A DNA stretch of 64,000 nt, from assembly GCA_011109175.1 (NCBI GenBank), contig RDEW01000008.1:629954-693953 (forward strand), in the 5' to 3' direction. How positions within the stretch are numbered: position 1 is the first letter of the stretch; each line of letters opens with the position of its first letter. Below the pieces are notes generated by a model. That model saw nothing but the letters and a program-made list of their open reading frames with translations. It did not search any database and was not told the origin of the DNA. This document shows, in pieces, positions 1 through 64,000 of this stretch. The position numbers were made by a program, and so were the translations under genes. This DNA is from Dicyema japonicum (taxonomy: Eukaryota; Animalia; Dicyemida).

Positions 1-1564
1 GAGGTTCCTTTGAGTCTCACACTAAATTTATATTTAAACAAACCTCACTACATTTGGTTTATAAAAATGAGTTCTAACAGATAAAAGAATTTCAGAAGCA
101 CCAAATTCAACAACGGAAATTTGTTTCTCGTTATATATTATATATACATTTTCATTTTCAAAATTAAATTTTATGTTATTAAATGAAATATTCCAAGGTA
201 TCTTAATATTTTATAATATTACCTCAGTAGTAGTACCTGAAATTATATCATAAAATATAAGAGTATCTGAAGAAATGGCAACAATCACTTGGTTACTTCC
301 AATTACTTTTATTGACTCAATATCGGATCCACGAGAAGAATGAACACGAAAGGTTGAAGTGGTTTCAGGATCTTTGACTATGACTTGAGACCCACTAGAA
401 TAATTCATTTCATAACGATTTTGATAAAGTGTCTTTTTTAAACAGCAATCAAATATCTCAACAGAACCACATAAAGTGCCCTATAAACAAATAAAATAAT
501 ATTACAATAATAATTTTAGTTCCATCATTAGAATAAACCATACAAGTTATACTATACAAATTTTCGATATCTATTTTATTATTTTCTTCCCACATTTGTT
601 TATTATTTTTCCATGCATAAACTCTCAATCTATTTAATAATCACATATATACCTATTATATGAACCTATAACTATCACATTACCTTGGGGACTTGCTACA
701 CCAACATCAAAACTCTTTTCAGTAGAATCATGTCCATAATCGAAATATTGAAAAGATTTTCCTTCTTTATTATAACATAAAATTTTCATATCTCCTCCAG
801 CAGCCACAAATGAAGCAGATCCCCAAACCAAAGCATATGGAGGACATGTATGGGTCGCTATTTTCCCCTATGTATTAAAATTGTACGCAACCTGAGTTCC
901 ATTAAAAAATTTGTCCTGTGAGAAAAAATATCTGGCAATACTTCCATCCATATGACCTGTAAGGATACCCATTCCATTAGGTCTATGTAAAAATAAATAA
1001 TGTACGAGCTGCACATTGATATTACAGGAGAATCAGTATTAAACAGTGCTGTACACCGATTAGACTTTAGGTTAGCTTGACGAACATTCCCATTAAAAAG
1101 ACCAATAATGAGAACATCCTCTTTAATCCAATTGAGAGTAGTAACTGGAGATGATTGAACAAATTTATTTGTAATTGATTTTTTATCACCCCTTATTAAT
1201 TAAATTATATTCAACCAGATATGACCTATTTTGTAAATAAATACTATATTATCAGTCTGAGATACAGCTATACAAGTAGAATCTGGTGAAAATTCTATCC
1301 CTGTTATTAAATAATTTTTTCCATTCTAAAGTTACAAATCATTATTAAACTTTTGGGTCAAATGGTTTTGTAGGGAATTTGTCCTTTCTTTCTCCATTGC
1401 GACCAAAAAGATAAATATATCGATCTCCTGTAGCTGCAGCTATTTTCTCATCATTTTTAGATATAGCAATTGCACATATTCGTACTGAACTATTCTATTT
1501 AATACAAATATTTATTGACTTGTGGAGGTATACATGTCTGACTGTGCTTTAGTTTCATTGTCAT
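1..1564 (-). CDS. IFT172: Intraflagellar transport protein 172, N-terminal WD40 part; continues beyond the window start
   Basis: Spliced translation gives [15 protein letters not shown]|[48 protein letters not shown]...[23 protein letters not shown]...[14 protein letters not shown]...QVIVKD...FENEN. This matches the IFT172 N-terminus. Mini-introns include 1495-1519 (25 nt) and 202-222 (21 nt). Confidence 0.93.
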
Positions 1565-1743
1565 AGATTTTAATAATTTATTAAAATAATTATTAATTTT
1601 ATATTAAATAAAAATATTGGAATTTATTTATGTTTTCCATAAAGGAAAAATGTTTTTATTTGCCCAAAACTTTTTTTTAATTAAAATCCGTCCATTTATT
1701 CGTGATTCATGGTGGCACAAACATACAACAATGAGCTAAAAGT

Positions 1744-2066
1744 ATAATAATAACAGCCTTTTCACGAGAGCCATAATATTTATAGCTCCACATAGCCAGG
1801 ACACGCACTTTATTTAAGTAAAGAACCAGTTAATTTTAACTAATCGTAAAACCAATTATCTTCACTTCTTTTTTTTCTTTTTCTTGTGTGTGGGTCCTTT
1901 CTAGACTATCTAGCTCCGCTGTGAATATCCACTGATGACGGCGTCACTCCTCAAGCCTTTTTAGCATCGTAGATGCGTGGAACCTTCCACCCGGTGAACT
2001 GCAGCGAGAATCGAACCCGTAACCTAAGCCACTTTTGCCCGACACCTAACCAGTATGCCACCCAGC
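1744..2066 (-). mobile_element. tRNA-derived SINE, copy 1
   Basis: Homologous to 46990-47312 and 52391-52712. Has A-box and B-box-like motifs at the head and a (TTA)n tail. Confidence 0.85.
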
Positions 2067-2254
2067 TTTAATAAGTATATAGATATAAATTGTCAAAGTG
2101 TCAATTATCATTGCATTCTTCAGAACTATATTCAAATTACTCATCCAAGTCATATACTGCAATAAGGTCGAACTTAAAAGTGCCGAAACTAATTAAATTA
2201 CGATTTTCTCGTCGCACGATGACTCGAAACATTGAGTAGGCTGTCTCCCAGAAC

Positions 2255-2995
2255 ATGGAATCATCTATAATTTCTGATTTTCAAGAAGGTAAAAATTCAA
2301 TGATCTCTAATGAAGAAAGCATACAATCAACCGATACCCTTCGGAGATCAATCAAACTTCTGAAAGACCAAATGGGAGATCTTGAGAAAAAGATTTTTGG
2401 TTCTGAAAACAAATTTGATGATGAAACTTCTACAACATCCAAACTACCAGTCCATATAGAAAAATCTATGAATATTTCAACCGTAGATCTAACTTTTGAA
2501 GAAATAAAGACAGGAAAGAATTACGAATGTACAATTAAAAATGGCGAACCGAAGAGGTATCCACTATATGATGGTTTGGATACTGCGAAATACTGTGTAG
2601 TAGAGCAAAATTTTCCGATTTATTCCTTAGAACCTGAAAATGGCGGAGAAATACATATTTCCAGACTTGAATTAATTGAATATTTTTTAAAGAGTAAAAC
2701 TTTTCATATTAAGTATACGAAGAGTATGGAAGCAAAATTCCTATATGTGCGTACATACGACGATAATATTATTTATCAGACTGTGACATATTACAACATA
2801 AAATATGATATTGAAAAAGATATGAAGATTCCTGTGCCAAATATCAGAAAACGTGATAACTTTATCAAGAATTTTACAAGTAAATACTTTCCACTATATA
2901 TGGTAATGTTGACTATAGTGACATACTTTAGAAATTTTTTTTGCTTAATTTATTGGCTTGGTAATAATTCAAGTTCTAAGTTTGCTAAGAAATAA
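2255..2995 (+). CDS. Hypothetical protein (246-aa ORF, possible mini-intron near the 3' end)
   Basis: Long uninterrupted ATG ORF in AT-rich DNA, divergent from IFT172. No family recognised. Confidence 0.5.
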   Translation: MESSIISDFQEGKNSMISNEESIQSTDTLRRSIKLLKDQMGDLEKKIFGSENKFDDETSTTSKLPVHIEKSMNISTVDLTFEEIKTGKNYECTIKNGEPKRYPLYDGLDTAKYCVVEQNFPIYSLEPENGGEIHISRLELIEYFLKSKTFHIKYTKSMEAKFLYVRTYDDNIIYQTVTYYNIKYDIEKDMKIPVPNIRKRDNFIKNFTSKYFPLYMVMLTIVTYFRNFFCLIYWLGNNSSSKFAKK

Positions 2996-3589
2996 CAAAT
3001 TAGCATTACTTACGTTAATTTCAATTTTTTCAGTAAGTTATTATAAAGTAAACAATTAAGACTGTATGTAGATGTAGTTCAATACTTTTATAACTTTCAT
3101 AATTCTTTAAAAAAAACAAATTCCGCGCTAAAATTCAATCTAAACGTTAAAGCCAGAGTAAAGTAACCAGTTATCGCAGTGCCTCAAACAGGACTATTGA
3201 CTGCGAAGGTACACAGTGAACATTAAAATACGATAGCACGTTATGAGTGAGCGTGTCTTTCTGTTTGACGAGTTTCTATTTTTTCGAAAACAAATTTATT
3301 ATAGAAATGAACAAAAAATATTAAAAGTAGCTGCTGTCGAGTGAACGAATTCCATCTTACGATTTGTATGGAAATGTACTCAATCAACCACGACCCAATA
3401 GCGAGTTCGTATGTCAGATGAACCCTAGTCCTTCTCCCAGCCTACATACATTAATAGAGACCAACAAAAATAGGATAACTCCCTATAAGGCTTCTATAAG
3501 AAAACCATGTCCCCCGTTCAATCAACTTAGACCAATCCGACTAATAAACCAAATCCTATAATTTTATAAGCTAATGTTAAAGATAATTT

Positions 3590-5124
3590 CTAATTAACCC
3601 ACTGACGAATGATTTCGATTTCACGTCTCCTTGTGGCTGTGAGATTTGAGGAATCATTTGGAGATGACCTTCTCAAATCGACATGATGAGCTCCTCCTTC
3701 TATCAAAAGATTAAATATGTCATTATTTATGTCTCGCGGACATTACCTACATACCAGGGATCAAGCTCTCCGTTGCTGAATATAATTTTGCTCATGGAAT
3801 CAATATTTCTAAGGTTGTTCTCACGAGTAGCCTGATTCGGTCGAAAGTCAATTCCATATGTGCTCATGCATATTTCTTGATATTGGGAAACGTTAAATGT
3901 GTAAGGGATGAACATGTTCGTAGGACTTTCGTTCGAACACAGGTAGTTCCCTAATTCCGTGCATGACTAAACTATTTCACTAATTTACTTGGTAATCCAG
4001 ATATGATCCATTTCTGAGGATCCGTAGACATTATACAGATCATAGCAGTCTCCACTGTTTCCGGAGTAATTAAAGTAAAAATTAAAGTTTTCCTGATTCC
4101 TTCTACTAATTTATCATCAGTCATGTTTGGGGTCGAGAAGAATCGCGCAATAACCTAACAGTAAAAAACTAAGGGATCACTGAAACTGAATAGGTGGGAA
4201 GAGGAACGAAAAGATTTGACGGAGTTGGATAATTTGCCATCGCCGTGTTTATAAGGATTAACTCAAAGTAGCTCAATTTATCCAAAAAAATGTCGGTTTC
4301 ACATGTTTCAATTGAATTCCATAAACCTCATTTCATAAAACCAAAGACCACTTCATCTGATTCCATCAACTTCCCAAACTCGCTTAATATTTATCGGGGC
4401 AAATTCCTCTGCCCTTCTGAATGCAGATGACGTCTTTTCAAATAACATTCCACAATTATCATTTCCATCAAAATTAAATAATGGAGCAGATGATGCGATC
4501 GCTCTGAATTTTTGATCAAAAAATAACCCAGAGATCCATTCTGGGTACTGCATTCTCATCCAGGCGGCAAGCATTCCTCCGTACGAACCTCCAAAGGTCA
4601 CAATCTTGATGTCCCGTTAAAGAGGGAACTAATAAGATCAACAAAGTCTGCCATTGCTTGTTTCGTAGTTAAATAAATAAGCTGACTGACCTGAAGATTA
4701 CATTAAAATCGACTTGTGATATATTTCTATAGGGCTGTGATTCTCCGTAATACCTATGTTCCGCGAAAATAACAATAGCGTTGAACGCGGGGGCAATCTC
4801 CCAAACAAATCCCTATAATACTTTTGGGCATAAAAACCGTGTTTTCAGAAAAATCTTCGATTCTTCCTTCATTTCCAGGATAGAAAAATACCGGTCCACC
4901 AGGTTTGTAGTGTTTATCAGAATAAATGTATTTCAAATTAAATTTATAACTATTTGTGGAGTTAAAGTGGTCAAGCTAAAATGCTCTAAAAACCTTACTT
5001 TTGTCTTAAACCACCTTATTTCGTAATCTAAGGTATATCTATTTTTAATAGTAAAACTTGGGAACGTTTCATCATTTTGATGCGAACTTAAAACAACAAA
5101 GAATGCAAAAAGTAATAGATTCAT
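3590..5124 (-). CDS. PRCP: Serine peptidase S28, lysosomal Pro-X carboxypeptidase-like
   Basis: Signal peptide, LDHFN, FFYPGNEG, FAEHRYYGES, GGSYGGMLAAWMRMQYP, SNGELDPW, GAHHVDLR. Canonical 22-26 nt introns. At least two single-base deletions in short homopolymers (likely assembly errors). A DPP7-like paralog is not excluded. Confidence 0.88.
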
Positions 5125-5914
5125 TTATAGCAAAATTGATAACATTTTATTATGTTTTATGGTTAGCCACACTAAAATAAATTAAAACACGATTTTGTTA
5201 AATTAATATTTTTTTCATTTCATGCGCTTCCAGTTGTTGTTCCGAAAAACTTTTTTGCTTCGAACTTGGAAAGGTCTATGAATCAGTCTAGAAGAAAATC
5301 TTTGAAAGATTTATGTGGAAGAATCCGAAAGTTGTCGGAAGGTTGTTAACCCTCAATGATTGATGGTTGATCAAAAACCTTTTAGATTTAGCTAAGCAGT
5401 GACTTTCATAAAAGTTGAAGATAATTGGTTGATAAAACAAAAAAGAGATTAAAGATCAGAATGCAAATCAAAGAATGGTCCATCTATAAAAATGAGAAAC
5501 TTCTGATAAAAATTAAACATAGATCGATCAAAATAAGACATTTACACGTCAAATGAGACACATATTGATCAAAATGAGACATTTACATGTTGAAATGAGA
5601 CAGACTGGTCAAAATAAGGAATATGTCGATCAAAATGAGAGCAACACAATATCTCTGATACCTAACTTCAAATATAAAGGTTTTTCTGAAAGTTTTAAAC
5701 AAATTTTATGGTATTTTGGAGTGTTCACTATAAAAGTGAATGTACTGTATTTTTTCTTGTTATATTATTTGTGAGTCTGGACATCCATAATGTGCATTTG
5801 TTGTGTTGACTAAGGTTTAATTTTAATAGTCAACACCTGACCTAAATTGATGTTAGAATAAATTTTTCTAAAAATAAGAATAAACTATATATTCGTACTA
5901 TAAATACCCAGCCA

Positions 5915-6029
5915 GGATTCTCGACCCCGCCGGACTCGTCCTCACCTTTGTCGGTCTGGGATCACTTAGTTAGATGAGAACTTTTATTTCTTTCTCTTTG
6001 ACCCAGTGATCCTGGGGGTAATAATAATA
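5915..6029 (+). mobile_element. 5'-truncated LINE 3' end with (TAA)n tail
   Basis: 15-bp TSD ATAAATACCCAGCCA at 5900-5914 and 6030-6044. Ends GGG ATC ACT TAG, then the 3' stem arm and tail. Confidence 0.85.
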
Positions 6030-6149
6030 ATAAATACCCAGCCATGTACATTATCGAGATAATAATACTGCACTTTACGAAGAGGCATATTAGTTGTAGC
6101 TCCTTAGGTAACAACAACGTTGAATTTTTGATCACGATTCTGGGCGTTT

Positions 6150-6350
6150 AAAGAAATGATTTCCAAATATTCAGTAAAGTGGTTAATGAGAATTTCCAAC
6201 ACCGGGAAGGTCATTTTGCTGAAAAAGAAGGAAGATCACTTTCGAAGCACTGGGTTGAAACTTTGTCTTTTAATAGGTGACATATCCACCTTGTAAGCAA
6301 GCTGCCTTTTGTCTTATCGCGTTTCGAAGTCATAGACGAAGGAATTAGTC
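6150..6350 (+). mobile_element. Possible degenerate hAT (ZMYM1/TTF zinc-finger-like) fragment
   Basis: Broken-frame peptides GRSLSKHW and KQAAFCL resemble the TTF-type zinc finger. Confidence 0.25.
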
Positions 6351-6506
6351 AACATCAAATTTTGGCTGGTAAATTCAACATCATATTTTTGGTATTTTTG
6401 AAAAAATTGTTGTTTTCTTTTCATCTTCAAACTCACGTTAAGAAGTACATAAGATGGAGAGAGTTCGAAAGACAAAGACTTATCAGAAGTCGATGAAATA
6501 AGAATA

Positions 6507-7050
6507 TGTCACATGGGCGGCGCGTAACGCATGGGCAGCCTGTTACATTTTTTCGACCTTGAAAAGGTCTTTTGATTATCCGACATTTAATTTTGTATAT
6601 CCGATTTATATCGTGATTTAATCTTGTTGAATTAGTTTTTTATTCATAAATGTTATGATTATAAAGATTTTATTTTTTATAGCGGTAAACCTAGATTTCT
6701 AGCGTGATTTATTGCATGGAAGATTATTTTGTTGCAATGGCTTCTTACAAAGGTTTTGTGAAAGATTGCGTTGAATATCAAACTTTAAAAGATGCTTTGA
6801 ATGATAAATTTCCCGAAAATCTTCCGAGGCACAGAAAATATAGGCTTGTAAAGAAGATAGAAAATTTTTCCATTATCAATGACAGGTATTGTAAATTTTC
6901 AATAATTTTAGACTGTATCTTAAATTAACTGATTCCAAGTTAGTCATATCCCTGGATAATAAAACCGAAATGTAGCATGTTGCAAAATCGTTGCACGAGT
7001 TTTCACACGGAGGAGTCAATAATCCAATTTTACCTTATCACACTCTTCAT
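6507..7050 (+). mobile_element. Ginger-like DDE transposon 5' fragment
   Basis: Begins TGTCAC like the element at 20124. ORF 6704-6928 is followed by an SHGG-type integrase zinc-binding remnant. Confidence 0.4.
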
Positions 7051-7249
7051 TTAGACGGTTAATCACATATGTAAGTTCTCTCGATTGTCTTTCAGATGCC
7101 CCCGGAATAGATTCCTAGCAAGACCTTTTTAGCTTCTCTTCCAGGTATTCTTTATCCACAATTGGCTTTTTCTGTGTCGCATTCATAACATCGTATTTTA
7201 GAAATCGATTTTTGATTATTGCGTCCTGCTTATTTTCACTAGACTTTGT

Positions 7250-8270
7250 ATCTAGGTAATGTGGCGGAGGAAGATTTTCTCCTCCATCTTCCTAACCCCT
7301 GACATTCGTTCCACTTCCTGTGGAGGCCACGGCTTCCCTGGCAACCGGACAACCACCATAACTCGTTCTGTGATCACCAGACCCGCAGTTGATACAGGAT
7401 CTTCTATTGTTCGGTTCTGGGCACTCCGGGGAACTATGTGGTCCTCCACTGAAGAAACATCTCTTTGCCCCATTGCAATGTCTTGCAATGTGTCCGAAAT
7501 ATTGACAATTAAAGCATCTTGTAGGTGGTCTTCTGGCCCACTCACAATCGATTTCCATCCATCCAATGACAAGGCCCAGGTGTATCAAGGACGTAGCTTC
7601 TCCCCTTGACTTTAAGCTCATCTTCACAACAGGGAGTTTTCTTCCATTCCTTACAATACGTTTCACCGACTCAGTGGTTGGAGCAATTTCTTTGTAAGCC
7701 ATAAGTTCGTCTTCCTCAATCCATATTGGCACATTCTTTAAAACAATTTCCGAAAGCCTCTCGAGTTCGATTACCTTGTGGTTTCCCTTCCCGAAAGGAG
7801 AAAATAGATTAGTCTCTTCAACGAATGAGATTTTATCTGACTCTTCTTTGAACTACAATCGGAAAATCCCAGTCACTCTGGCGGTTTTCAGTGATTTCAA
7901 TCCACATAACAGGTTTGCAAGTTTAATACTCCCCATGCTCTTGTCTATAGCCGAGAGTTTAACTGTCAACCAATGATCTGTCGAATCCACTCTGGACGCT
8001 GTTTTGGGTTTGTCTTTAACAGTTAACGGTTCCAGAAACAATCCTTAATGCTTTCAATACAACTCTTCTTTAAAACCTTTCCAGAGGTGGCTTTTCTGAT
8101 TTTAGTAATCCTCTTTGTAGGAGCTTTTTTAACGACAAGCATAACCACACAACAACCACGTAATTTATTCCCCTCTCATTATTCTCGAATTTTATACCTA
8201 CCCTCAATTCCCGGACACTTACACTCATAAAACGAAGGAACCAATTTCCAAAGAAACGCCATCGATCCAC
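7250..8270 (-). mobile_element. LINE ORF1 (gag-like, three CCHC knuckles)
   Basis: CFNCQYFGHIARHC, CFFSGGPHSSPEC and CINCGSGDHRTSYGGC in ORF 7292-7732. Typical Jockey/I/R1-type ORF1. Confidence 0.82.
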
Positions 8271-8528
8271 CTAACTCAAGAGAAGCCTTGTGTTTTGTTG
8301 CAATTATAGTAATTTTTTATTATAAAAGTAATTTTTCCACATTTTTTATTTAACCTTTTCAGATTTTCATTTTGGGGGAAACCGCAAAATTGGAGAATTT
8401 TTGCCCCATTTCGGTGTCTGATGTATTTTGTTTTTTTCGTAGTGAATTAACAAATCTGTATATATTAAAAACATTTTTATGAGTTTTATGTTTTACAAGA
8501 TTAAGAAGCATTGTGAAAGTCCGTACCA

Positions 8529-9640
8529 CAGGGGTGGCTAACCAGTCGATCTCGATCGATTGGTTTTTAACTAAACGATGCGATTAACATCGTTCCTGTG
8601 TTTATTTTCTCGCTTAATTTTCCATGATTTAACTGTCAGGGAAGAATTATTTTATTTAACGAAATATCTACAATTCTTTCAAAAAGTTTGTGTTATTGTC
8701 CGATTTATTTCCGTTAAAAACGAAAGTAATCAATTAATTAACACAAAAATTCAACAAACGTGGCCCCAGCCGACAATACCGACGTTGCCTCTCACGATTG
8801 CAACTGAGATCATATGGAAAAGCCACTGGGAATTACGTGCATCGTGATTTTTTTGTGTAGCTAGGCGTCCAAGCTTCTTTAGGAAACGAAACGATTTTCC
8901 ACTTATTCCTCCAGTTGTCTAAAAATAGTGGGGTAGAACGCGAATCGGTCGCGTAGCGTTTCGTATTTTTTCTCCTTTGCCTCATCGTTTTCCGCGGCAA
9001 ATTACCACAAAAGTGAATGAACTAAATTTGGAATTACAAGAAAACAATAAATATATTCTCGATATGATCGGATCAATAAATTCTTTCAAATTGAAGTTAA
9101 AATTGTGGATATCTCAAATCCAAAAGGAAAATTTTACAAAACTAGTTAATAAAAATCATGATGGCAAAGAATTTACTGTGGTACTACAAATAAAATAAAC
9201 GAGTTTTATCACAGATTTGTTAAAATTAATATAAATTAAAAAATTAATATATAATTAAAAATCACAGATTTGTCAACTTCAGGAAAATTACTCTTTTATG
9301 CACTTTCTTTGCTTTCTTCGTTTATGAACATTGACAATGTTTCAGAAGAATTTAGAAAGATTTTTGACGTTGATCCAAGAAAGATTCAAATAGAAATTAT
9401 ATGTCTAAAATGACATCATTTTAAAAGTACATTCAAATGTCAACATGTGGAAATTTAAGTTTCCAGAAAAATATCCCATTTTGATTGATGCGCATCAACG
9501 AATTCTTTTGTGCTTCGGAATCACGTATTTATCCGAAACATCATTTTCGAGAATGAAGATGATAAAATCTCAATATAGGACCCGTGTAACAAATAACCAC
9601 CTTGGGGACTGCATGCGAATAGCGGAATAATAACAAACCA
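8529..9640 (+). mobile_element. Degenerate hAT transposon (GTF2IRD2/EPM2AIP1-like transposase)
   Basis: Left TIR-like CAGGGGTGGCTAACC. Peptides FKLKLKLWISQI and FGITYLSETSFSRMKMIKSQYRTRVTNNHL (hAT C-terminal dimerisation region). Confidence 0.75.
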
Positions 9641-11014
9641 CTCAAATACGATGATGAGACGGTCATTCGTAGGTAGTTCTCCCCAACCTTGAGTCCTGGT
9701 GATTTGAGTCACTGTAGGTTATCACAGAGAGTCCAAGTTCTTCACCAATAAAAAACACAGACTTCCTTGGAGGACTAAGTAATGTTTCCATTAATTGAAT
9801 CCACGCTAGACAGAACTCAAACTTTATTTAAAGAATTAAGAACTGTAGCGTTAATTAATCAAAGGCATATGTCATTAAAAGTGTTTTTGACTTATCAAAA
9901 ATCGAAGCTTTTTGACCAACATTGCTCAATTATGAAAGAATAACTTGGTAATCTAATATATATTAAGATTAATTCTCAATGTGAGGGTGAGGTACCTTGG
10001 ACAACTGTGGCAATAGTTGTTCTCCAGTAAATACTGATGCTCGAACCTCGATGTGACCGAGATCGCAACCAGCATCCTTATTAAAGTCTGCATCAGTCGT
10101 ATCCTTACATTTTTTCGTCCTCTTCAAAAGACTCTAGAAGTTCTTCCAGAACCCCCTCCTCTTCCTGAGGGACCGATGAAAATGGACCATTCTCTCCCCC
10201 TACTCAGTTACATAGTTGCATGGGGTGGTTCCCCTTCTTTCTTAGTTTGCAGATTGTGCTCTACGAGGACTTAGAACACAACGTCGGTCCATGTACCTCC
10301 CTGCTCATCTTACATCTGAACATGAACGGAATCAGAAGCAAATTTCTAGGAATGCAGGATGAAAAAGTAGACAGTTAACCAAGTCAGTCCAAGTCTTTCT
10401 GACTATGTGGTACTCCGGAATGACTAGGACAGGAGTTCTGGTGCGGGTCTTCCAACGATTGTTAGAATCGGATTCACTGATGTTTGTCACCTTTCTGTGG
10501 GAGGGTGTCCGAACATTAGGGCATATCTCTGTTGAGTTCTAGCTCTCACATGCAGTACGGCCTACCCTCATGAATGTCCACAATATACCAAGTAGGTCGT
10601 GTCCTCCGTCATACAATCCCAACAAATTGAGGCTAAAAGACTCCTCAGCACATATGGTTTACCAAGTGACCATAACCTCATTTTATACGACTCAAAGTTG
10701 TGATACCATAAAACAATGAAATTATAATTTTTGTGAAAGGGAACTTTGCGGGCTTAACTAAGTATGTGGATTCTCAAATTTTTGGATGCAGATGACGAAT
10801 ATAAGCCCAGACTATGTTCACACACTTACTCTCATAAGGAAAAGGAATATTCTCAAATAGTTAAGTACGCATAATGCAGAGACTATTGACTGTATAAAAA
10901 AACTTAACATCTAAATTTCTTATCAATGTATTGATGAGTTACAAAAACCATCCAAAGTCATTAAGGATCAATATCACCATTACTAATTCCCAGTATTACT
11001 TTTTCACTCTAGAA

Positions 11015-12096
11015 CAGTGGTTCTCAAACTTTTTTAAAAAAGACGTCCTCTTTTATTTTTTAATTTCTTGCGGTCCTTCATTAAATTAGTGAATTAACAT
11101 TTTAACAAAAACAAAAATTAGTGCAAAATTAAAGAATGATAATTAATGAGATGGTTGCACTTGATCGGCCATCACCAGTTTTTCTAAGTCGGGTTGTGTT
11201 TGTACAATGCAACCCTCATGTCATTTGACACATCCAATCTATTGCTAAATTTTGATTTGATGGTAAGTAGTGCTGAAAACGCTGTCTCACACTCATATGT
11301 AGTTGCAAATGGAATAAGCACTTGCCATCTTTGCCAATTCTGAATAGGAATCAGTTATTTGAATCCAAAAATCGCTTTGGGAACTTAGCATATCCATCAT
11401 TAAACAAATCGATAAATTGTTCCTGAATTATATGGTTTTCAGAAGGGGGATCCTTAACTGAAATTGAAAATGGGTTCCTGAGAAAACGATAGTACTTATC
11501 AAATTCAGAAATATCAGGAAAATATCTAAAAATTTACAAATATCGAAAAAATACCTAGAAATTAATAATATATGTTGTTTCATCACATCAATGGTGTAGT
11601 TATGCAAAGTTCATTTTCATCAATTCATGGCAATGGAGGACTGTGGTATCTCTTCCTTGCAGTTGTGAATTAACAAAATTCACAGATTCAAATATATCCA
11701 CCAAAAATGTCAATAAAGTCAATAAACAAGTATCAGAAAAATCTTCATGCAGTTTTGGTTTGACGTCTTTTGAAGAAATCAACATCCTTTTGTGTTAAAC
11801 TAGAATGTTTGGATTCCATAAGCCTCTTTAACTTGCTCGGCTTAAGTGAAGTAGACGCCAAAACCTCAGAACACACTGTGGTTTTAATTTATTTTCAGAG
11901 GTTATCAGATTGGATCAATATTAAATATATGTATTTTTATTCATTGAATTATTTCAACAGGACATTCCTACAAGGATAAAATTGAGCACGTTCTTTCTTA
12001 AATTTAATTCAAAATAATTTTAAAAAATATAATATAAAAGTAGACTAAAATAAATTACTAAAGATTGCTCCGCGGACCCCAATTTGAGAAACACTG
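11015..12096 (-). mobile_element. Internally deleted Buster/Charlie-type hAT element
   Basis: TIRs CAGTGGTTCTCAAAC and CAGTGTTTCTCAAAT. Perfect 8-bp TSD CTCTAGAA at 11007-11014 and 12097-12104. Transposase remnant LTFLVDIFESVNFVNSQLQG. Confidence 0.92.
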
Positions 12097-12779
12097 CTCT
12101 AGAACAAGTACCGAAGACAATTTGTTCCTTACGGAATTCGGGTACCTGTGACCCCGATGGAGTGTATGCACGTCACATGAAGTACTTGGGACCCAAAGCT
12201 GTAGAAGGCTCCTAGAGTTACCATTTTGGTAACGAATAGAAAATTTATTGATAACGAATTTAACCGAAAAAGTAAAATTATCCACCAGTTAACTAATTCT
12301 CATGATTAGACGATGCACTCTCCACACACGCCCTGTACTATCCTAATCTTGTATTTGTGGCACTAACGGTTTCGGAAAATATTGAAATTGCTTTTCTCAT
12401 TAAGGGAATTTGTTGGCAATAAGTCTTTGGGGTATTCCTCATTCCTTGTATTAGTGCGCGAAGATAATGTTGCATAATACATTATATAGTTATATTTCTC
12501 ATTACAAATATCTCGGTTTTCATTTCGGATACCAGTAACTTCATTTTTTAGATGTAAATTTCCACGTGTCCAAAAAATCTCCAACGAAAGCTCGAGACTT
12601 AATGATGTACAGTCACACTTATTGTACGGTCCTTTCCGCGAGATATTTCTTCACTCCCTACGTTTAAAAGATTTTAAATTAGGTTATTTATTATATTTTT
12701 CGTGTTATCACGTGTTGTGGTGTTTATACATTCTCTGAAACTTATCCCAATATAAGAGCTGTTGATGGGGAAAGGCAAC

Positions 12780-14560
12780 CTACCCTGTATTTAAATGTCA
12801 AGAAAATCTTATGAGCAAACTCTCTTACGATCTAATTGGAAGCAGCGTTACTGCAAAACATCAAATCTCGATTCTTTGTCACACAGAATCTCATAATTTC
12901 GCAACATGGAATGTAAGAGGCTTAAACGAAGGGAAACTAGAAGTCGTAAAAAGAGAAGGCTTGACCTGCTTGGAGCAAGCGAACTTCACTGGATCGACAG
13001 TGGTTTTTTTAGTCCTGATGATTTCGTCATATATTATTCTGGTAACATTAATGCGAAGAGAAACAGAGTGGCCTTCATTGCTTCAAAGAAAATTGCACCT
13101 GCAATAGAAAGTCATAGAATATTTAATGATCGGATAATACTAATCCACGTCCGTTGACGACCATTGAATATTACGGTCATGCAAGTGTATTCCCCAACTT
13201 CTATTGCCAAGGATGACGAAATTGACCAATTTTATTATGAATTTCAAGAGGCACTAAAACTAATACCCAAAAAGGACATAATCTACATAATGGGGGATTT
13301 CAATTCAAAAGTTGGGTGTATGCCACATACAGATATTGTGGGAAGTTTTGGTTTGGGGAAAAGAAATGATGCTGGGGATCGACTGGTCCAATTCTGTCAG
13401 GAAAATGGATTTCAGATAACTAACACATGGTTCTAACAGTACAAACAACGATTATACACTTGGATGTCGCCAAACGAAATGTCTAGGAACTAGATTGATT
13501 ATTTTTTATGCGCCAAACGTTGGAAAAGCTCTATAACAGCCGTCAAAACATATCCAGGGGTAGACTGTGGAACAGACCATCAGCTACTTGTTGTAAAAAT
13601 TAGGACGAAATTCAGTAACACTTGGAATACCTATTCTGGAATGCTATTCCCTCTCTCCCCCGAGTAAAAAAATTCGATGTCTCAAACATACCACCAGAAT
13701 ACGCAATGGAAGTTAAGCACAATATTGGATTACTGGATTTGAACGGAAGGATGCCTGATGAATTATGGAATGATATGTAGTTGGTTATCAGGAACGCTGC
13801 AATAAAGCTGCTAAAGTCTCTGGGAATATAGACGAGATAAGAAAACTTAACTCTGAATTCAAAAAGGCAGCCAGGAAGGATAAAGAAGACTACTGGAGGT
13901 TACAAGGAAAAAATGGAAGATAAGAGAGGTCACACTAGGAATGCGTATTTACAACTAAAAAGATTACGAACCCCCTTTACGAAAATGATGGGCAAATTCA
14001 AGGACAAGGATGGTGTAGAATTGCTAAGCCAACAGAACATCCGAAATCATTGGAGAGAATATACGGAACGATTATATTCAGAAACTGTGTGCCCACCCAT
14101 ATGTGTTGATGAAGCAACGTTGGGTGAGGGGCATAAAATCCTTGAGGAGGAATGCGTGTGGGCTACACGGCAATTAACGGGGAACAAGGCACCGGGGATT
14201 GACAACATCTCAAGCGAATTGTTGAAGGCTATACCGGTGACAGCTATCACCAGTCTATGTCAAAAAATTTGGGAAACTGGTATTTGGCAACGTGAGTGGA
14301 AAAGATCTATATTTATTCCAATACCGAAAAAAAGGGATATCAAGGACTGTTCAAAGCCTTAATTTCCCGGGTCAGCAAAATACTTCTAAAGATAATACAA
14401 CATCGTCTAATGCCAAATGCCGAAATGATTCTACCGGATGTCCAAGCAGGATTCAGGAAGGGACGAGACACACGTAACCATATAGCAAATGTCCGGTGGA
14501 TTATGGAGAAAACCCATGAATCCCAAAAGAATGTATACATGTGCTTCATTGACTATTTTT
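12780..14560 (+). mobile_element. RTE-clade LINE (APE endonuclease plus RT start), degenerate
   Basis: TWNVRGLN, QVYSPT, MGDFNSKVG, KAPGID, WQREWKRSIFIPIPKK, QAGFRKGRDTRNHIANVRWIMEK, MCFIDY. Several stops and frameshifts. Confidence 0.9.
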
Positions 14561-14629
14561 ATCAATATTTTATAATCATTTAATTAAAAATTTGTATACT
14601 TTTATTAAGGAAAGAAAAGAGAGTAAACA

Positions 14630-14715
14630 GTTATATAGCGGCTTCGTGGCTATTCCTCTCAGGATAGAGAGCGAGATTCGCTCAAATAACCAGAAGCGCT
14701 CACGAGGGTGAATTG
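14630..14715 (-). mobile_element. CRE-like retrotransposon 3' fragment
   Basis: Minus strand reads WLFERISLSILRG, homologous to 32270-32330 and 53900-53950. Confidence 0.6.
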
Positions 14716-14879
14716 ATTAAAGAAATTTTAAGAATAACATTTATTAAAAAAAATAAAAGATTTTTTTATTATTAAAGATAAAATAGATTATAAGTTGTAT
14801 ATAATACAAAGTAGATATTTTGTGCAATAGAAGTACGTTATTTTGTGCAATAGAAGGACTTTTCTTTAGTTCTCACTAT

Positions 14880-15135
14880 CTTAATTAAATCTGACCTATT
14901 ACTGGCGATTATGTCTCGGTTCAGTACTGCACGTGCTGATCATCGAAATATTATAACGATGAGTAACTATCGCGGGAAGGGGCTCTTCTTTACAATGGCT
15001 TTTAGGACGTTCCATTTTCGAAGACCCTTTGTTAACACCTCCTCCGTGTGATTGGCAAATGTCATCAGGAAAGTTACTCCAAGGATCTTTTGGATTCGTG
15101 TATAAGAGATGTGAATGTTTCCGAGGAATATCTCA
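14880..15135 (-). mobile_element. LINE post-RT fragment
   Basis: Nucleotide homology to 51350-51560 (cacacggaggagg...gtcttcgaaaat...cgtcctaaaagcc). Confidence 0.7.
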
Positions 15136-15222
15136 AGTCCACCTTATTAAACTATGAATTAATTTATTACACTTTTAAATATAAATATAATAATTAATAT
15201 TTAAATATTTCACATTTGTAAT

Positions 15223-15781
15223 ATGGTTGGCCATTTATTTATTAAAGTCTTGCACGCTCCATACATCTTTGGGAGATTTAAAATTTGAGTTATTTTTGTG
15301 AGGAATGTCCCAGAACTTGTGAGGTACTCTTGTAATAATACTAGAACTTTTTGAGCCTCTGCGCGTCCGATTACTACGACCACTGCATATTTCATCGCAA
15401 TATTAAGGGATTCATAGTCCAGGGAGGTGACCCATCAGGGAGTGGTAATGGTGGACAGAGCATATGGGGATGTCCCTTTGAAGACGAATTTAAACGAACT
15501 CTAAAAGTATTATTAGTGTTGATTATTAGCACAATTCTCGTGGTATTCTGTCTATGGCTAATAGTGGACCAAATTCAAACAAATCTCAATTTTTTATAAC
15601 ATATGGGAAGCATAGTTCTTTGGATATGAAATATAGTGTGTTTGGTAAATTAATTGATGGATTTGACGTTCTCAATCAAATGGAACATGTTGAGGTTGAT
15701 GATAAATACACACCTTTGGATAATATTTCATTAATATCTGTTACTATACATGCTAATCCTATTGCTAATTGGGATGATTAA
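15223..15781 (+). CDS. PPIL3: Peptidyl-prolyl cis-trans isomerase-like 3 (cyclophilin)
   Basis: M|[10 protein letters not shown]...CE|[32 protein letters not shown]...LK|[27 protein letters not shown]...TIHANPIA. Introns 15226-15247, 15324-15344 and 15507-15529. One extra T in a homopolymer near 15292-15296. Confidence 0.95.
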
Positions 15782-15900
15782 CTATTTGTTCACTCCTTTT
15801 AAATATAATTTTGTAGCTTTTCCATATACTCTAATAGTAATCTCAATGTTGTGTTTATCTTTTAGGATATCAACCAGGCACTCTAGGACAGACCAAATGC

Positions 15901-18900
15901 CATAATAATAACACCAGAGACCGCGTTGCACAAACTAACTAATCACGTGATCCCTGAACACTCTAGCAAGGAACTCATCTTGGCCGATGCTCCACCCTCG
16001 ACTTTACACGAGCACGAATCGGTTGAGTGATGGGACTTTGCTGTCACGACGGTGCGTTCCATGGTTCATTCGCATCAAGGCTTCAAGTGGCAGTGGTGTC
16101 TGGAACTCTCCAGAAATCCAGCGTTCCGTGTTTTTGGAGGCTTTTGTCCGGCTAGTTTCGATCTTCAAGACACAGGCATACACAGACTGTGTAGGCACTC
16201 GACAAGGTAAGAATGATCAACTGAATCGTAAGCCTTCTTCACATCCACCCACATAGACAAAAGTGAGTTTCCGTGAGACACAGAAAGGCATTTGTTGATC
16301 AAAGCCTGCTCTTTTGCCCCCTGACAATTTCGCACAGTTCCCAACTGATTCTCGGAGAGAATCCCATTTGCGTCTACAAAGCTCCTGACCTCATTAGCCA
16401 CCAATTTGGTCAGCTTATACAGGGTTGGCATGCAGGTTATCGGTCGATAATCTGCAGCAGACTGGGGGTTGTCCAGCTTTGGGATCAAATAAGTTGTCCC
16501 TGTGCATGCCCAATCAGGAATCGTTTCCGGGTTAGTGATGCTTTTCTGTAATACACGACACATAGACTCGTGTAATGAAGTGCATCTTTTGATAAAGAAA
16601 TTATAAACTTTATCGACCCCGGTCGTCTTCCAATCAGGGAGATGTCTCACTACCGCCTCAAATTTCTTGCGAAAATCGAAAATTCCGCAAGATTCCGCCA
16701 AGAAAGGAGCGGCGCTGTACGGGACATTCCACGCATTTCCTCTGCGTGGTTTAGCCTCCCACATACTACCCCATGTGGAAAGCATTTCCGCGTCCTGCTG
16801 GGAACATACACTATGGCCATTTTCGTGTAGGCGACGGTAAAACAATCTGCGATTAAACTCAAACAGATTATTTTCTCTCCTTCTCTTACACCGACTTTCA
16901 TGTGTATAGAGTTTCCTCTTATACACCATTATTGCCCCCTCTAACTCCACCTTTGCCCTCCTCAACTCTTTGAGGTCCCATTTGGGAACACGGAGTTTAC
17001 TAATTAGCCCCTTTACTATAGCCGGTGCTTTTCCTCTAACCCCTCTCGCCACACTACTTATGTGCCCCTCCAGTGCTTCCAGCTCAGTCTGTCTCCAAGC
17101 AATCTTGGCACAGATCTGCTCCCTCCATTTACTGGGTGGTCTGGGCTTGTCCGTCAATTCCTCATAGGTGATCTGTGCTGCATACAGCACTAGGGAGATG
17201 TCACCCAATGACCCTACTGGCTTAGCCTCCACCGCATAAGCCACAGCCTTATTGATGCAGGTTAACACTCCACCGTTAACCTTACAATGAGGAATCTTGC
17301 GGGTAAATCTACGGTCCTCAAGTGGGACATCTGCCGCTGCAGCGAGATTCCGCGCAAAGACCTCATAAACATGCTTGAGCTGCAACGTATCACAGCTCTG
17401 GTGCTCGTGCTCTCTTTGACAGTTGTGGTCACCTGGTCCCCGCCCCTTTAGACCAGTACCCTCTTTGCCTACAGCCATCTTCTTGAGTTCACTCACAGAT
17501 ATAGCAGTACTGAATCTGCCACTGCAGAGCTCCGCCAAGTATGGCCATCCATTCCAGGGCATTCGAGATAGCCTGCTACGTACCTGCAGGACTACCTGCC
17601 TCGCCCATTCTTTTGGGTCATCTGCCACAACGCTCTCGGATATGGCAAGAATTACATTCATACCATCAGGTAACGCAAGTGACCCTTCTCCTTTTTTCCT
17701 TTCAACATTTTTGCCAACTCGAGAGAGTTTTAACGCCACCGAATCGAACGCACGTTGCATGTTATTTATTTAAATCGTTAAATAAAGTGGGGTGTTAGTG
17801 CTCAAAACAGAATGCTTTTCGATCGTTTATAAGCCTGTGACGCAATTCAGAACATTAGTTTTCTTTTCGCATTTCGTAATTACGTTTTCAACATGGGGTG
17901 AGAATTACATGTTCATGTCAAAAGTCACTCCAAGGATCCTTTTAGAATTTCTGAAAGAAATAGCTTCATTGTTTGCGTTTAGTTCGACCGTCTACCCAGT
18001 CTCTTGTCTAAAGTAAATAGGGTAGTGATGGACTTTTCACTGCTGGCAGTTAGGCGATTCTTCGATAGCCATTCGTCAAGACGGTCCAGGTTTTCTTGCA
18101 ATTTCGAAGTGGCAATTTGGATGTCTTGATCGCGTGATGCAATGACGATGTCGTCGGCATAAGTTAGAATAATAACATTTTCGGAGTATGGGGTTGGGAG
18201 GTCCGCCATGAAACTGGAGGCAAAAAGGATCCTTGGGGAACCCCACTAGGGACAAGCCGTGAAATAGACTTTGACTGGCCAATGCAGACACGTCCCCTCC
18301 GACCACTAAGAAAGTTAGCTAGACAGAGTTTGAGCTTTCAAGGGATCTTTGTTTAGTAAATTTTCCAAGTAAGAATTTTCCTTTACACAGAGTCGAAAGC
18401 TTTGTGGACGTCTATGGAGCAAAGTGTAGTCTTCATGTGTCCCGGCCTGTCCGAGAAACCATATAAAGTTAGCCAATGCAGAAAAGTGGGTCGAATTATA
18501 CCTCTCCTTTTTAAAACCATGTTGAAATGACAATCCGGGAAAAAATTTTTGATTTTTGCACGAACCAGCCTTCCAGAATTTTCGATATCGATCACAATTC
18601 CTTTTTCGATTTACTGAGATATATCGAGGGTATATTCGACTTCTTATGGTCTTTATGGAATATTTTCACATAATATTTTATTAGGTTATTTAAGTCCTTT
18701 TGGTTATAATCAACTTCGGATGATCTTTCATCCTTTCTTGAGGCCTCTTAAATGATCTTCCAGATTTCAGCAGTGGGTCAATTTCTATTCAATGAAGAGA
18801 GTACATGTTTCCATCTCGATTTTTGTGCTTTTACCTCACTGTTTTAATTCATTTTTCAAAACCTTCAGTCTAAGCTTATCCTCAGTGGTTAATCGGTTAG

Positions 18901-19957
18901 ACTTTTTGAGTTCGTTTCTTTCCTTCATTAATGCCGACCTGCCATGTCCCCTGGCGTAGTTAAGGTGGTGTTTAGGTACAGATAGTGATCTCACATCCAA
19001 GATGTTTACATAAGCGACTACTTTGTCTATGAAAGTAATGTCATCCAGATACTGCAGTAGTTATCAGTAAGCGTACGGTAAAATCTCCAGTTTGCGCGTT
19101 GTAGTTGAATTGTTCTAGGGATCTCCTCCTAGTTAACTTTTCTCTCTTGATCTTCAAAAGGATAGCATTGTGGTCGCTTCTTGAATTGTAATTGACTGAC
19201 CAGGTCGATATTGCCGCTAGTCCGGAGAGCAAAGCGTGATGTCTGGAAAAGTTAGTTGGTCTGACTCCCTGAAGGGGTTCTCGTATGTTTTGACGGATCA
19301 TTCATGACCGTTAATGGTCCTGTCTTCGATAGTAGTTCTTTTCCTCTTGAATCGGACGGTTGGCTTGCCAGCCATAGAGGGTGTTTGTCGTTGATATCCC
19401 CACCAATGATCATGTCGTTCAAAGAAGCGATAATTGGGCATAGTGTCGGGAAAAATGTTCACAAAGGTAATTTTTTCTATTTGTTGTTCCAAGTGAGACT
19501 GCATTGACTTTAGTAACATTGTCGTCTCCCAAGATATTCTTCGCCACTGAAGTCATGTCCACACATTTAAGGTCTTTCCGATATAAAATGAGAAGGCCAC
19601 TACCCAGCTTCTTCTTTCGGTCAGTCCGTATTGACTTGTATCCAGGAACATCGAGGTATGACTGTTTACAGTCAGTTTCGTCTCTTGAATCAAAGCCACG
19701 TCGATCTTCAGATCCGCCAGGGGAGAGCGCAGTTCCAATATTTTGCCACTTAGTCCGTTGACATTTATTTGTAGAACCGTGGTCCGTTTTTTGCAGTGGG
19801 CTGGGAGTTCCTTCCGGATAGATGAGACTGAAAGCGCGTGCTGCCGGGGACACAGTTTCTGCGGAGGTAAATGTTTAATGGTTCTTTTTGGATGAACATT
19901 AGGTGCCTTCTGTACGTTACCAATACTTACAGAATTAATAACCACATAACGCCACAC
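15901..19957 (-). mobile_element. APE-RT LINE 'family X', copy 1 (interrupted by an R4-like element)
   Basis: VLQINVNGL, QETKL, GGDIN, SDHNAI, IDVHKAFDSV, YADDI, then a 3' part ending LLECSGIT* and (TTA)n. Homologous to 42625-46320. Confidence 0.88.
16195..17790 (-). mobile_element. R4/Dong-like non-LTR retrotransposon, 5' half (531-aa ORF)
   Basis: DYRPITCMPTLYK, NQLGTVRNCQGAKEQALIN, WVDVKKAYDSVDH. RT is cut after domain 3. Confidence 0.85.
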
Positions 19958-19959
19958 TA

Positions 19960-20060
19960 AAATTATTTATTTAGAACCAAGAATCACCGAAACAAAGGAG
20001 AGTATGGGCCGTCAGGTGATCCCGGCCTCCTTGAGAAGCCGCTTAAACTAACTAATGAAG
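19960..20060 (-). mobile_element. LINE 3' end (LLKEAGIT*) with TAAA tail
   Basis: GGG ATC ACC TGA, then GGTGATTCTTGG and taaataaataa. Confidence 0.75.
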
Positions 20061-20123
20061 CCAAGTAAAAAATGAAAGTTGAAATGATAGCAATTAATAA
20101 AATTTCTTATTAAAATATTAAAA

Positions 20124-22329
20124 TGTCACCGTCCGTACGTGGAACTCCACAATAACCAATCAAAGTGAAAATTAGTTATCTGGATAATTCAGAATTTTCT
20201 GAGTTGAATGGTGTAATTTTTAGTTTAAATCGTTAATATTTAAAAACATAAAGTACCAAAAAAATCAGTCAATATGAATATAATGTCATTTTAATTTTTT
20301 TATTCTTAATTAACAAAAAACGTTTTTAATATTTAAAAAAATTGTTTATTTCTGCACATGGTTTTAAGCTTCAAGTTGAGGTTACTTAACTAACTAACAT
20401 GGATGAGTCGAGTCAGATAATAGAATATCTAGAAAATGGATATCTTGATGCGTCGCTTTCAAGAAATATTAAACAGCGCATTTGGACACTTGCCCCATTA
20501 CTAGTTTTCGAGGACGATGTAGTCTATCATAGAGTAATTCGATTATAATAGGATTAGGGCAACAATTTATTTCAGCTATTTTTTTGTGAGGAAGAAGCAA
20601 AACTGAAACAACATTTGATAATAGTATTTTTGCCTGTTAATCATGAACACAATTTTGTACATATGGGGAGAGATCGTTTATTTAGTTTGCCAAGAAAAAA
20701 ATCTACAATTTAACTCGTGTAGAAGTTGCAGATGTAGTAAAAAATGTGTCTATTGTCAGACCAAAAGACCTACTGAGACTAGGTCTCCAATTACTGCTAT
20801 CATTATGAAATATCCGCGTGATAGGTATATTGCTGATTTGATAGATCTGAGAAGATATTCCAGTTTGAATAACGGATATTCTTGGGTAATATTTCTTTAG
20901 TTTACATTTAGATTTTTTAATGGTTGATTCTTTTTCGAAGTTTGCTATGGTAGATATGGCTAAATCTAAAACAGCTGAAGAACTATCTCAGATTTTCCAG
21001 AAATTTTGTTATACCCATGGACCACCTATTATACTTTAAACAGACAATGGTTTGGAGTTCAGAAACTCTTTTCTCAGAGAAATTTGTAACAGGCTAAATG
21101 CTAAACATATTTTTGGACGACCAAGAGCACCGTGGGTTCAAGGCCAAATAGAGAGGTATCATTTATATGATAATGTATAGGTTAAATCAATTTCTTAAAA
21201 TGGTTATCATCCGTTTATTCTACTGATGGAACTCTGGGAAAATATCAATCCAGTCTGGGAGATATTGTATTCAGCTACAATATTACAAATCACGAGACCA
21301 CCAAACATGCTCCTTTAAGATATTTAATGGTGTGGATATCCGTCAGAAATATCTGATGAACGCTTAAATAGATTACTACAGTATGAAGAAGATAAAGACC
21401 TATCTTTGTCACGGGATTCTGCACGAAGGCATACTTTGGTAGCTGAAAAAAATGCGAAAGAAAAGAAGATGGAAAAATGATGAAGAATCGTTGAATGTAG
21501 GAGACAGAGTCATTTTACGAATGGACTGTGACTACAATCAAACAACGAAAAAAAGGTCAATTATATGAGCACTTGGACACTACAGTTTATCTAGTAGTGG
21601 ATATACAAGGAACTATGGTCCACATAGATGGTGGCAACTCGGAAATAATGATAGTCCACCATAGCCGAGTTAGAAGATTATTTTAAATGACTTTCCATTC
21701 AAGAAATTTTTTTTTACTTTTTTTGTGGAGATTAGATTAAGTTGTTGATTAGGAATGAGATAAGGTATTGATTAGAGTTGATACTATGTATTGATTATGT
21801 TTTATGCTGACTTAGCGCTATTTTTAGGAAAGGGATTTGAATTTGCCAAAGTTAAAATTAGACATGGTTAAGGGATAGGTTTTATGATATTTTTAGGTTT
21901 AAGGATAAAAATTACGGATTAAAGTTAGGGTTTATATTATGGGTTATAGATTAGGGTTAGGGATTAGGATTATAGATTAGGGTTAGGGTCAGTGTTAGAG
22001 ATTAGGGATAGGGTTTAGGTTTTATGTTTTAGTAGGAGTTTTAACGGTATGGAACTAATTTTAGTTAGTAAGGGAAATAGCTAAAAAAGAATAATTCTTT
22101 AATATTAAAAGTTAATTTTCGCTTAGTTTTTTCATTTTAATGTTTAATAACATTTCCTACATTAATTGTATTCAATTGTTTTTGGTTGTTCTAATATTAT
22201 ATTTTCAATAAATAATTAATGCCATACATCCAATGGATTTGAAAAAAATTGTATGTTTAACTAAATGAAACAACTAGAGTCATGATAAATGTATAAAAAT
22301 GCAAAAGAAATCGATAAAGTTCCACGTAC
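20124..22329 (+). mobile_element. Ginger-like DNA transposon (rve DDE integrase, KRBA2/SCAND3-like) with mini-introns
   Basis: ATG at 20399. H..HMGRD...CVYC zinc domain, RDRYIADLIDL, VDSFSKF, TDNGLEF, GRPRAPWVQGQIER. Introns 20886-20911 and 21156-21180. Starts TGT. A 12-bp inverted repeat lies at 20135-20146 and 22318-22329. Confidence 0.8.
21865..22030 (+). repeat. Degenerate TTAGGG telomere-like tract
   Basis: Several TTAGGG, TAGGG and TTAGG units. The unit TTATAGATTAGGGTTAGGG is duplicated at 21944-21962 and 21970-21988. Confidence 0.8.
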
Positions 22330-22564
22330 TAAAGTATATAATAAATAATATCTATACGAATGGATAACAAAGACTTTCAGGACGAGGGAACAAGAAACCT
22401 GGATTGTTCAGAACCGAAATTTGTGGATGATTTAGAGTGTGTTGGAGAACTCCAAACACTAAATTGCTCGAAGAAAAGGCGTATTTGGTAAAAATGAAAT
22501 ATTTCTAACTAAATTATGAATATTAATTTTGTAAATAAATCAGTAATTATTTAAATATTAAATG

Positions 22565-23560
22565 AAAGCATGCAATAATAAACAAGTGATAGGTTAATAT
22601 TAGTAGTGACAAAAGATTACATTTATTTGTATTCTAATTATTATAATAATTCTGTGTGGATTTTGGGTAATTTAAGTATTATAATTATAATTATTGTAGA
22701 CAATCCTCACCTCTGTGAACATTTTCTACAATCTAGTCCTGTTGTGTGTGTTGATAACTCCATGGAGTCATTTCAAGAATTCAAAGTAATAATATTTTAT
22801 TACTAGTCACTTCAACAACTGTACCCAAAAGCATTCAACTTTATATACACTCAAAACTATAATTTTGATTTTTGGAAAAAGTACAGCATATTTGATAATC
22901 TCTGTGGTTATAGCAATGGTATTGGTCTTTATTATGGCAGATATTGAAAATATTAATTTTGTCCTTGATTGTCGTGATATCAGGTTTGGTGCACGATTGA
23001 GTTCAATGCTAACTCTAATCGTATTATTCAACAGTAACCGACTCGAGAATATTCGTGTTAATTTCCACATTACTGCAAAAACAAAGGATGTAAACGTATT
23101 TTATGTTTTATTGTCAGATTCTCATTAAAAACAATTTCATTGACCAAAACATAAAAGTAAATAGTAATGTTCTGTTCTCTTGTTTGTTTGAACTAATTTC
23201 CTCAATCCAAATTGATTATAAATTCACAAATATTTGTCATATTCAGACCACTGACATATTTAGGAGATATTCTAAAAGAGAACTTTTAATAGCTTGTGAG
23301 ATATGTAGATATATTCTCACATTCTCTTCTAAACGACTATTTATTGAAAGGATGGAGTTTGCTTTTTTGTTATCTTTGGTCTCTCATCCCTGGGTGTACC
23401 CCCATCCTCATAAACATGGGTTGTAGTCCTATGAAGAAAACTGAATCGTTTAAATTATCTGATTTAATTGACATCATCATTGTATTCACTTTTTATATTC
23501 TTAGATTCTTCAGCGATCAAAGCTCTTTAAGAATTCCATTCTTAGATATTGCATTATGAA
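22565..23560 (+). CDS. Hypothetical multi-exon protein, possibly membrane-associated
   Basis: ORFs 22865-23128 and 23103-23426 join through a 22-nt GT-AG intron (gtattttatgttttattgtcag). Hydrophobic stretches are present. The 5' structure is ambiguous. Confidence 0.35.
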
Positions 23561-24317
23561 TTATATTACTCCAATTATGTTTATGTAATTACTCTTGGTT
23601 TTGTGTTAGATTCATTTGTATATTATCACAACATCCACTTGGTTTTGTAAATTATGAGTGATAATTGGCAATCCTGGACTTAAAGTGGGGGATATAATGG
23701 TTGCATACTAAATATTACTAGATTAGGGAACAAAGTGTTTTTGAAATTAATAAAGACTATAGGAAATTGGCAAATTTGTTTATAGAAAATAATGTTTTTT
23801 ATTGATAATATTCAGATGAAACACAATCTGAATGATTGTTTAAATGAACACAATCCTTTCAACTACTGTGTTGAAAGGGATCTTCCTACCTCTCCAAACG
23901 GACTCGTCGCCTTACGGGCGGATCTGTTTGACAAAAACTGACAATCCTTTGAGCAGGCCGCATGTCTGTTTGCAAGAAATTTAGGGAGACATGGAATATT
24001 CTTAACTTTTCCCCAAACCTTGAAATTGATGAGACATGAATTTAACTTGGGAAATGATTTTCCAGATATGTCAATTTTAAAGTCTTAAAATTTTAGTATA
24101 AAATCGAAGCTCTTTCCCATCAAGTCAAAGACTGCATTATTAATTCATTTTTGTTGAAATCAAAATTGAGGAATTCTTTAACAATGTTCACAGCAGGAAC
24201 TCAATTATTTAAAAACAAACCATGGTGTAACTTTATTCCAACTTAAGGACTAAATATCCTCTCTAAAAGTTAATATTATTACAGACAATTTATGCCAAAT
24301 TACCACATCTTGCATAT

Positions 24318-24380
24318 TATTTATTTTTATTTAAAACCAAGAATCACCGACAAAATAAAAAGGGAATGGGTGGCTTGGAT
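24318..24380 (-). mobile_element. LINE 3' terminus with A-rich tail
   Basis: 3' arm GGTGATTCTTGGTT is identical to the copy at 19975-19988, followed by taaataaaaataaataa. Confidence 0.6.
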
Positions 24381-24869
24381 TTTTATGGAAATTTAAAGGT
24401 TTAAAACGGGTTCGCGTTTCCATCAAAAGTTCCTAGAAAATAGTTGGTATTAGTGGCTAAAAGGAGAACCTTTGTAGGGCCTCGTGACTGTTTCTTGGAA
24501 TACATTTATTATGTTCGTATACGATAGGTTATGCCGCACAATAATAGCAATTGTATTTATTGCATATAAAGGTAGCTTAATGTTGAGTTGAAACAGCCTT
24601 TGTAGTATCCAAGAACAAAATTTAGTTTTCATTGGGAGAAGGAAATGACATTACTGACATGTTTGCTGAAAGTCATAAGGGGTTGTATGTGATTCCCAGT
24701 ATTTTGATAGAGTTAGCGGAGGGTATTGACATTACATTAAGTGAACAGAAAGGTGCCTAGTTTGTTAGTTTTTTGTTTGAAGTAAAAACTATTGTGCTAG
24801 ACTTTTCAGAATATTTTTGTAATAGGTTCATCATAAGCCAACAGGTTTTTCAGTAAATCTTTTAAGAGG

Positions 24870-26110
24870 GTACTCGATGTGTGAATTCACTGGTCTCTCG
24901 TCGCCAAGATTATGTCGTCAGCATAAGCGAGGATCAGAGTGTTGTGCTGCTATGGGAAGGTATATCGCTCATAATGGACCACTACGAAAAAGTGAGTCAC
25001 ATCAACATAGTCCCGTCAATGCAAATTGAAAAACGCTATCACTCCTCAAGGAAAACCGATTGTAATCAGCACGAATGATGTTGAAAAACTTATCAAAACG
25101 CAAAAAACTATTCTGGCAAACAGCTTGATGGAATCTGCATTTAAACCACATGGGAATGCATGGACTTAAGCAATTACGAATATAATTTCTGTCACCATTG
25201 ACAACTGCCGAATTCTCGCAGTATGGAAAAAACCAAAAATAATCCCAATTCTGAAACCCAAAAAATCCTTTAGATCTAGGATCCTTCAGAACAATTTCAC
25301 TACTATCTGTAGTGTCGAAAATTGTTGAACGTGTAGTATTCCTTTGATTCACAACATGGTTATCTTCCACAATATTCAACATCAACTAATCTCTACCCTA
25401 ACTCAATATATCGCTGATGGATTTAATGATTCCAATCCTCCCAAACAAACTGTCCTTGCATTGAGTGATTTAACCAAGGTGTTTGGTCGAACATCAAGGC
25501 GCGTTCTAACTAACAAGATTTTTGCATCTCGAATTCCTCCACATCTTCAGAATTGGCTAACGAATTTCCTCTCTAGAAGACTTGGTCGAACTGAAATTAT
25601 GTCTTGTTTATTTCACTATCGATTCCTTCCGAAAGAAGTCCTCCCAAGGCTCGGTTGTTCCTATTTTATTCAACTTTTATCTAAGTGACATTCCAACCAA
25701 TCCTAAAACTCCTATCATATGCAGATGACCTAATTATGGCCTTTAAAGACAATGACGGTAATAAAACAACGAACGATATCCAGAACCACTTAAACTGTTC
25801 GAAGAATGGTTTGGAGCAAATCACCAATCTCTTTCTCCGTTGAAATACACCGTCATTGTATTAACAATTCATGGACAAACACTTGCCGTTACAAAACATC
25901 CCAAAATACTTGGACCAACTACTGATTTTTTCTAAACATGTGGAGGAACAATGTACAAGGGCTTCTCGCAAAATTAACATACTGAAGCCTGTGTCTGGCT
26001 ATTCCTTCGGCCAAAGCATCATATAAAATATAAAAAATTAATTCGACCACAATTAAGTACAAAGTCCTTATTGGTCAACATGTGCCTCTATCAACAAACT
26101 ACAAAAATTG
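24870..26110 (+). mobile_element. Degenerate LINE RT (Jockey-like)
   Basis: KIIPILKP, ISLLSVVSKIVER, TQYIADGFN, LSDLTKVF, NWLTNFLS, ADDL, KHPKILG in broken frames. Confidence 0.8.
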
Positions 26111-26559
26111 AAAAGCCACTTTTAAAAATAATGTAACATAACAAAATTATATTAGTCTAATAAATCAACTTGTTGCATTTTCACAGTATCTATTCGCAAT
26201 TTTTTGTGTATTTTAATTTGATTTAAAATCTCTATTTTATTCGTAAATTTTTGGAATAGTTGTGACAACTAGAAAACAGGATTTGAAGTATTCACTATCT
26301 GTGAATGGTTTTCCTATTTTTGCAATCGAATCTTCTAATATTAGTAGTCCTGACAGACTGCTTCCAATAATGTTGAACTTTCTATTTTAATATTTTTTAG
26401 TTCTTCCACGACTTGTTTTCGTGCATCGGCAAATGGCATCTAAATATAATAGTCTAAATATATATAAAACATTTTGGAAGTACACTATTTTGAAAATGTT
26501 TTTATTGAAGTAAATAATCATTTGCAATAATTGAAAGAGCCACATAAAAAACTCAGATT

Positions 26560-27240
26560 GACGATCCCTGGGATAGATTGTATCAATGATTTCTTCCATA
26601 TTGACGGAATCTTGTTCTTGTTTATTTAGAAATTGAAAATTCGTGTTATTGCGGCCGTCGCGGAAGGACCCAGGTGCTTCAGTTTGTGAACGAATGTATC
26701 ATCTGAATTTCAGGACGACGAGTTATCCATTTTCCTGATTACTGAATGCACCATTTACAGGTCAAAGAAAGTCATTTTGTGACATTTATTTCTTCAAACA
26801 ATTCCTAAACGGAGAATCAGGACTTTTGACTAATATTCACATAGTCTTCATAATGTCATTGGGATTTGGACATGATGCTCGATCTCCAATTAATGTGTGA
26901 GCACTTTTCGAAACTCCTTATCAATTTCCATAATACAGTGGAAGAAGTATTTTTTAGTTTTTCAACGTTTTTTGTCGTGTTTCGTGATGTTCCGTGTGAT
27001 GTCTTTATTCAGTTTTGATATCCTTTCAGTTACGTCCACTGATTGTCTTTCCAATTTCTTATTATTATTTTTCGTTTGGATCAGATCTCCCGTTTCAACA
27101 TCAATTGGATGTGAGGGACGCCGACGGCGACAGCGGCGTCGATAGAGCTGAAATCCTCTATCCGGAAGCTGTGGATGTGTAAATCTATAAAATATGTGAA
27201 TGTTGGCCAAATTGCACGTGAGAAGTTTACATTGGTTCTC
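26560..27240 (-). mobile_element. LINE fragment between the endonuclease and RT
   Basis: LKHLGPSATAAITRIFN...IPSIWKKSLI, typical of the RT domain 0 region. Confidence 0.7.
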
Positions 27241-27499
27241 GAGTATGCACTAACTTATGTTTTTGTGGGAGTCTCCCCGACGGCAAGGGGTGTGTTTACT
27301 TGGATAATTGAAAATGATCAAGTCGTCAAAGCTTGTCGGATATGAGGACTCCCGTTGATACAGTTGTGATCAGCATAACATTGAAAACTCCTAAGCCTTT
27401 TTTCATAATCTGCAAAAATTCTTTGGCCAATAGTTCTGTGAAATTGTCAAGATAAACACACTATTTGAGGACTAGACATCCAAATCTAGTCGGATCTTC

Positions 27500-29335
27500 G
27501 CTTGAATATTTTCAAAATATAAAAAACAAGATTGATGAACCTACTACCCTTCAAAAGTTAATCACTCAATGCTCTTGTACGAAAAAGTATTCCTTTTAAC
27601 CTATTTCATGGATGGGTTACTTTCATCCTACAAAATTGCCCATATCGTTGCTAAAAATAATGCTACCCATGTTTCGGGTGAATCGTTAATAATACCTTCT
27701 ATCGCAGTTGTTTTACACGATATGTTGGGACATAATCCATCTGAAATTTTACAAGTAGTGCGACCATTTTGATGTTCCTAGAATTTACTTTTGAGTAATG
27801 ATACGATTCGTCGCCGAATTGACGAAATGGCTGAAAGCGTCAAAGATTCCTTAAAAATATACTTAGAAAAACTGTTTTTCCTTGCAGATTGACGAATGTC
27901 TGGTATGTGATAATAAATCTATATTAATGGCCTATGTTAGGTGGGTATTTTAAATAATATTTTGTTTAGATTTTTTGACGAACAAGTAGTTTTTTGTGAA
28001 GAGGTTTTGTTTATCAAACCTTTGATTGCAGATTCTACCGGAGAGTCAATTTTTAATGTATTGAAAACGTATTTAAAAAAAAAACAAATTCCATTTTCCA
28101 ATATAATCACATGTGCTACGGACGGTGCAATGGCCATGGTTGGCAAGTACAAAGGATTTGCGTCTTTTTTGAAACAAAAATGTCCGAATTTAATTCATAT
28201 TCATTGCGTATTACACAGCCATCATCTGGTTTCAAAAAAAATCTCCGCATTTTTAAATCGAGTGCTGAATCTTGTTATAAAAACGATCAATCGAATTAAA
28301 ACAAGTCCAAAATCTGATAGGATCTTTAGGAAATTTTGTATAGATAGGAATGAAGATTATTTAAGACTCTTGTATCATAATGAAGTTTATTTTTGTTTTT
28401 AATGTTCTTTAGGTTCGCTGGTTGTCCAAAGGCACTGCTTTACAAAGATTTGTAAACTTTTTACCAGCTAGTTTGGACTTTCTTGAATCGAAAAATGAAG
28501 AGGACTCAGCAAGATCGATTTCAGAAAATGAGAAATATATATTATTTAAATTGGATTTTTGATAAATTGAATAAAATTTCCTTGAAATTGCAGGGAAATT
28601 TTGTAACTATGTTTGACGTCAGAGTTACAATAATTACATTTTGTGAAAAGTTAAAGAATTATAGACATAAATTTGAATCAGGAAAATACGATTTTCTATA
28701 TCCAGTATGTGAAGCATTTAATCAATTTGATATAAAAATTTTTGTTGACCATGTAATTAATTTGGAAAAGGAAATGACAATCAGATTTGAAGACGTGATT
28801 AATATGGAAATACCAAGATGGATGATAAATCCTTTTTTGACTAGCACTGTAGAGCTGCAAATGGATTTGCAAATCAATTTATTGGTATTTTTATCATTAT
28901 TATTTTTATAGAAATTAGATATAATTATTCTCACAAGATTTTGTTTGAAAACCAGGATTTGTCTACCTTTTGGCAAAAAAGGAATTTAAAGACAAATATC
29001 TAAAGATTTGGGAACAAATAATTAAAATTTTATTATGTTTTCCAACGACATATCTTGTGGAATCAGGATTCAGCGTAGTAAACAAGATATTGAGCGATGA
29101 ACGTAACAAGCTTGATATCTGCTCGCGAGGAGATGTCAGATTATTTTTAACACGCTTGGACCCTGATATTCAGAAACTAATTAAAATGCATGAAAACCAA
29201 GGCTCTCATTAAATATTTAAAAAAAGATTTTAAGTCCCTAAATTTAATTAAAAAATTAAGTCTTTGTTTCTTTGGTACACGAAATAAGTATACTGACTTT
29301 TTTTTGGTACACCGAAAAAAAGGTGAGAATCACTG
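27500..29335 (+). mobile_element. Buster-type hAT transposase (ZBED5/ZBED8/SCAND3-like) with four mini-introns
   Basis: GESLIIP, SNDTIRRRIDEMA, FSLQIDE, YVRF, CATDGAMAM, IHCVLH, HNEVRWLSKG, FPTTYLVESGFS. Right TIR ...GTGAGAATCACTG followed by ttcTAcaa. Left TIR not found. Confidence 0.9.
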
Positions 29336-29339
29336 TTCT

Positions 29340-30330
29340 ACAAGACGAAGGAACATATTACTAGGTGGAGAAACATATTATGGGCCGAATGGACATATTC
29401 TACAAGAACGAAGGACTTTTTTGGGGGACGCAGTTGCCAAAGGGTCAAAATCTCCGGATATATTCCAAGTAGGACATAGTACCCACACCAATTGATCTCT
29501 ACATTCGTATCCGGGTCTACACGGCACTTTGTTAACCACATCATCGGTCCCTACAGGACGGCTTGGGACCACCGTGGAAGAACATACTGGGGAAAAGACC
29601 TACAAAGGGAGAACTAACTGGAGATGGGCGTACTGGCTTTGTACCTGCAACGTTCTGGAGATAAATTAGGATGCTTAACTAACTAGACAAGTAATTGGAT
29701 GGATATCAAAGAAAAGGGGTACCCGGATGAACTGTCCAGGCCAACCGGCGGACTGATGCCTATTCCATAACCTGTTGTTTAATTCATTTTCATTTCAAGT
29801 TTTCCATCATATCTAGGGCGGACAAATCCATAGAAAACTCTTTTGTACAAGAACCTGGAGGGAGAACATAGATGTTGGCGATAATAATAGCTCCTAGAGA
29901 GGTCTGTACCGAAATCCAATAACTTCTGTGTTTGCGTCTTGTATCAGATTCCTGAATATGGAGGAGTGTTTATCGAACATAATACCTCTCCTGACAAGGG
30001 TCAATAGTCCCCTACCTCGCCCGATTGTCGATCGACTCTCAATACATTGAAACGGATAAATTTAGGAGTAGTGGAATTACCAGAAAGCTTGGTCTCTTGT
30101 AAAAGGCAGATATCAATTTTGTTCCTTTCCAAATATAAACTCAGTTCGGATTCCTTGCCTCTAACTCCGTTAATGTTTAGGCTAAGTATCTTTAAAGACT
30201 TTGGTCCCGGATTCATTTTAACATCTCCTGACATGACGAGTCTTCACCGGAAAAGTGCACGGATATGTAGGAAGTGTCATCCAGGAGGAACTCCTTTAGA
30301 TGGTCGTTGACAAATGGTTCTTTTAGGATA
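29340..30330 (-). mobile_element. APE-type LINE 5' part with a 2A-like motif
   Basis: SGDVKMNPGP, ILSLNINGV, LQETKL, RVDR. Confidence 0.75.
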
Positions 30331-30449
30331 CAATTTTTTACTTGTATCTAACGCCACCAGACAAGGCGAACCACATGACGCACGCTACGTAAAATTAACC
30401 CCTTTAACACGTTTATTAATTTAAATGAGGGTTATCTCATTGTTGTTGT

Positions 30450-31100
30450 ACATTATTATTATTATTAAAAGCACTCCCGAGGAAACATAATTTAGTTAAG
30501 TTTCTCTTGTGCCGTATTCATAACTATCCTCTCCATCAACCTCGACCATGATCCTCTGCTAGGCGCTAGTTCTCTTAGGTAGTCCAGATCGTCTGCCGAA
30601 GTTAGTCTCATACCAACCGCCGATAGGTCTTCGTTCAAAATAGTCGGAAGTGTCGTTCTTGGCCTTCCGCGAAATCCGGCTCCTGTATGTGCAAAGTTGG
30701 TATCCATTGCGACATTTGCGGGGACCTGGTTATTTAAGCGTAACAGGTAGCCAAAGAGGCTCTATCTTGATTTGAAAATATCATCTGACAGCACTCCGTA
30801 TTTGCATTTATTATAAAGGTTTGCATTAGAGATAGGCCAGTTAATCTTGATTAACGATTTGAGCTGAGCTCTGTGGAAAGAGTCAAAACGGTCCATTTCC
30901 CGTTTAGAGATTCCTCAAATCCTAGAGTTGTAGGTTAGTACTAGGATGACAAAAGCTTTGTATATTTTAAGCCTGTGTTTAGTCCTATCCTCTTTTTTGT
31001 GGCTAGGTCGCATACCAGTTGGTGTTTTTTGTGAGGTTGTTTAAGTCCTCTGGAATTGAAAGTTCCCAGAGTGAATGGGAGAAGTCGGTAAAGAATACGA
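30450..31100 (-). mobile_element. RTE-type LINE 3' end with (TAA)n tail
   Basis: YKAFVI, FDSFHR, RYSLFGY, GRPRTTLPTILNEDL, then taataataataat. Confidence 0.8.
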
Positions 31101-31824
31101 ATAAGACATAGTGCAATAGAGATGTCGTCACTACCTCAACCAAACGATATATTTATTAATTTTGTTTCAATCATTGTATTAATCTTTATTTCTTCATTTG
31201 GGGTTATTTGACTGAATATCCCTTCAACTTTCAGATTTCATATTTTCTGCATAAATGGACATATACTTTTTTCCAACACTTTTTAGTATTTTACCACATT
31301 CGGTATCCACAGTCTTTTTTTCATACAATGATTATATAATCTGACTTCACAAACATAATTTCGAATAATTTGTTCACTTTTAAAAGTACCAATGTTAAGC
31401 TTTTCTTAAAAAATTATTGATGATACAATCTCCCATAAGGTTTAAGATGTTACCTCAGTAATATTACTAAAAACAGAATAAGCAGTATTTGAAAATCAAT
31501 ATTAATTACTAATTATAAATTCAATATTACATTTTAAATTATTATTTTCTTAGCATTCTTGAGATCATAATTTTGATTTCTCCCACTATCTTTAACTATA
31601 AAAATTACTAATAATTTAGTTTCAGAAACTTTGAGTTAAAGATTTTGCTTAGTGGATTCACCAATACAAATAGCTGATTGATATTGAATCATGATGACCC
31701 AACAATATTTTTGGTCAATGTGGGCTTTTACCTCTTCAATGTGTTTTTGACAATATTAACCGGAAATTAAATAATTTTGCTATGGCTTTTTGTTTTTAAC
31801 AACATATCAACAGTCATCCTATAC

Positions 31825-32370
31825 CTCAAAGCCTCTGACAGATGATACTTCGAAATATTTCAACAAGATTCGCTAGACACAAGGCTATAAATGAAGTGGT
31901 GAAGCGCGCCCTCGAGTTGGCGGGATACCCATCCATTCTAGAGCCAACGGGCTTGAGTAGGGATGATGGGAAGCGACCCGATGGAATTACTGTCTTCCCC
32001 TTCTCTCGGGGCAAATGCTTAATTTGGGATGCTGCCTGTACTGACAGCTTTTCCCAGTCGAAACTTTTGAGGTCGGCAATGAAAGCGGGAGAGGCCGCCC
32101 GTTTATATGAAAACTCAAAAATAAAGAAATACAGCAGCCTCCTAAACCGTTTTCATATACAGCCAGTGGTCGTCGAGACGAGCGGAGTCTTTGGCCCCAA
32201 GACGGTCTCTTTCCTTAGAGCACTTGGGTGTCTATTGACCAAAGCCTCGAGGGAGCGTCGGGAAACCGAGTGGCTTTTCCAAAGGATATCCCTGGCAGTA
32301 GTCAGAGGTAACAGCCACTCGATCATATCCGCTGGACTTTAGAACGATTTTATTGTTATAAATAAATTTC
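31825..32370 (+). mobile_element. CRE-like retrotransposon 3' end (restriction-like endonuclease)
   Basis: RH..INEVV, EPTGLSRDDGKRPDG, LIWDA, VVETSG, WLFQRISLAVVRGN. Confidence 0.88.
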
Positions 32371-33109
32371 TTGAGTTTTCAACAAGATTCAAACTCGAAT
32401 CCTATTTACACAATACTCGTCCTTCATTCAGAATTTTTGGTTTATGATGTCTCATAAATTTATCACGTGCTAAAGAGAATAAGGAAGTGAAATATAAATT
32501 TCATACAAGAGGTACGTCATCTATGTACTATAATTAAATTGACTGATAGGGTCATGTTAAAATGTAAAAAAACTATTAAACAAAAATTAACAGCCTAAAA
32601 TGAATCGACTCAGTATTTTGGAATGTAATCTAACTTTATCGAAAATACTAGGAGATTTAATTTATTTACCGCCGTAATAATAGTTATTGTATAAAAAAAG
32701 CTGAACTCCTGCGGGTTCATAAACAAAAAAAGAAACGACCACAAACGTTAAAAACGTTTTAGCTACTGCTATGAAAATATTGCAATAAAAGTACATAATA
32801 AACCACTCCATTTCATGCTATTTAATTATTGGGAGAGTAATTGTAATAATCAATAAATATTTAAAATGATACATTACCCCTAAATTATAATTTTGTCATT
32901 CTATTTTAACAGAATCAATAACAAATAATGTCCTTTCTATTAAAATAAATTCTAAACGTTGTGTAAACTATCGCAAAACCACAGCTTCTCACTGAGAAAA
33001 AACTCATTAAAGGAAGTTTTGCTTGGTTTAAACGATGTAATGTTGAATGTGAGATATTTCTTAATTTTTGACCAATTAGGAAAATTTAAACAAATTACGG
33101 TAGTTTTGG

Positions 33110-33175
33110 TTTGACGAGTGACGCCGTCATCAGTGAACATTTCACTGCGGAACCGGATCGTCTATATAGGACACT
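33110..33175 (+). mobile_element. SINE internal fragment
   Basis: ggtttgacgagtgacgccgtcatcagtgaa...cactgcggaac matches 47100-47165. Confidence 0.75.
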
Positions 33176-33284
33176 TGAGTGTTGCACATGCGAGGCTGTA
33201 AACATTATGACTTTCGTGAAAGTGCCTTAGTAGTTTTATCCACTAATTTAACACAAAATTCTTAGGAATTCCGTCGACGTAATA

Positions 33285-33365
33285 AATTTATTTAAAATCA
33301 TCGACAAATTAGAAGAGAATACAGTTTAGGTGATCCCTGCCTCCTTAAGCAGGCATCTTACCTTT
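33285..33365 (-). mobile_element. Degenerate LINE 3' end (LLKEAGIT*)
   Basis: ctgcttaaggaggcaGGGATCACCTAA, then a decayed 3' arm and taaataaa. Confidence 0.6.
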
Positions 33366-33750
33366 TCTGAGTGTTAGTGATCCAGCATACCGATTGAGTC
33401 AATAAATGGGTCACATGGTTGAGTAAATTATAATTTATGTAGATTGGTTAATGAGACCTATATTAGTGTTATCAAAATTATCAAAATTTATGATTATCAC
33501 AAAGCACTTTTAGCACCAAATTAACATTCAAATGTGGAAACACGTAACTATCATCAAATGTACTAAAGCATATAAATGAAATTTAGTATAATTAATTTCA
33601 TGCTTTGTATATTTTTATTTGAATTTTGTACAAAAATGATTCCGAAATCGTAATTCTAATTTTTTTATTTGCGGTTTAATATCAGTTAAAATTTTTGAGG
33701 TTTTCGTTTCAATATTAAAGCTAACAATCATTAAAAACTAAAATTTTTCG

Positions 33751-36700
33751 ATGAAAGTTGATATTTTTGATTCTTTAACTTTTTGTAGGTTTCGTTTCAA
33801 GTCGAAATCAATCAACAGTCTTACGATATACAAGTTGATTCCAATGAAACAGGCCAGATATTGTTGAACAATGTATTCAAATCTCATCAAAATTAGGTCT
33901 CCAGCTACTTTGAAGTGGAAAATGATGTAGTTGTTAACCTTCTTGTCAAAGAAATCCCTGGTCAAATGACTCAACGTTGGATTGTGTCAGATAAAACTGT
34001 TGATTAATCATCCTTAAATATATAAGATTTCAGAACAGATCCCTAATCGTATGATAGCGAGAACCCTTAAAGCTGAGGCATGTCTTTCATATCTTCCAAA
34101 CGAGTTTAACCCATCAAGGATGTCTAAGAAAGGACTGGTAATGTGGATGGGTAATATTTAGAATTTTACATACTCGTTGGTCAAAATTGCTGTCATCACT
34201 GGACAGTTGCTACTGTCCTTTGATGAATTCTGTGATGTAATTGGATATGCGATATGTGCGGATGACAATCTGTTTGAAACGAAAGAATTAACAAGTTATA
34301 TTCCTAAAAAGTTAGTTTACTGATATATGTAGGCTGTTTAGTACTTCATATTTGACAACAGTTGAATGGGAGGATAAGCTTACCGATGTTCGTGAGGAAG
34401 TGTTAGTTTTTTAGTTATAAATAGTGATAGCGATAAATCGTCTGACGAATATAAATTTGAATTTATTGAAAGGATTCAGAAAATGTGCACTGTTCCAAAA
34501 TTATTAGTTTTCGTCAATGATAGTGTAATAAAGTCAATTTTGATTGATGAAAGTGGTTTTCGTGTTCTGGACAGATCAATGTTTAATTAATATGTAATCT
34601 AAGGGAGCCTCCATGGGAGAATATCGATGAAGATGACATTGTAACTTGTAATTACCTAGAAGGCCAATTACTAGTGAAAACGTCAGATTCTGTATTATTA
34701 TTATTCAATAGTTAGAATGAAACAAGAATATTACTGAAGAATGAAGAGGATGTAGTTCTTGTCCAAAATACATTGAATGAGTACAAAAGACTAAACTATT
34801 ATAATAATTTAACAAAATTTGAACAATCAATAAGAATCTGTCAAATAAATGAATCAGGCTATCAAAATACTATATCTAGTGCAAATTCAAGTAACGCGTT
34901 TTTAAACCTCAGCCTCAAGCATAGAAAGTAGTAGCAAACTGTCGACAGCCTCAGATATGGACCAAGTAGTGAGTCCAGTCACTTTGGATGTAAATTTTAA
35001 TGAAAATACTGCAAGACTTTTAGTAAACAAAGAACATAAAGTCATTGACATTCTAAAAATGGTTGATGGTGTAAATTTAGTGTAGGTATCCAAAAAAATG
35101 AATTTGAAAGAATATTGGTTTTATGGACTGCAGTGTGATAACAATACAAAACCATTATATTCTGAACAAACTGTATTAATAATAAATATTATAGATTTCG
35201 TCACAAATTAAAAGTACAAGTGAATTTCTGGAATGCAATGTCGTTTTTTACTGTTTGCCCAATACGACTTGTGTTTCCGATGAGACAAAGGTGATAAAAC
35301 AAAATATGTTTAGTTGAATCTTTACAACCGAATTGTGGAGTTGATTTTAGAGGATAAATTTATGTTAAATAAAAACCAGTCATTTAAAATGCCTGCCATT
35401 TCGAGGATGATTGACTCAAGTTCTAGTAATACCACTAATCTAGAAAAGTACTTTTGACTATAATCAATAGGAAATTTATAGACTCTGAAAAATATCATTT
35501 ATTTGAACGCTATTGCCAGAAACTCCTAAATAAGTTGGATTTGTCAAATTGATTTATAGAAAATTCTCAAAAGTCTTTTATGTTGACTATTTTCTGAGAA
35601 CTGCCAGGAAGAGTGAAACATATGGTCTTTTTAAATTTTTGAAAGTTGATTTCAATGGAAATAAAGGAACGATTTTAATGTGCAATCCAGAAACAATGAC
35701 ATTTATAGACAACGAGTATATTTAGTGTTAATGTTAAGCGAAATTACAGTCATTTACTACAAAGATTGCTCTTGTTTATGTCTGAAGGGTAACCAGATTA
35801 CATTTTACTTGAATAATAAAATGGTAGTAAATTATCATAAAATAGAACACAATTGAGAAAACTGGGGATTTGATTCTCTACATTTATGATGTCATTTCGA
35901 ATTACATGAGGGCATACAAGAACTCTATTGGCTATAGTACTGACAACTTGGAGACTAGAACTATATCTTTCTCTGAAGAAGAACTAAGGTACATTAAGTA
36001 GTTGACTTAGAATTACATCATCTACAATGGAGACTAGAGGTTAAACTTTATTACCACGTTAGATACCACGAGGAGTAAAAAATCATCAAAAAATGAGGTC
36101 ATGATTGTTTAATGGTTCAGATTAGATGTGAATTTGAGTATAATGGACAATTATATCAAATTAAGATATCAAAGTCTAAAATGGCCTTCAAATTGATTGC
36201 AGAGGTTATTATTAGTGCTAATGAAGGCATGTGAGCTGATTGGGTTTAATTACGGAATGTTTATTAATATTGAATATTGTTGTCCTATTGATCATAAATA
36301 TATATTTTTGCTTAAACATAAAAAAGTAATAATTCATTGGTTATGTGTAGTTGAAAAAACAGTCAATTATATATTGCCAAGATACAGTTACGGTTTATTT
36401 AAAGTATTATCTGTTCCCTGATAATGTTAACAAAATTCCTTCTATTCAACATGTTTTTAATAATTTAATAATTAGAATTTATGCTACCAAACACTGAAGA
36501 CAAAATTTGTCAATGAATTCAAAATCTCTGATATACAATTCATCTCAAACATGATAGGACTTGCATTGTTCATTGACTATGGATTGTACGATAATAACGT
36601 AAACTATGACTATCAGAATTACATTCCATCTGAGTATTATCAATAATAATTAGAATACTCCACGATTATCAATGGGAAGAAATATTTACTGAGAAACATC

Positions 36701-38150
36701 AAGACGTGTCAAAGTCAATGAATGTTTACTTATAAATTATATTTATTTAGAATAAAGAAAAGGCTACCGAAAAATATATTCAAAGCTTGCTAAATATTAA
36801 AGAATTCATAAGCAAAGAGATTAATGCGACCAGATTTAATAAAAATCCAGTTAATCAACTATATGCTGGACCAACTGGACTTCAAGTAGACAATTCAAAG
36901 TAAAAAACCTTATAAATTAAAGAACTATTGAATATATGAAAATGAAACATTCAAGCTTTAAAAGAAAGTCCATTTATGTGCCTATGGATATAACTTATTC
37001 GTCTCTGAATAAAATTAAAAAGCTGAGGATTGATTTTACGACAGTAAAGGATAGAAGGAGAGCATACGACTACTTATTACACTATTACTATATTTCCAGA
37101 TTACAAAGTGACCCGGAAACGTTTCAGTTAAATATATTTTAGTTCTACGACTTCTGTTTTAGAAATTACCCAACCCTACAAGTTTATGTGTTTTTATATT
37201 TTAGTGAAATAAAAGCAAAGTAATCGGAAATTACCACATTTTAGAATTCCTGTAACCAAAACTGAGGAGAGAAACAATCATGATACCATGGTTACAAGCA
37301 GATTTCCTGAAAGCAAAATTGAAGAGAGAGACAACAGTGATATAATGATTACTAGCGAAGATGAGTATTTCTATTTATTAAATATTAGAAATACTGATAG
37401 TGACGTTAGTGAAAGTGTGAAAGAGTGATTTTAACTGTTTAAATGTAGAATTGAACAAAAACTGCACGACGAAGAAATTTATATCAAAGAGTATCATTGT
37501 GGTTCTTTATTTTAGGGAGATTATGCAAACTAAAGCGTAAATTATTAAAATAATAAATTAGAAATTCAACACTACCTGATGAAATGGAAGAAAAAGCGTA
37601 ATTGTTGAATTATTTGTAGAGTTACTTTTGGTGAAGAAATAATCGACAAGAAGGAAACTTTGAATAAATTGTGGTTTTCTGTGTTATTTTAGAGTAATTT
37701 ACCTAAAGAATAAATATATATTAATAAGGAATAATGTGAGCATATTCAAAAGTCAATTCTTAACTGTAATGCTACGCACAGACAAGGAAATGGAAAATTG
37801 TATTGATTATTAAACATTTCAGCAATATTTACATTGCTTAAAAGAATATGGACTGTTGTCAACCAATTAGATGCAATTCACTATATTTATGAAAAGTACA
37901 GTAATGTGGCTATTTTGGTATGCTATTGTTTGATATCAGACTGGAACCGAGTCAGTCCAGTTGCACGACACTGGATATGAAATGACTCAACAATACTTAA
38001 TGGAGTTGAACTCAATTGTTGAGAAATTGTATTAGTTTTTGTTATGCTTAGAGGCACTAACAGGGAAAGTGACTTGGCTATTCAGAATGGCTGTAAAGAA
38101 TATGTTTCAACAGCATTTACAAATTTAAGGGTTAATTAAAATTATATCAT
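33751..38150 (+). CDS. Protein with three tandem FERM domains and an unassigned C-terminus
   Basis: Many 20-32 nt introns. Module 1: ETGQILL..SYF..QRWI, ITGQLLL, EWEDKL. Module 2: KKMNLKEYWFYGLQ, VVFYCLP, FLRTARKSETYG. Module 3: LALFIDYGLY, YQWEEIFTEKH, KYIQSL, SSFKRKSIY. The 3' end is uncertain. Confidence 0.72.
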
Positions 38151-38229
38151 TACTAATCATTTTAATAGTTTCGATTTTCGTTAAAAAATTACCCACGAGG
38201 TTTCAGTCCATAACCTCTTTTAATACTTT

Positions 38230-40850
38230 ATTAAACAACAACAAATCAGCTACCGAGAGACAGTGAGCATTGTCGCGAACGATGGCGAAGGAACTGAGAA
38301 AACCATCACGTTCACTGAGGTTTCTGAGTCACGTCTCGATTTCATTCCCAGTTTCATCTCCGAAATCTGAGTATTTCTTCAATTTCCTCTGCTCGTGAGT
38401 CGAAATTGTAGAAAATACATTGTGTAAAGCGGTAAATGGGTTGACCTTCATCATGTCCAAAGCCAGAGATCTTCCATGTGAAAATGGAAAAATTGTCATC
38501 CAATCTCTTCTTATTCCATGATCAAACCCACTAAGTTCCAACTCAGGAAGAAAACCAGCTGACACCAGTCCATTTTTGAAATTTCGTTGAGGGTGGTGTG
38601 TCTGGGATACCTCTCAACTCTCATTCGGCAGGAAAGAGGATGAATCCCTTCCTGTCAAACATAACCCAACAACGACACATGTGAAGTTCGTAAACATCGG
38701 ACCCGAAACCCAAGTCAATTCGGATAAGGAGACTTCCCTTGTGCAACAAGGTTCAGACGTTTGGGAGTGGTTAGGCGTTTAGCTAACATCTTTTGTCCTC
38801 TATGCAAGCTACCCGAAGACAAACGAAGTAGTACTGATTTAGGCCTATCTCCAGCTCCATGGGTGAAAACTTACAAGAAACATTATTCGCGGTTTCTGAT
38901 AGTTTATCCACTAGTCACTTCCACAGAGCTCTGATTTCGAAAAAAGACTCGTAAAACTGAGATTTCATAAAGTTACGTAAATCTTAGTCATAAGGAGTAA
39001 CTAGAATCACGACAAATATTCAAGAAATGCAACATTCGTCGTCGAGATAAGACTATCCATTGCAATCGGATGTTTCCGTTTTGAGGGTAAGGCAAGACGA
39101 AAGTTGTATAACACAGCGTCAGTGAAACACTGAACACTGAAAAAGAAATTTCAATTTATTTCAGTTAGATTTCAATTTGTTAGACCAGTCTGTCGTGATT
39201 ATCAGTTTGTCGTAAATAGTCCGAGAACCATAGGGAGAATAGTAGTAGATCAATGTTTATGAGCAGAATCGAACAGTGCCGATGAGTCAGACAAGGAAGG
39301 AGTGAATCGAGCCTGTTTAGTATCTAGATCAGGATTCTTCTCGTCTTCTGCATTTTTGAGATATATAATTGGTTCTCATCGGCAGGGAATATTTCTTTAC
39401 GGTGGTGGTAGGCTGGATATGATGGAAGAGGAAATTTACAGTGTCCGAAGATAGTCTCACAACGATAGCGCACAAACAGAAGCCTTTGTAACACAGTTGA
39501 GATGAAAAAAAACTTAAGCAGATTGTTCTCATGAGTAAAACAGCATGCATTTCTTCACCAGATGAGTAAAAATAGACGAATCGTATTGTCGTGAAAGCCA
39601 ATAGAGAATATGAAGGTCATCTATCTTTCACATAACACCATAGTTCGTAACTTGGACATCTTGATAACTTATTTTGTCGTGTATCGTGTGATGAAGGGAA
39701 AGCTCAATGTGGATTTTGATAGGTTTTAGAATCTTCCAGATTTGTTTTAACTATTGTGATGAAGGTATCTAATAATGTTCTACTTTCGTTTATTTTGTAA
39801 TCACATGTGCCGTGAAATGGAGATGTTAAATTGTCCTATAACTCTGGCCTTATTTATTTAACCCAAGACTACGGTAAAATCAAACTAATTATCACGTGAT
39901 CCCGATGCATTCTAACAGAGACCTCATCTTTTCCATATGTTCTTCTTTCGTACCCGCGCATGAACGTACAGGACGGCTGCCTGAATTTTCAAGGCCACCT
40001 TTCCGTGATTTGGAATCTAGTCTCATAAGGACATCCAGAGGCGTAGGTCCGATTCGGTGATCTTCACAAATCCAACGCTCCGTTACTCTACATGCCCTCT
40101 TTTGTATTTCCTCATATTTGTCCAAGATATGTACGGTCCCCACGAGGCGCATGCATATGAGAAACATGGCTCGATGTACTGTTTGTACACGTTCATCAAG
40201 ACTGGGTGAGTACCACTCTTCCATATTCCCGATAAACTTTTCAATACGTTCAGTTTCTTCTCGCCAGGTTAACAGTGTCGTATTTAGAGGCATTTCTCTT
40301 AATGATTGAATTGAGGTTCCCTTCTTTTAATCGGTCGGATGTGATTCGAGGACAAGAGGTGCAAGGAAGAGAAGGCGTATCCAGGCATCATCTTGAGTAT
40401 TGTCATCGACTGCCCTGTTGAAAGACAGGAGGCAGCTGTTAGAAGTGCCGATCTTGGGATTTTGAGTGGGATAATCATCTCCGACACAAGACGATTCAAA
40501 CGGCGTAGGCATTCATCCGTGTTAGATAGGTCCAGGGGAGGGCTCTCTCCTTCTGCCGATGTTCCCAAGGCATGAGGGGCATGACCAATTTGGCAGAGAT
40601 TGTGCGGTCCTTCTCGTTAGCATATGTCACCCAAAATGTCTAAAATTGGGGCAACGGGAATATTGAATGCCGAATTTCTTCTCGTTTGCTTTGCCACAGA
40701 TTAAACAGGGAAGAGACGTTCTGGAAACACGGTTAATTACGTCCGCTTTCAGTTATCTGTCGTTCGTTATGGCATTGAGGTGTTTGCAGATCTCATCTTC
40801 ATCTTGTTTCTGATTTTCCTTTTCTCTTAGACCACAACGACCACAAGGAG
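38230..40850 (-). mobile_element. Fragmented CRE-like retrotransposon with nested insertions
   Basis: The 5' UTR and N-terminus (40250-40850) are homologous to 58650-59195. The RLE 3' part (IFPFSHGRSLALD) lies at 38280-38800. Confidence 0.65.
39850..40230 (-). mobile_element. 5'-truncated LINE 3' end (LLECIGIT*)
   Basis: ORF end TERWICEDHRIGPTPLDVLMRL...GIT* is homologous to the family X 3' end, followed by a TAAA tail. Confidence 0.75.
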
Positions 40851-41042
40851 TGTGCAATTTATTAATATTGTTTTATTATCTGTTTGATGGATTGAAGCTA
40901 ATATAGGAAGGGAGCTTATATGTTAGTATATTCGATGATGTAAAGTTCGGTTTTGTAGATTGAAGGTTCCATCAATGTCTGAGGTGGGTAATAAACAAAT
41001 CCAAATTATTAATAAATAAAATGCCAAAAGTAAGAATTAGTA

Positions 41043-42162
41043 TTATGATTTAATAAAGGCAACACCTTTATCGATGTTCTTCATTAATTCAGCAATACCA
41101 GTTTCCAAACGAGTATTCTCAGAAGATGATAACTTGCCTATTCCCTTCACCTCCTCAATCCCCTCTGGCTATAATCATTATAACAATGACATACTCCAAA
41201 CAGAACAGGGGATGCAAAATAAGGAGCTTCAGTAACAGATGACTTGACGTAAGCACATTGAACATTACGTTCTCCAGCAAATCCTCGAAGAACATTATCA
41301 ACAAACTGGGCACCAGCATAAGCCATGGACAGAGTAGCCGATCCCTTTAAATAACACAAAATTGATACTCCTCCAGCCTTAGCATTAACTACTGCAGTCC
41401 CTGCCTCCTGAATTGACGTAACCAGTTCATTCTCTTGTTCCTAACAAATAAAACAGCAATAAACTTCAGTAAGGTTAGGTCTGGGGGTGGCCTGGGAAAG
41501 AAGGGGGATTATAGTATTGCCAGAATGTCCACATACACAATCACAGTGAACTGTCCTGGGGTCCCTATTCTACAAAATAACTCCATAGAATACCATAAGT
41601 CGTCCAATAAAAGTTTGTGCCCTCACAACATCAAGAGCAGTGACTCCACAAATTCTGGTGTCCCCCACCAATCCGTACTTTTTGAATACTTCAAATGCAA
41701 TGGGGACAGTTGAATTTACTGGGTTTGTTATTATCGCTATAAATGTGTTAGGACATGTTTCAGCACACGTGGTCACAATATCTCTGACTATAGAAGCATT
41801 CATTTTGAAGAGATCATCTCTAGTCATTCCAGGTTTTCTTGGGACTCCAGCAGGGATGACCACCAAATCACAGTCTGATAGACATTCTTTAAGTCTGTCT
41901 TGTCCAGTAAATCCAGACACAACAGATTGAGTGCTTATGTGAGATAAATCCATGGCAACTCCATCAACATTGACACGATCATATAATCTGAGAGACTTTA
42001 TTTGTTCGTTTGTTTTAAGTAGCAAAGACATTGGCTGTCCTATTCCCCCAGCACCCCCAACAACAGCTACATTGTATAATCTCTACAAATAATGTCCAAT
42101 ATAACATTAAATCCCTTATTAAATGTATTAATTGCCCGAATAACACCATTACTTAATACCAT
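41043..42162 (-). CDS. MDH2: Mitochondrial malate dehydrogenase
   Basis: Presequence, [68 protein letters not shown]. Introns of about 23-29 nt. Confidence 0.95.
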
Positions 42163-42624
42163 GCCGAATAAATTGCTATATTTATTTATTATTTTTATTA
42201 TATTAATAAATATTATATTCCTTTCAACTATTAATTATTGTTGGCTCCGTACAGTTTCCGTTTTCTCCATAGGTAACTATCACCTTGAAGATAAAACAAA
42301 CACCCCTAAACCGACGTAATCTGGCTGATATTTTGGTTAATACGTTTTTGTAAAAAACTGTGACCCCTCCCTTTTATAATAAAGAGAATCCGTTAAATGA
42401 GGTGATGAGGGAGTGCGTTCCGAGTATGAACAAAAGCAGTCCTAAATTATTCTCAAAATATCATGGGAGCTCATTCAATATTTAAATTTAATCATTCACT
42501 CATTAAAAAATCCACAAATTATTGATTGAAATTAGTTAAATTATTTTGGGAATTTTTATGTCCATTAATTGTTTTTTGTTATATCGAATTGTTTCTTCTC
42601 AGAAAATGTTTATCATCTTGATCT

Positions 42625-45600
42625 ATAATAATAATAACACCAGAGACCACGGTTACACAAACTAACAAATCATGTGATCCCAGCACGCTCTAGCAGGGAA
42701 CTCATCTTGGCCCGATGCTCCCCCCTCGACCCTATACAAGCACGTATCGGTCGAGTGACTGGACCTTCGCAGTCACGACGGCGTGTTCCATGGTTCATTC
42801 GTATCAAGGCTTAAAGAAGCATTGGTGGCTGGAACTCTCCAGAAATCCAGCGTTCCGTGATTTTGGAGGCCTTTATCCGGCTAGCCTCTATCTTCAAGAC
42901 ATTCGTCCAAGAGATGAATGAGCCTCATATACTACATGCATAAGAGATTCATGGTTCAATGAATTGTTTATATGCAGTGTTTAAAACAGAATGCTTTTCG
43001 ATCTTCCATAAGCCTGTGAGGCATTTCAGAACATTAGTTTTTTTTTCGCATTTCGTAATTACGTTTTCAACATGAGGAAATAATTTTAATTTAATTATTT
43101 TAATAACCCCGGGAACACCGAGAAAGAAAGACGAAAGAGTCAAACAGTTAGGTGATCCCAGTCCCCGCAATCAATTGTGCCATTTGACGTCTGTGATCTT
43201 CCATTGTCCCCACTACTTTCCGGAAGAGTCTTCTCTCGATCTTGCAGAGGAATCCGGTCCGGGAGGAATTTCCTATCCAATCGGTTTTCTCTTGCCATGG
43301 AAATGATCAGGCGAAGCGGGTTTCCATCTTCCTCACAGACGCGAAGAAATCCGGAACCACGACTACGGGTCTTAGCTTCCATGAGTAGTGGGTCGACTGT
43401 TGATCCATTACGTGGGCAAAGCATACTGATTGTTTTCTGGTGTATTGAGTTGACTCTGTGGACCATAGTCTCGGATAGCGCTAATCTCCATGCAACGGAG
43501 GCATACTCAACGGCTGGCGCGATTGTTTGTTGGTAGAGGGCAGAAAAAGAAAAGTCCATATTCCTCGAACTCCTCCGGACAAGGGCGCGTAAAACGTTAA
43601 TGTTCTGGAGGCCCCTGGTAATCATGTCTTTTGCGTGGGAGTTAAAATTGAGTAGACTGTCGTATTTCGTCTTCTGCATCGTCGAAGACCTCTCAATTTT
43701 AGAAGGATTGGATTGTGGTCACTGGAGAAGCCGTAAAAGACGTTCCAAGAAATGAGTCCAGCAGGGAAGGTGAGTATAGTGTTAAGTCGCGGGATGTGCA
43801 GCTATCAGTAATCCTTAATGGAGTCCTCGTATGTGTGTTAGGGTTGTTCAGTATAATCAGGTCAGGAAGATAATTTGCACTTAGTTCTCCTCAGTTATCA
43901 GAGGATTGGGAAGTGAGCCAAACTGGATGTCGTGCATTAAGATCCCCGCATAACAGTAGATTTTTCAATGTTGAAATGCGTGATAAATCAGGGGTGTAAG
44001 ATGGCGGACACGATCCTTGTGGAGGAATATATTAATTAGCCAAATGGATCCAAAAAACGAGAATAACTCGATTTTGACAGTAATCTGCTCCGAAGTCTTG
44101 TCGGTGCCAAGAAGCTCTGAGGTTCGTTGAGTTGTATCTATAAGGGAATATCGTTCTTTATAATAATAAGTAGTCCACCTCCGCGTCCTCCCTGACGATT
44201 TTTACGGATCACTGTGTATCCGGGAAAATAGGGTGTTGGTATAGAGGGAGATAGCTTGGACTCCTGTATTAAAGCGAGATCAGTATTAAAGGAGTACCCG
44301 GAGTTCAAAGATTTTCCTTCTGATCCCATTCGTATTCAGTTGTATAATTGTCAAATCTTTCCATGGCCCAGGATTGGTTTCGACGTCTCCACATAAAAGA
44401 ATCAGAAGTCTGGACAAATGGCGACACCAGATAGGGTCGAAGACACACGAGTTGAGGGGACCACCGGACGGTGGGGAGAAGCTGTTGGCTCTTTTCGTTC
44501 CTTTTTGGAATGGGTGACACCATTTCTGGTTAGCCACATGACACCACGTTAACAACATAGTTCCGAAAGTCAGATGGGTGAGAATGACATATGCATGTCA
44601 AAAGTTACCCCAAAGATCCTTTCAAATCCGGGAGAAAATTTTTGATTTTTGCAAGAATTTTTTTCGATGCCGAACACAATAACGTGACCGGTCTGTATGA
44701 AGCTGGCTCCTTCTTCACTTCACCGGGTTTCAAAATTGGACGTAGGTGGGCAAGCTTCCATAAGGCTGGAATATAATTTTTGTTAATGGAGTGGTTGAAT
44801 ATCCTTGGTAATGCAGCGATTCCATAGTCTCCCAGATTCTTTAGGAGGATCATTGGGATCTTATCCGGTCCGTTAAAGTAGGTTGTTTTAATGAGTCAAT
44901 GCATATCTTACGTCGTTTTCAGTGAAGTGAATCGTATCCGGTTCCTTTTTCGGTTTACTAAGATATTTAGGGGATACATCCGACTTCTTATGGTCTTTAT
45001 GGGATATTTTCACATAATATTTTATTAGGTTATTTAAGTCCTTTTGGCTGTAATCTACCTCGGATGATCTTTCATCATATCTTGAGGCCTCTCAAATGGT
45101 CTTCCAGATTTTAAGCAGTGGGTCTATTTCTATTCAATATAGAGAGCACATGTTTCCATCTCGATTTGTGTGCTTTTACCTCACTGTTTTTAGTTCATTT
45201 TTCAATGCCTTCAGTCTAAGCTTATTTTCAGTGGTTAATCGGGTAGACTTTTTGAGTTCGTTTCTTTCCTTCATTAATGTCGACCTGCCATGTCCCCTGG
45301 CGTAGTTAAGGTGATGTTTAGGTACAGATAGTGATCTCGCATCCAAGAAAATGCTGTTTACATAAGCGACTACTTTATCTATGGAAGTATCCAGATACTG
45401 CAGTAGTTGTCAGTAAGCGTACGGTAAAGTCTTCAGTCTGCGCGTTTGTAGTTAAATTGTTCTGGGGATCTTCTCCTAGTTAACTTTTCTCTCTTGATCT
45501 TCAAAAAGATAGCATTGTGGTCGCTTCTTGAAATGTAATTGACTGACAAGGTCGATATTGCCGCCAGTTCTGGAGACCAAAGCGTGATGTCTGGAAAAGT

Positions 45601-46320
45601 TAGTTGGTCTGACTCCCTGAAGGGGATTCTCGTATATTTTGACGGGTCATTCAAAGGTCCCGTCTGCGAAAGTAGTACTTTTCCTCTTGAATCAGATGTT
45701 TGACTTGCAAGCCATAGAGGGTGTTTTGCGTTGATATCCCCACCAATGATCATGTCGTTCAAGGAAGCGAAAATTGGGCATAGTGTATTGCTTCGGGCAA
45801 GAACCAGGTGGGAGGACATAGATGTTCACAAAGGTAATTTTTCCATTTGTGTTCCAAGTTAGACTTGACTTTAGTAGCATCTTCGTCTCCCAAGATATTC
45901 TTTGCTATTGAAGTCATGTCCACACATTTAAGGTCCTTCCGATATAAAATGAGTAGGCCACCACCCAACTTTTTCTTCCAGTCAGTCCGTATTGACTCGT
46001 ATCCAGGGAGCATTAGGGTGTGACTGTTTATAGGGAGTTTCGTTTCTTGAATCAAAGCCACGTAGATCTTCAGCTCCGCCAGGAGAGAGCGAAGTTCCAA
46101 TATTTTGCCCCTTACTCCATTAAAGTTTAGTTGTAGAACCGTGGTCAGTTTCTTGCGATGGGCTAGGGGTTCCTTCCGGATAGATAAAACTGAAAGCGCG
46201 TGTTACCGGGGAGACAGTTTCCGAGGAGGTACGTGTTTAATGGTTCTCCTTGAATAGACATTAGGTGCCCTCTGGGCGTTACCAATACTTACAGAATCGG
46301 TGAACTACATAACGCCACGC
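42625..46320 (-). mobile_element. APE-RT LINE 'family X', copy 2 (interrupted by a 2A-bearing LINE; RT core deleted)
   Basis: Collinear homology with 15901-19957 and the same 5' boundary. Ends LLERAGIT* and (TTA)n. Confidence 0.88.
43085..44560 (-). mobile_element. Internally deleted APE-type LINE with a canonical 2A peptide
   Basis: LLILLCGDVETNPGP, IIQLNTNGI, QESKL, GGGLLI, then EYASVAW...GIT*. Confidence 0.85.
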
Positions 46321-46639
46321 TAAATTTATAATAACTTAGTGGAATATATCAATCACCTAAAACCTTTAATAAAATGTACAAAAAATTGGAAAATGATACA
46401 AATTTATTCAATAATTAATTTAACCCTAACCTTAATAAAAAATTTATATTTTTCAAAAAATAAACTGCTATTTTGCTATTTTTTGGTATCACTATTTTTA
46501 TTTAAATTAAGTAAAATGTTATTATCCTAGATTAACACAGAAAACTCATTTTTATGTAAAAAATATTCATAATAGAACCTTTTAACCGAAAATTCAATTC
46601 TTTTATCATACGCGGATGATCTCGTGATTGCACCGAAAA

Positions 46640-46975
46640 ATTGAAGAGTCGAGGAAATGATAGAGACATTAAACTTGTTGGGTTTTTGGTTCTTGAAGAA
46701 CCGTCTAAAAGTATCACCAGGAAAGTCTCGTGTAACGACGTTTACCTCATCACGAAAGGAGATACGGGCAACGTCAGAAATAAATTATATGATTCCCCGA
46801 TACCCATTAAGAAGACCCTTTCAATGCTAGGAGTTACCATTTATCCCCTACTTTCATTCACTCATCAAGTGGACCTGGTAACTGCAGGATTCTCAAGGCT
46901 TTTACGTACTCCCAGTATCTTCCTTCCCATTGTGGAGTTTCTACATAAATAATTTATTCTACCGAGTTTCGAGTT
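46640..46975 (+). mobile_element. LINE RT C-terminal fragment
   Basis: YADDLV-like motif at the start, then IPIKKTLSMLGVT. Confidence 0.55.
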
Positions 46976-46989
46976 GCCTGTACTGCATG

Positions 46990-47312
46990 GGCCGGGTGGC
47001 ATAGTGGTTAGGTGTCGGGCTTAAGTAGCTTAGGCTACGGGTTCGAATCTCGCTGCTGTTCACCTGGTGGAAGGTTCCACGCATCTACGATGCAGAAAGG
47101 GTTTGACGAGTGACGCCGTCATCAGTGAATACTCACTGCGGAACTGGATTGTCTAGAAAGGACACTCACACAAGAAAAAGAAAAAAGAAGTGAAGATCAT
47201 TCCTTGGTTCTACGATTAGTTAAAATTAACTGTTCTTTACTTAAATAAAGTGTGTGTCCTGCCTATGCGGAGCTATAAATACTATGGCTCTCGTGAAAAG
47301 GCTTTATTATTA
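46990..47312 (+). mobile_element. tRNA-derived SINE, copy 2 (best preserved)
   Basis: A box TGGCATAGTGG, B box GGTTCGAATC, (TTA)n tail, 11-bp TSD TGTACTGCATG at 46979-46989 and 47313-47323. Confidence 0.92.
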
Positions 47313-47329
47313 TGTACTGCATGAATTGC

Positions 47330-47670
47330 TCTCCTATCATTATCAGCACAGAGTAAACTGGAAATATTACAAAACCGATGTCTTAGAATATTATTGAGAT
47401 CTTCAGGACACTAAACGTCTCCCAATCATAAAATACCTTACGAAACGCCACCGGGACTTCCTTAAGAAGGCAAAGTCTCCTGACTATCCCCTCAAGCCGG
47501 ACATCAAACTATATTTTGACGCCTGCCCGAGATAAAAGAAGAAACCTTCCCTGACTTCAAAACTAATCACAGGAGAAAGCCTGATGTTGACACTGGGATC
47601 ACTTAGCATGGATGATAACTTTTGTCCTTTTGTGATTCCGGGGTTAATAAAATAAATTAAATTAAGGCCT
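47330..47670 (+). mobile_element. LINE 3' end (DTGIT*)
   Basis: GGG ATC ACT TAG, then GTGATTCCGGGG and an A-rich tail. Confidence 0.7.
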
Positions 47671-47759
47671 TAATTTAATTTTTATTCATTTGATAATAAA
47701 ATTTCTTTTTGATAAAAAATAAAAAAATAAAATAAAATAAAATATAAAACCATTTTATG

Positions 47760-48520
47760 AAAACCCTACAAGGAGACCCAATATGTCCCATATTACAATT
47801 TATAAAGGAACTGAGACCTCAAAAGAGAATAGATGCTGTAACTTATGCGACGGATGTGGACCTTGTCTCGAAAAAAAGGAAAGCCCTCACCCAATTAATA
47901 GAGGTAATACCGTAAAGACTGTCTGCATCCCCAGAGCTTCAGATGTGGATTTTGTTGGTGGATATGAATGTTTGGTTGTTAGAGTCAGATTCACAGGAAA
48001 TTAATTTGGCTTAGTCGTGACCACAGATGTGTTCTGGTGAATTCACTTCTTAACAATAACATCTTCATTAGCTGTAATAAAAAATAAATGGTGATTAATA
48101 AATAAAATTATTCCAAAGACCAAGGGTAAAACCTAACTAACTCCATCCTGATGCGTTCCAGCAATTCCAGAACTTGTCTCCAGGTAACGAAATTGTCTCC
48201 CAGTGGAAAGAATAGTCCATGATCCCCTGAAACAAATAAAATAATATTTCAAAAACTTGCAAATTGTGCACTCTTGGACAATTCTTTAATAATTTTTCGT
48301 TTTAGTAAAAAATAGGAGTGCAAACATTCTTGCTGCAGTTTAAAAATTCCCAAATGGCTATTTTTATGGATATCCGCAATAGTTCGCATTTCAGACTCGT
48401 TATCCATGTAAATGACTAGTCTTTGGAGGTATAATCGACCATCAACGGCAATTAATGTTTCGGATTTTTTCATTAATTTTTATTTCGTCTGTCTTTAAGA
48501 TTTTTATAATATTTTTGACA
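47760..48520 (-). mobile_element. Degenerate Ginger-like integrase fragment
   Basis: DIHKNSHLG...C zinc-binding remnant in ORF 48249-48473. Confidence 0.35.
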
Positions 48521-48539
48521 AAACCTATTATCATATAAA

Positions 48540-50500
48540 GAGATAGACAATTCCATTTAGTTTAGTTCAAGCGTCGGATCCCATTAATTTTCTTCTCCAC
48601 AATGTATTTTACTGAAGCGAGAATCCTGTCCTTTTCTACACTCATGACATCACGCAGCTTTTTCCCCAAGGCTAACTTTACTGCTGACCTTCTCGACTTT
48701 TCCAGAAGTAACATTATTCTTTCCCTTAACAGGATAATCCTTATGAAGATAAACATGAATGTCTCCAAGCTAACGGAAAACTTGCATGTACAGAGAAGCA
48801 ACGCCTTCTTCCTTCTTCGTCTGAAATCTTCCATGAAAGAACCTTCCCGATCGATAACTATCCCGAGGTAGCGGAGTGAATGTACTCTCGGATGCCAAAG
48901 AATAAGGCTGTGCATGATGTCTCCGTAGGCGACTAGCCCTCAAGATGCTGGACTTCTAGGTAGAGAGTCTCATCCCTCTCTTTGAGCACCAATCCTGTAC
49001 TTGATCAGTGAACAACTTGATTCTTCTTTCTGATAATGTTGACTTCCCAGACGTATCCATAATCACTATATCGTCTGCGTATATTAACAATTGGTGTTTG
49101 CATCCGGCGGAATAGGGAAGTCTGACAAAAACACATTGAACAAAAGCGGGCTCAAAACAGAGTCCTGTGGAGCGCCCCTCTTCAATAGGATATCTATTTA
49201 CATATTTCCCTCCAACACGTACTCGGGAAGTCCGTTTTGTTAGGAAATCCTTTATCCATGTGAAGAGATTCTTTTGGATGTCAGCAGCCGCTAGCCTTGA
49301 TAGGAGGGCTTCATGCCACACGCTATCGAAAGCCTTGGACAGGTCCAAACACACCAGGTTGACTTGCCTCTTGAATTCCAGACCTCTCAGTACCATCGAA
49401 TGCATGTGGTGGATACAATCCGTGCAGGATTTCCCAGGTCTGAAGCCACATTGTTCCGCGAGGAGGAAACAGCTCTCTTCCATGTGCTCGTTTAGTCTCT
49501 TGAAGATAATTCTCTCAGCAATCTTGGAGATAGAGCAAATCAGGCTTGATCGGCCCTATAGTTAAGGGGGTCAATCCCTGACTTTCCTGGTTTAAGTATC
49601 ATCCTGACAATAAAGGTTTTCCAGCGTCTTGGGACATATCCATTATCAATGCTTGCGTTAAATAAGTTCTTTAGCACGAGCAACAAATCCTCTGGACCTT
49701 CCTTGAACATTCTCATGCTAATATTGTCATGTCCAGGAGCGTTAGCCTTGCATGCTCTAATGGCAACCACGAAGTCCTCTGTCGTTATCCTCATATTGGT
49801 ATCTTTGAGATCATCCGGAGAATAGGTAAGAAGTTCTTGTAACGCTTCCAACTCTTCCCTTGGGATCAGCTCCATTGGGTTGACTCCTGGATACAGTCTA
49901 GTTGCTTCTTAAAGATATCTGAGACTTCTTCCGCTGAACATGACCCACCTTCTGGCTTGTTCAAAGAGATTTTCATCTTTCTAGTTATTCTTTTGTAAAT
50001 CTTCCAGAACAAGGGGTCTTTGGTGTTTAGTGTGCTTGCCTCGACCTTCCAACATCGTTCTAGAGTCAGTCTTGTTCTCTCTTCAATGGCATTTTGATTA
50101 TCTTTAGTTGATCGGTCAATGTAATCCAGTCCATCCAGTCGACACATCTTCTGACTTTGGTCTTCAGTCGGTTTCTCTCTTCAATCAGAGTTAACGTGAA
50201 AAAAAGGAAATCAATGTTCTTCTTGCGCTCAGCACCGGACAGTCTCCGCTTGGCGTAAGTTGACAAGTATCGCTTCATAACAATTGAGAGGTCTCTGTCC
50301 ATGATATCAATATCACTTCGGGAATAAGGTCCCTCCTTCCAGTTTTTGAGGTTTCTAGAGATGTATCTTCTGTAGTGTTCCCAATTTATCGTTGAGAGGT
50401 CATATCCTGTGAACACTGACTCCGTAGTGTCCGGAGCCAGGTTCAGTGTCATCTCATGCGGGATGTGGTCGCTCCTGATGTCCCACATGGTTTTCTGGCC
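48540..50500 (-). mobile_element. Jockey-like LINE ORF2 (end of the endonuclease through RT)
   Basis: SDHIP, APGHDNI, QCGFRPGKS, LDLSKAFDSVWH, IYADDI, RYLGIVID. Confidence 0.9.
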
Positions 50501-50509
50501 TATAAATCG

Positions 50510-50950
50510 ATAAGGATGAAAAGAAAAAACTTACTTTACTGTAGAAGACGGAGTTAGAATATTCAAAAATTGTATTTTAGCAACGATTTACGCAGAATAA
50601 AGAAGTATCTAGTTAGTTAAAGCACATACCAGTAAACACTGTTTATGGTTTCGCTTGTCCCATGTTTTTAGATTATCCTTTCCGGTAGTCTTCTTCATCC
50701 TTTTCGCTTTCGTGCTCGTCTCATGATTTCGTAAAGATCTGGAATCTATATTTTCTGTTAATAAGTTTTTTCTATTACAAAAATGGAAAAACAACATACT
50801 TCTCGATGCATATACGACTATTTGAAAAAATTTCCTTCCACATCATTATCTATTCAGTAAAGAGTTTTATTATTGTAAAATTATTATCTAAATTCCCAAA
50901 TTTTTAACTGAAAACGTTTTGAGTTACATTATTCTTTTCTCGCGAAAAAA
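50510..50950 (+). mobile_element. hAT (CGGBP1-like family) 3' fragment
   Basis: Nucleotide homology to 55850-56030 (-) and 59905-60090 (+). Confidence 0.55.
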
Positions 50951-51304
50951 ATAAAATTGTTGTCTATTTAAGGTTCCTCATTTAAATAATTGTAAGAAGG
51001 GACAGTATGCTTTTTGATCATAAGTGATGCACAAATAAATAGAAGATACCTAATTTCTTTAATTGAAGTGTTGCACCCCCAAAAAAAACATGTCACAGGC
51101 ACACGTGGAAGCATAATTTTTTTTCGCATTTTTATAACATTTTTCCTGACTCTATTTGTTTTATTCAAATACAGTAAACCCTCATCCGAACTAAAAAATT
51201 TGGATGCCATTCGGATTGTGAAGGGAATAAATATATTAATTTCATTGTAGTTAATGTTTATGTTTTCATATATAATAATAATCTCTCCATTTTATTCAAT
51301 AAGT

Positions 51305-51993
51305 CTGCATCCAAGTCTCAGTTCACGCTATTTACTACGGACAGAAGATTTAAAGGTGGATTTGAGATATTCTTCGGAAACATTCCCATCCCTTATACAC
51401 GAATCCAGAAGATCCTTGGAGTAACTTTCGACTTTCCGATGACGTTTGCCAGTCACACGGAGGAGGCGTTAACCGAGGGTCTTCGAAAATAGAACGTCCT
51501 AAAAGCCATCGTAAAGAAGAGCCCCTTCCATCCTACTGCTTGTATCAGCAAAGTATATCTTCAAGTTATTACGCCGACGATTGAATATGCCTGTTCTGCC
51601 TGGAGATTCGCCATTCCATCTACGAGGGTGGAGCGTGTGAATTCTCTCAGACGGAAGATCATGAGGCACATACAATTAGACTCCACATCTGTCCCCAGTC
51701 TGCTTTCAGAGGAGGCGACGGTGAGAAATGGCCAGGGTTTCCTACGTTTTTGCAAGGAACTGGGAAACCCGTTCAAAAAAAGGTGGCCCATGCAGAGGAA
51801 TTTCGGTCGGTTATAAAAATTGCACGCCGATGGAATTCTTATGCAGAAGGAAAAGAAGGCGTTTCCGGAATGCGGTTGAGTCATCAGAAGACGAGACAAA
51901 GAAAGTTCGGATGTTGTTGGAGGCTGGGATCACCTAATTAGTTAGTTTTGACCTATCTTTCTTGGTGGTCTTGGAGTTAAATAAATAAATAAA
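51305..51993 (+). mobile_element. 5'-truncated LINE (LLEAGIT*)
   Basis: 11-bp TSD ATTCAATAAGT at 51294-51304 and 51994-52004. KILGVTFD, EYACSAW, (TAAA)n tail. Confidence 0.88.
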
Positions 51994-52390
51994 ATTCAAT
52001 AAGTTCCTCGTCGACATTATAATCTTCACAAAGAATGACGATTTCGTTCTCTCCGAGCACTTCTGTTTGAGTTATATGTTATTCATTAGCAAGTTCAGTT
52101 CCTTCGATACTCATTCATAACAAGATCTTGCATTATATCTTCATTAGCAAATTAATCAAGACATTTAATTGCCTCAGTCTTTTTAAAACAATTTTATGGT
52201 CTTCTTTTACTTCGTGTGTGATATCATAATGATGGATTTCCGTAAATTCACAAAAAATTCTTTTTCAAATCAAGCGTATATAATACAAATAGTAAAACCA
52301 ATGAAAATCAATTGTAATTAATTAACACAAGCTGAATTCTTCTCCTTTTTGGGCATTGGCCCTTTGTATCACCCTCACTGTTCCCCTCGT

Positions 52391-52712
52391 ATAATAATAA
52401 TAGCCTTTTCACGAGAGCCATAATATTTATAGCTCCGCATAGGCAGGACACACACTTTATTTAAGTAAAGAACGGTTAATTTTAACTAATCGTAGAACCA
52501 AGGGATGATCTTCACTTTTCTTTTTCTTCTTGTGTGTGAATCCTTTCTAGACAATCCAGTTCTGCAGTGAGTATCCACTGATGACGGCGTCACTTGTCAA
52601 ACCCTTTAGGCATCGTAGATGCGTGGAACCTTCCACCAGACGAACAGCAGCGAGAATCGAACCCGTAACCTAAGTCACTTTAGCCCGACACCTAACCACT
52701 ATGCCACCCGGC
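52391..52712 (-). mobile_element. tRNA-derived SINE, copy 3
   Basis: Full-length homology to copy 2. Confidence 0.9.
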
Positions 52713-52779
52713 TACCACTTGTGAAAGCAAATCACTAGACAGGACAGCTGTTTCTCTTGGATCCTCTTCGACGTCACTT

Positions 52780-53150
52780 CCGAGTTAAGAGCCTCTTGAG
52801 ATAAGATGATTAGTAACTCTTGTAACATCATCATCATAGTTATTAACTTTCAGCCCATGTCTATGCTCGATTATCATGCTCTCTAAGGTTTTTTTAATCG
52901 TCATTGATTGGATGTACGCCCTTGTAGAGACAACCAAGTTGACTTGTAGAACTTTGTTACTACTCCATCCCATGTTAAAACAATCGGAATTATTGTCACA
53001 TTGGCCTTGTGAATTTGTGCTGGTTCTTTGTCAGAAAGTCGTATTTGTGGAGTTTTTATCCCCCGAGGGATTCTCGAATTTCCTTTTCGCAGAGTTGACA
53101 ACCATTGAGATTAAGCCTTTTTCTATAATAATGCTTAAAGTTCTATATTT
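52780..53150 (-). mobile_element. R4/Dong-like RLE C-terminal fragment
   Basis: HKANVTIIPIVLTWDGVVTKFYK, RAYIQSMTIKKTLESM. Confidence 0.7.
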
Positions 53151-53439
53151 TTGAAAGTGTAGAAATTCCCAAATAAAGGATCATTTTTATTTCACAGATC
53201 TGAATAATTCTCTGAGAGTCATATTTGATGTATTTTTATTTCACAAATATTACTTTTTTCTAACAATTTGATAGATTTTAAATTTAAATGTAAATTCATC
53301 TGAATGCCATAAAAACAAAATAAATTAATCCGAAATTTTTAATAAATGTCTTTCGGATTGCGGATTATGAAGTTTCGGTTTATTGAAGCTTGTTTGTAAG
53401 GAAACTGTAAAAAGGCGACGGAATTCTTGTTAATCAAGT

Positions 53440-53990
53440 ACCGATGCGGATATCAGATCAACTGTTTTTGCATATACCCTCTCTTTTCAGGAAAAGTGCA
53501 GGCCGATCTCCCAAACACATAGCCTTGAACCAAGTCGTTAGGCGAGCTTTGGACGGACCCAAAAACCCTCCATGCTCGAACCAGTCTGTCTTTGCAGGCG
53601 TGACGGGAAACGACCAGATAGGATGACCACCTTCAATTTTGAAGCCGGGAAACCTCTTGTCTGTGACGTTACCTTCACCGACATGTTTGCTCCTTACAAC
53701 CTACTTCAGAGTGACTCTGGAGCCTGTTCTACCGCTGAGAAGGCAGAGAGGTTGAAACAGGTAAAGTACGCGATTCTACATAATTTTTGTTTGTTCCACT
53801 CGCCGTTGAAACGTCTGATTTTCTTTCGCCAGCGACGCTGGAATTCTTGAGTTGTCTAGGGAATCGGATTTCTACACGATCAGGAGATTCCAGTGAACGC
53901 TGCTGGTTATTTACGCTAATCTCGCTCGTCATCCTGAGAGGAAATAGCCACAGAGCCAGGGCGACTTCTATATTACCGTTTTCTAATATT
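53440..53990 (+). mobile_element. CRE-like 3' end
   Basis: EPVCLCRRDGKRPDRMT, PLAVETS, WLFTLISLVILRGN. Confidence 0.85.
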
Positions 53991-55214
53991 TTCTGTACTA
54001 CATTGTTCATAATTATTCAAACTGATTGAATATTGGAAAATATTAACAACAAATCTTAGAAAGTTATAAGAATCTACTGTTGACATTCCGTCTCTTAAGT
54101 TCTTTAATCAAATATTAAAACGGAATGTTTACGACTACAACCAAATTTAGCAATAATTGTTAGATAAGTTAATAGTCTTTTGAAATTATGAGATAAGTAT
54201 GTGATAAGTTTTGAGAATAATAAAAATATAAAACACAAGACCTATATGGTTTTTGATTACAAGCTATGTTGTTAAGAAGCAATGGTGCATTATGTTAAAC
54301 TGAAGAAGGTTAGTAGTGAAAAGGTCATTAACAACTTTTCAAAGGAATGGTTGAAGAAATTTTTTTACAAGGAAATATAGATATTTTTGGAGGACACCAA
54401 AAGAATGGCTACATTAAGGTTGGATGAGGCAATTATAATATAAAAGGAATAAAATTTTGTCACTAAATAGGAATGATCGTGGATTTTTTCCATAGCAAAG
54501 GTGAAAATTGAGTGTGTGATGAGATTACTTAAAAAACTAAATTGATGATGGACTTTGTGGGCCTCTTGAGATTTATCAAGAAATGTAATTGGGAAAACTC
54601 ATTACTTATAATGTAAATATGAAAATCTTATCTATTTACGTAATTAATTAAAAGTAGTTTAATTCGTAAAGCTTATTGTGCGTCACTAATAATTAGATTT
54701 AATGAAAGATTAATAAAAATACGAGTAAACTCATGAAGGAACCAAAAATTTAATTTTGGAAGTGAAACTATGCTACCTTCCAGGAGATTATCTTCTCTTC
54801 CTTCATCTATGAGGGAAGGCTTTTGACCGAAGGATAAATCATATCAATTTTGAGTAAACAAAGAGATCGGTTTTTAAATTTTCTTTTCAAGTAAGTGAAT
54901 CTTAGCGATGAAAAAATGTGGCCAAACTCTTAAAAAGAAAGTGGGGGAACAGATAATGAAGCAGGGTTTTCATCGTAATTTTAATGACGGAGGTATAGTC
55001 GGATTTGGGAAAGATACTGAAAACTAAATTTCATAAATACCTATAACTTATCTTTCCTTGCTAACAATTACGCTAAATAACGAAAAACCCTAAATGCTTC
55101 ATTTTATAAATGCGAATGAACTTTGATGTTTTGTAAAGCATACCAATTGTCTTATGATAATTAATAAAATATTAAAAGGTTTTCTTATTAACATTTCATT
55201 AAAATTAATAAAAT

Positions 55215-55499
55215 TTATCCTAGTCTCAAATTATAAAAGTAATCATAAGGATCATAGCCCTCCCAAATTGTCCGTTTGTTAACCACAGCACCAATATTTT
55301 GTCTGCAATAATCGAATAAATTAATAAATTGTTCGAATTTATCGCTAAAATGTTCGTTTTTTATATTCTGTAGTGCAAATGTGATGCAGTCATCTTGTTT
55401 AGTTTTGTAATTTATTAGTGAACAGAATTTAATAACTGATAATATTCCTAACAAATTAATATTAAAAATACCAAATACAGTAATCATTGACGCCATCAT
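55215..55499 (-). CDS. Possible first exon of a secreted hypothetical protein
   Basis: 94-aa ATG ORF with a hydrophobic N-terminus, ending near a GT donor. No family recognised. Confidence 0.25.
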   Translation of the reverse strand: MMASMITVFGIFNINLLGILSVIKFCSLINYKTKQDDCITFALQNIKNEHFSDKFEQFINLFDYCRQNIGAVVNKRTIWEGYDPYDYFYNLRLG

Positions 55500-55585
55500 T
55501 ATTGTAGTACTTTTATATAAGTCGCATTACTTTTAATAAGCTCAATTGACGGATAATGCTACTTTGAATATTATATTACTCACAA

Positions 55586-56460
55586 CTAGGACGATTTTTT
55601 GACTCTATAATTCCGAAATTTTGACCTTTTTGACTTTATTGACAAAATTCAAAATTTTGACCTTTTTGACTATGAAAAAATAATCTAGAAAAATTTTTTT
55701 TAAATATGAAAAAAAAACTAATCAAAAACTTAATTAAAATATAGAATAATTAAATACGTTTTACGTTTTCAGGTTAAAAATTTCACTTTTTAGATAATAA
55801 TTTTAAAATAATGAAAATCTTTTCTGAATAGATATAAGGATTTTTTCAAATAGTCGTATATGCATGGAGAAATATGTTGTTTTTCCATTTTTAATAGAAA
55901 AAACGTATTAACAGAAAATCTAGATTTCAGATACTTCTTAATTCTGCTTAAATCGTTACTGATATACAATTTTTGAATATTCTAGCTGCGTCTTCTACGG
56001 TGAAGTATGCTTTTCCTGTCATCTTTCAAGAAAATTCCCTTTCTGACCAGAATTATTTTTGGTAGATTTTCAATAAAATTTTCTGTTTTTTTATGGAAAA
56101 ATTTATTTGTGTATTCACACATATTTATATCGATTTCGTAGATCAAACCAATTATTTCCGCCAAAACTCAAAATAGCTTCCAAGTTACTTTTGGCATAAA
56201 TTTTCTACACTTTTGCATCGAAGGAAGTAAAACGATATCCAATACCCTTAGTTTTGTAAACTTTACTGTTCAACTTGTGCAAGGAAAATCATATTCGAGT
56301 AAGCATTAGAGTCGGTAGGTGGAATGAGAAAATCAGATATTTTTACAGTAGCACAATAGTAATAAAAATGATAGACCTGTTAGGTTAAAATATTTATTAG
56401 ACGAAAGATTCAACTAAAAGCTTTTGTTAGAAAATTCGTGAGTTAATAGAAAATTCACTA
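55586..56460 (-). mobile_element. hAT (CGGBP1-like transposase), copy A, degenerate
   Basis: Terminus CTAGGACGATTTT with TTTTGAC subterminal repeats. Homologous to 59340-60196. Confidence 0.7.
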
Positions 56461-57229
56461 GGATATTTTCTAATAACAGTCTTTTCAGTGACCTTCCTGA
56501 TTTCAATTCGGCATAGCAGCTGATAAACACGTTATTATTTTATTCAAAAACTTGTAAACCCACTTTATTTAACCAACAATAAAAAGTTAATATTTAAAAA
56601 AGTTAACTGATGCTTCAGTTCAAGAATAATCTCAAAAGGCAGTCGGCTTTATGTATAGGAGGTTGGGAATTCTGCGAGTAATTAAAACAAGGAAATGGCA
56701 TTTGGATACAATCACGGGATTTCTTATTTCTAATTATGGAATTGCTCGCAAAAGGAACATGGATATTGAGTTCATCAAGGCCACCCAGATGCGATATTTG
56801 CTATAAAATTATTATAAAAGATTACATTCAATGCTCTCCAGATTCATGGAGGAACCCAATGTTATCAAAAGGACCCAAGAAGTGAAGCAATATAGTGTTT
56901 TTTCAAGACAGGAATTTGTTTTTTTTTCTACGTCGAGGGAATTATGTAACCACTGCAAAAAGAACAAAATACCACCTGGCTACTTAATATGGTAGAATGT
57001 TAAACAATGATTATAAAGGCGATTTTTGTCAATAAAGTCTAAAAAATTAGTAATGTCAAAAAAGGCCAAAATTTAATTTTTTTAGCTCAATAAAGTCAAA
57101 ATTTTTGTTGATTTTTGATTTTTTTAATTTTTGGAGTTTTTAGATAAAATACTATCGTGGGATAAATTATCATCATTCACTGTGATCAAGAATGACATTG
57201 AAAAGATTATATCTGTTGTTAGAAAATAT

Positions 57230-59195
57230 CCTTATGAATTTTTCTACCCTTGGTCGTCAAATTTCACATTTGTGAAACGTTCAATGGTGGTCCGGAAGAG
57301 GGAATCGATAGCATCGAGCTGTTGCATTTTCAAGTAGCAGGGTGCCCCCGAAGGACGTAGTTCAGTTTCTGTGCTGATAAGGCGTTTCTCAGGAAGAATA
57401 AAGAGGTATGTGCGTTCAGCATCTCCAGACGTCTGAATGTTGTTTTTAGTTGATGTTCTTTTGTTCTTAGAATGTTATTGATTCCAGTAAAGGGTATCAA
57501 GTATTTCCAGTTGTTCTGATTTGGTTTCTGTGGCTTTCGGAATGATCTCTCTGAACATACCAAGGATTAGATCCTATTCAGGCTGCGGAAATCCAAAATT
57601 AGTAACTTCACACTTATTGGTGTTTAGAGTTAGGCATAGGGATTCCAATTGTACTATTCAGACTTTTCAAACAATCTAGTACATCCTTCGGATGGGCCGC
57701 CCATGGTACCATACTCTCATAAGAGTGGAACAATATCCTATGATGAACAAGGCAGGCCCCAGTGGGTCTCCTTGTTGACTCCAGAAGACGATGGAATGTA
57801 ATATTGGCCGAGTACCAGACTGGATGGTTTTCCCGTACGAGCTATGAATATAGCTGTACCCTGATGGGTAGTATGTGAAGCAATCTCCAGAATTGTATTA
57901 CGTCGTATCGAATTAAAGGCATTTTTAATGTCAATTTTGACGATTACGTGAGGAATGTTTCACGTTCCTTTTCGTGTTAATGTTCGGACAGCATAAACTG
58001 CCCGCTTCACAACCCCCAGGGTGTACCGACCCCTATTTGGGTGGTTGTAGCTGTGAAAACAGCGTAGGCAGGATTGCTCTGCATACAAGCTTTGAGGCCA
58101 ACCGACGGAAAGACCAGGCCGACTGCAATAGGGGGCGTATTCCACCTCCCTTCTTGTCGAATGCGATTAACTATGCGGAGAACATTACGTGTCGAATTGT
58201 TTTTGGTAGTGTCCCTGATAGCATCCTGTTCATTAGTTTGGTAATGGTCAACACGAGCGGACCCAGAGTTGCCCATGTTATGAGCAATGAGATCTTGAGG
58301 TGACCCGGACGGAGCCCATCTAGTCCTCCACTACTACTCGGGACGAAAGAGAGAATTCCATCTTCTACATCCTCTTCAGAGACAAGTGAGGGTAATTGTC
58401 CTGGGCAAAGGGGAACTCGGTGGTCGATGAGAGACTTGGTGTCGCTCAACAAGTGATGCGTAGGACTGTTCAGACGGCTCAATTATACATTGTTGATCTG
58501 CAAGGATCTTCACCGCAGCACGGATACCACCTCGAAAGTTTTCGACGGATCGCACTTCTTAATCTCTGAGTGTCCAAGATAGTCGATGTTGGCTTCTCAT
58601 GGTTTTGAAATTTGTAGGTGAGCTTTTCTGAGTCTGCCAATAGGTTCCTTGAGAAGAGTGTGTGGACATTCTCCTTTACTAATGACGTAAGTGATTTCTC
58701 TTCTTTCCCCTCCTATGGGGTATGCATAGTGTGAATGGAGCGAAGAAAAATAATCGTACCCAATCATCAGAGTTATTCGATGAAACTGCCCTTTCAATAC
58801 ACTCACATAGGCAGTCCGCGACAGATATACGGGCAGCTTTGGGGATCCTAATCAGGAGTCTTCGTGTGTGTGTCAGGTTTGAGATCAATTCAAGTATTTC
58901 CTGATGGTCTAGTGGAACATGTTCAGAAAGGTAGCGTAGGGAAGAGTTTGTCGTATTATCTGGTAGGAGACAAGACCGACAGTGCCAATCGGAAATGGCA
59001 ACTAGGGCTCTTTTAGTCATTCCGGCACAGTACATGTGGAAGCCAAACGAACAGGCTGTGCAATGGATCATCCGCTTTCTTTTGTTCATTATGTTGCACT
59101 TTGTGCAGATCTCATCTTTTTTGCAGTTTTCTGCATGTTCTTTTCTGATTTTCCTTTATTTTTCTCTTCTTTTCTCTTAGCAACACAACGACAAC
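57230..59195 (-). mobile_element. CRE-like retrotransposon, 5' two-thirds, with an N-terminal PHD-like finger
   Basis: CTACSFGFHMYC..WHCRSC, RIPKAAR, SSSGGLDGLRP, QQGDPLGPALF. RT frames are broken. Confidence 0.85.
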
Positions 59196-59199
59196 CGAC

Positions 59200-60196
59200 A
59201 GACAAAACGTGTTAATGCAGCAATTTGGTTAAAATTAGTATATTTTGTGAAATATTTGTAACTGCAAAAAAGCAATTTTTTATTGAATCGCATAGATCGA
59301 TTATTATTATAGATCGGCTAAGAAACATGTAAAATTAGCAGGTTTATTATTTTTATTACCTTTTTACAGGTATACTATAAAACCCATTGATTTTCTCGTC
59401 CCATCTGCCGACACGTGGGTCGATAAAGTCACTAATGCTTTTGTCGAATCCGATATCCCCTTGCATAAATTGAACAGTAAAAGCTTACGAAACTTGTTTG
59501 AGAGTATTGAACATCATCTTTTTTCTACCTACGATTGCCGAAAAAGTGTAGAAAATTTATGCCAGGAGCAGCTTGACAGAATTATGCTATTTTTGAGGTT
59601 TTATTTGCATCTATACCTGAAAAAAATTTGTTTTGATTGACGTAACTGATGTCCGGGGACAGAAATATGTCAATACACTTATTGGTAGAATTTCTGATCC
59701 CAACAAAATATTTTTAATATCTTGTCGCCCATTGTCTTCTGCGCCTAATTCTTCGATTATTTGTTAGATAATTGACAATGTTCTAGGGATTTTTGATAGA
59801 TCGCGAAGACGTGTTGAACACATTCAGAAATTGCATTTCGGGGACGATTTATGTGGAATCGGGAAGTGCTGGAATCAAGATTATTTGTCAATCAAGTATA
59901 TTCTATCACAAAAGTGGAAAAACAACATATTTCTCCATTTGTATACAACTGTCTGAAAAAGTGTCCTTCCACATCATGATTTGTTGAGAGAAGTTTTTCT
60001 TTATTGGAAAAATTAATATCTAAAGACCAAAATTTTAAACCCGAAAATGTTTTGAATTGCATTATTCTGTATTTCAATCAAAATTTTGATTAGTTTTTTT
60101 GTAGATAAATTTATCATAAAGTCAAAAAAGGTCAAAATTTTGAATTTTTAAAGTCAATTTTTGGGTCAAAATTTCCGAAAATAAAAATCGCCCTAG
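59200..60196 (+). mobile_element. hAT (CGGBP1-like transposase), copy B, internally deleted
   Basis: NAFVESDIPLHKL, LID.TD..G, then a jump to CPSTS.FVERSFSLLEKLISKDQNFKPEN. Right end ...AAAATCGCCCTAG. Confidence 0.78.
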
Positions 60197-60549
60197 TGAT
60201 TACGTCTGAAGGACGCAACGAATTTGTAAAATGCTTAAATCTCCATCTATGCAGAGTATGTGGAATCAAAAAGGCTAGAAAGTTAAGGGAGCAGCCATTA
60301 ACCACACAACTGACCACAGACCACATTAATTATAATTTACCAGGACTTAATTTTTAGTGTACGGGACACTTCCTTAATTCATAAATATATAAAACTATAG
60401 AATCCGCAGAATGTCTGTCCATTATCCACGGATATTAAAAGAAGGTGGTTGAAAAACAACATAGACAAATAATGGTTAGCAACATAAAATTATATAAGTA
60501 ATTCAATAATTATTAATATTTAAATTATAATTTAATATTTATATTTCAC

Positions 60550-61867
60550 ATGGGGGCTAGGAGAGTAGTCGTACTGGAATGGGATCTATTAATTGTTTGG
60601 GGGGTAATGTTGAGTCGAGTTGGAATAAACTCATTACTGGAAAGTCAGGAATTTCTGAATTGAATTCACCAGGAATATTTGTGGTATAATATATAGAGTT
60701 TGCCAAAATACCTGCGAAAATAGCCGGACTTGTGAAATTGGGGGAGAATGAGGGATATATTGATCCCTCAAAGACTGATCATGTCGGTGTTATCAGGAAT
60801 ATGTCCAAGTCTACTCTGTTTGGATTACGATCTATTTTTGAGGCAATTAAGGATGCAAACTGGAATCCATCAACGGATGAAGAACAGAGTTATACGGGTT
60901 TATTATTTTATTATAGTTTGGTGTTTGTTTCGGATCTTCGTTTAGTTGTACGGAAACTATAAGGTTGGCGGTTGAGGCATATAAAAATAAAGGATTTGTC
61001 TCTGTGTCCCCATATTTTATACCAAAAACTATTATTAATATATTGGCTGGTCATGCCAGTATTAGGAATAAACTAAAAGGTCCAAACATTGCCTGTTCGT
61101 CTGCATTTGCCACCGGGGGACATTCTCTTGGTACTGGATTCCGTTATGTCAAACATGGAATGGCCAAAGTTATCGTAGCTGGTTCTGCTGAGGCACCTGT
61201 TATTCCTTGGATGTTGGCTGGATTCTGTAAAATAAAGTCACTTTGTGTTGAGCAAGATATTGACCCAACTGAATGTTCTCGACCCTTTGACAAATTTAGG
61301 AAAGGATTTGTTATGTCTGAAGGAGCAGCTTGTCTTGTCCTGGAGGAACTTGACCATGCCTTGCGTAGAAATGCTAACATTTATGCTGAAATTCTTGGGT
61401 TTGGTACTTCTAGTGACTCATTCTCCCTTACAGCACCTTGTTTGGACGGAAATGGGGCTGTGAGATCTATGACGAGTGCTTTAAGGGAGGCTAATGTTGA
61501 CCCTTCTTGTGTTGGATATGTCAATGCACATGCTACAAGCACTCAATTGGGCGACCGTGCTGAGAATAAAGCGATTGGACAAGTCTTTTCCCCAAAGATG
61601 ACGAAGGTCAGTTCAATAAAGGGATCACTTGGTCATTCTTTGGGTGCTTCTGGTAGTATTGAGTCATTGATGACTTGTTTGGCTTGTCAGAAAGGGGTCA
61701 TTCCACCAACACTCAATTTGGGCAAGACTGAAGATGGTTTTGATTTTGATTACGTACCGCATGAATCACAAATTTGGTCAACTAGTGATCGCAGAATTGC
61801 TGTCAAGAATTCATTTGGTTTTGGTGGGACAAATGTTTCCCTCTGTATTTCCAATTATCTACCATAA
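60550..61867 (+). CDS. OXSM: Mitochondrial 3-oxoacyl-ACP synthase (KAS II-like); the catalytic Cys position reads Phe
   Basis: RRVVVTGMG (needs one extra base), VSPYFIPK, LKGPN, PFDKFRKGFVMSEGA, YVNAHATST, SIKGSLGHSLGA, KNSFGFGGTN. Confidence 0.92.
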
Positions 61868-62329
61868 AGTTAACATTTGATTTTACTTGTATGGTTTATA
61901 TTATTGTTTACCATAAGAATTACTATTATGCTCTTAATTCTGTGAATTTTTTTACTTTTTTTAAGAAGAGTAAATTGGAGTAGTCAAAAATTTGGTGGTT
62001 AGGATGAGTTATTCAATATGGTCAGCCAATTGTAGGATCCCTATTTTATTAATTTTAATTATGCCATAATAAAAGTCTGAGTTGTTGTGAAAACTATTAT
62101 TCACGACGATTTATTCTAGAAAGCAAAAATGTTTTTGAGATGCATAAATGTCCATCTATTAATTGGAATGTAATTAATTTTCATATTATGACATTTGAAA
62201 GTCTATGCGAACAATTCCGTTCAAAGACCCCTTGAAAATGTGTCTGAGTCCTCTATCCAATTGTAATAGTGAAAATGTATTGTGAGCACAAATCAACTAT
62301 ATTTAATAAGTTATTAACACCAATGTTAA

Positions 62330-62921
62330 TTATTGTAAGTGTCTGTCAAAGTAAGTGACATCCATTGGACTTGAAATCCTCCAAGACTCAACAACTAATC
62401 TACTCAACTTTTCGATCTCTTTGTATTGCTCCTCAATCATTCCATCAATAAACAACGTCATCTATGATTCAATTAATTTATACATGAAAATCGTCATGTG
62501 TGGATGCAAGGTGGTGGAGTTTTTTAATTTTAATAGTGAAATCCTTCTCCATTTCTAAGGAAACTTTAAGGGCGTCTTGAATAGTCTCAATGTTTATGGG
62601 ATGACTCTAATGTCAATTACTATAATATACCTTTATATCCCTCAATTCTACCTTTCCTCCTCTGCTTAATACGTAATTCGTGAAAAGTCTTGCATGTGAA
62701 ATTTCTTCATCAGACATTTCTTTAAAAAACTTTGCAGCTCCTGGCAATGTGACTGCGAGAGTTCCAAAATGATTTGACTTGACTGAGGCTACTATAGTTA
62801 CCATTTGCTGATATTTATAAAATGCAGAATATTCTTCATTAATTTGGATATTTAGAGCTTTCTCCAGTTCAATATTAAAATCATTCCTTAAATTATGAGT
62901 ACTCATTGCACAGTCATACAA
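62330..62921 (-). CDS. Ferritin, H-type with ferroxidase residues
   Basis: QINEEYSAFYKY, FFKEMSDEEISHA, RGGKV, LEMEK, EEQYKEI. Three 22-24 nt introns. Confidence 0.9.
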
Positions 62922-63049
62922 ATTAGAATATTTATATATTAGTCCAATCTGTCAATTTATGACGATATTTAGACAATTACAGTAATTATTGCAAGATTTT
63001 TATTAATTGGGATATTATTCACCTCTATCAGTAATAGCAATGTCCACAG

Positions 63050-63570
63050 AGTCAGATAAGTTAATTTGAGATTCCACCTATGGGCACTGTAAGTCGTTTC
63101 CATCCTCCCCTATTTCTCGCAACCGCCCTCAGATCAACCAGATCCTCTCCTGTTTTCAGCTTTCTTCCTATGCAAATGAGTTCTTTGTCGAGCGTCGAGA
63201 AACAATTCTTTTTTCCGGAAAGGTCTTAGAGCTACCTTCAGGTATATTATGAATCCCTCGAGCGTGGCTGCCCAAGCAATTTGATTCGTCCCGCTTTTTC
63301 CCCACTTTTGAATTCCAATCTCCCGCTATAAAGAGCATGTAGGAGCTTGACAAGGAGGAGTAATCCGATGATAAGGACGAGTAGAAATTTTCAAGTTCCT
63401 CAGCGTCGGCGGATACCCTAACTGTGGTGGGTGCATATACATTGATAATCGATAGAGTAGTATTACCGTTGTTTCCGAGGCGTAGTTGGAAAATGGCAAT
63501 CCTGTTGTTGATACTCTATGCTCTATGAGCCATCACAGCTGCGTCCACGAGTATAGCGAACCCCAACTCA
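63050..63570 (-). mobile_element. RTE-type endonuclease fragment
   Basis: IINVYAPT, IAGDWNSKVG. Confidence 0.75.
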
Positions 63571-63599
63571 TTTCTAACGAACATTTATATAAGTCATTA

Positions 63600-63960
63600 T
63601 ATTAGGTTACACGAGAAAACTCTCAGAGTTCTGTATTAAAATACTTTCGGAGGAATAATTAAAAAATATACAGTAAAGTCCCTTAAATTGGCCCAAAATT
63701 GTTCCTGAACTATTGCGGCTAATTTGAGAATTTGGCCAATTTGGGAATTTGAAACACCTGGGTAATTCAGATTTTGAAATCATAACTGGCTTTAATTTAT
63801 GGGTTCCAGTTATATTTGTACTTAACAAAATTGAAACCGATCTTTAAAAATTATATCCACCAAATCGTGTTTTTCATATACTCTTGGACGAAATATAATA
63901 AAGTCCTATCTTGTCCATATTTTAAATTTCGTCTTTTTTATAATGTTTGGAAATTTCTTC
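63600..63960 (-). mobile_element. Pogo/Tigger DDE transposase fragment
   Basis: NITGTHKLKPVMISKSELPRCFK, a typical DDE_1 motif. Confidence 0.7.
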
Positions 63961-64000
63961 AGTGATCTACAAATCCTTCTAGGTCAAATTGTTTGTCAGT

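Follow-up and report, generated by a model that had tools for sequence, protein, structure and literature searches.

Why should LINE ends from diverged families all finish their open reading frame with the same codons, written the same way, and what is the complementary block lying just downstream of them? A first-pass annotation of the window analyzed here, i.e. the whole 64-kb stretch of DNA, had proposed that the last codons before the stop form one arm of a covarying RNA stem. A hairpin beside a repeat tail is the accepted recognition signal of stringent-type LINEs and, to our knowledge, work on LINE 3′ hairpins has dealt almost exclusively with elements of vertebrates and insects, and always with hairpins in untranslated regions.

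Nine LINE ends finish with invariant GGG and ATC codons

GGGATCAC occurred 11 times in the 64-kb window for 1.21 occurrences expected, a count reached in none of 100 shuffles. Nine of these sites corresponded to G-I-T-stop, in frame with a LINE C-terminal peptide upstream; the other two (4173 and 61621, both on the plus strand) bore no relation to LINE ends. Both the count and the continuity of frame with the LINE peptide thus confirmed the nine G-I-T-stop ends reported earlier, and the arm coordinates given for them were all correct to within 1 nt. The nine copies are as follows.

e5958, 5956-6029, plus strand: 5′ arm 5956-5966 (CTGGGATCACT, stop TAG), 3′ arm 6005-6015, (TAA)n to 6029
e15954 (family F1), 15902-15956, minus strand: 5′ arm 15946-15956 (stop TGA), 3′ arm 15915-15925, (TTA)n to ~15902
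e20023, 19960-20025, minus strand: 5′ arm 20015-20025 (stop TGA), 3′ arm 19977-19988, (AAAT)n tail; very short (~100 nt), adjoining the 5′ end of LINE body D
e33337, decayed, 33283-33339, minus strand: GGGATCACC TAA core intact, 3′ arm 33292-33302
e39903 (F2), 39850-39905, minus strand: 5′ arm 39895-39905 (stop TGA), 3′ arm 39863-39873, (AAAT)n tail; ~75 C-terminal codons in frame upstream
e42681 (F1), 42624-42683, minus strand: 5′ arm 42673-42683 (stop TGA), 3′ arm 42641-42651, (TTA)n tail; element reaches ~43085
e43159 (F4), 43090-43161, minus strand: 5′ arm 43151-43161 (stop TAA), 3′ arm 43109-43119, A/T-rich tail; 3′ end of the deletion derivative B
e47595 (F5), 47593-47665, plus strand: 5′ arm 47593-47603 (stop TAG), 3′ arm 47631-47641, then tail
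e51926 (F3), 51924-51993, plus strand: 5′ arm 51924-51934 (stop TAA), 3′ arm 51964-51974, (AAAT)n to 51993

Four copies are only ~100-130 nt long. Two are flanked by clean target-site duplications, one of 15 bp (5900-5914 / 6030-6044) around the 5′-truncated element that ends in e5958 (5915-6029 in full), and one of 11 bp (51294-51304 / 51994-52004) around the element ending in e51926 (51305-51993).

The earlier claim that the Gly and Ile codons are fixed held in every non-decayed copy: GGG and ATC were invariant in 11 of 11 (nine from the window and two from O. sinensis), compared to 28% of Gly codons and 37% of Ile codons in the LINE coding pieces of the window, which served as the codon-usage baseline, and the Leu, Ala and Glu codons beside the G-I-T end vary freely. 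Some six families share these two codons, although their identity just upstream is only 35-57%. The 8-nt core had undergone no changes, compared to 3.1 per column in the upstream region and 2.3 per column in the loop. Going upstream, the peptide motif of the C-terminus (FLCR..R..FR..VGS.EDH..KMRSLLE.AGIT) becomes gradually weaker, without a sharp breakpoint. ATC was never seen to become ATT, a change that would leave the protein intact and still pair, as U.G.

The terminal codons are predicted to pair with a downstream arm

The 5′ arm consists of bases 2 and 3 of the codon preceding Gly, followed by GGG AUC ACN, and thus takes up the last 3.7 codons of the open reading frame. The stop codon lies directly 3′ of this arm in every copy and forms the first triplet of the loop. 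A loop of 21-38 nt separates the two arms, the 3′ arm is 11 nt long and, in eight of the nine copies, only 1-3 nt lie between it and the (TAA)n or (AAAT)n tail. The (AAAT)n tails include AAUAAA, placing this hexamer beside the stem. Loops, tails and 3′ arms differ from family to family, and a loop start, UUAGUUAGUUU, is common to F1 and F3.

A stem of 10-11 bp is possible in eight of the nine window copies, the ninth being e33337, in which three pairs are lost in the 3′ arm and the stem is not predicted. RNAalifold returned this same helix as its consensus, and the single-sequence minimum free energy fold contained it in seven of nine copies, bearing out the proposal of a complementary arm, G-U pairs included, some 20-40 nt downstream. 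In all, 89% of cells were paired, compared to 31-52% when the partner was slid. In a 221-nt context, base-pair probability of the helix was at least 0.5 in 7 of 11 copies; it was 0.7-1.0 in e5958 and only ~0.2 in the L001c copy, and other folds were preferred for e42681, which has a competing alternative fold, and e43159. The strongest fold among the nine was that of e47595 (z = -5.1). A search of the window with the covariance model R1 recovered exactly the nine ends and nothing else. One RNA helix is predicted to be common to about six diverged LINE families. Because G.U pairs are many and the sense-strand fold is more stable than the antisense one in 10 of 11 copies, the data point to a structure that would act as RNA rather than DNA; a DNA-level or antisense structure, in which the G.U pairs would turn into C.A mismatches, was rejected.

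Pairing is better supported by wobble-compatible change than by covariation

In the description of the stem as covarying, the shared helix stood but the covariation had been overstated. The observed covariation score was reached by 71 of 500 shuffles with nine copies and by 150 of 500 with 12, neither being significant, and the covariation term of RNAalifold amounted to only -0.17 kcal/mol. The sample comprised ~12 copies from ~6 lineages, all of them dead copies, and two-sided changes were found at only two to three pairs. "Covarying" is therefore too strong a label, strict covariation being without statistical support. The third base of the Thr codon, for which covariation had been claimed, forms the sole pair with three Watson-Crick types (in the window, U-A in one copy, G-C in two and C-G in four), but two further copies are mismatched (e42681 with A.C, e47595 with U.U), and each of the three types belongs to a lineage of its own, so that few independent events are represented. 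CAGGG/CTCTG versus CTGGG/CCTGG, previously read as compensatory, proved unreliable, as pair 2 is unpaired in three of nine window copies and six of 12 overall.

The changes in the 3′ arm are better support for pairing than covariation. The four positions that face G or U took ten changes, as wobble-compatible transitions of which nine keep pairing, compared to two changes in the four positions that face A or C (binomial p = 0.019).

The hairpin terminates compact LINEs of one group

Three LINE bodies on the minus strand lead into copies of the hairpin.

Body D (F1), 17797-19966, minus strand: leader, PF14529 endonuclease, RVT_1 with YADD box, thumb region
Body A (F1-like), 44598-46329, minus strand: PF14529 endonuclease and start of the RT; same 5′ end as D
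Element B, 43162-44597, minus strand: open leader, 2A motif, endonuclease joined directly to the C-terminal region

Bodies A and D yielded PF14529 (4e-11 and 2e-6) and RVT_1 (3e-8) matches on the same strand and end in F1 copies. Body D resumes at 16172-15902, past a 1.6-kb Dong-like fragment, and e15954 is its 3′ end; the ideas that e15954 is a SINE or just a truncated copy were rejected. The 531-aa ORF at 16165-17760 (minus strand), considered as the body of e15954, was also rejected, as it belongs to a Dong/R4-like LINE with a restriction-like endonuclease that sits inside element D, replacing 74 nt of it. Element B, from which the RT is deleted, carries the 2A motif GDVETNPGP at ~44375 (minus strand), followed by the start of the endonuclease, and terminates with G-I-T-stop in copy e43159; the 2A motif is absent or decayed in the F1 bodies A and D. 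Judged by these domains, the elements classify as compact single-ORF APE-type LINEs of ~2.5-3 kb, and their bodies would fit the CR1/L2/Ingi-type 2A-bearing LINEs of molluscs (PMC3708506).

Among other loci, covering ~180 kb of contigs, O. sinensis contigs yielded two good copies of the module, both relatives of e51926 and both recovered by model R1 (L001:20626-20693 and L006:16130-16197), and one decayed copy (L002). The module was absent from four non-octopus contigs, from the Dong/R4-like LINE and from a second LINE in L006. The "clade-wide" distribution proposed earlier accordingly narrows to one LINE group in two Octopus genomes. No SINE-like copy with this tail was found with model R1 in the window or the ~180 kb of other loci. 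Rfam families include the UnaL2 LINE 3′ element; no curated Rfam family matched in sequence or structure, at E ≤ 1, anywhere in the window. The GGGATCACNTRATTAGTTAG pattern had no match in metagenome or viral contigs, and the L001 peptide no relative in metagenome contigs. A 190-aa piece of element B searched against protein representatives and the C-terminal alignment in a homologous-protein search each returned zero matches, and a 199-aa RT piece in the latter type of search returned two weak ones.

Function of the hairpin

Taken together, these ends probably carry the 3′-terminal RNA hairpin of one group of compact, single-ORF APE-type LINEs of octopus, which would be read by the elements' own RT for priming. 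By analogy with stringent-type LINEs (PMC4176376, PMC8665684, PMC3747384), its function would most likely lie in RT recognition and priming: the RT would bind the hairpin on the sense RNA, and reverse transcription would start in the adjoining repeat tail, in a mode like that of the eel and zebrafish L2 tails and of the CR1 hairpin-plus-microsatellite. The 5′-truncation and target-site duplications of the copies are what target-primed reverse transcription predicts. Since the same arm must encode G-I-T, the 5′ arm would stay frozen and only the non-coding 3′ arm would drift, by C/U and A/G substitutions under which G.U or Watson-Crick pairing persists. Pairing and coding alone leave the frozen core unexplained, however; because ATC never becomes ATT, a further requirement must exist, either sequence-specific reading or some other role. 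It is conceivable, if improbable, that the overlap of code and hairpin is itself functional. A ribosome on the last codons would have to melt the helix, which would refold only at termination, beside the just-released protein, loading the RT onto its own encoding RNA and giving cis-preference; the 5′ arm would therefore be frozen even at synonymous, pairing-compatible sites (ATC to ATT).

The conservation of a helix does not reveal which protein reads it, and the hairpin may have been selected for a role other than priming, such as forming the 3′ end of a poorly polyadenylated transcript or protecting it, nuclear export or localization, or coupling of translation termination to RNP formation. 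The AAUAAA of the (AAAT)n tails, which would put 3′ processing right beside the stem, and the stop codon at the helix edge in every copy would suit such a role. We nonetheless deem it unlikely, given that the hairpin abuts the repeat tail and is kept in copies of ~100 nt, as a priming signal predicts, and that all hairpin-plus-repeat LINE tails examined by experiment function in RT recognition (PMC4176376, PMC1636434).

Could the complementarity instead be historical, G-I-T being kept for the protein and the downstream block being an inherited motif with no structural function? The 5′ arm never varies, so that most "pairs" change on one side only, the shuffle tests were not significant, and pair 2 is unpaired in half of the copies. 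Yet GGG and ATC show no synonymous change whereas neighboring codons vary, changes in the 3′ arm fall where transitions keep pairing (10 versus 2), the Thr wobble base and its partner occur in three Watson-Crick forms in three lineages, and the G.U pairs impart strand asymmetry, all of which make this reading very unlikely. Equally doubtful is an origin of the identical core in the repeated passing of the 3′ module from family to family, through template switching or recombination, in place of prolonged purifying selection. Tail swapping between LINEs and SINEs is well known (PMC3747384), the contrast between 35-57% upstream identity and a 100% identical 8-nt core is what exchange might leave, and F1 and F3 have the loop start in common; but the peptide motif fades without a sharp breakpoint, loops, tails and 3′ arms are not the same from one family to the next, and an exchanged module would still have to be functional.

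Significance and comparison with known LINE tails

On present evidence, the finding is a modest extension of known biology, adding a very compact mollusc example of a LINE 3′ hairpin. Its dual-coded arm is a natural experiment in which the coding arm is frozen and the evolutionary play is all in the 3′ arm. As an 8-nt tag marking the 3′ ends of one LINE group, GGGATCAC plus stop should help octopus repeat annotation, and termination-coupled loading, if true, would bear on the origin of cis-preference.

As PMC5135761 points out, experimental evidence is lacking for 3′ stem-loops of invertebrate elements. A further known LINE, of another clade and kingdom, likewise has a short conserved 3′-terminal hairpin beside simple repeats, although compensatory changes and a partner SINE are documented there and no such SINE was found in the window or the other loci scanned here; PMC6007223 is among the precedents for tails of this kind. 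The 2A-bearing single-ORF APE-type LINEs that Odon et al. (2013) describe in molluscs and other invertebrates share with element B the GDVExNPGP motif immediately before the endonuclease and the lack of an ORF1; the focus of that work is the N-terminus, and its searched text makes no mention of the 3′ end (PMC3708506). In amniote CR1, as Suh (2015) is summarized in PMC8665684, a hairpin directly before a microsatellite is the proposed RT recognition site and defines 3′-anchored copies. A hairpin adjoining a microsatellite and heavy 5′-truncation of copies are found here as well, whereas the CR1 microsatellite has an 8-bp unit, ATTCTRTG, and CR1 elements are larger, with two ORFs; with ~2.5-3 kb, a single ORF and 2A in one copy, the octopus elements are likened to it by their hairpin and repeat anatomy. 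In eel UnaL2 and zebrafish ZfL2-1 and ZfL2-2, short tandem repeats follow a stem-loop at the very 3′ terminus that the element's own ORF2 protein recognizes and that is required for retrotransposition (PMC4176376, PMC1636434, PMC3747384). The stem-loop likewise lies directly before the tandem repeats at the extreme 3′ end here, where it is known from sequence alone, the repeats being (TAA)n or (AAAT)n in place of TGTAA. Descriptions place the L2 tails in the 3′UTR, whereas the octopus hairpin has a coding 5′ arm and a loop that contains the stop codon. It would be a newly described case of the "hairpin plus repeat tail" signal already known to start LINE copying, and not a new kind of element.

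A conserved 3′ module at LINE ORF ends

The 3′ module carried by LINEs in the window is real and well defined. GGGATCAC occurs at 11 sites in the 64 kb (1.2 expected), nine of which read Gly-Ile-Thr-stop in frame with a recognisable LINE C-terminal peptide (common motif roughly FLCR..R..FR..VGS.EDH..KMRSLLE.AGIT; alignment A3). The first-pass annotation had reported nine such ends, all of which indeed continue the peptide frame, and its arm coordinates were correct within one base. The remaining sites, 4173+ and 61621+, are unrelated to LINE ends, the latter falling inside a ketoacyl-synthase exon.

G-I-T-stop sites (position of first G, after which copies are named; strand; family where assigned) and pair formed by the Thr wobble base
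5958, plus: e5958, U-A
15954, minus: e15954, family F1, G-C (one alignment gap moved)
20023, minus: e20023, C-G
33337, minus: e33337, C-G
39903, minus: e39903, family F2, G-C
42681, minus: e42681, family F1, A.C
43159, minus: e43159, family F4, C-G
47595, plus: e47595, family F5, U.U
51926, plus: e51926, family F3, C-G
Both good Octopus sinensis copies: C-G

As had been claimed, a complementary arm lies close to the tail: an 11-nt complement of the final codons is found 21-38 nt 3′ of each stop, and a (TAA)n, (TTA)n or (AAAT)n repeat begins within 1-3 nt of it. The 5′ arm is coding: pair 1 uses the C of an NCN codon (Ala, Ser or Thr) just before Gly, GGG AUC AC supply pairs 3-10 and the Thr wobble base pair 11, and the loop opens with the stop codon. 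The loop of F1, F2 (partly) and F3 starts with a conserved UNR-UUAGUUAGUUU despite only ~40% identity upstream (window 15931-15945(-) and 51935-51950(+); L001:20650-20663 on an O. sinensis contig), and together with the stop that ends the ORF this puts a stop in each of the three frames.

Elements bearing the module and their neighbours

LINE bodies and 2A motifs
46329-44598, minus: body A, PF14529 endonuclease
19966-17797, minus: body D, PF14529 endonuclease and RVT_1 match with YADD box
44597-43090, minus: element B, open leader, canonical 2A, endonuclease, no RT, C-terminal region with G-I-T-stop
44375, minus: 2A/StopGo motif GDVETNPGP, immediately upstream of the endonuclease start of B
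30213, minus: 2A/StopGo motif GDVKMNPGP, immediately upstream of a LINE endonuclease start

A and D have identical 5′ ends starting at the same nucleotide (46329 and 19966, minus strand). D continues into e15954, and e42681 lies downstream of A, past the B insertion; F1 is thus a compact single-ORF LINE of roughly 2.5-3 kb, for which the common start suggests a defined full-length 5′ end. Rfam revealed no HDV-like ribozyme at E <= 1. B, in which leader, 2A and endonuclease are fused directly to the post-RT C-terminal region and the whole RT is missing, is a deletion derivative. A 2A placed just before the endonuclease, as in B, is an arrangement known from single-ORF LINEs of the CR1 and Ingi clades in molluscs (PMC3708506).

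Inside D, in place of 74 nt, sits a 1.6-kb Dong/R4-like LINE fragment (16173-17796(-)) comprising the N-terminal region and half the RT, whose relatives carry CCHC and restriction-like endonuclease motifs; its own 3′ half is missing, which simple insertion would not give. Another APE-type LINE body (48565-50530(-); RVT_1 at 2e-17) breaks off near 48560 and is followed by a piece at 48100-48480(-) that looks like an LTR-element integrase zinc-finger (H..HLG..K motif). Host exons lie at 41570-42031(-), encoding the NAD-binding domain of a lactate/malate dehydrogenase (7e-36), and at 60965-61867(+), encoding both the N- and the C-terminal domain of beta-ketoacyl synthase.

Evidence for the helix

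MAFFT aligned both arms unaided (alignment A2 of the 3′ ends), and the RNAalifold consensus was exactly the 11-bp helix of the arms at the G-I-T end. Standard pairs filled 89-90% of cells, versus 31-52% when the 3′ partner was slid by 1-3 columns (9 and 12 copies). In single-sequence folds the stem was the MFE structure in seven of the nine copies, individual z-scores ranging from -5.1 to +0.2, and in a 221-nt context helix base-pair probability was >=0.5 in 7/11. These results bear out the 10-11 bp stem with G-U pairs originally proposed. The sense fold was better than the antisense in 10/11 copies, as the abundance of G.U pairs would predict. The covariance model made from A2 matched only the nine sites in the window, where no Rfam family matched at E <= 1.

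Pairing is conserved more than covarying. The eight-position 5′ arm core (GGGAUCAC) is invariant, and most pairs consequently change on one side only. The covariation score was reached by 71/500 and 150/500 shuffles (9 and 12 copies), which is not significant, and the RNAalifold covariation term was -0.17 kcal/mol. A second compensatory pair (CAGGG/CTCTG versus CTGGG/CCTGG) proved unreliable, being unpaired in 6/12 copies. The Thr wobble covariation reported in the first-pass annotation held in that U-A, G-C and C-G all occur, but not in e42681 (A.C, apparently an ACG decayed at its CpG) or e47595 (U.U); each Watson-Crick type belongs to one of three lineages, which differ also in stop codon and loop, and the types hence represent about two events. 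In the strict sense the stem covaries only weakly, and the term should be toned down to conserved pairing in which drift stays compatible with wobble and a single pair takes three Watson-Crick forms.

The location of 3′-arm changes, counted by parsimony over ten copies on a tree assumed from family groupings, is a better argument. The four sites opposite G or U underwent 10 changes, nine of them pairing-preserving transitions (C/U or A/G), versus two at the four sites opposite A or C, both breaking the pair and each in a single dead copy (binomial p = 0.019).

Constraint on the coding arm

Parsimony changes per column were 0 in the core, 3.1 in the ten upstream columns and 2.3 in the loop. The Gly and Ile codons are, as had been noted, fixed as GGG and ATC at their synonymous positions, while the Leu, Ala and Glu codons just upstream vary freely; in the window's LINE coding pieces GGG and ATC account for only 28% and 37% of their codon sets. 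The families are truly diverged, in line with the earlier description, identity over the upstream 102 nt spanning 30-57% (F1 versus F2, 51-57%; F3 versus F4, 55-57%; other pairs, 30-45%). ATC to ATT was never seen, though protein and U.G pair would both survive, so that coding and pairing do not fully explain the frozen core; sequence-specific reading of it, or a link with termination, is possible. The sample comprised about 12 dead copies of about 6 lineages, and protein searches and collection scans did not enlarge it.

Distribution and insertion marks

The window's best protein matches were to O. sinensis, contigs of which hold two intact copies of the module and one decayed. It was absent from the Dong/R4-like element (17796-16173), from the LINE with a (TTGTC)n tail on O. 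sinensis contig L006 and from LINEs on four non-octopus contigs. An I/Nimb/Ingi-like layout (PHD, endonuclease, RT, RNase H), without the G-I-T module, was seen in a LINE on an ENA contig (L004:7191-12167).

Clean target-site duplications of 15 bp and 11 bp surround 5915-6029 and 51305-51993, and four copies span only about 100-130 nt; such duplications and very short copies are what target-primed reverse transcription usually leaves when it begins at the tail. The e20023 tail abuts the D 5′ end (19960-19970), the B tail abuts e42681 (43085-43095), and the L006 copy directly follows another LINE's (TTGTC)n tail (L006:16030-16050). Such short copies set exactly against other elements' ends suggest insertion into A/T-rich or microsatellite tails.

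Likely function and relation to known LINE tails

Judged by position and architecture, the module most likely corresponds to the 3′ tail, a hairpin plus repeats, that stringent-type LINEs carry. The element's RT would bind the helix on the sense RNA and then prime within the adjacent repeats. In eel and zebrafish L2 the stem-loop is a binding site for the protein that the element encodes, and retrotransposition requires the tail (PMC4176376, PMC1636434); the CR1 hairpin and microsatellite are taken as the RT recognition site (PMC8665684), and in plants the tails of L1 and RTE elements reportedly contain hairpins that show compensatory changes (PMC3747384, PMC6007223). Of the proposed recognition or TPRT element with overlapping code and structure, the overlap was borne out, the 5′ arm being coding and the stop opening the loop, and the recognition role is suggested by analogy. 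Like eel and zebrafish L2 and CR1, these elements end in a hairpin followed by a repeat tail; the particular feature of this module is its coding 5′ arm.
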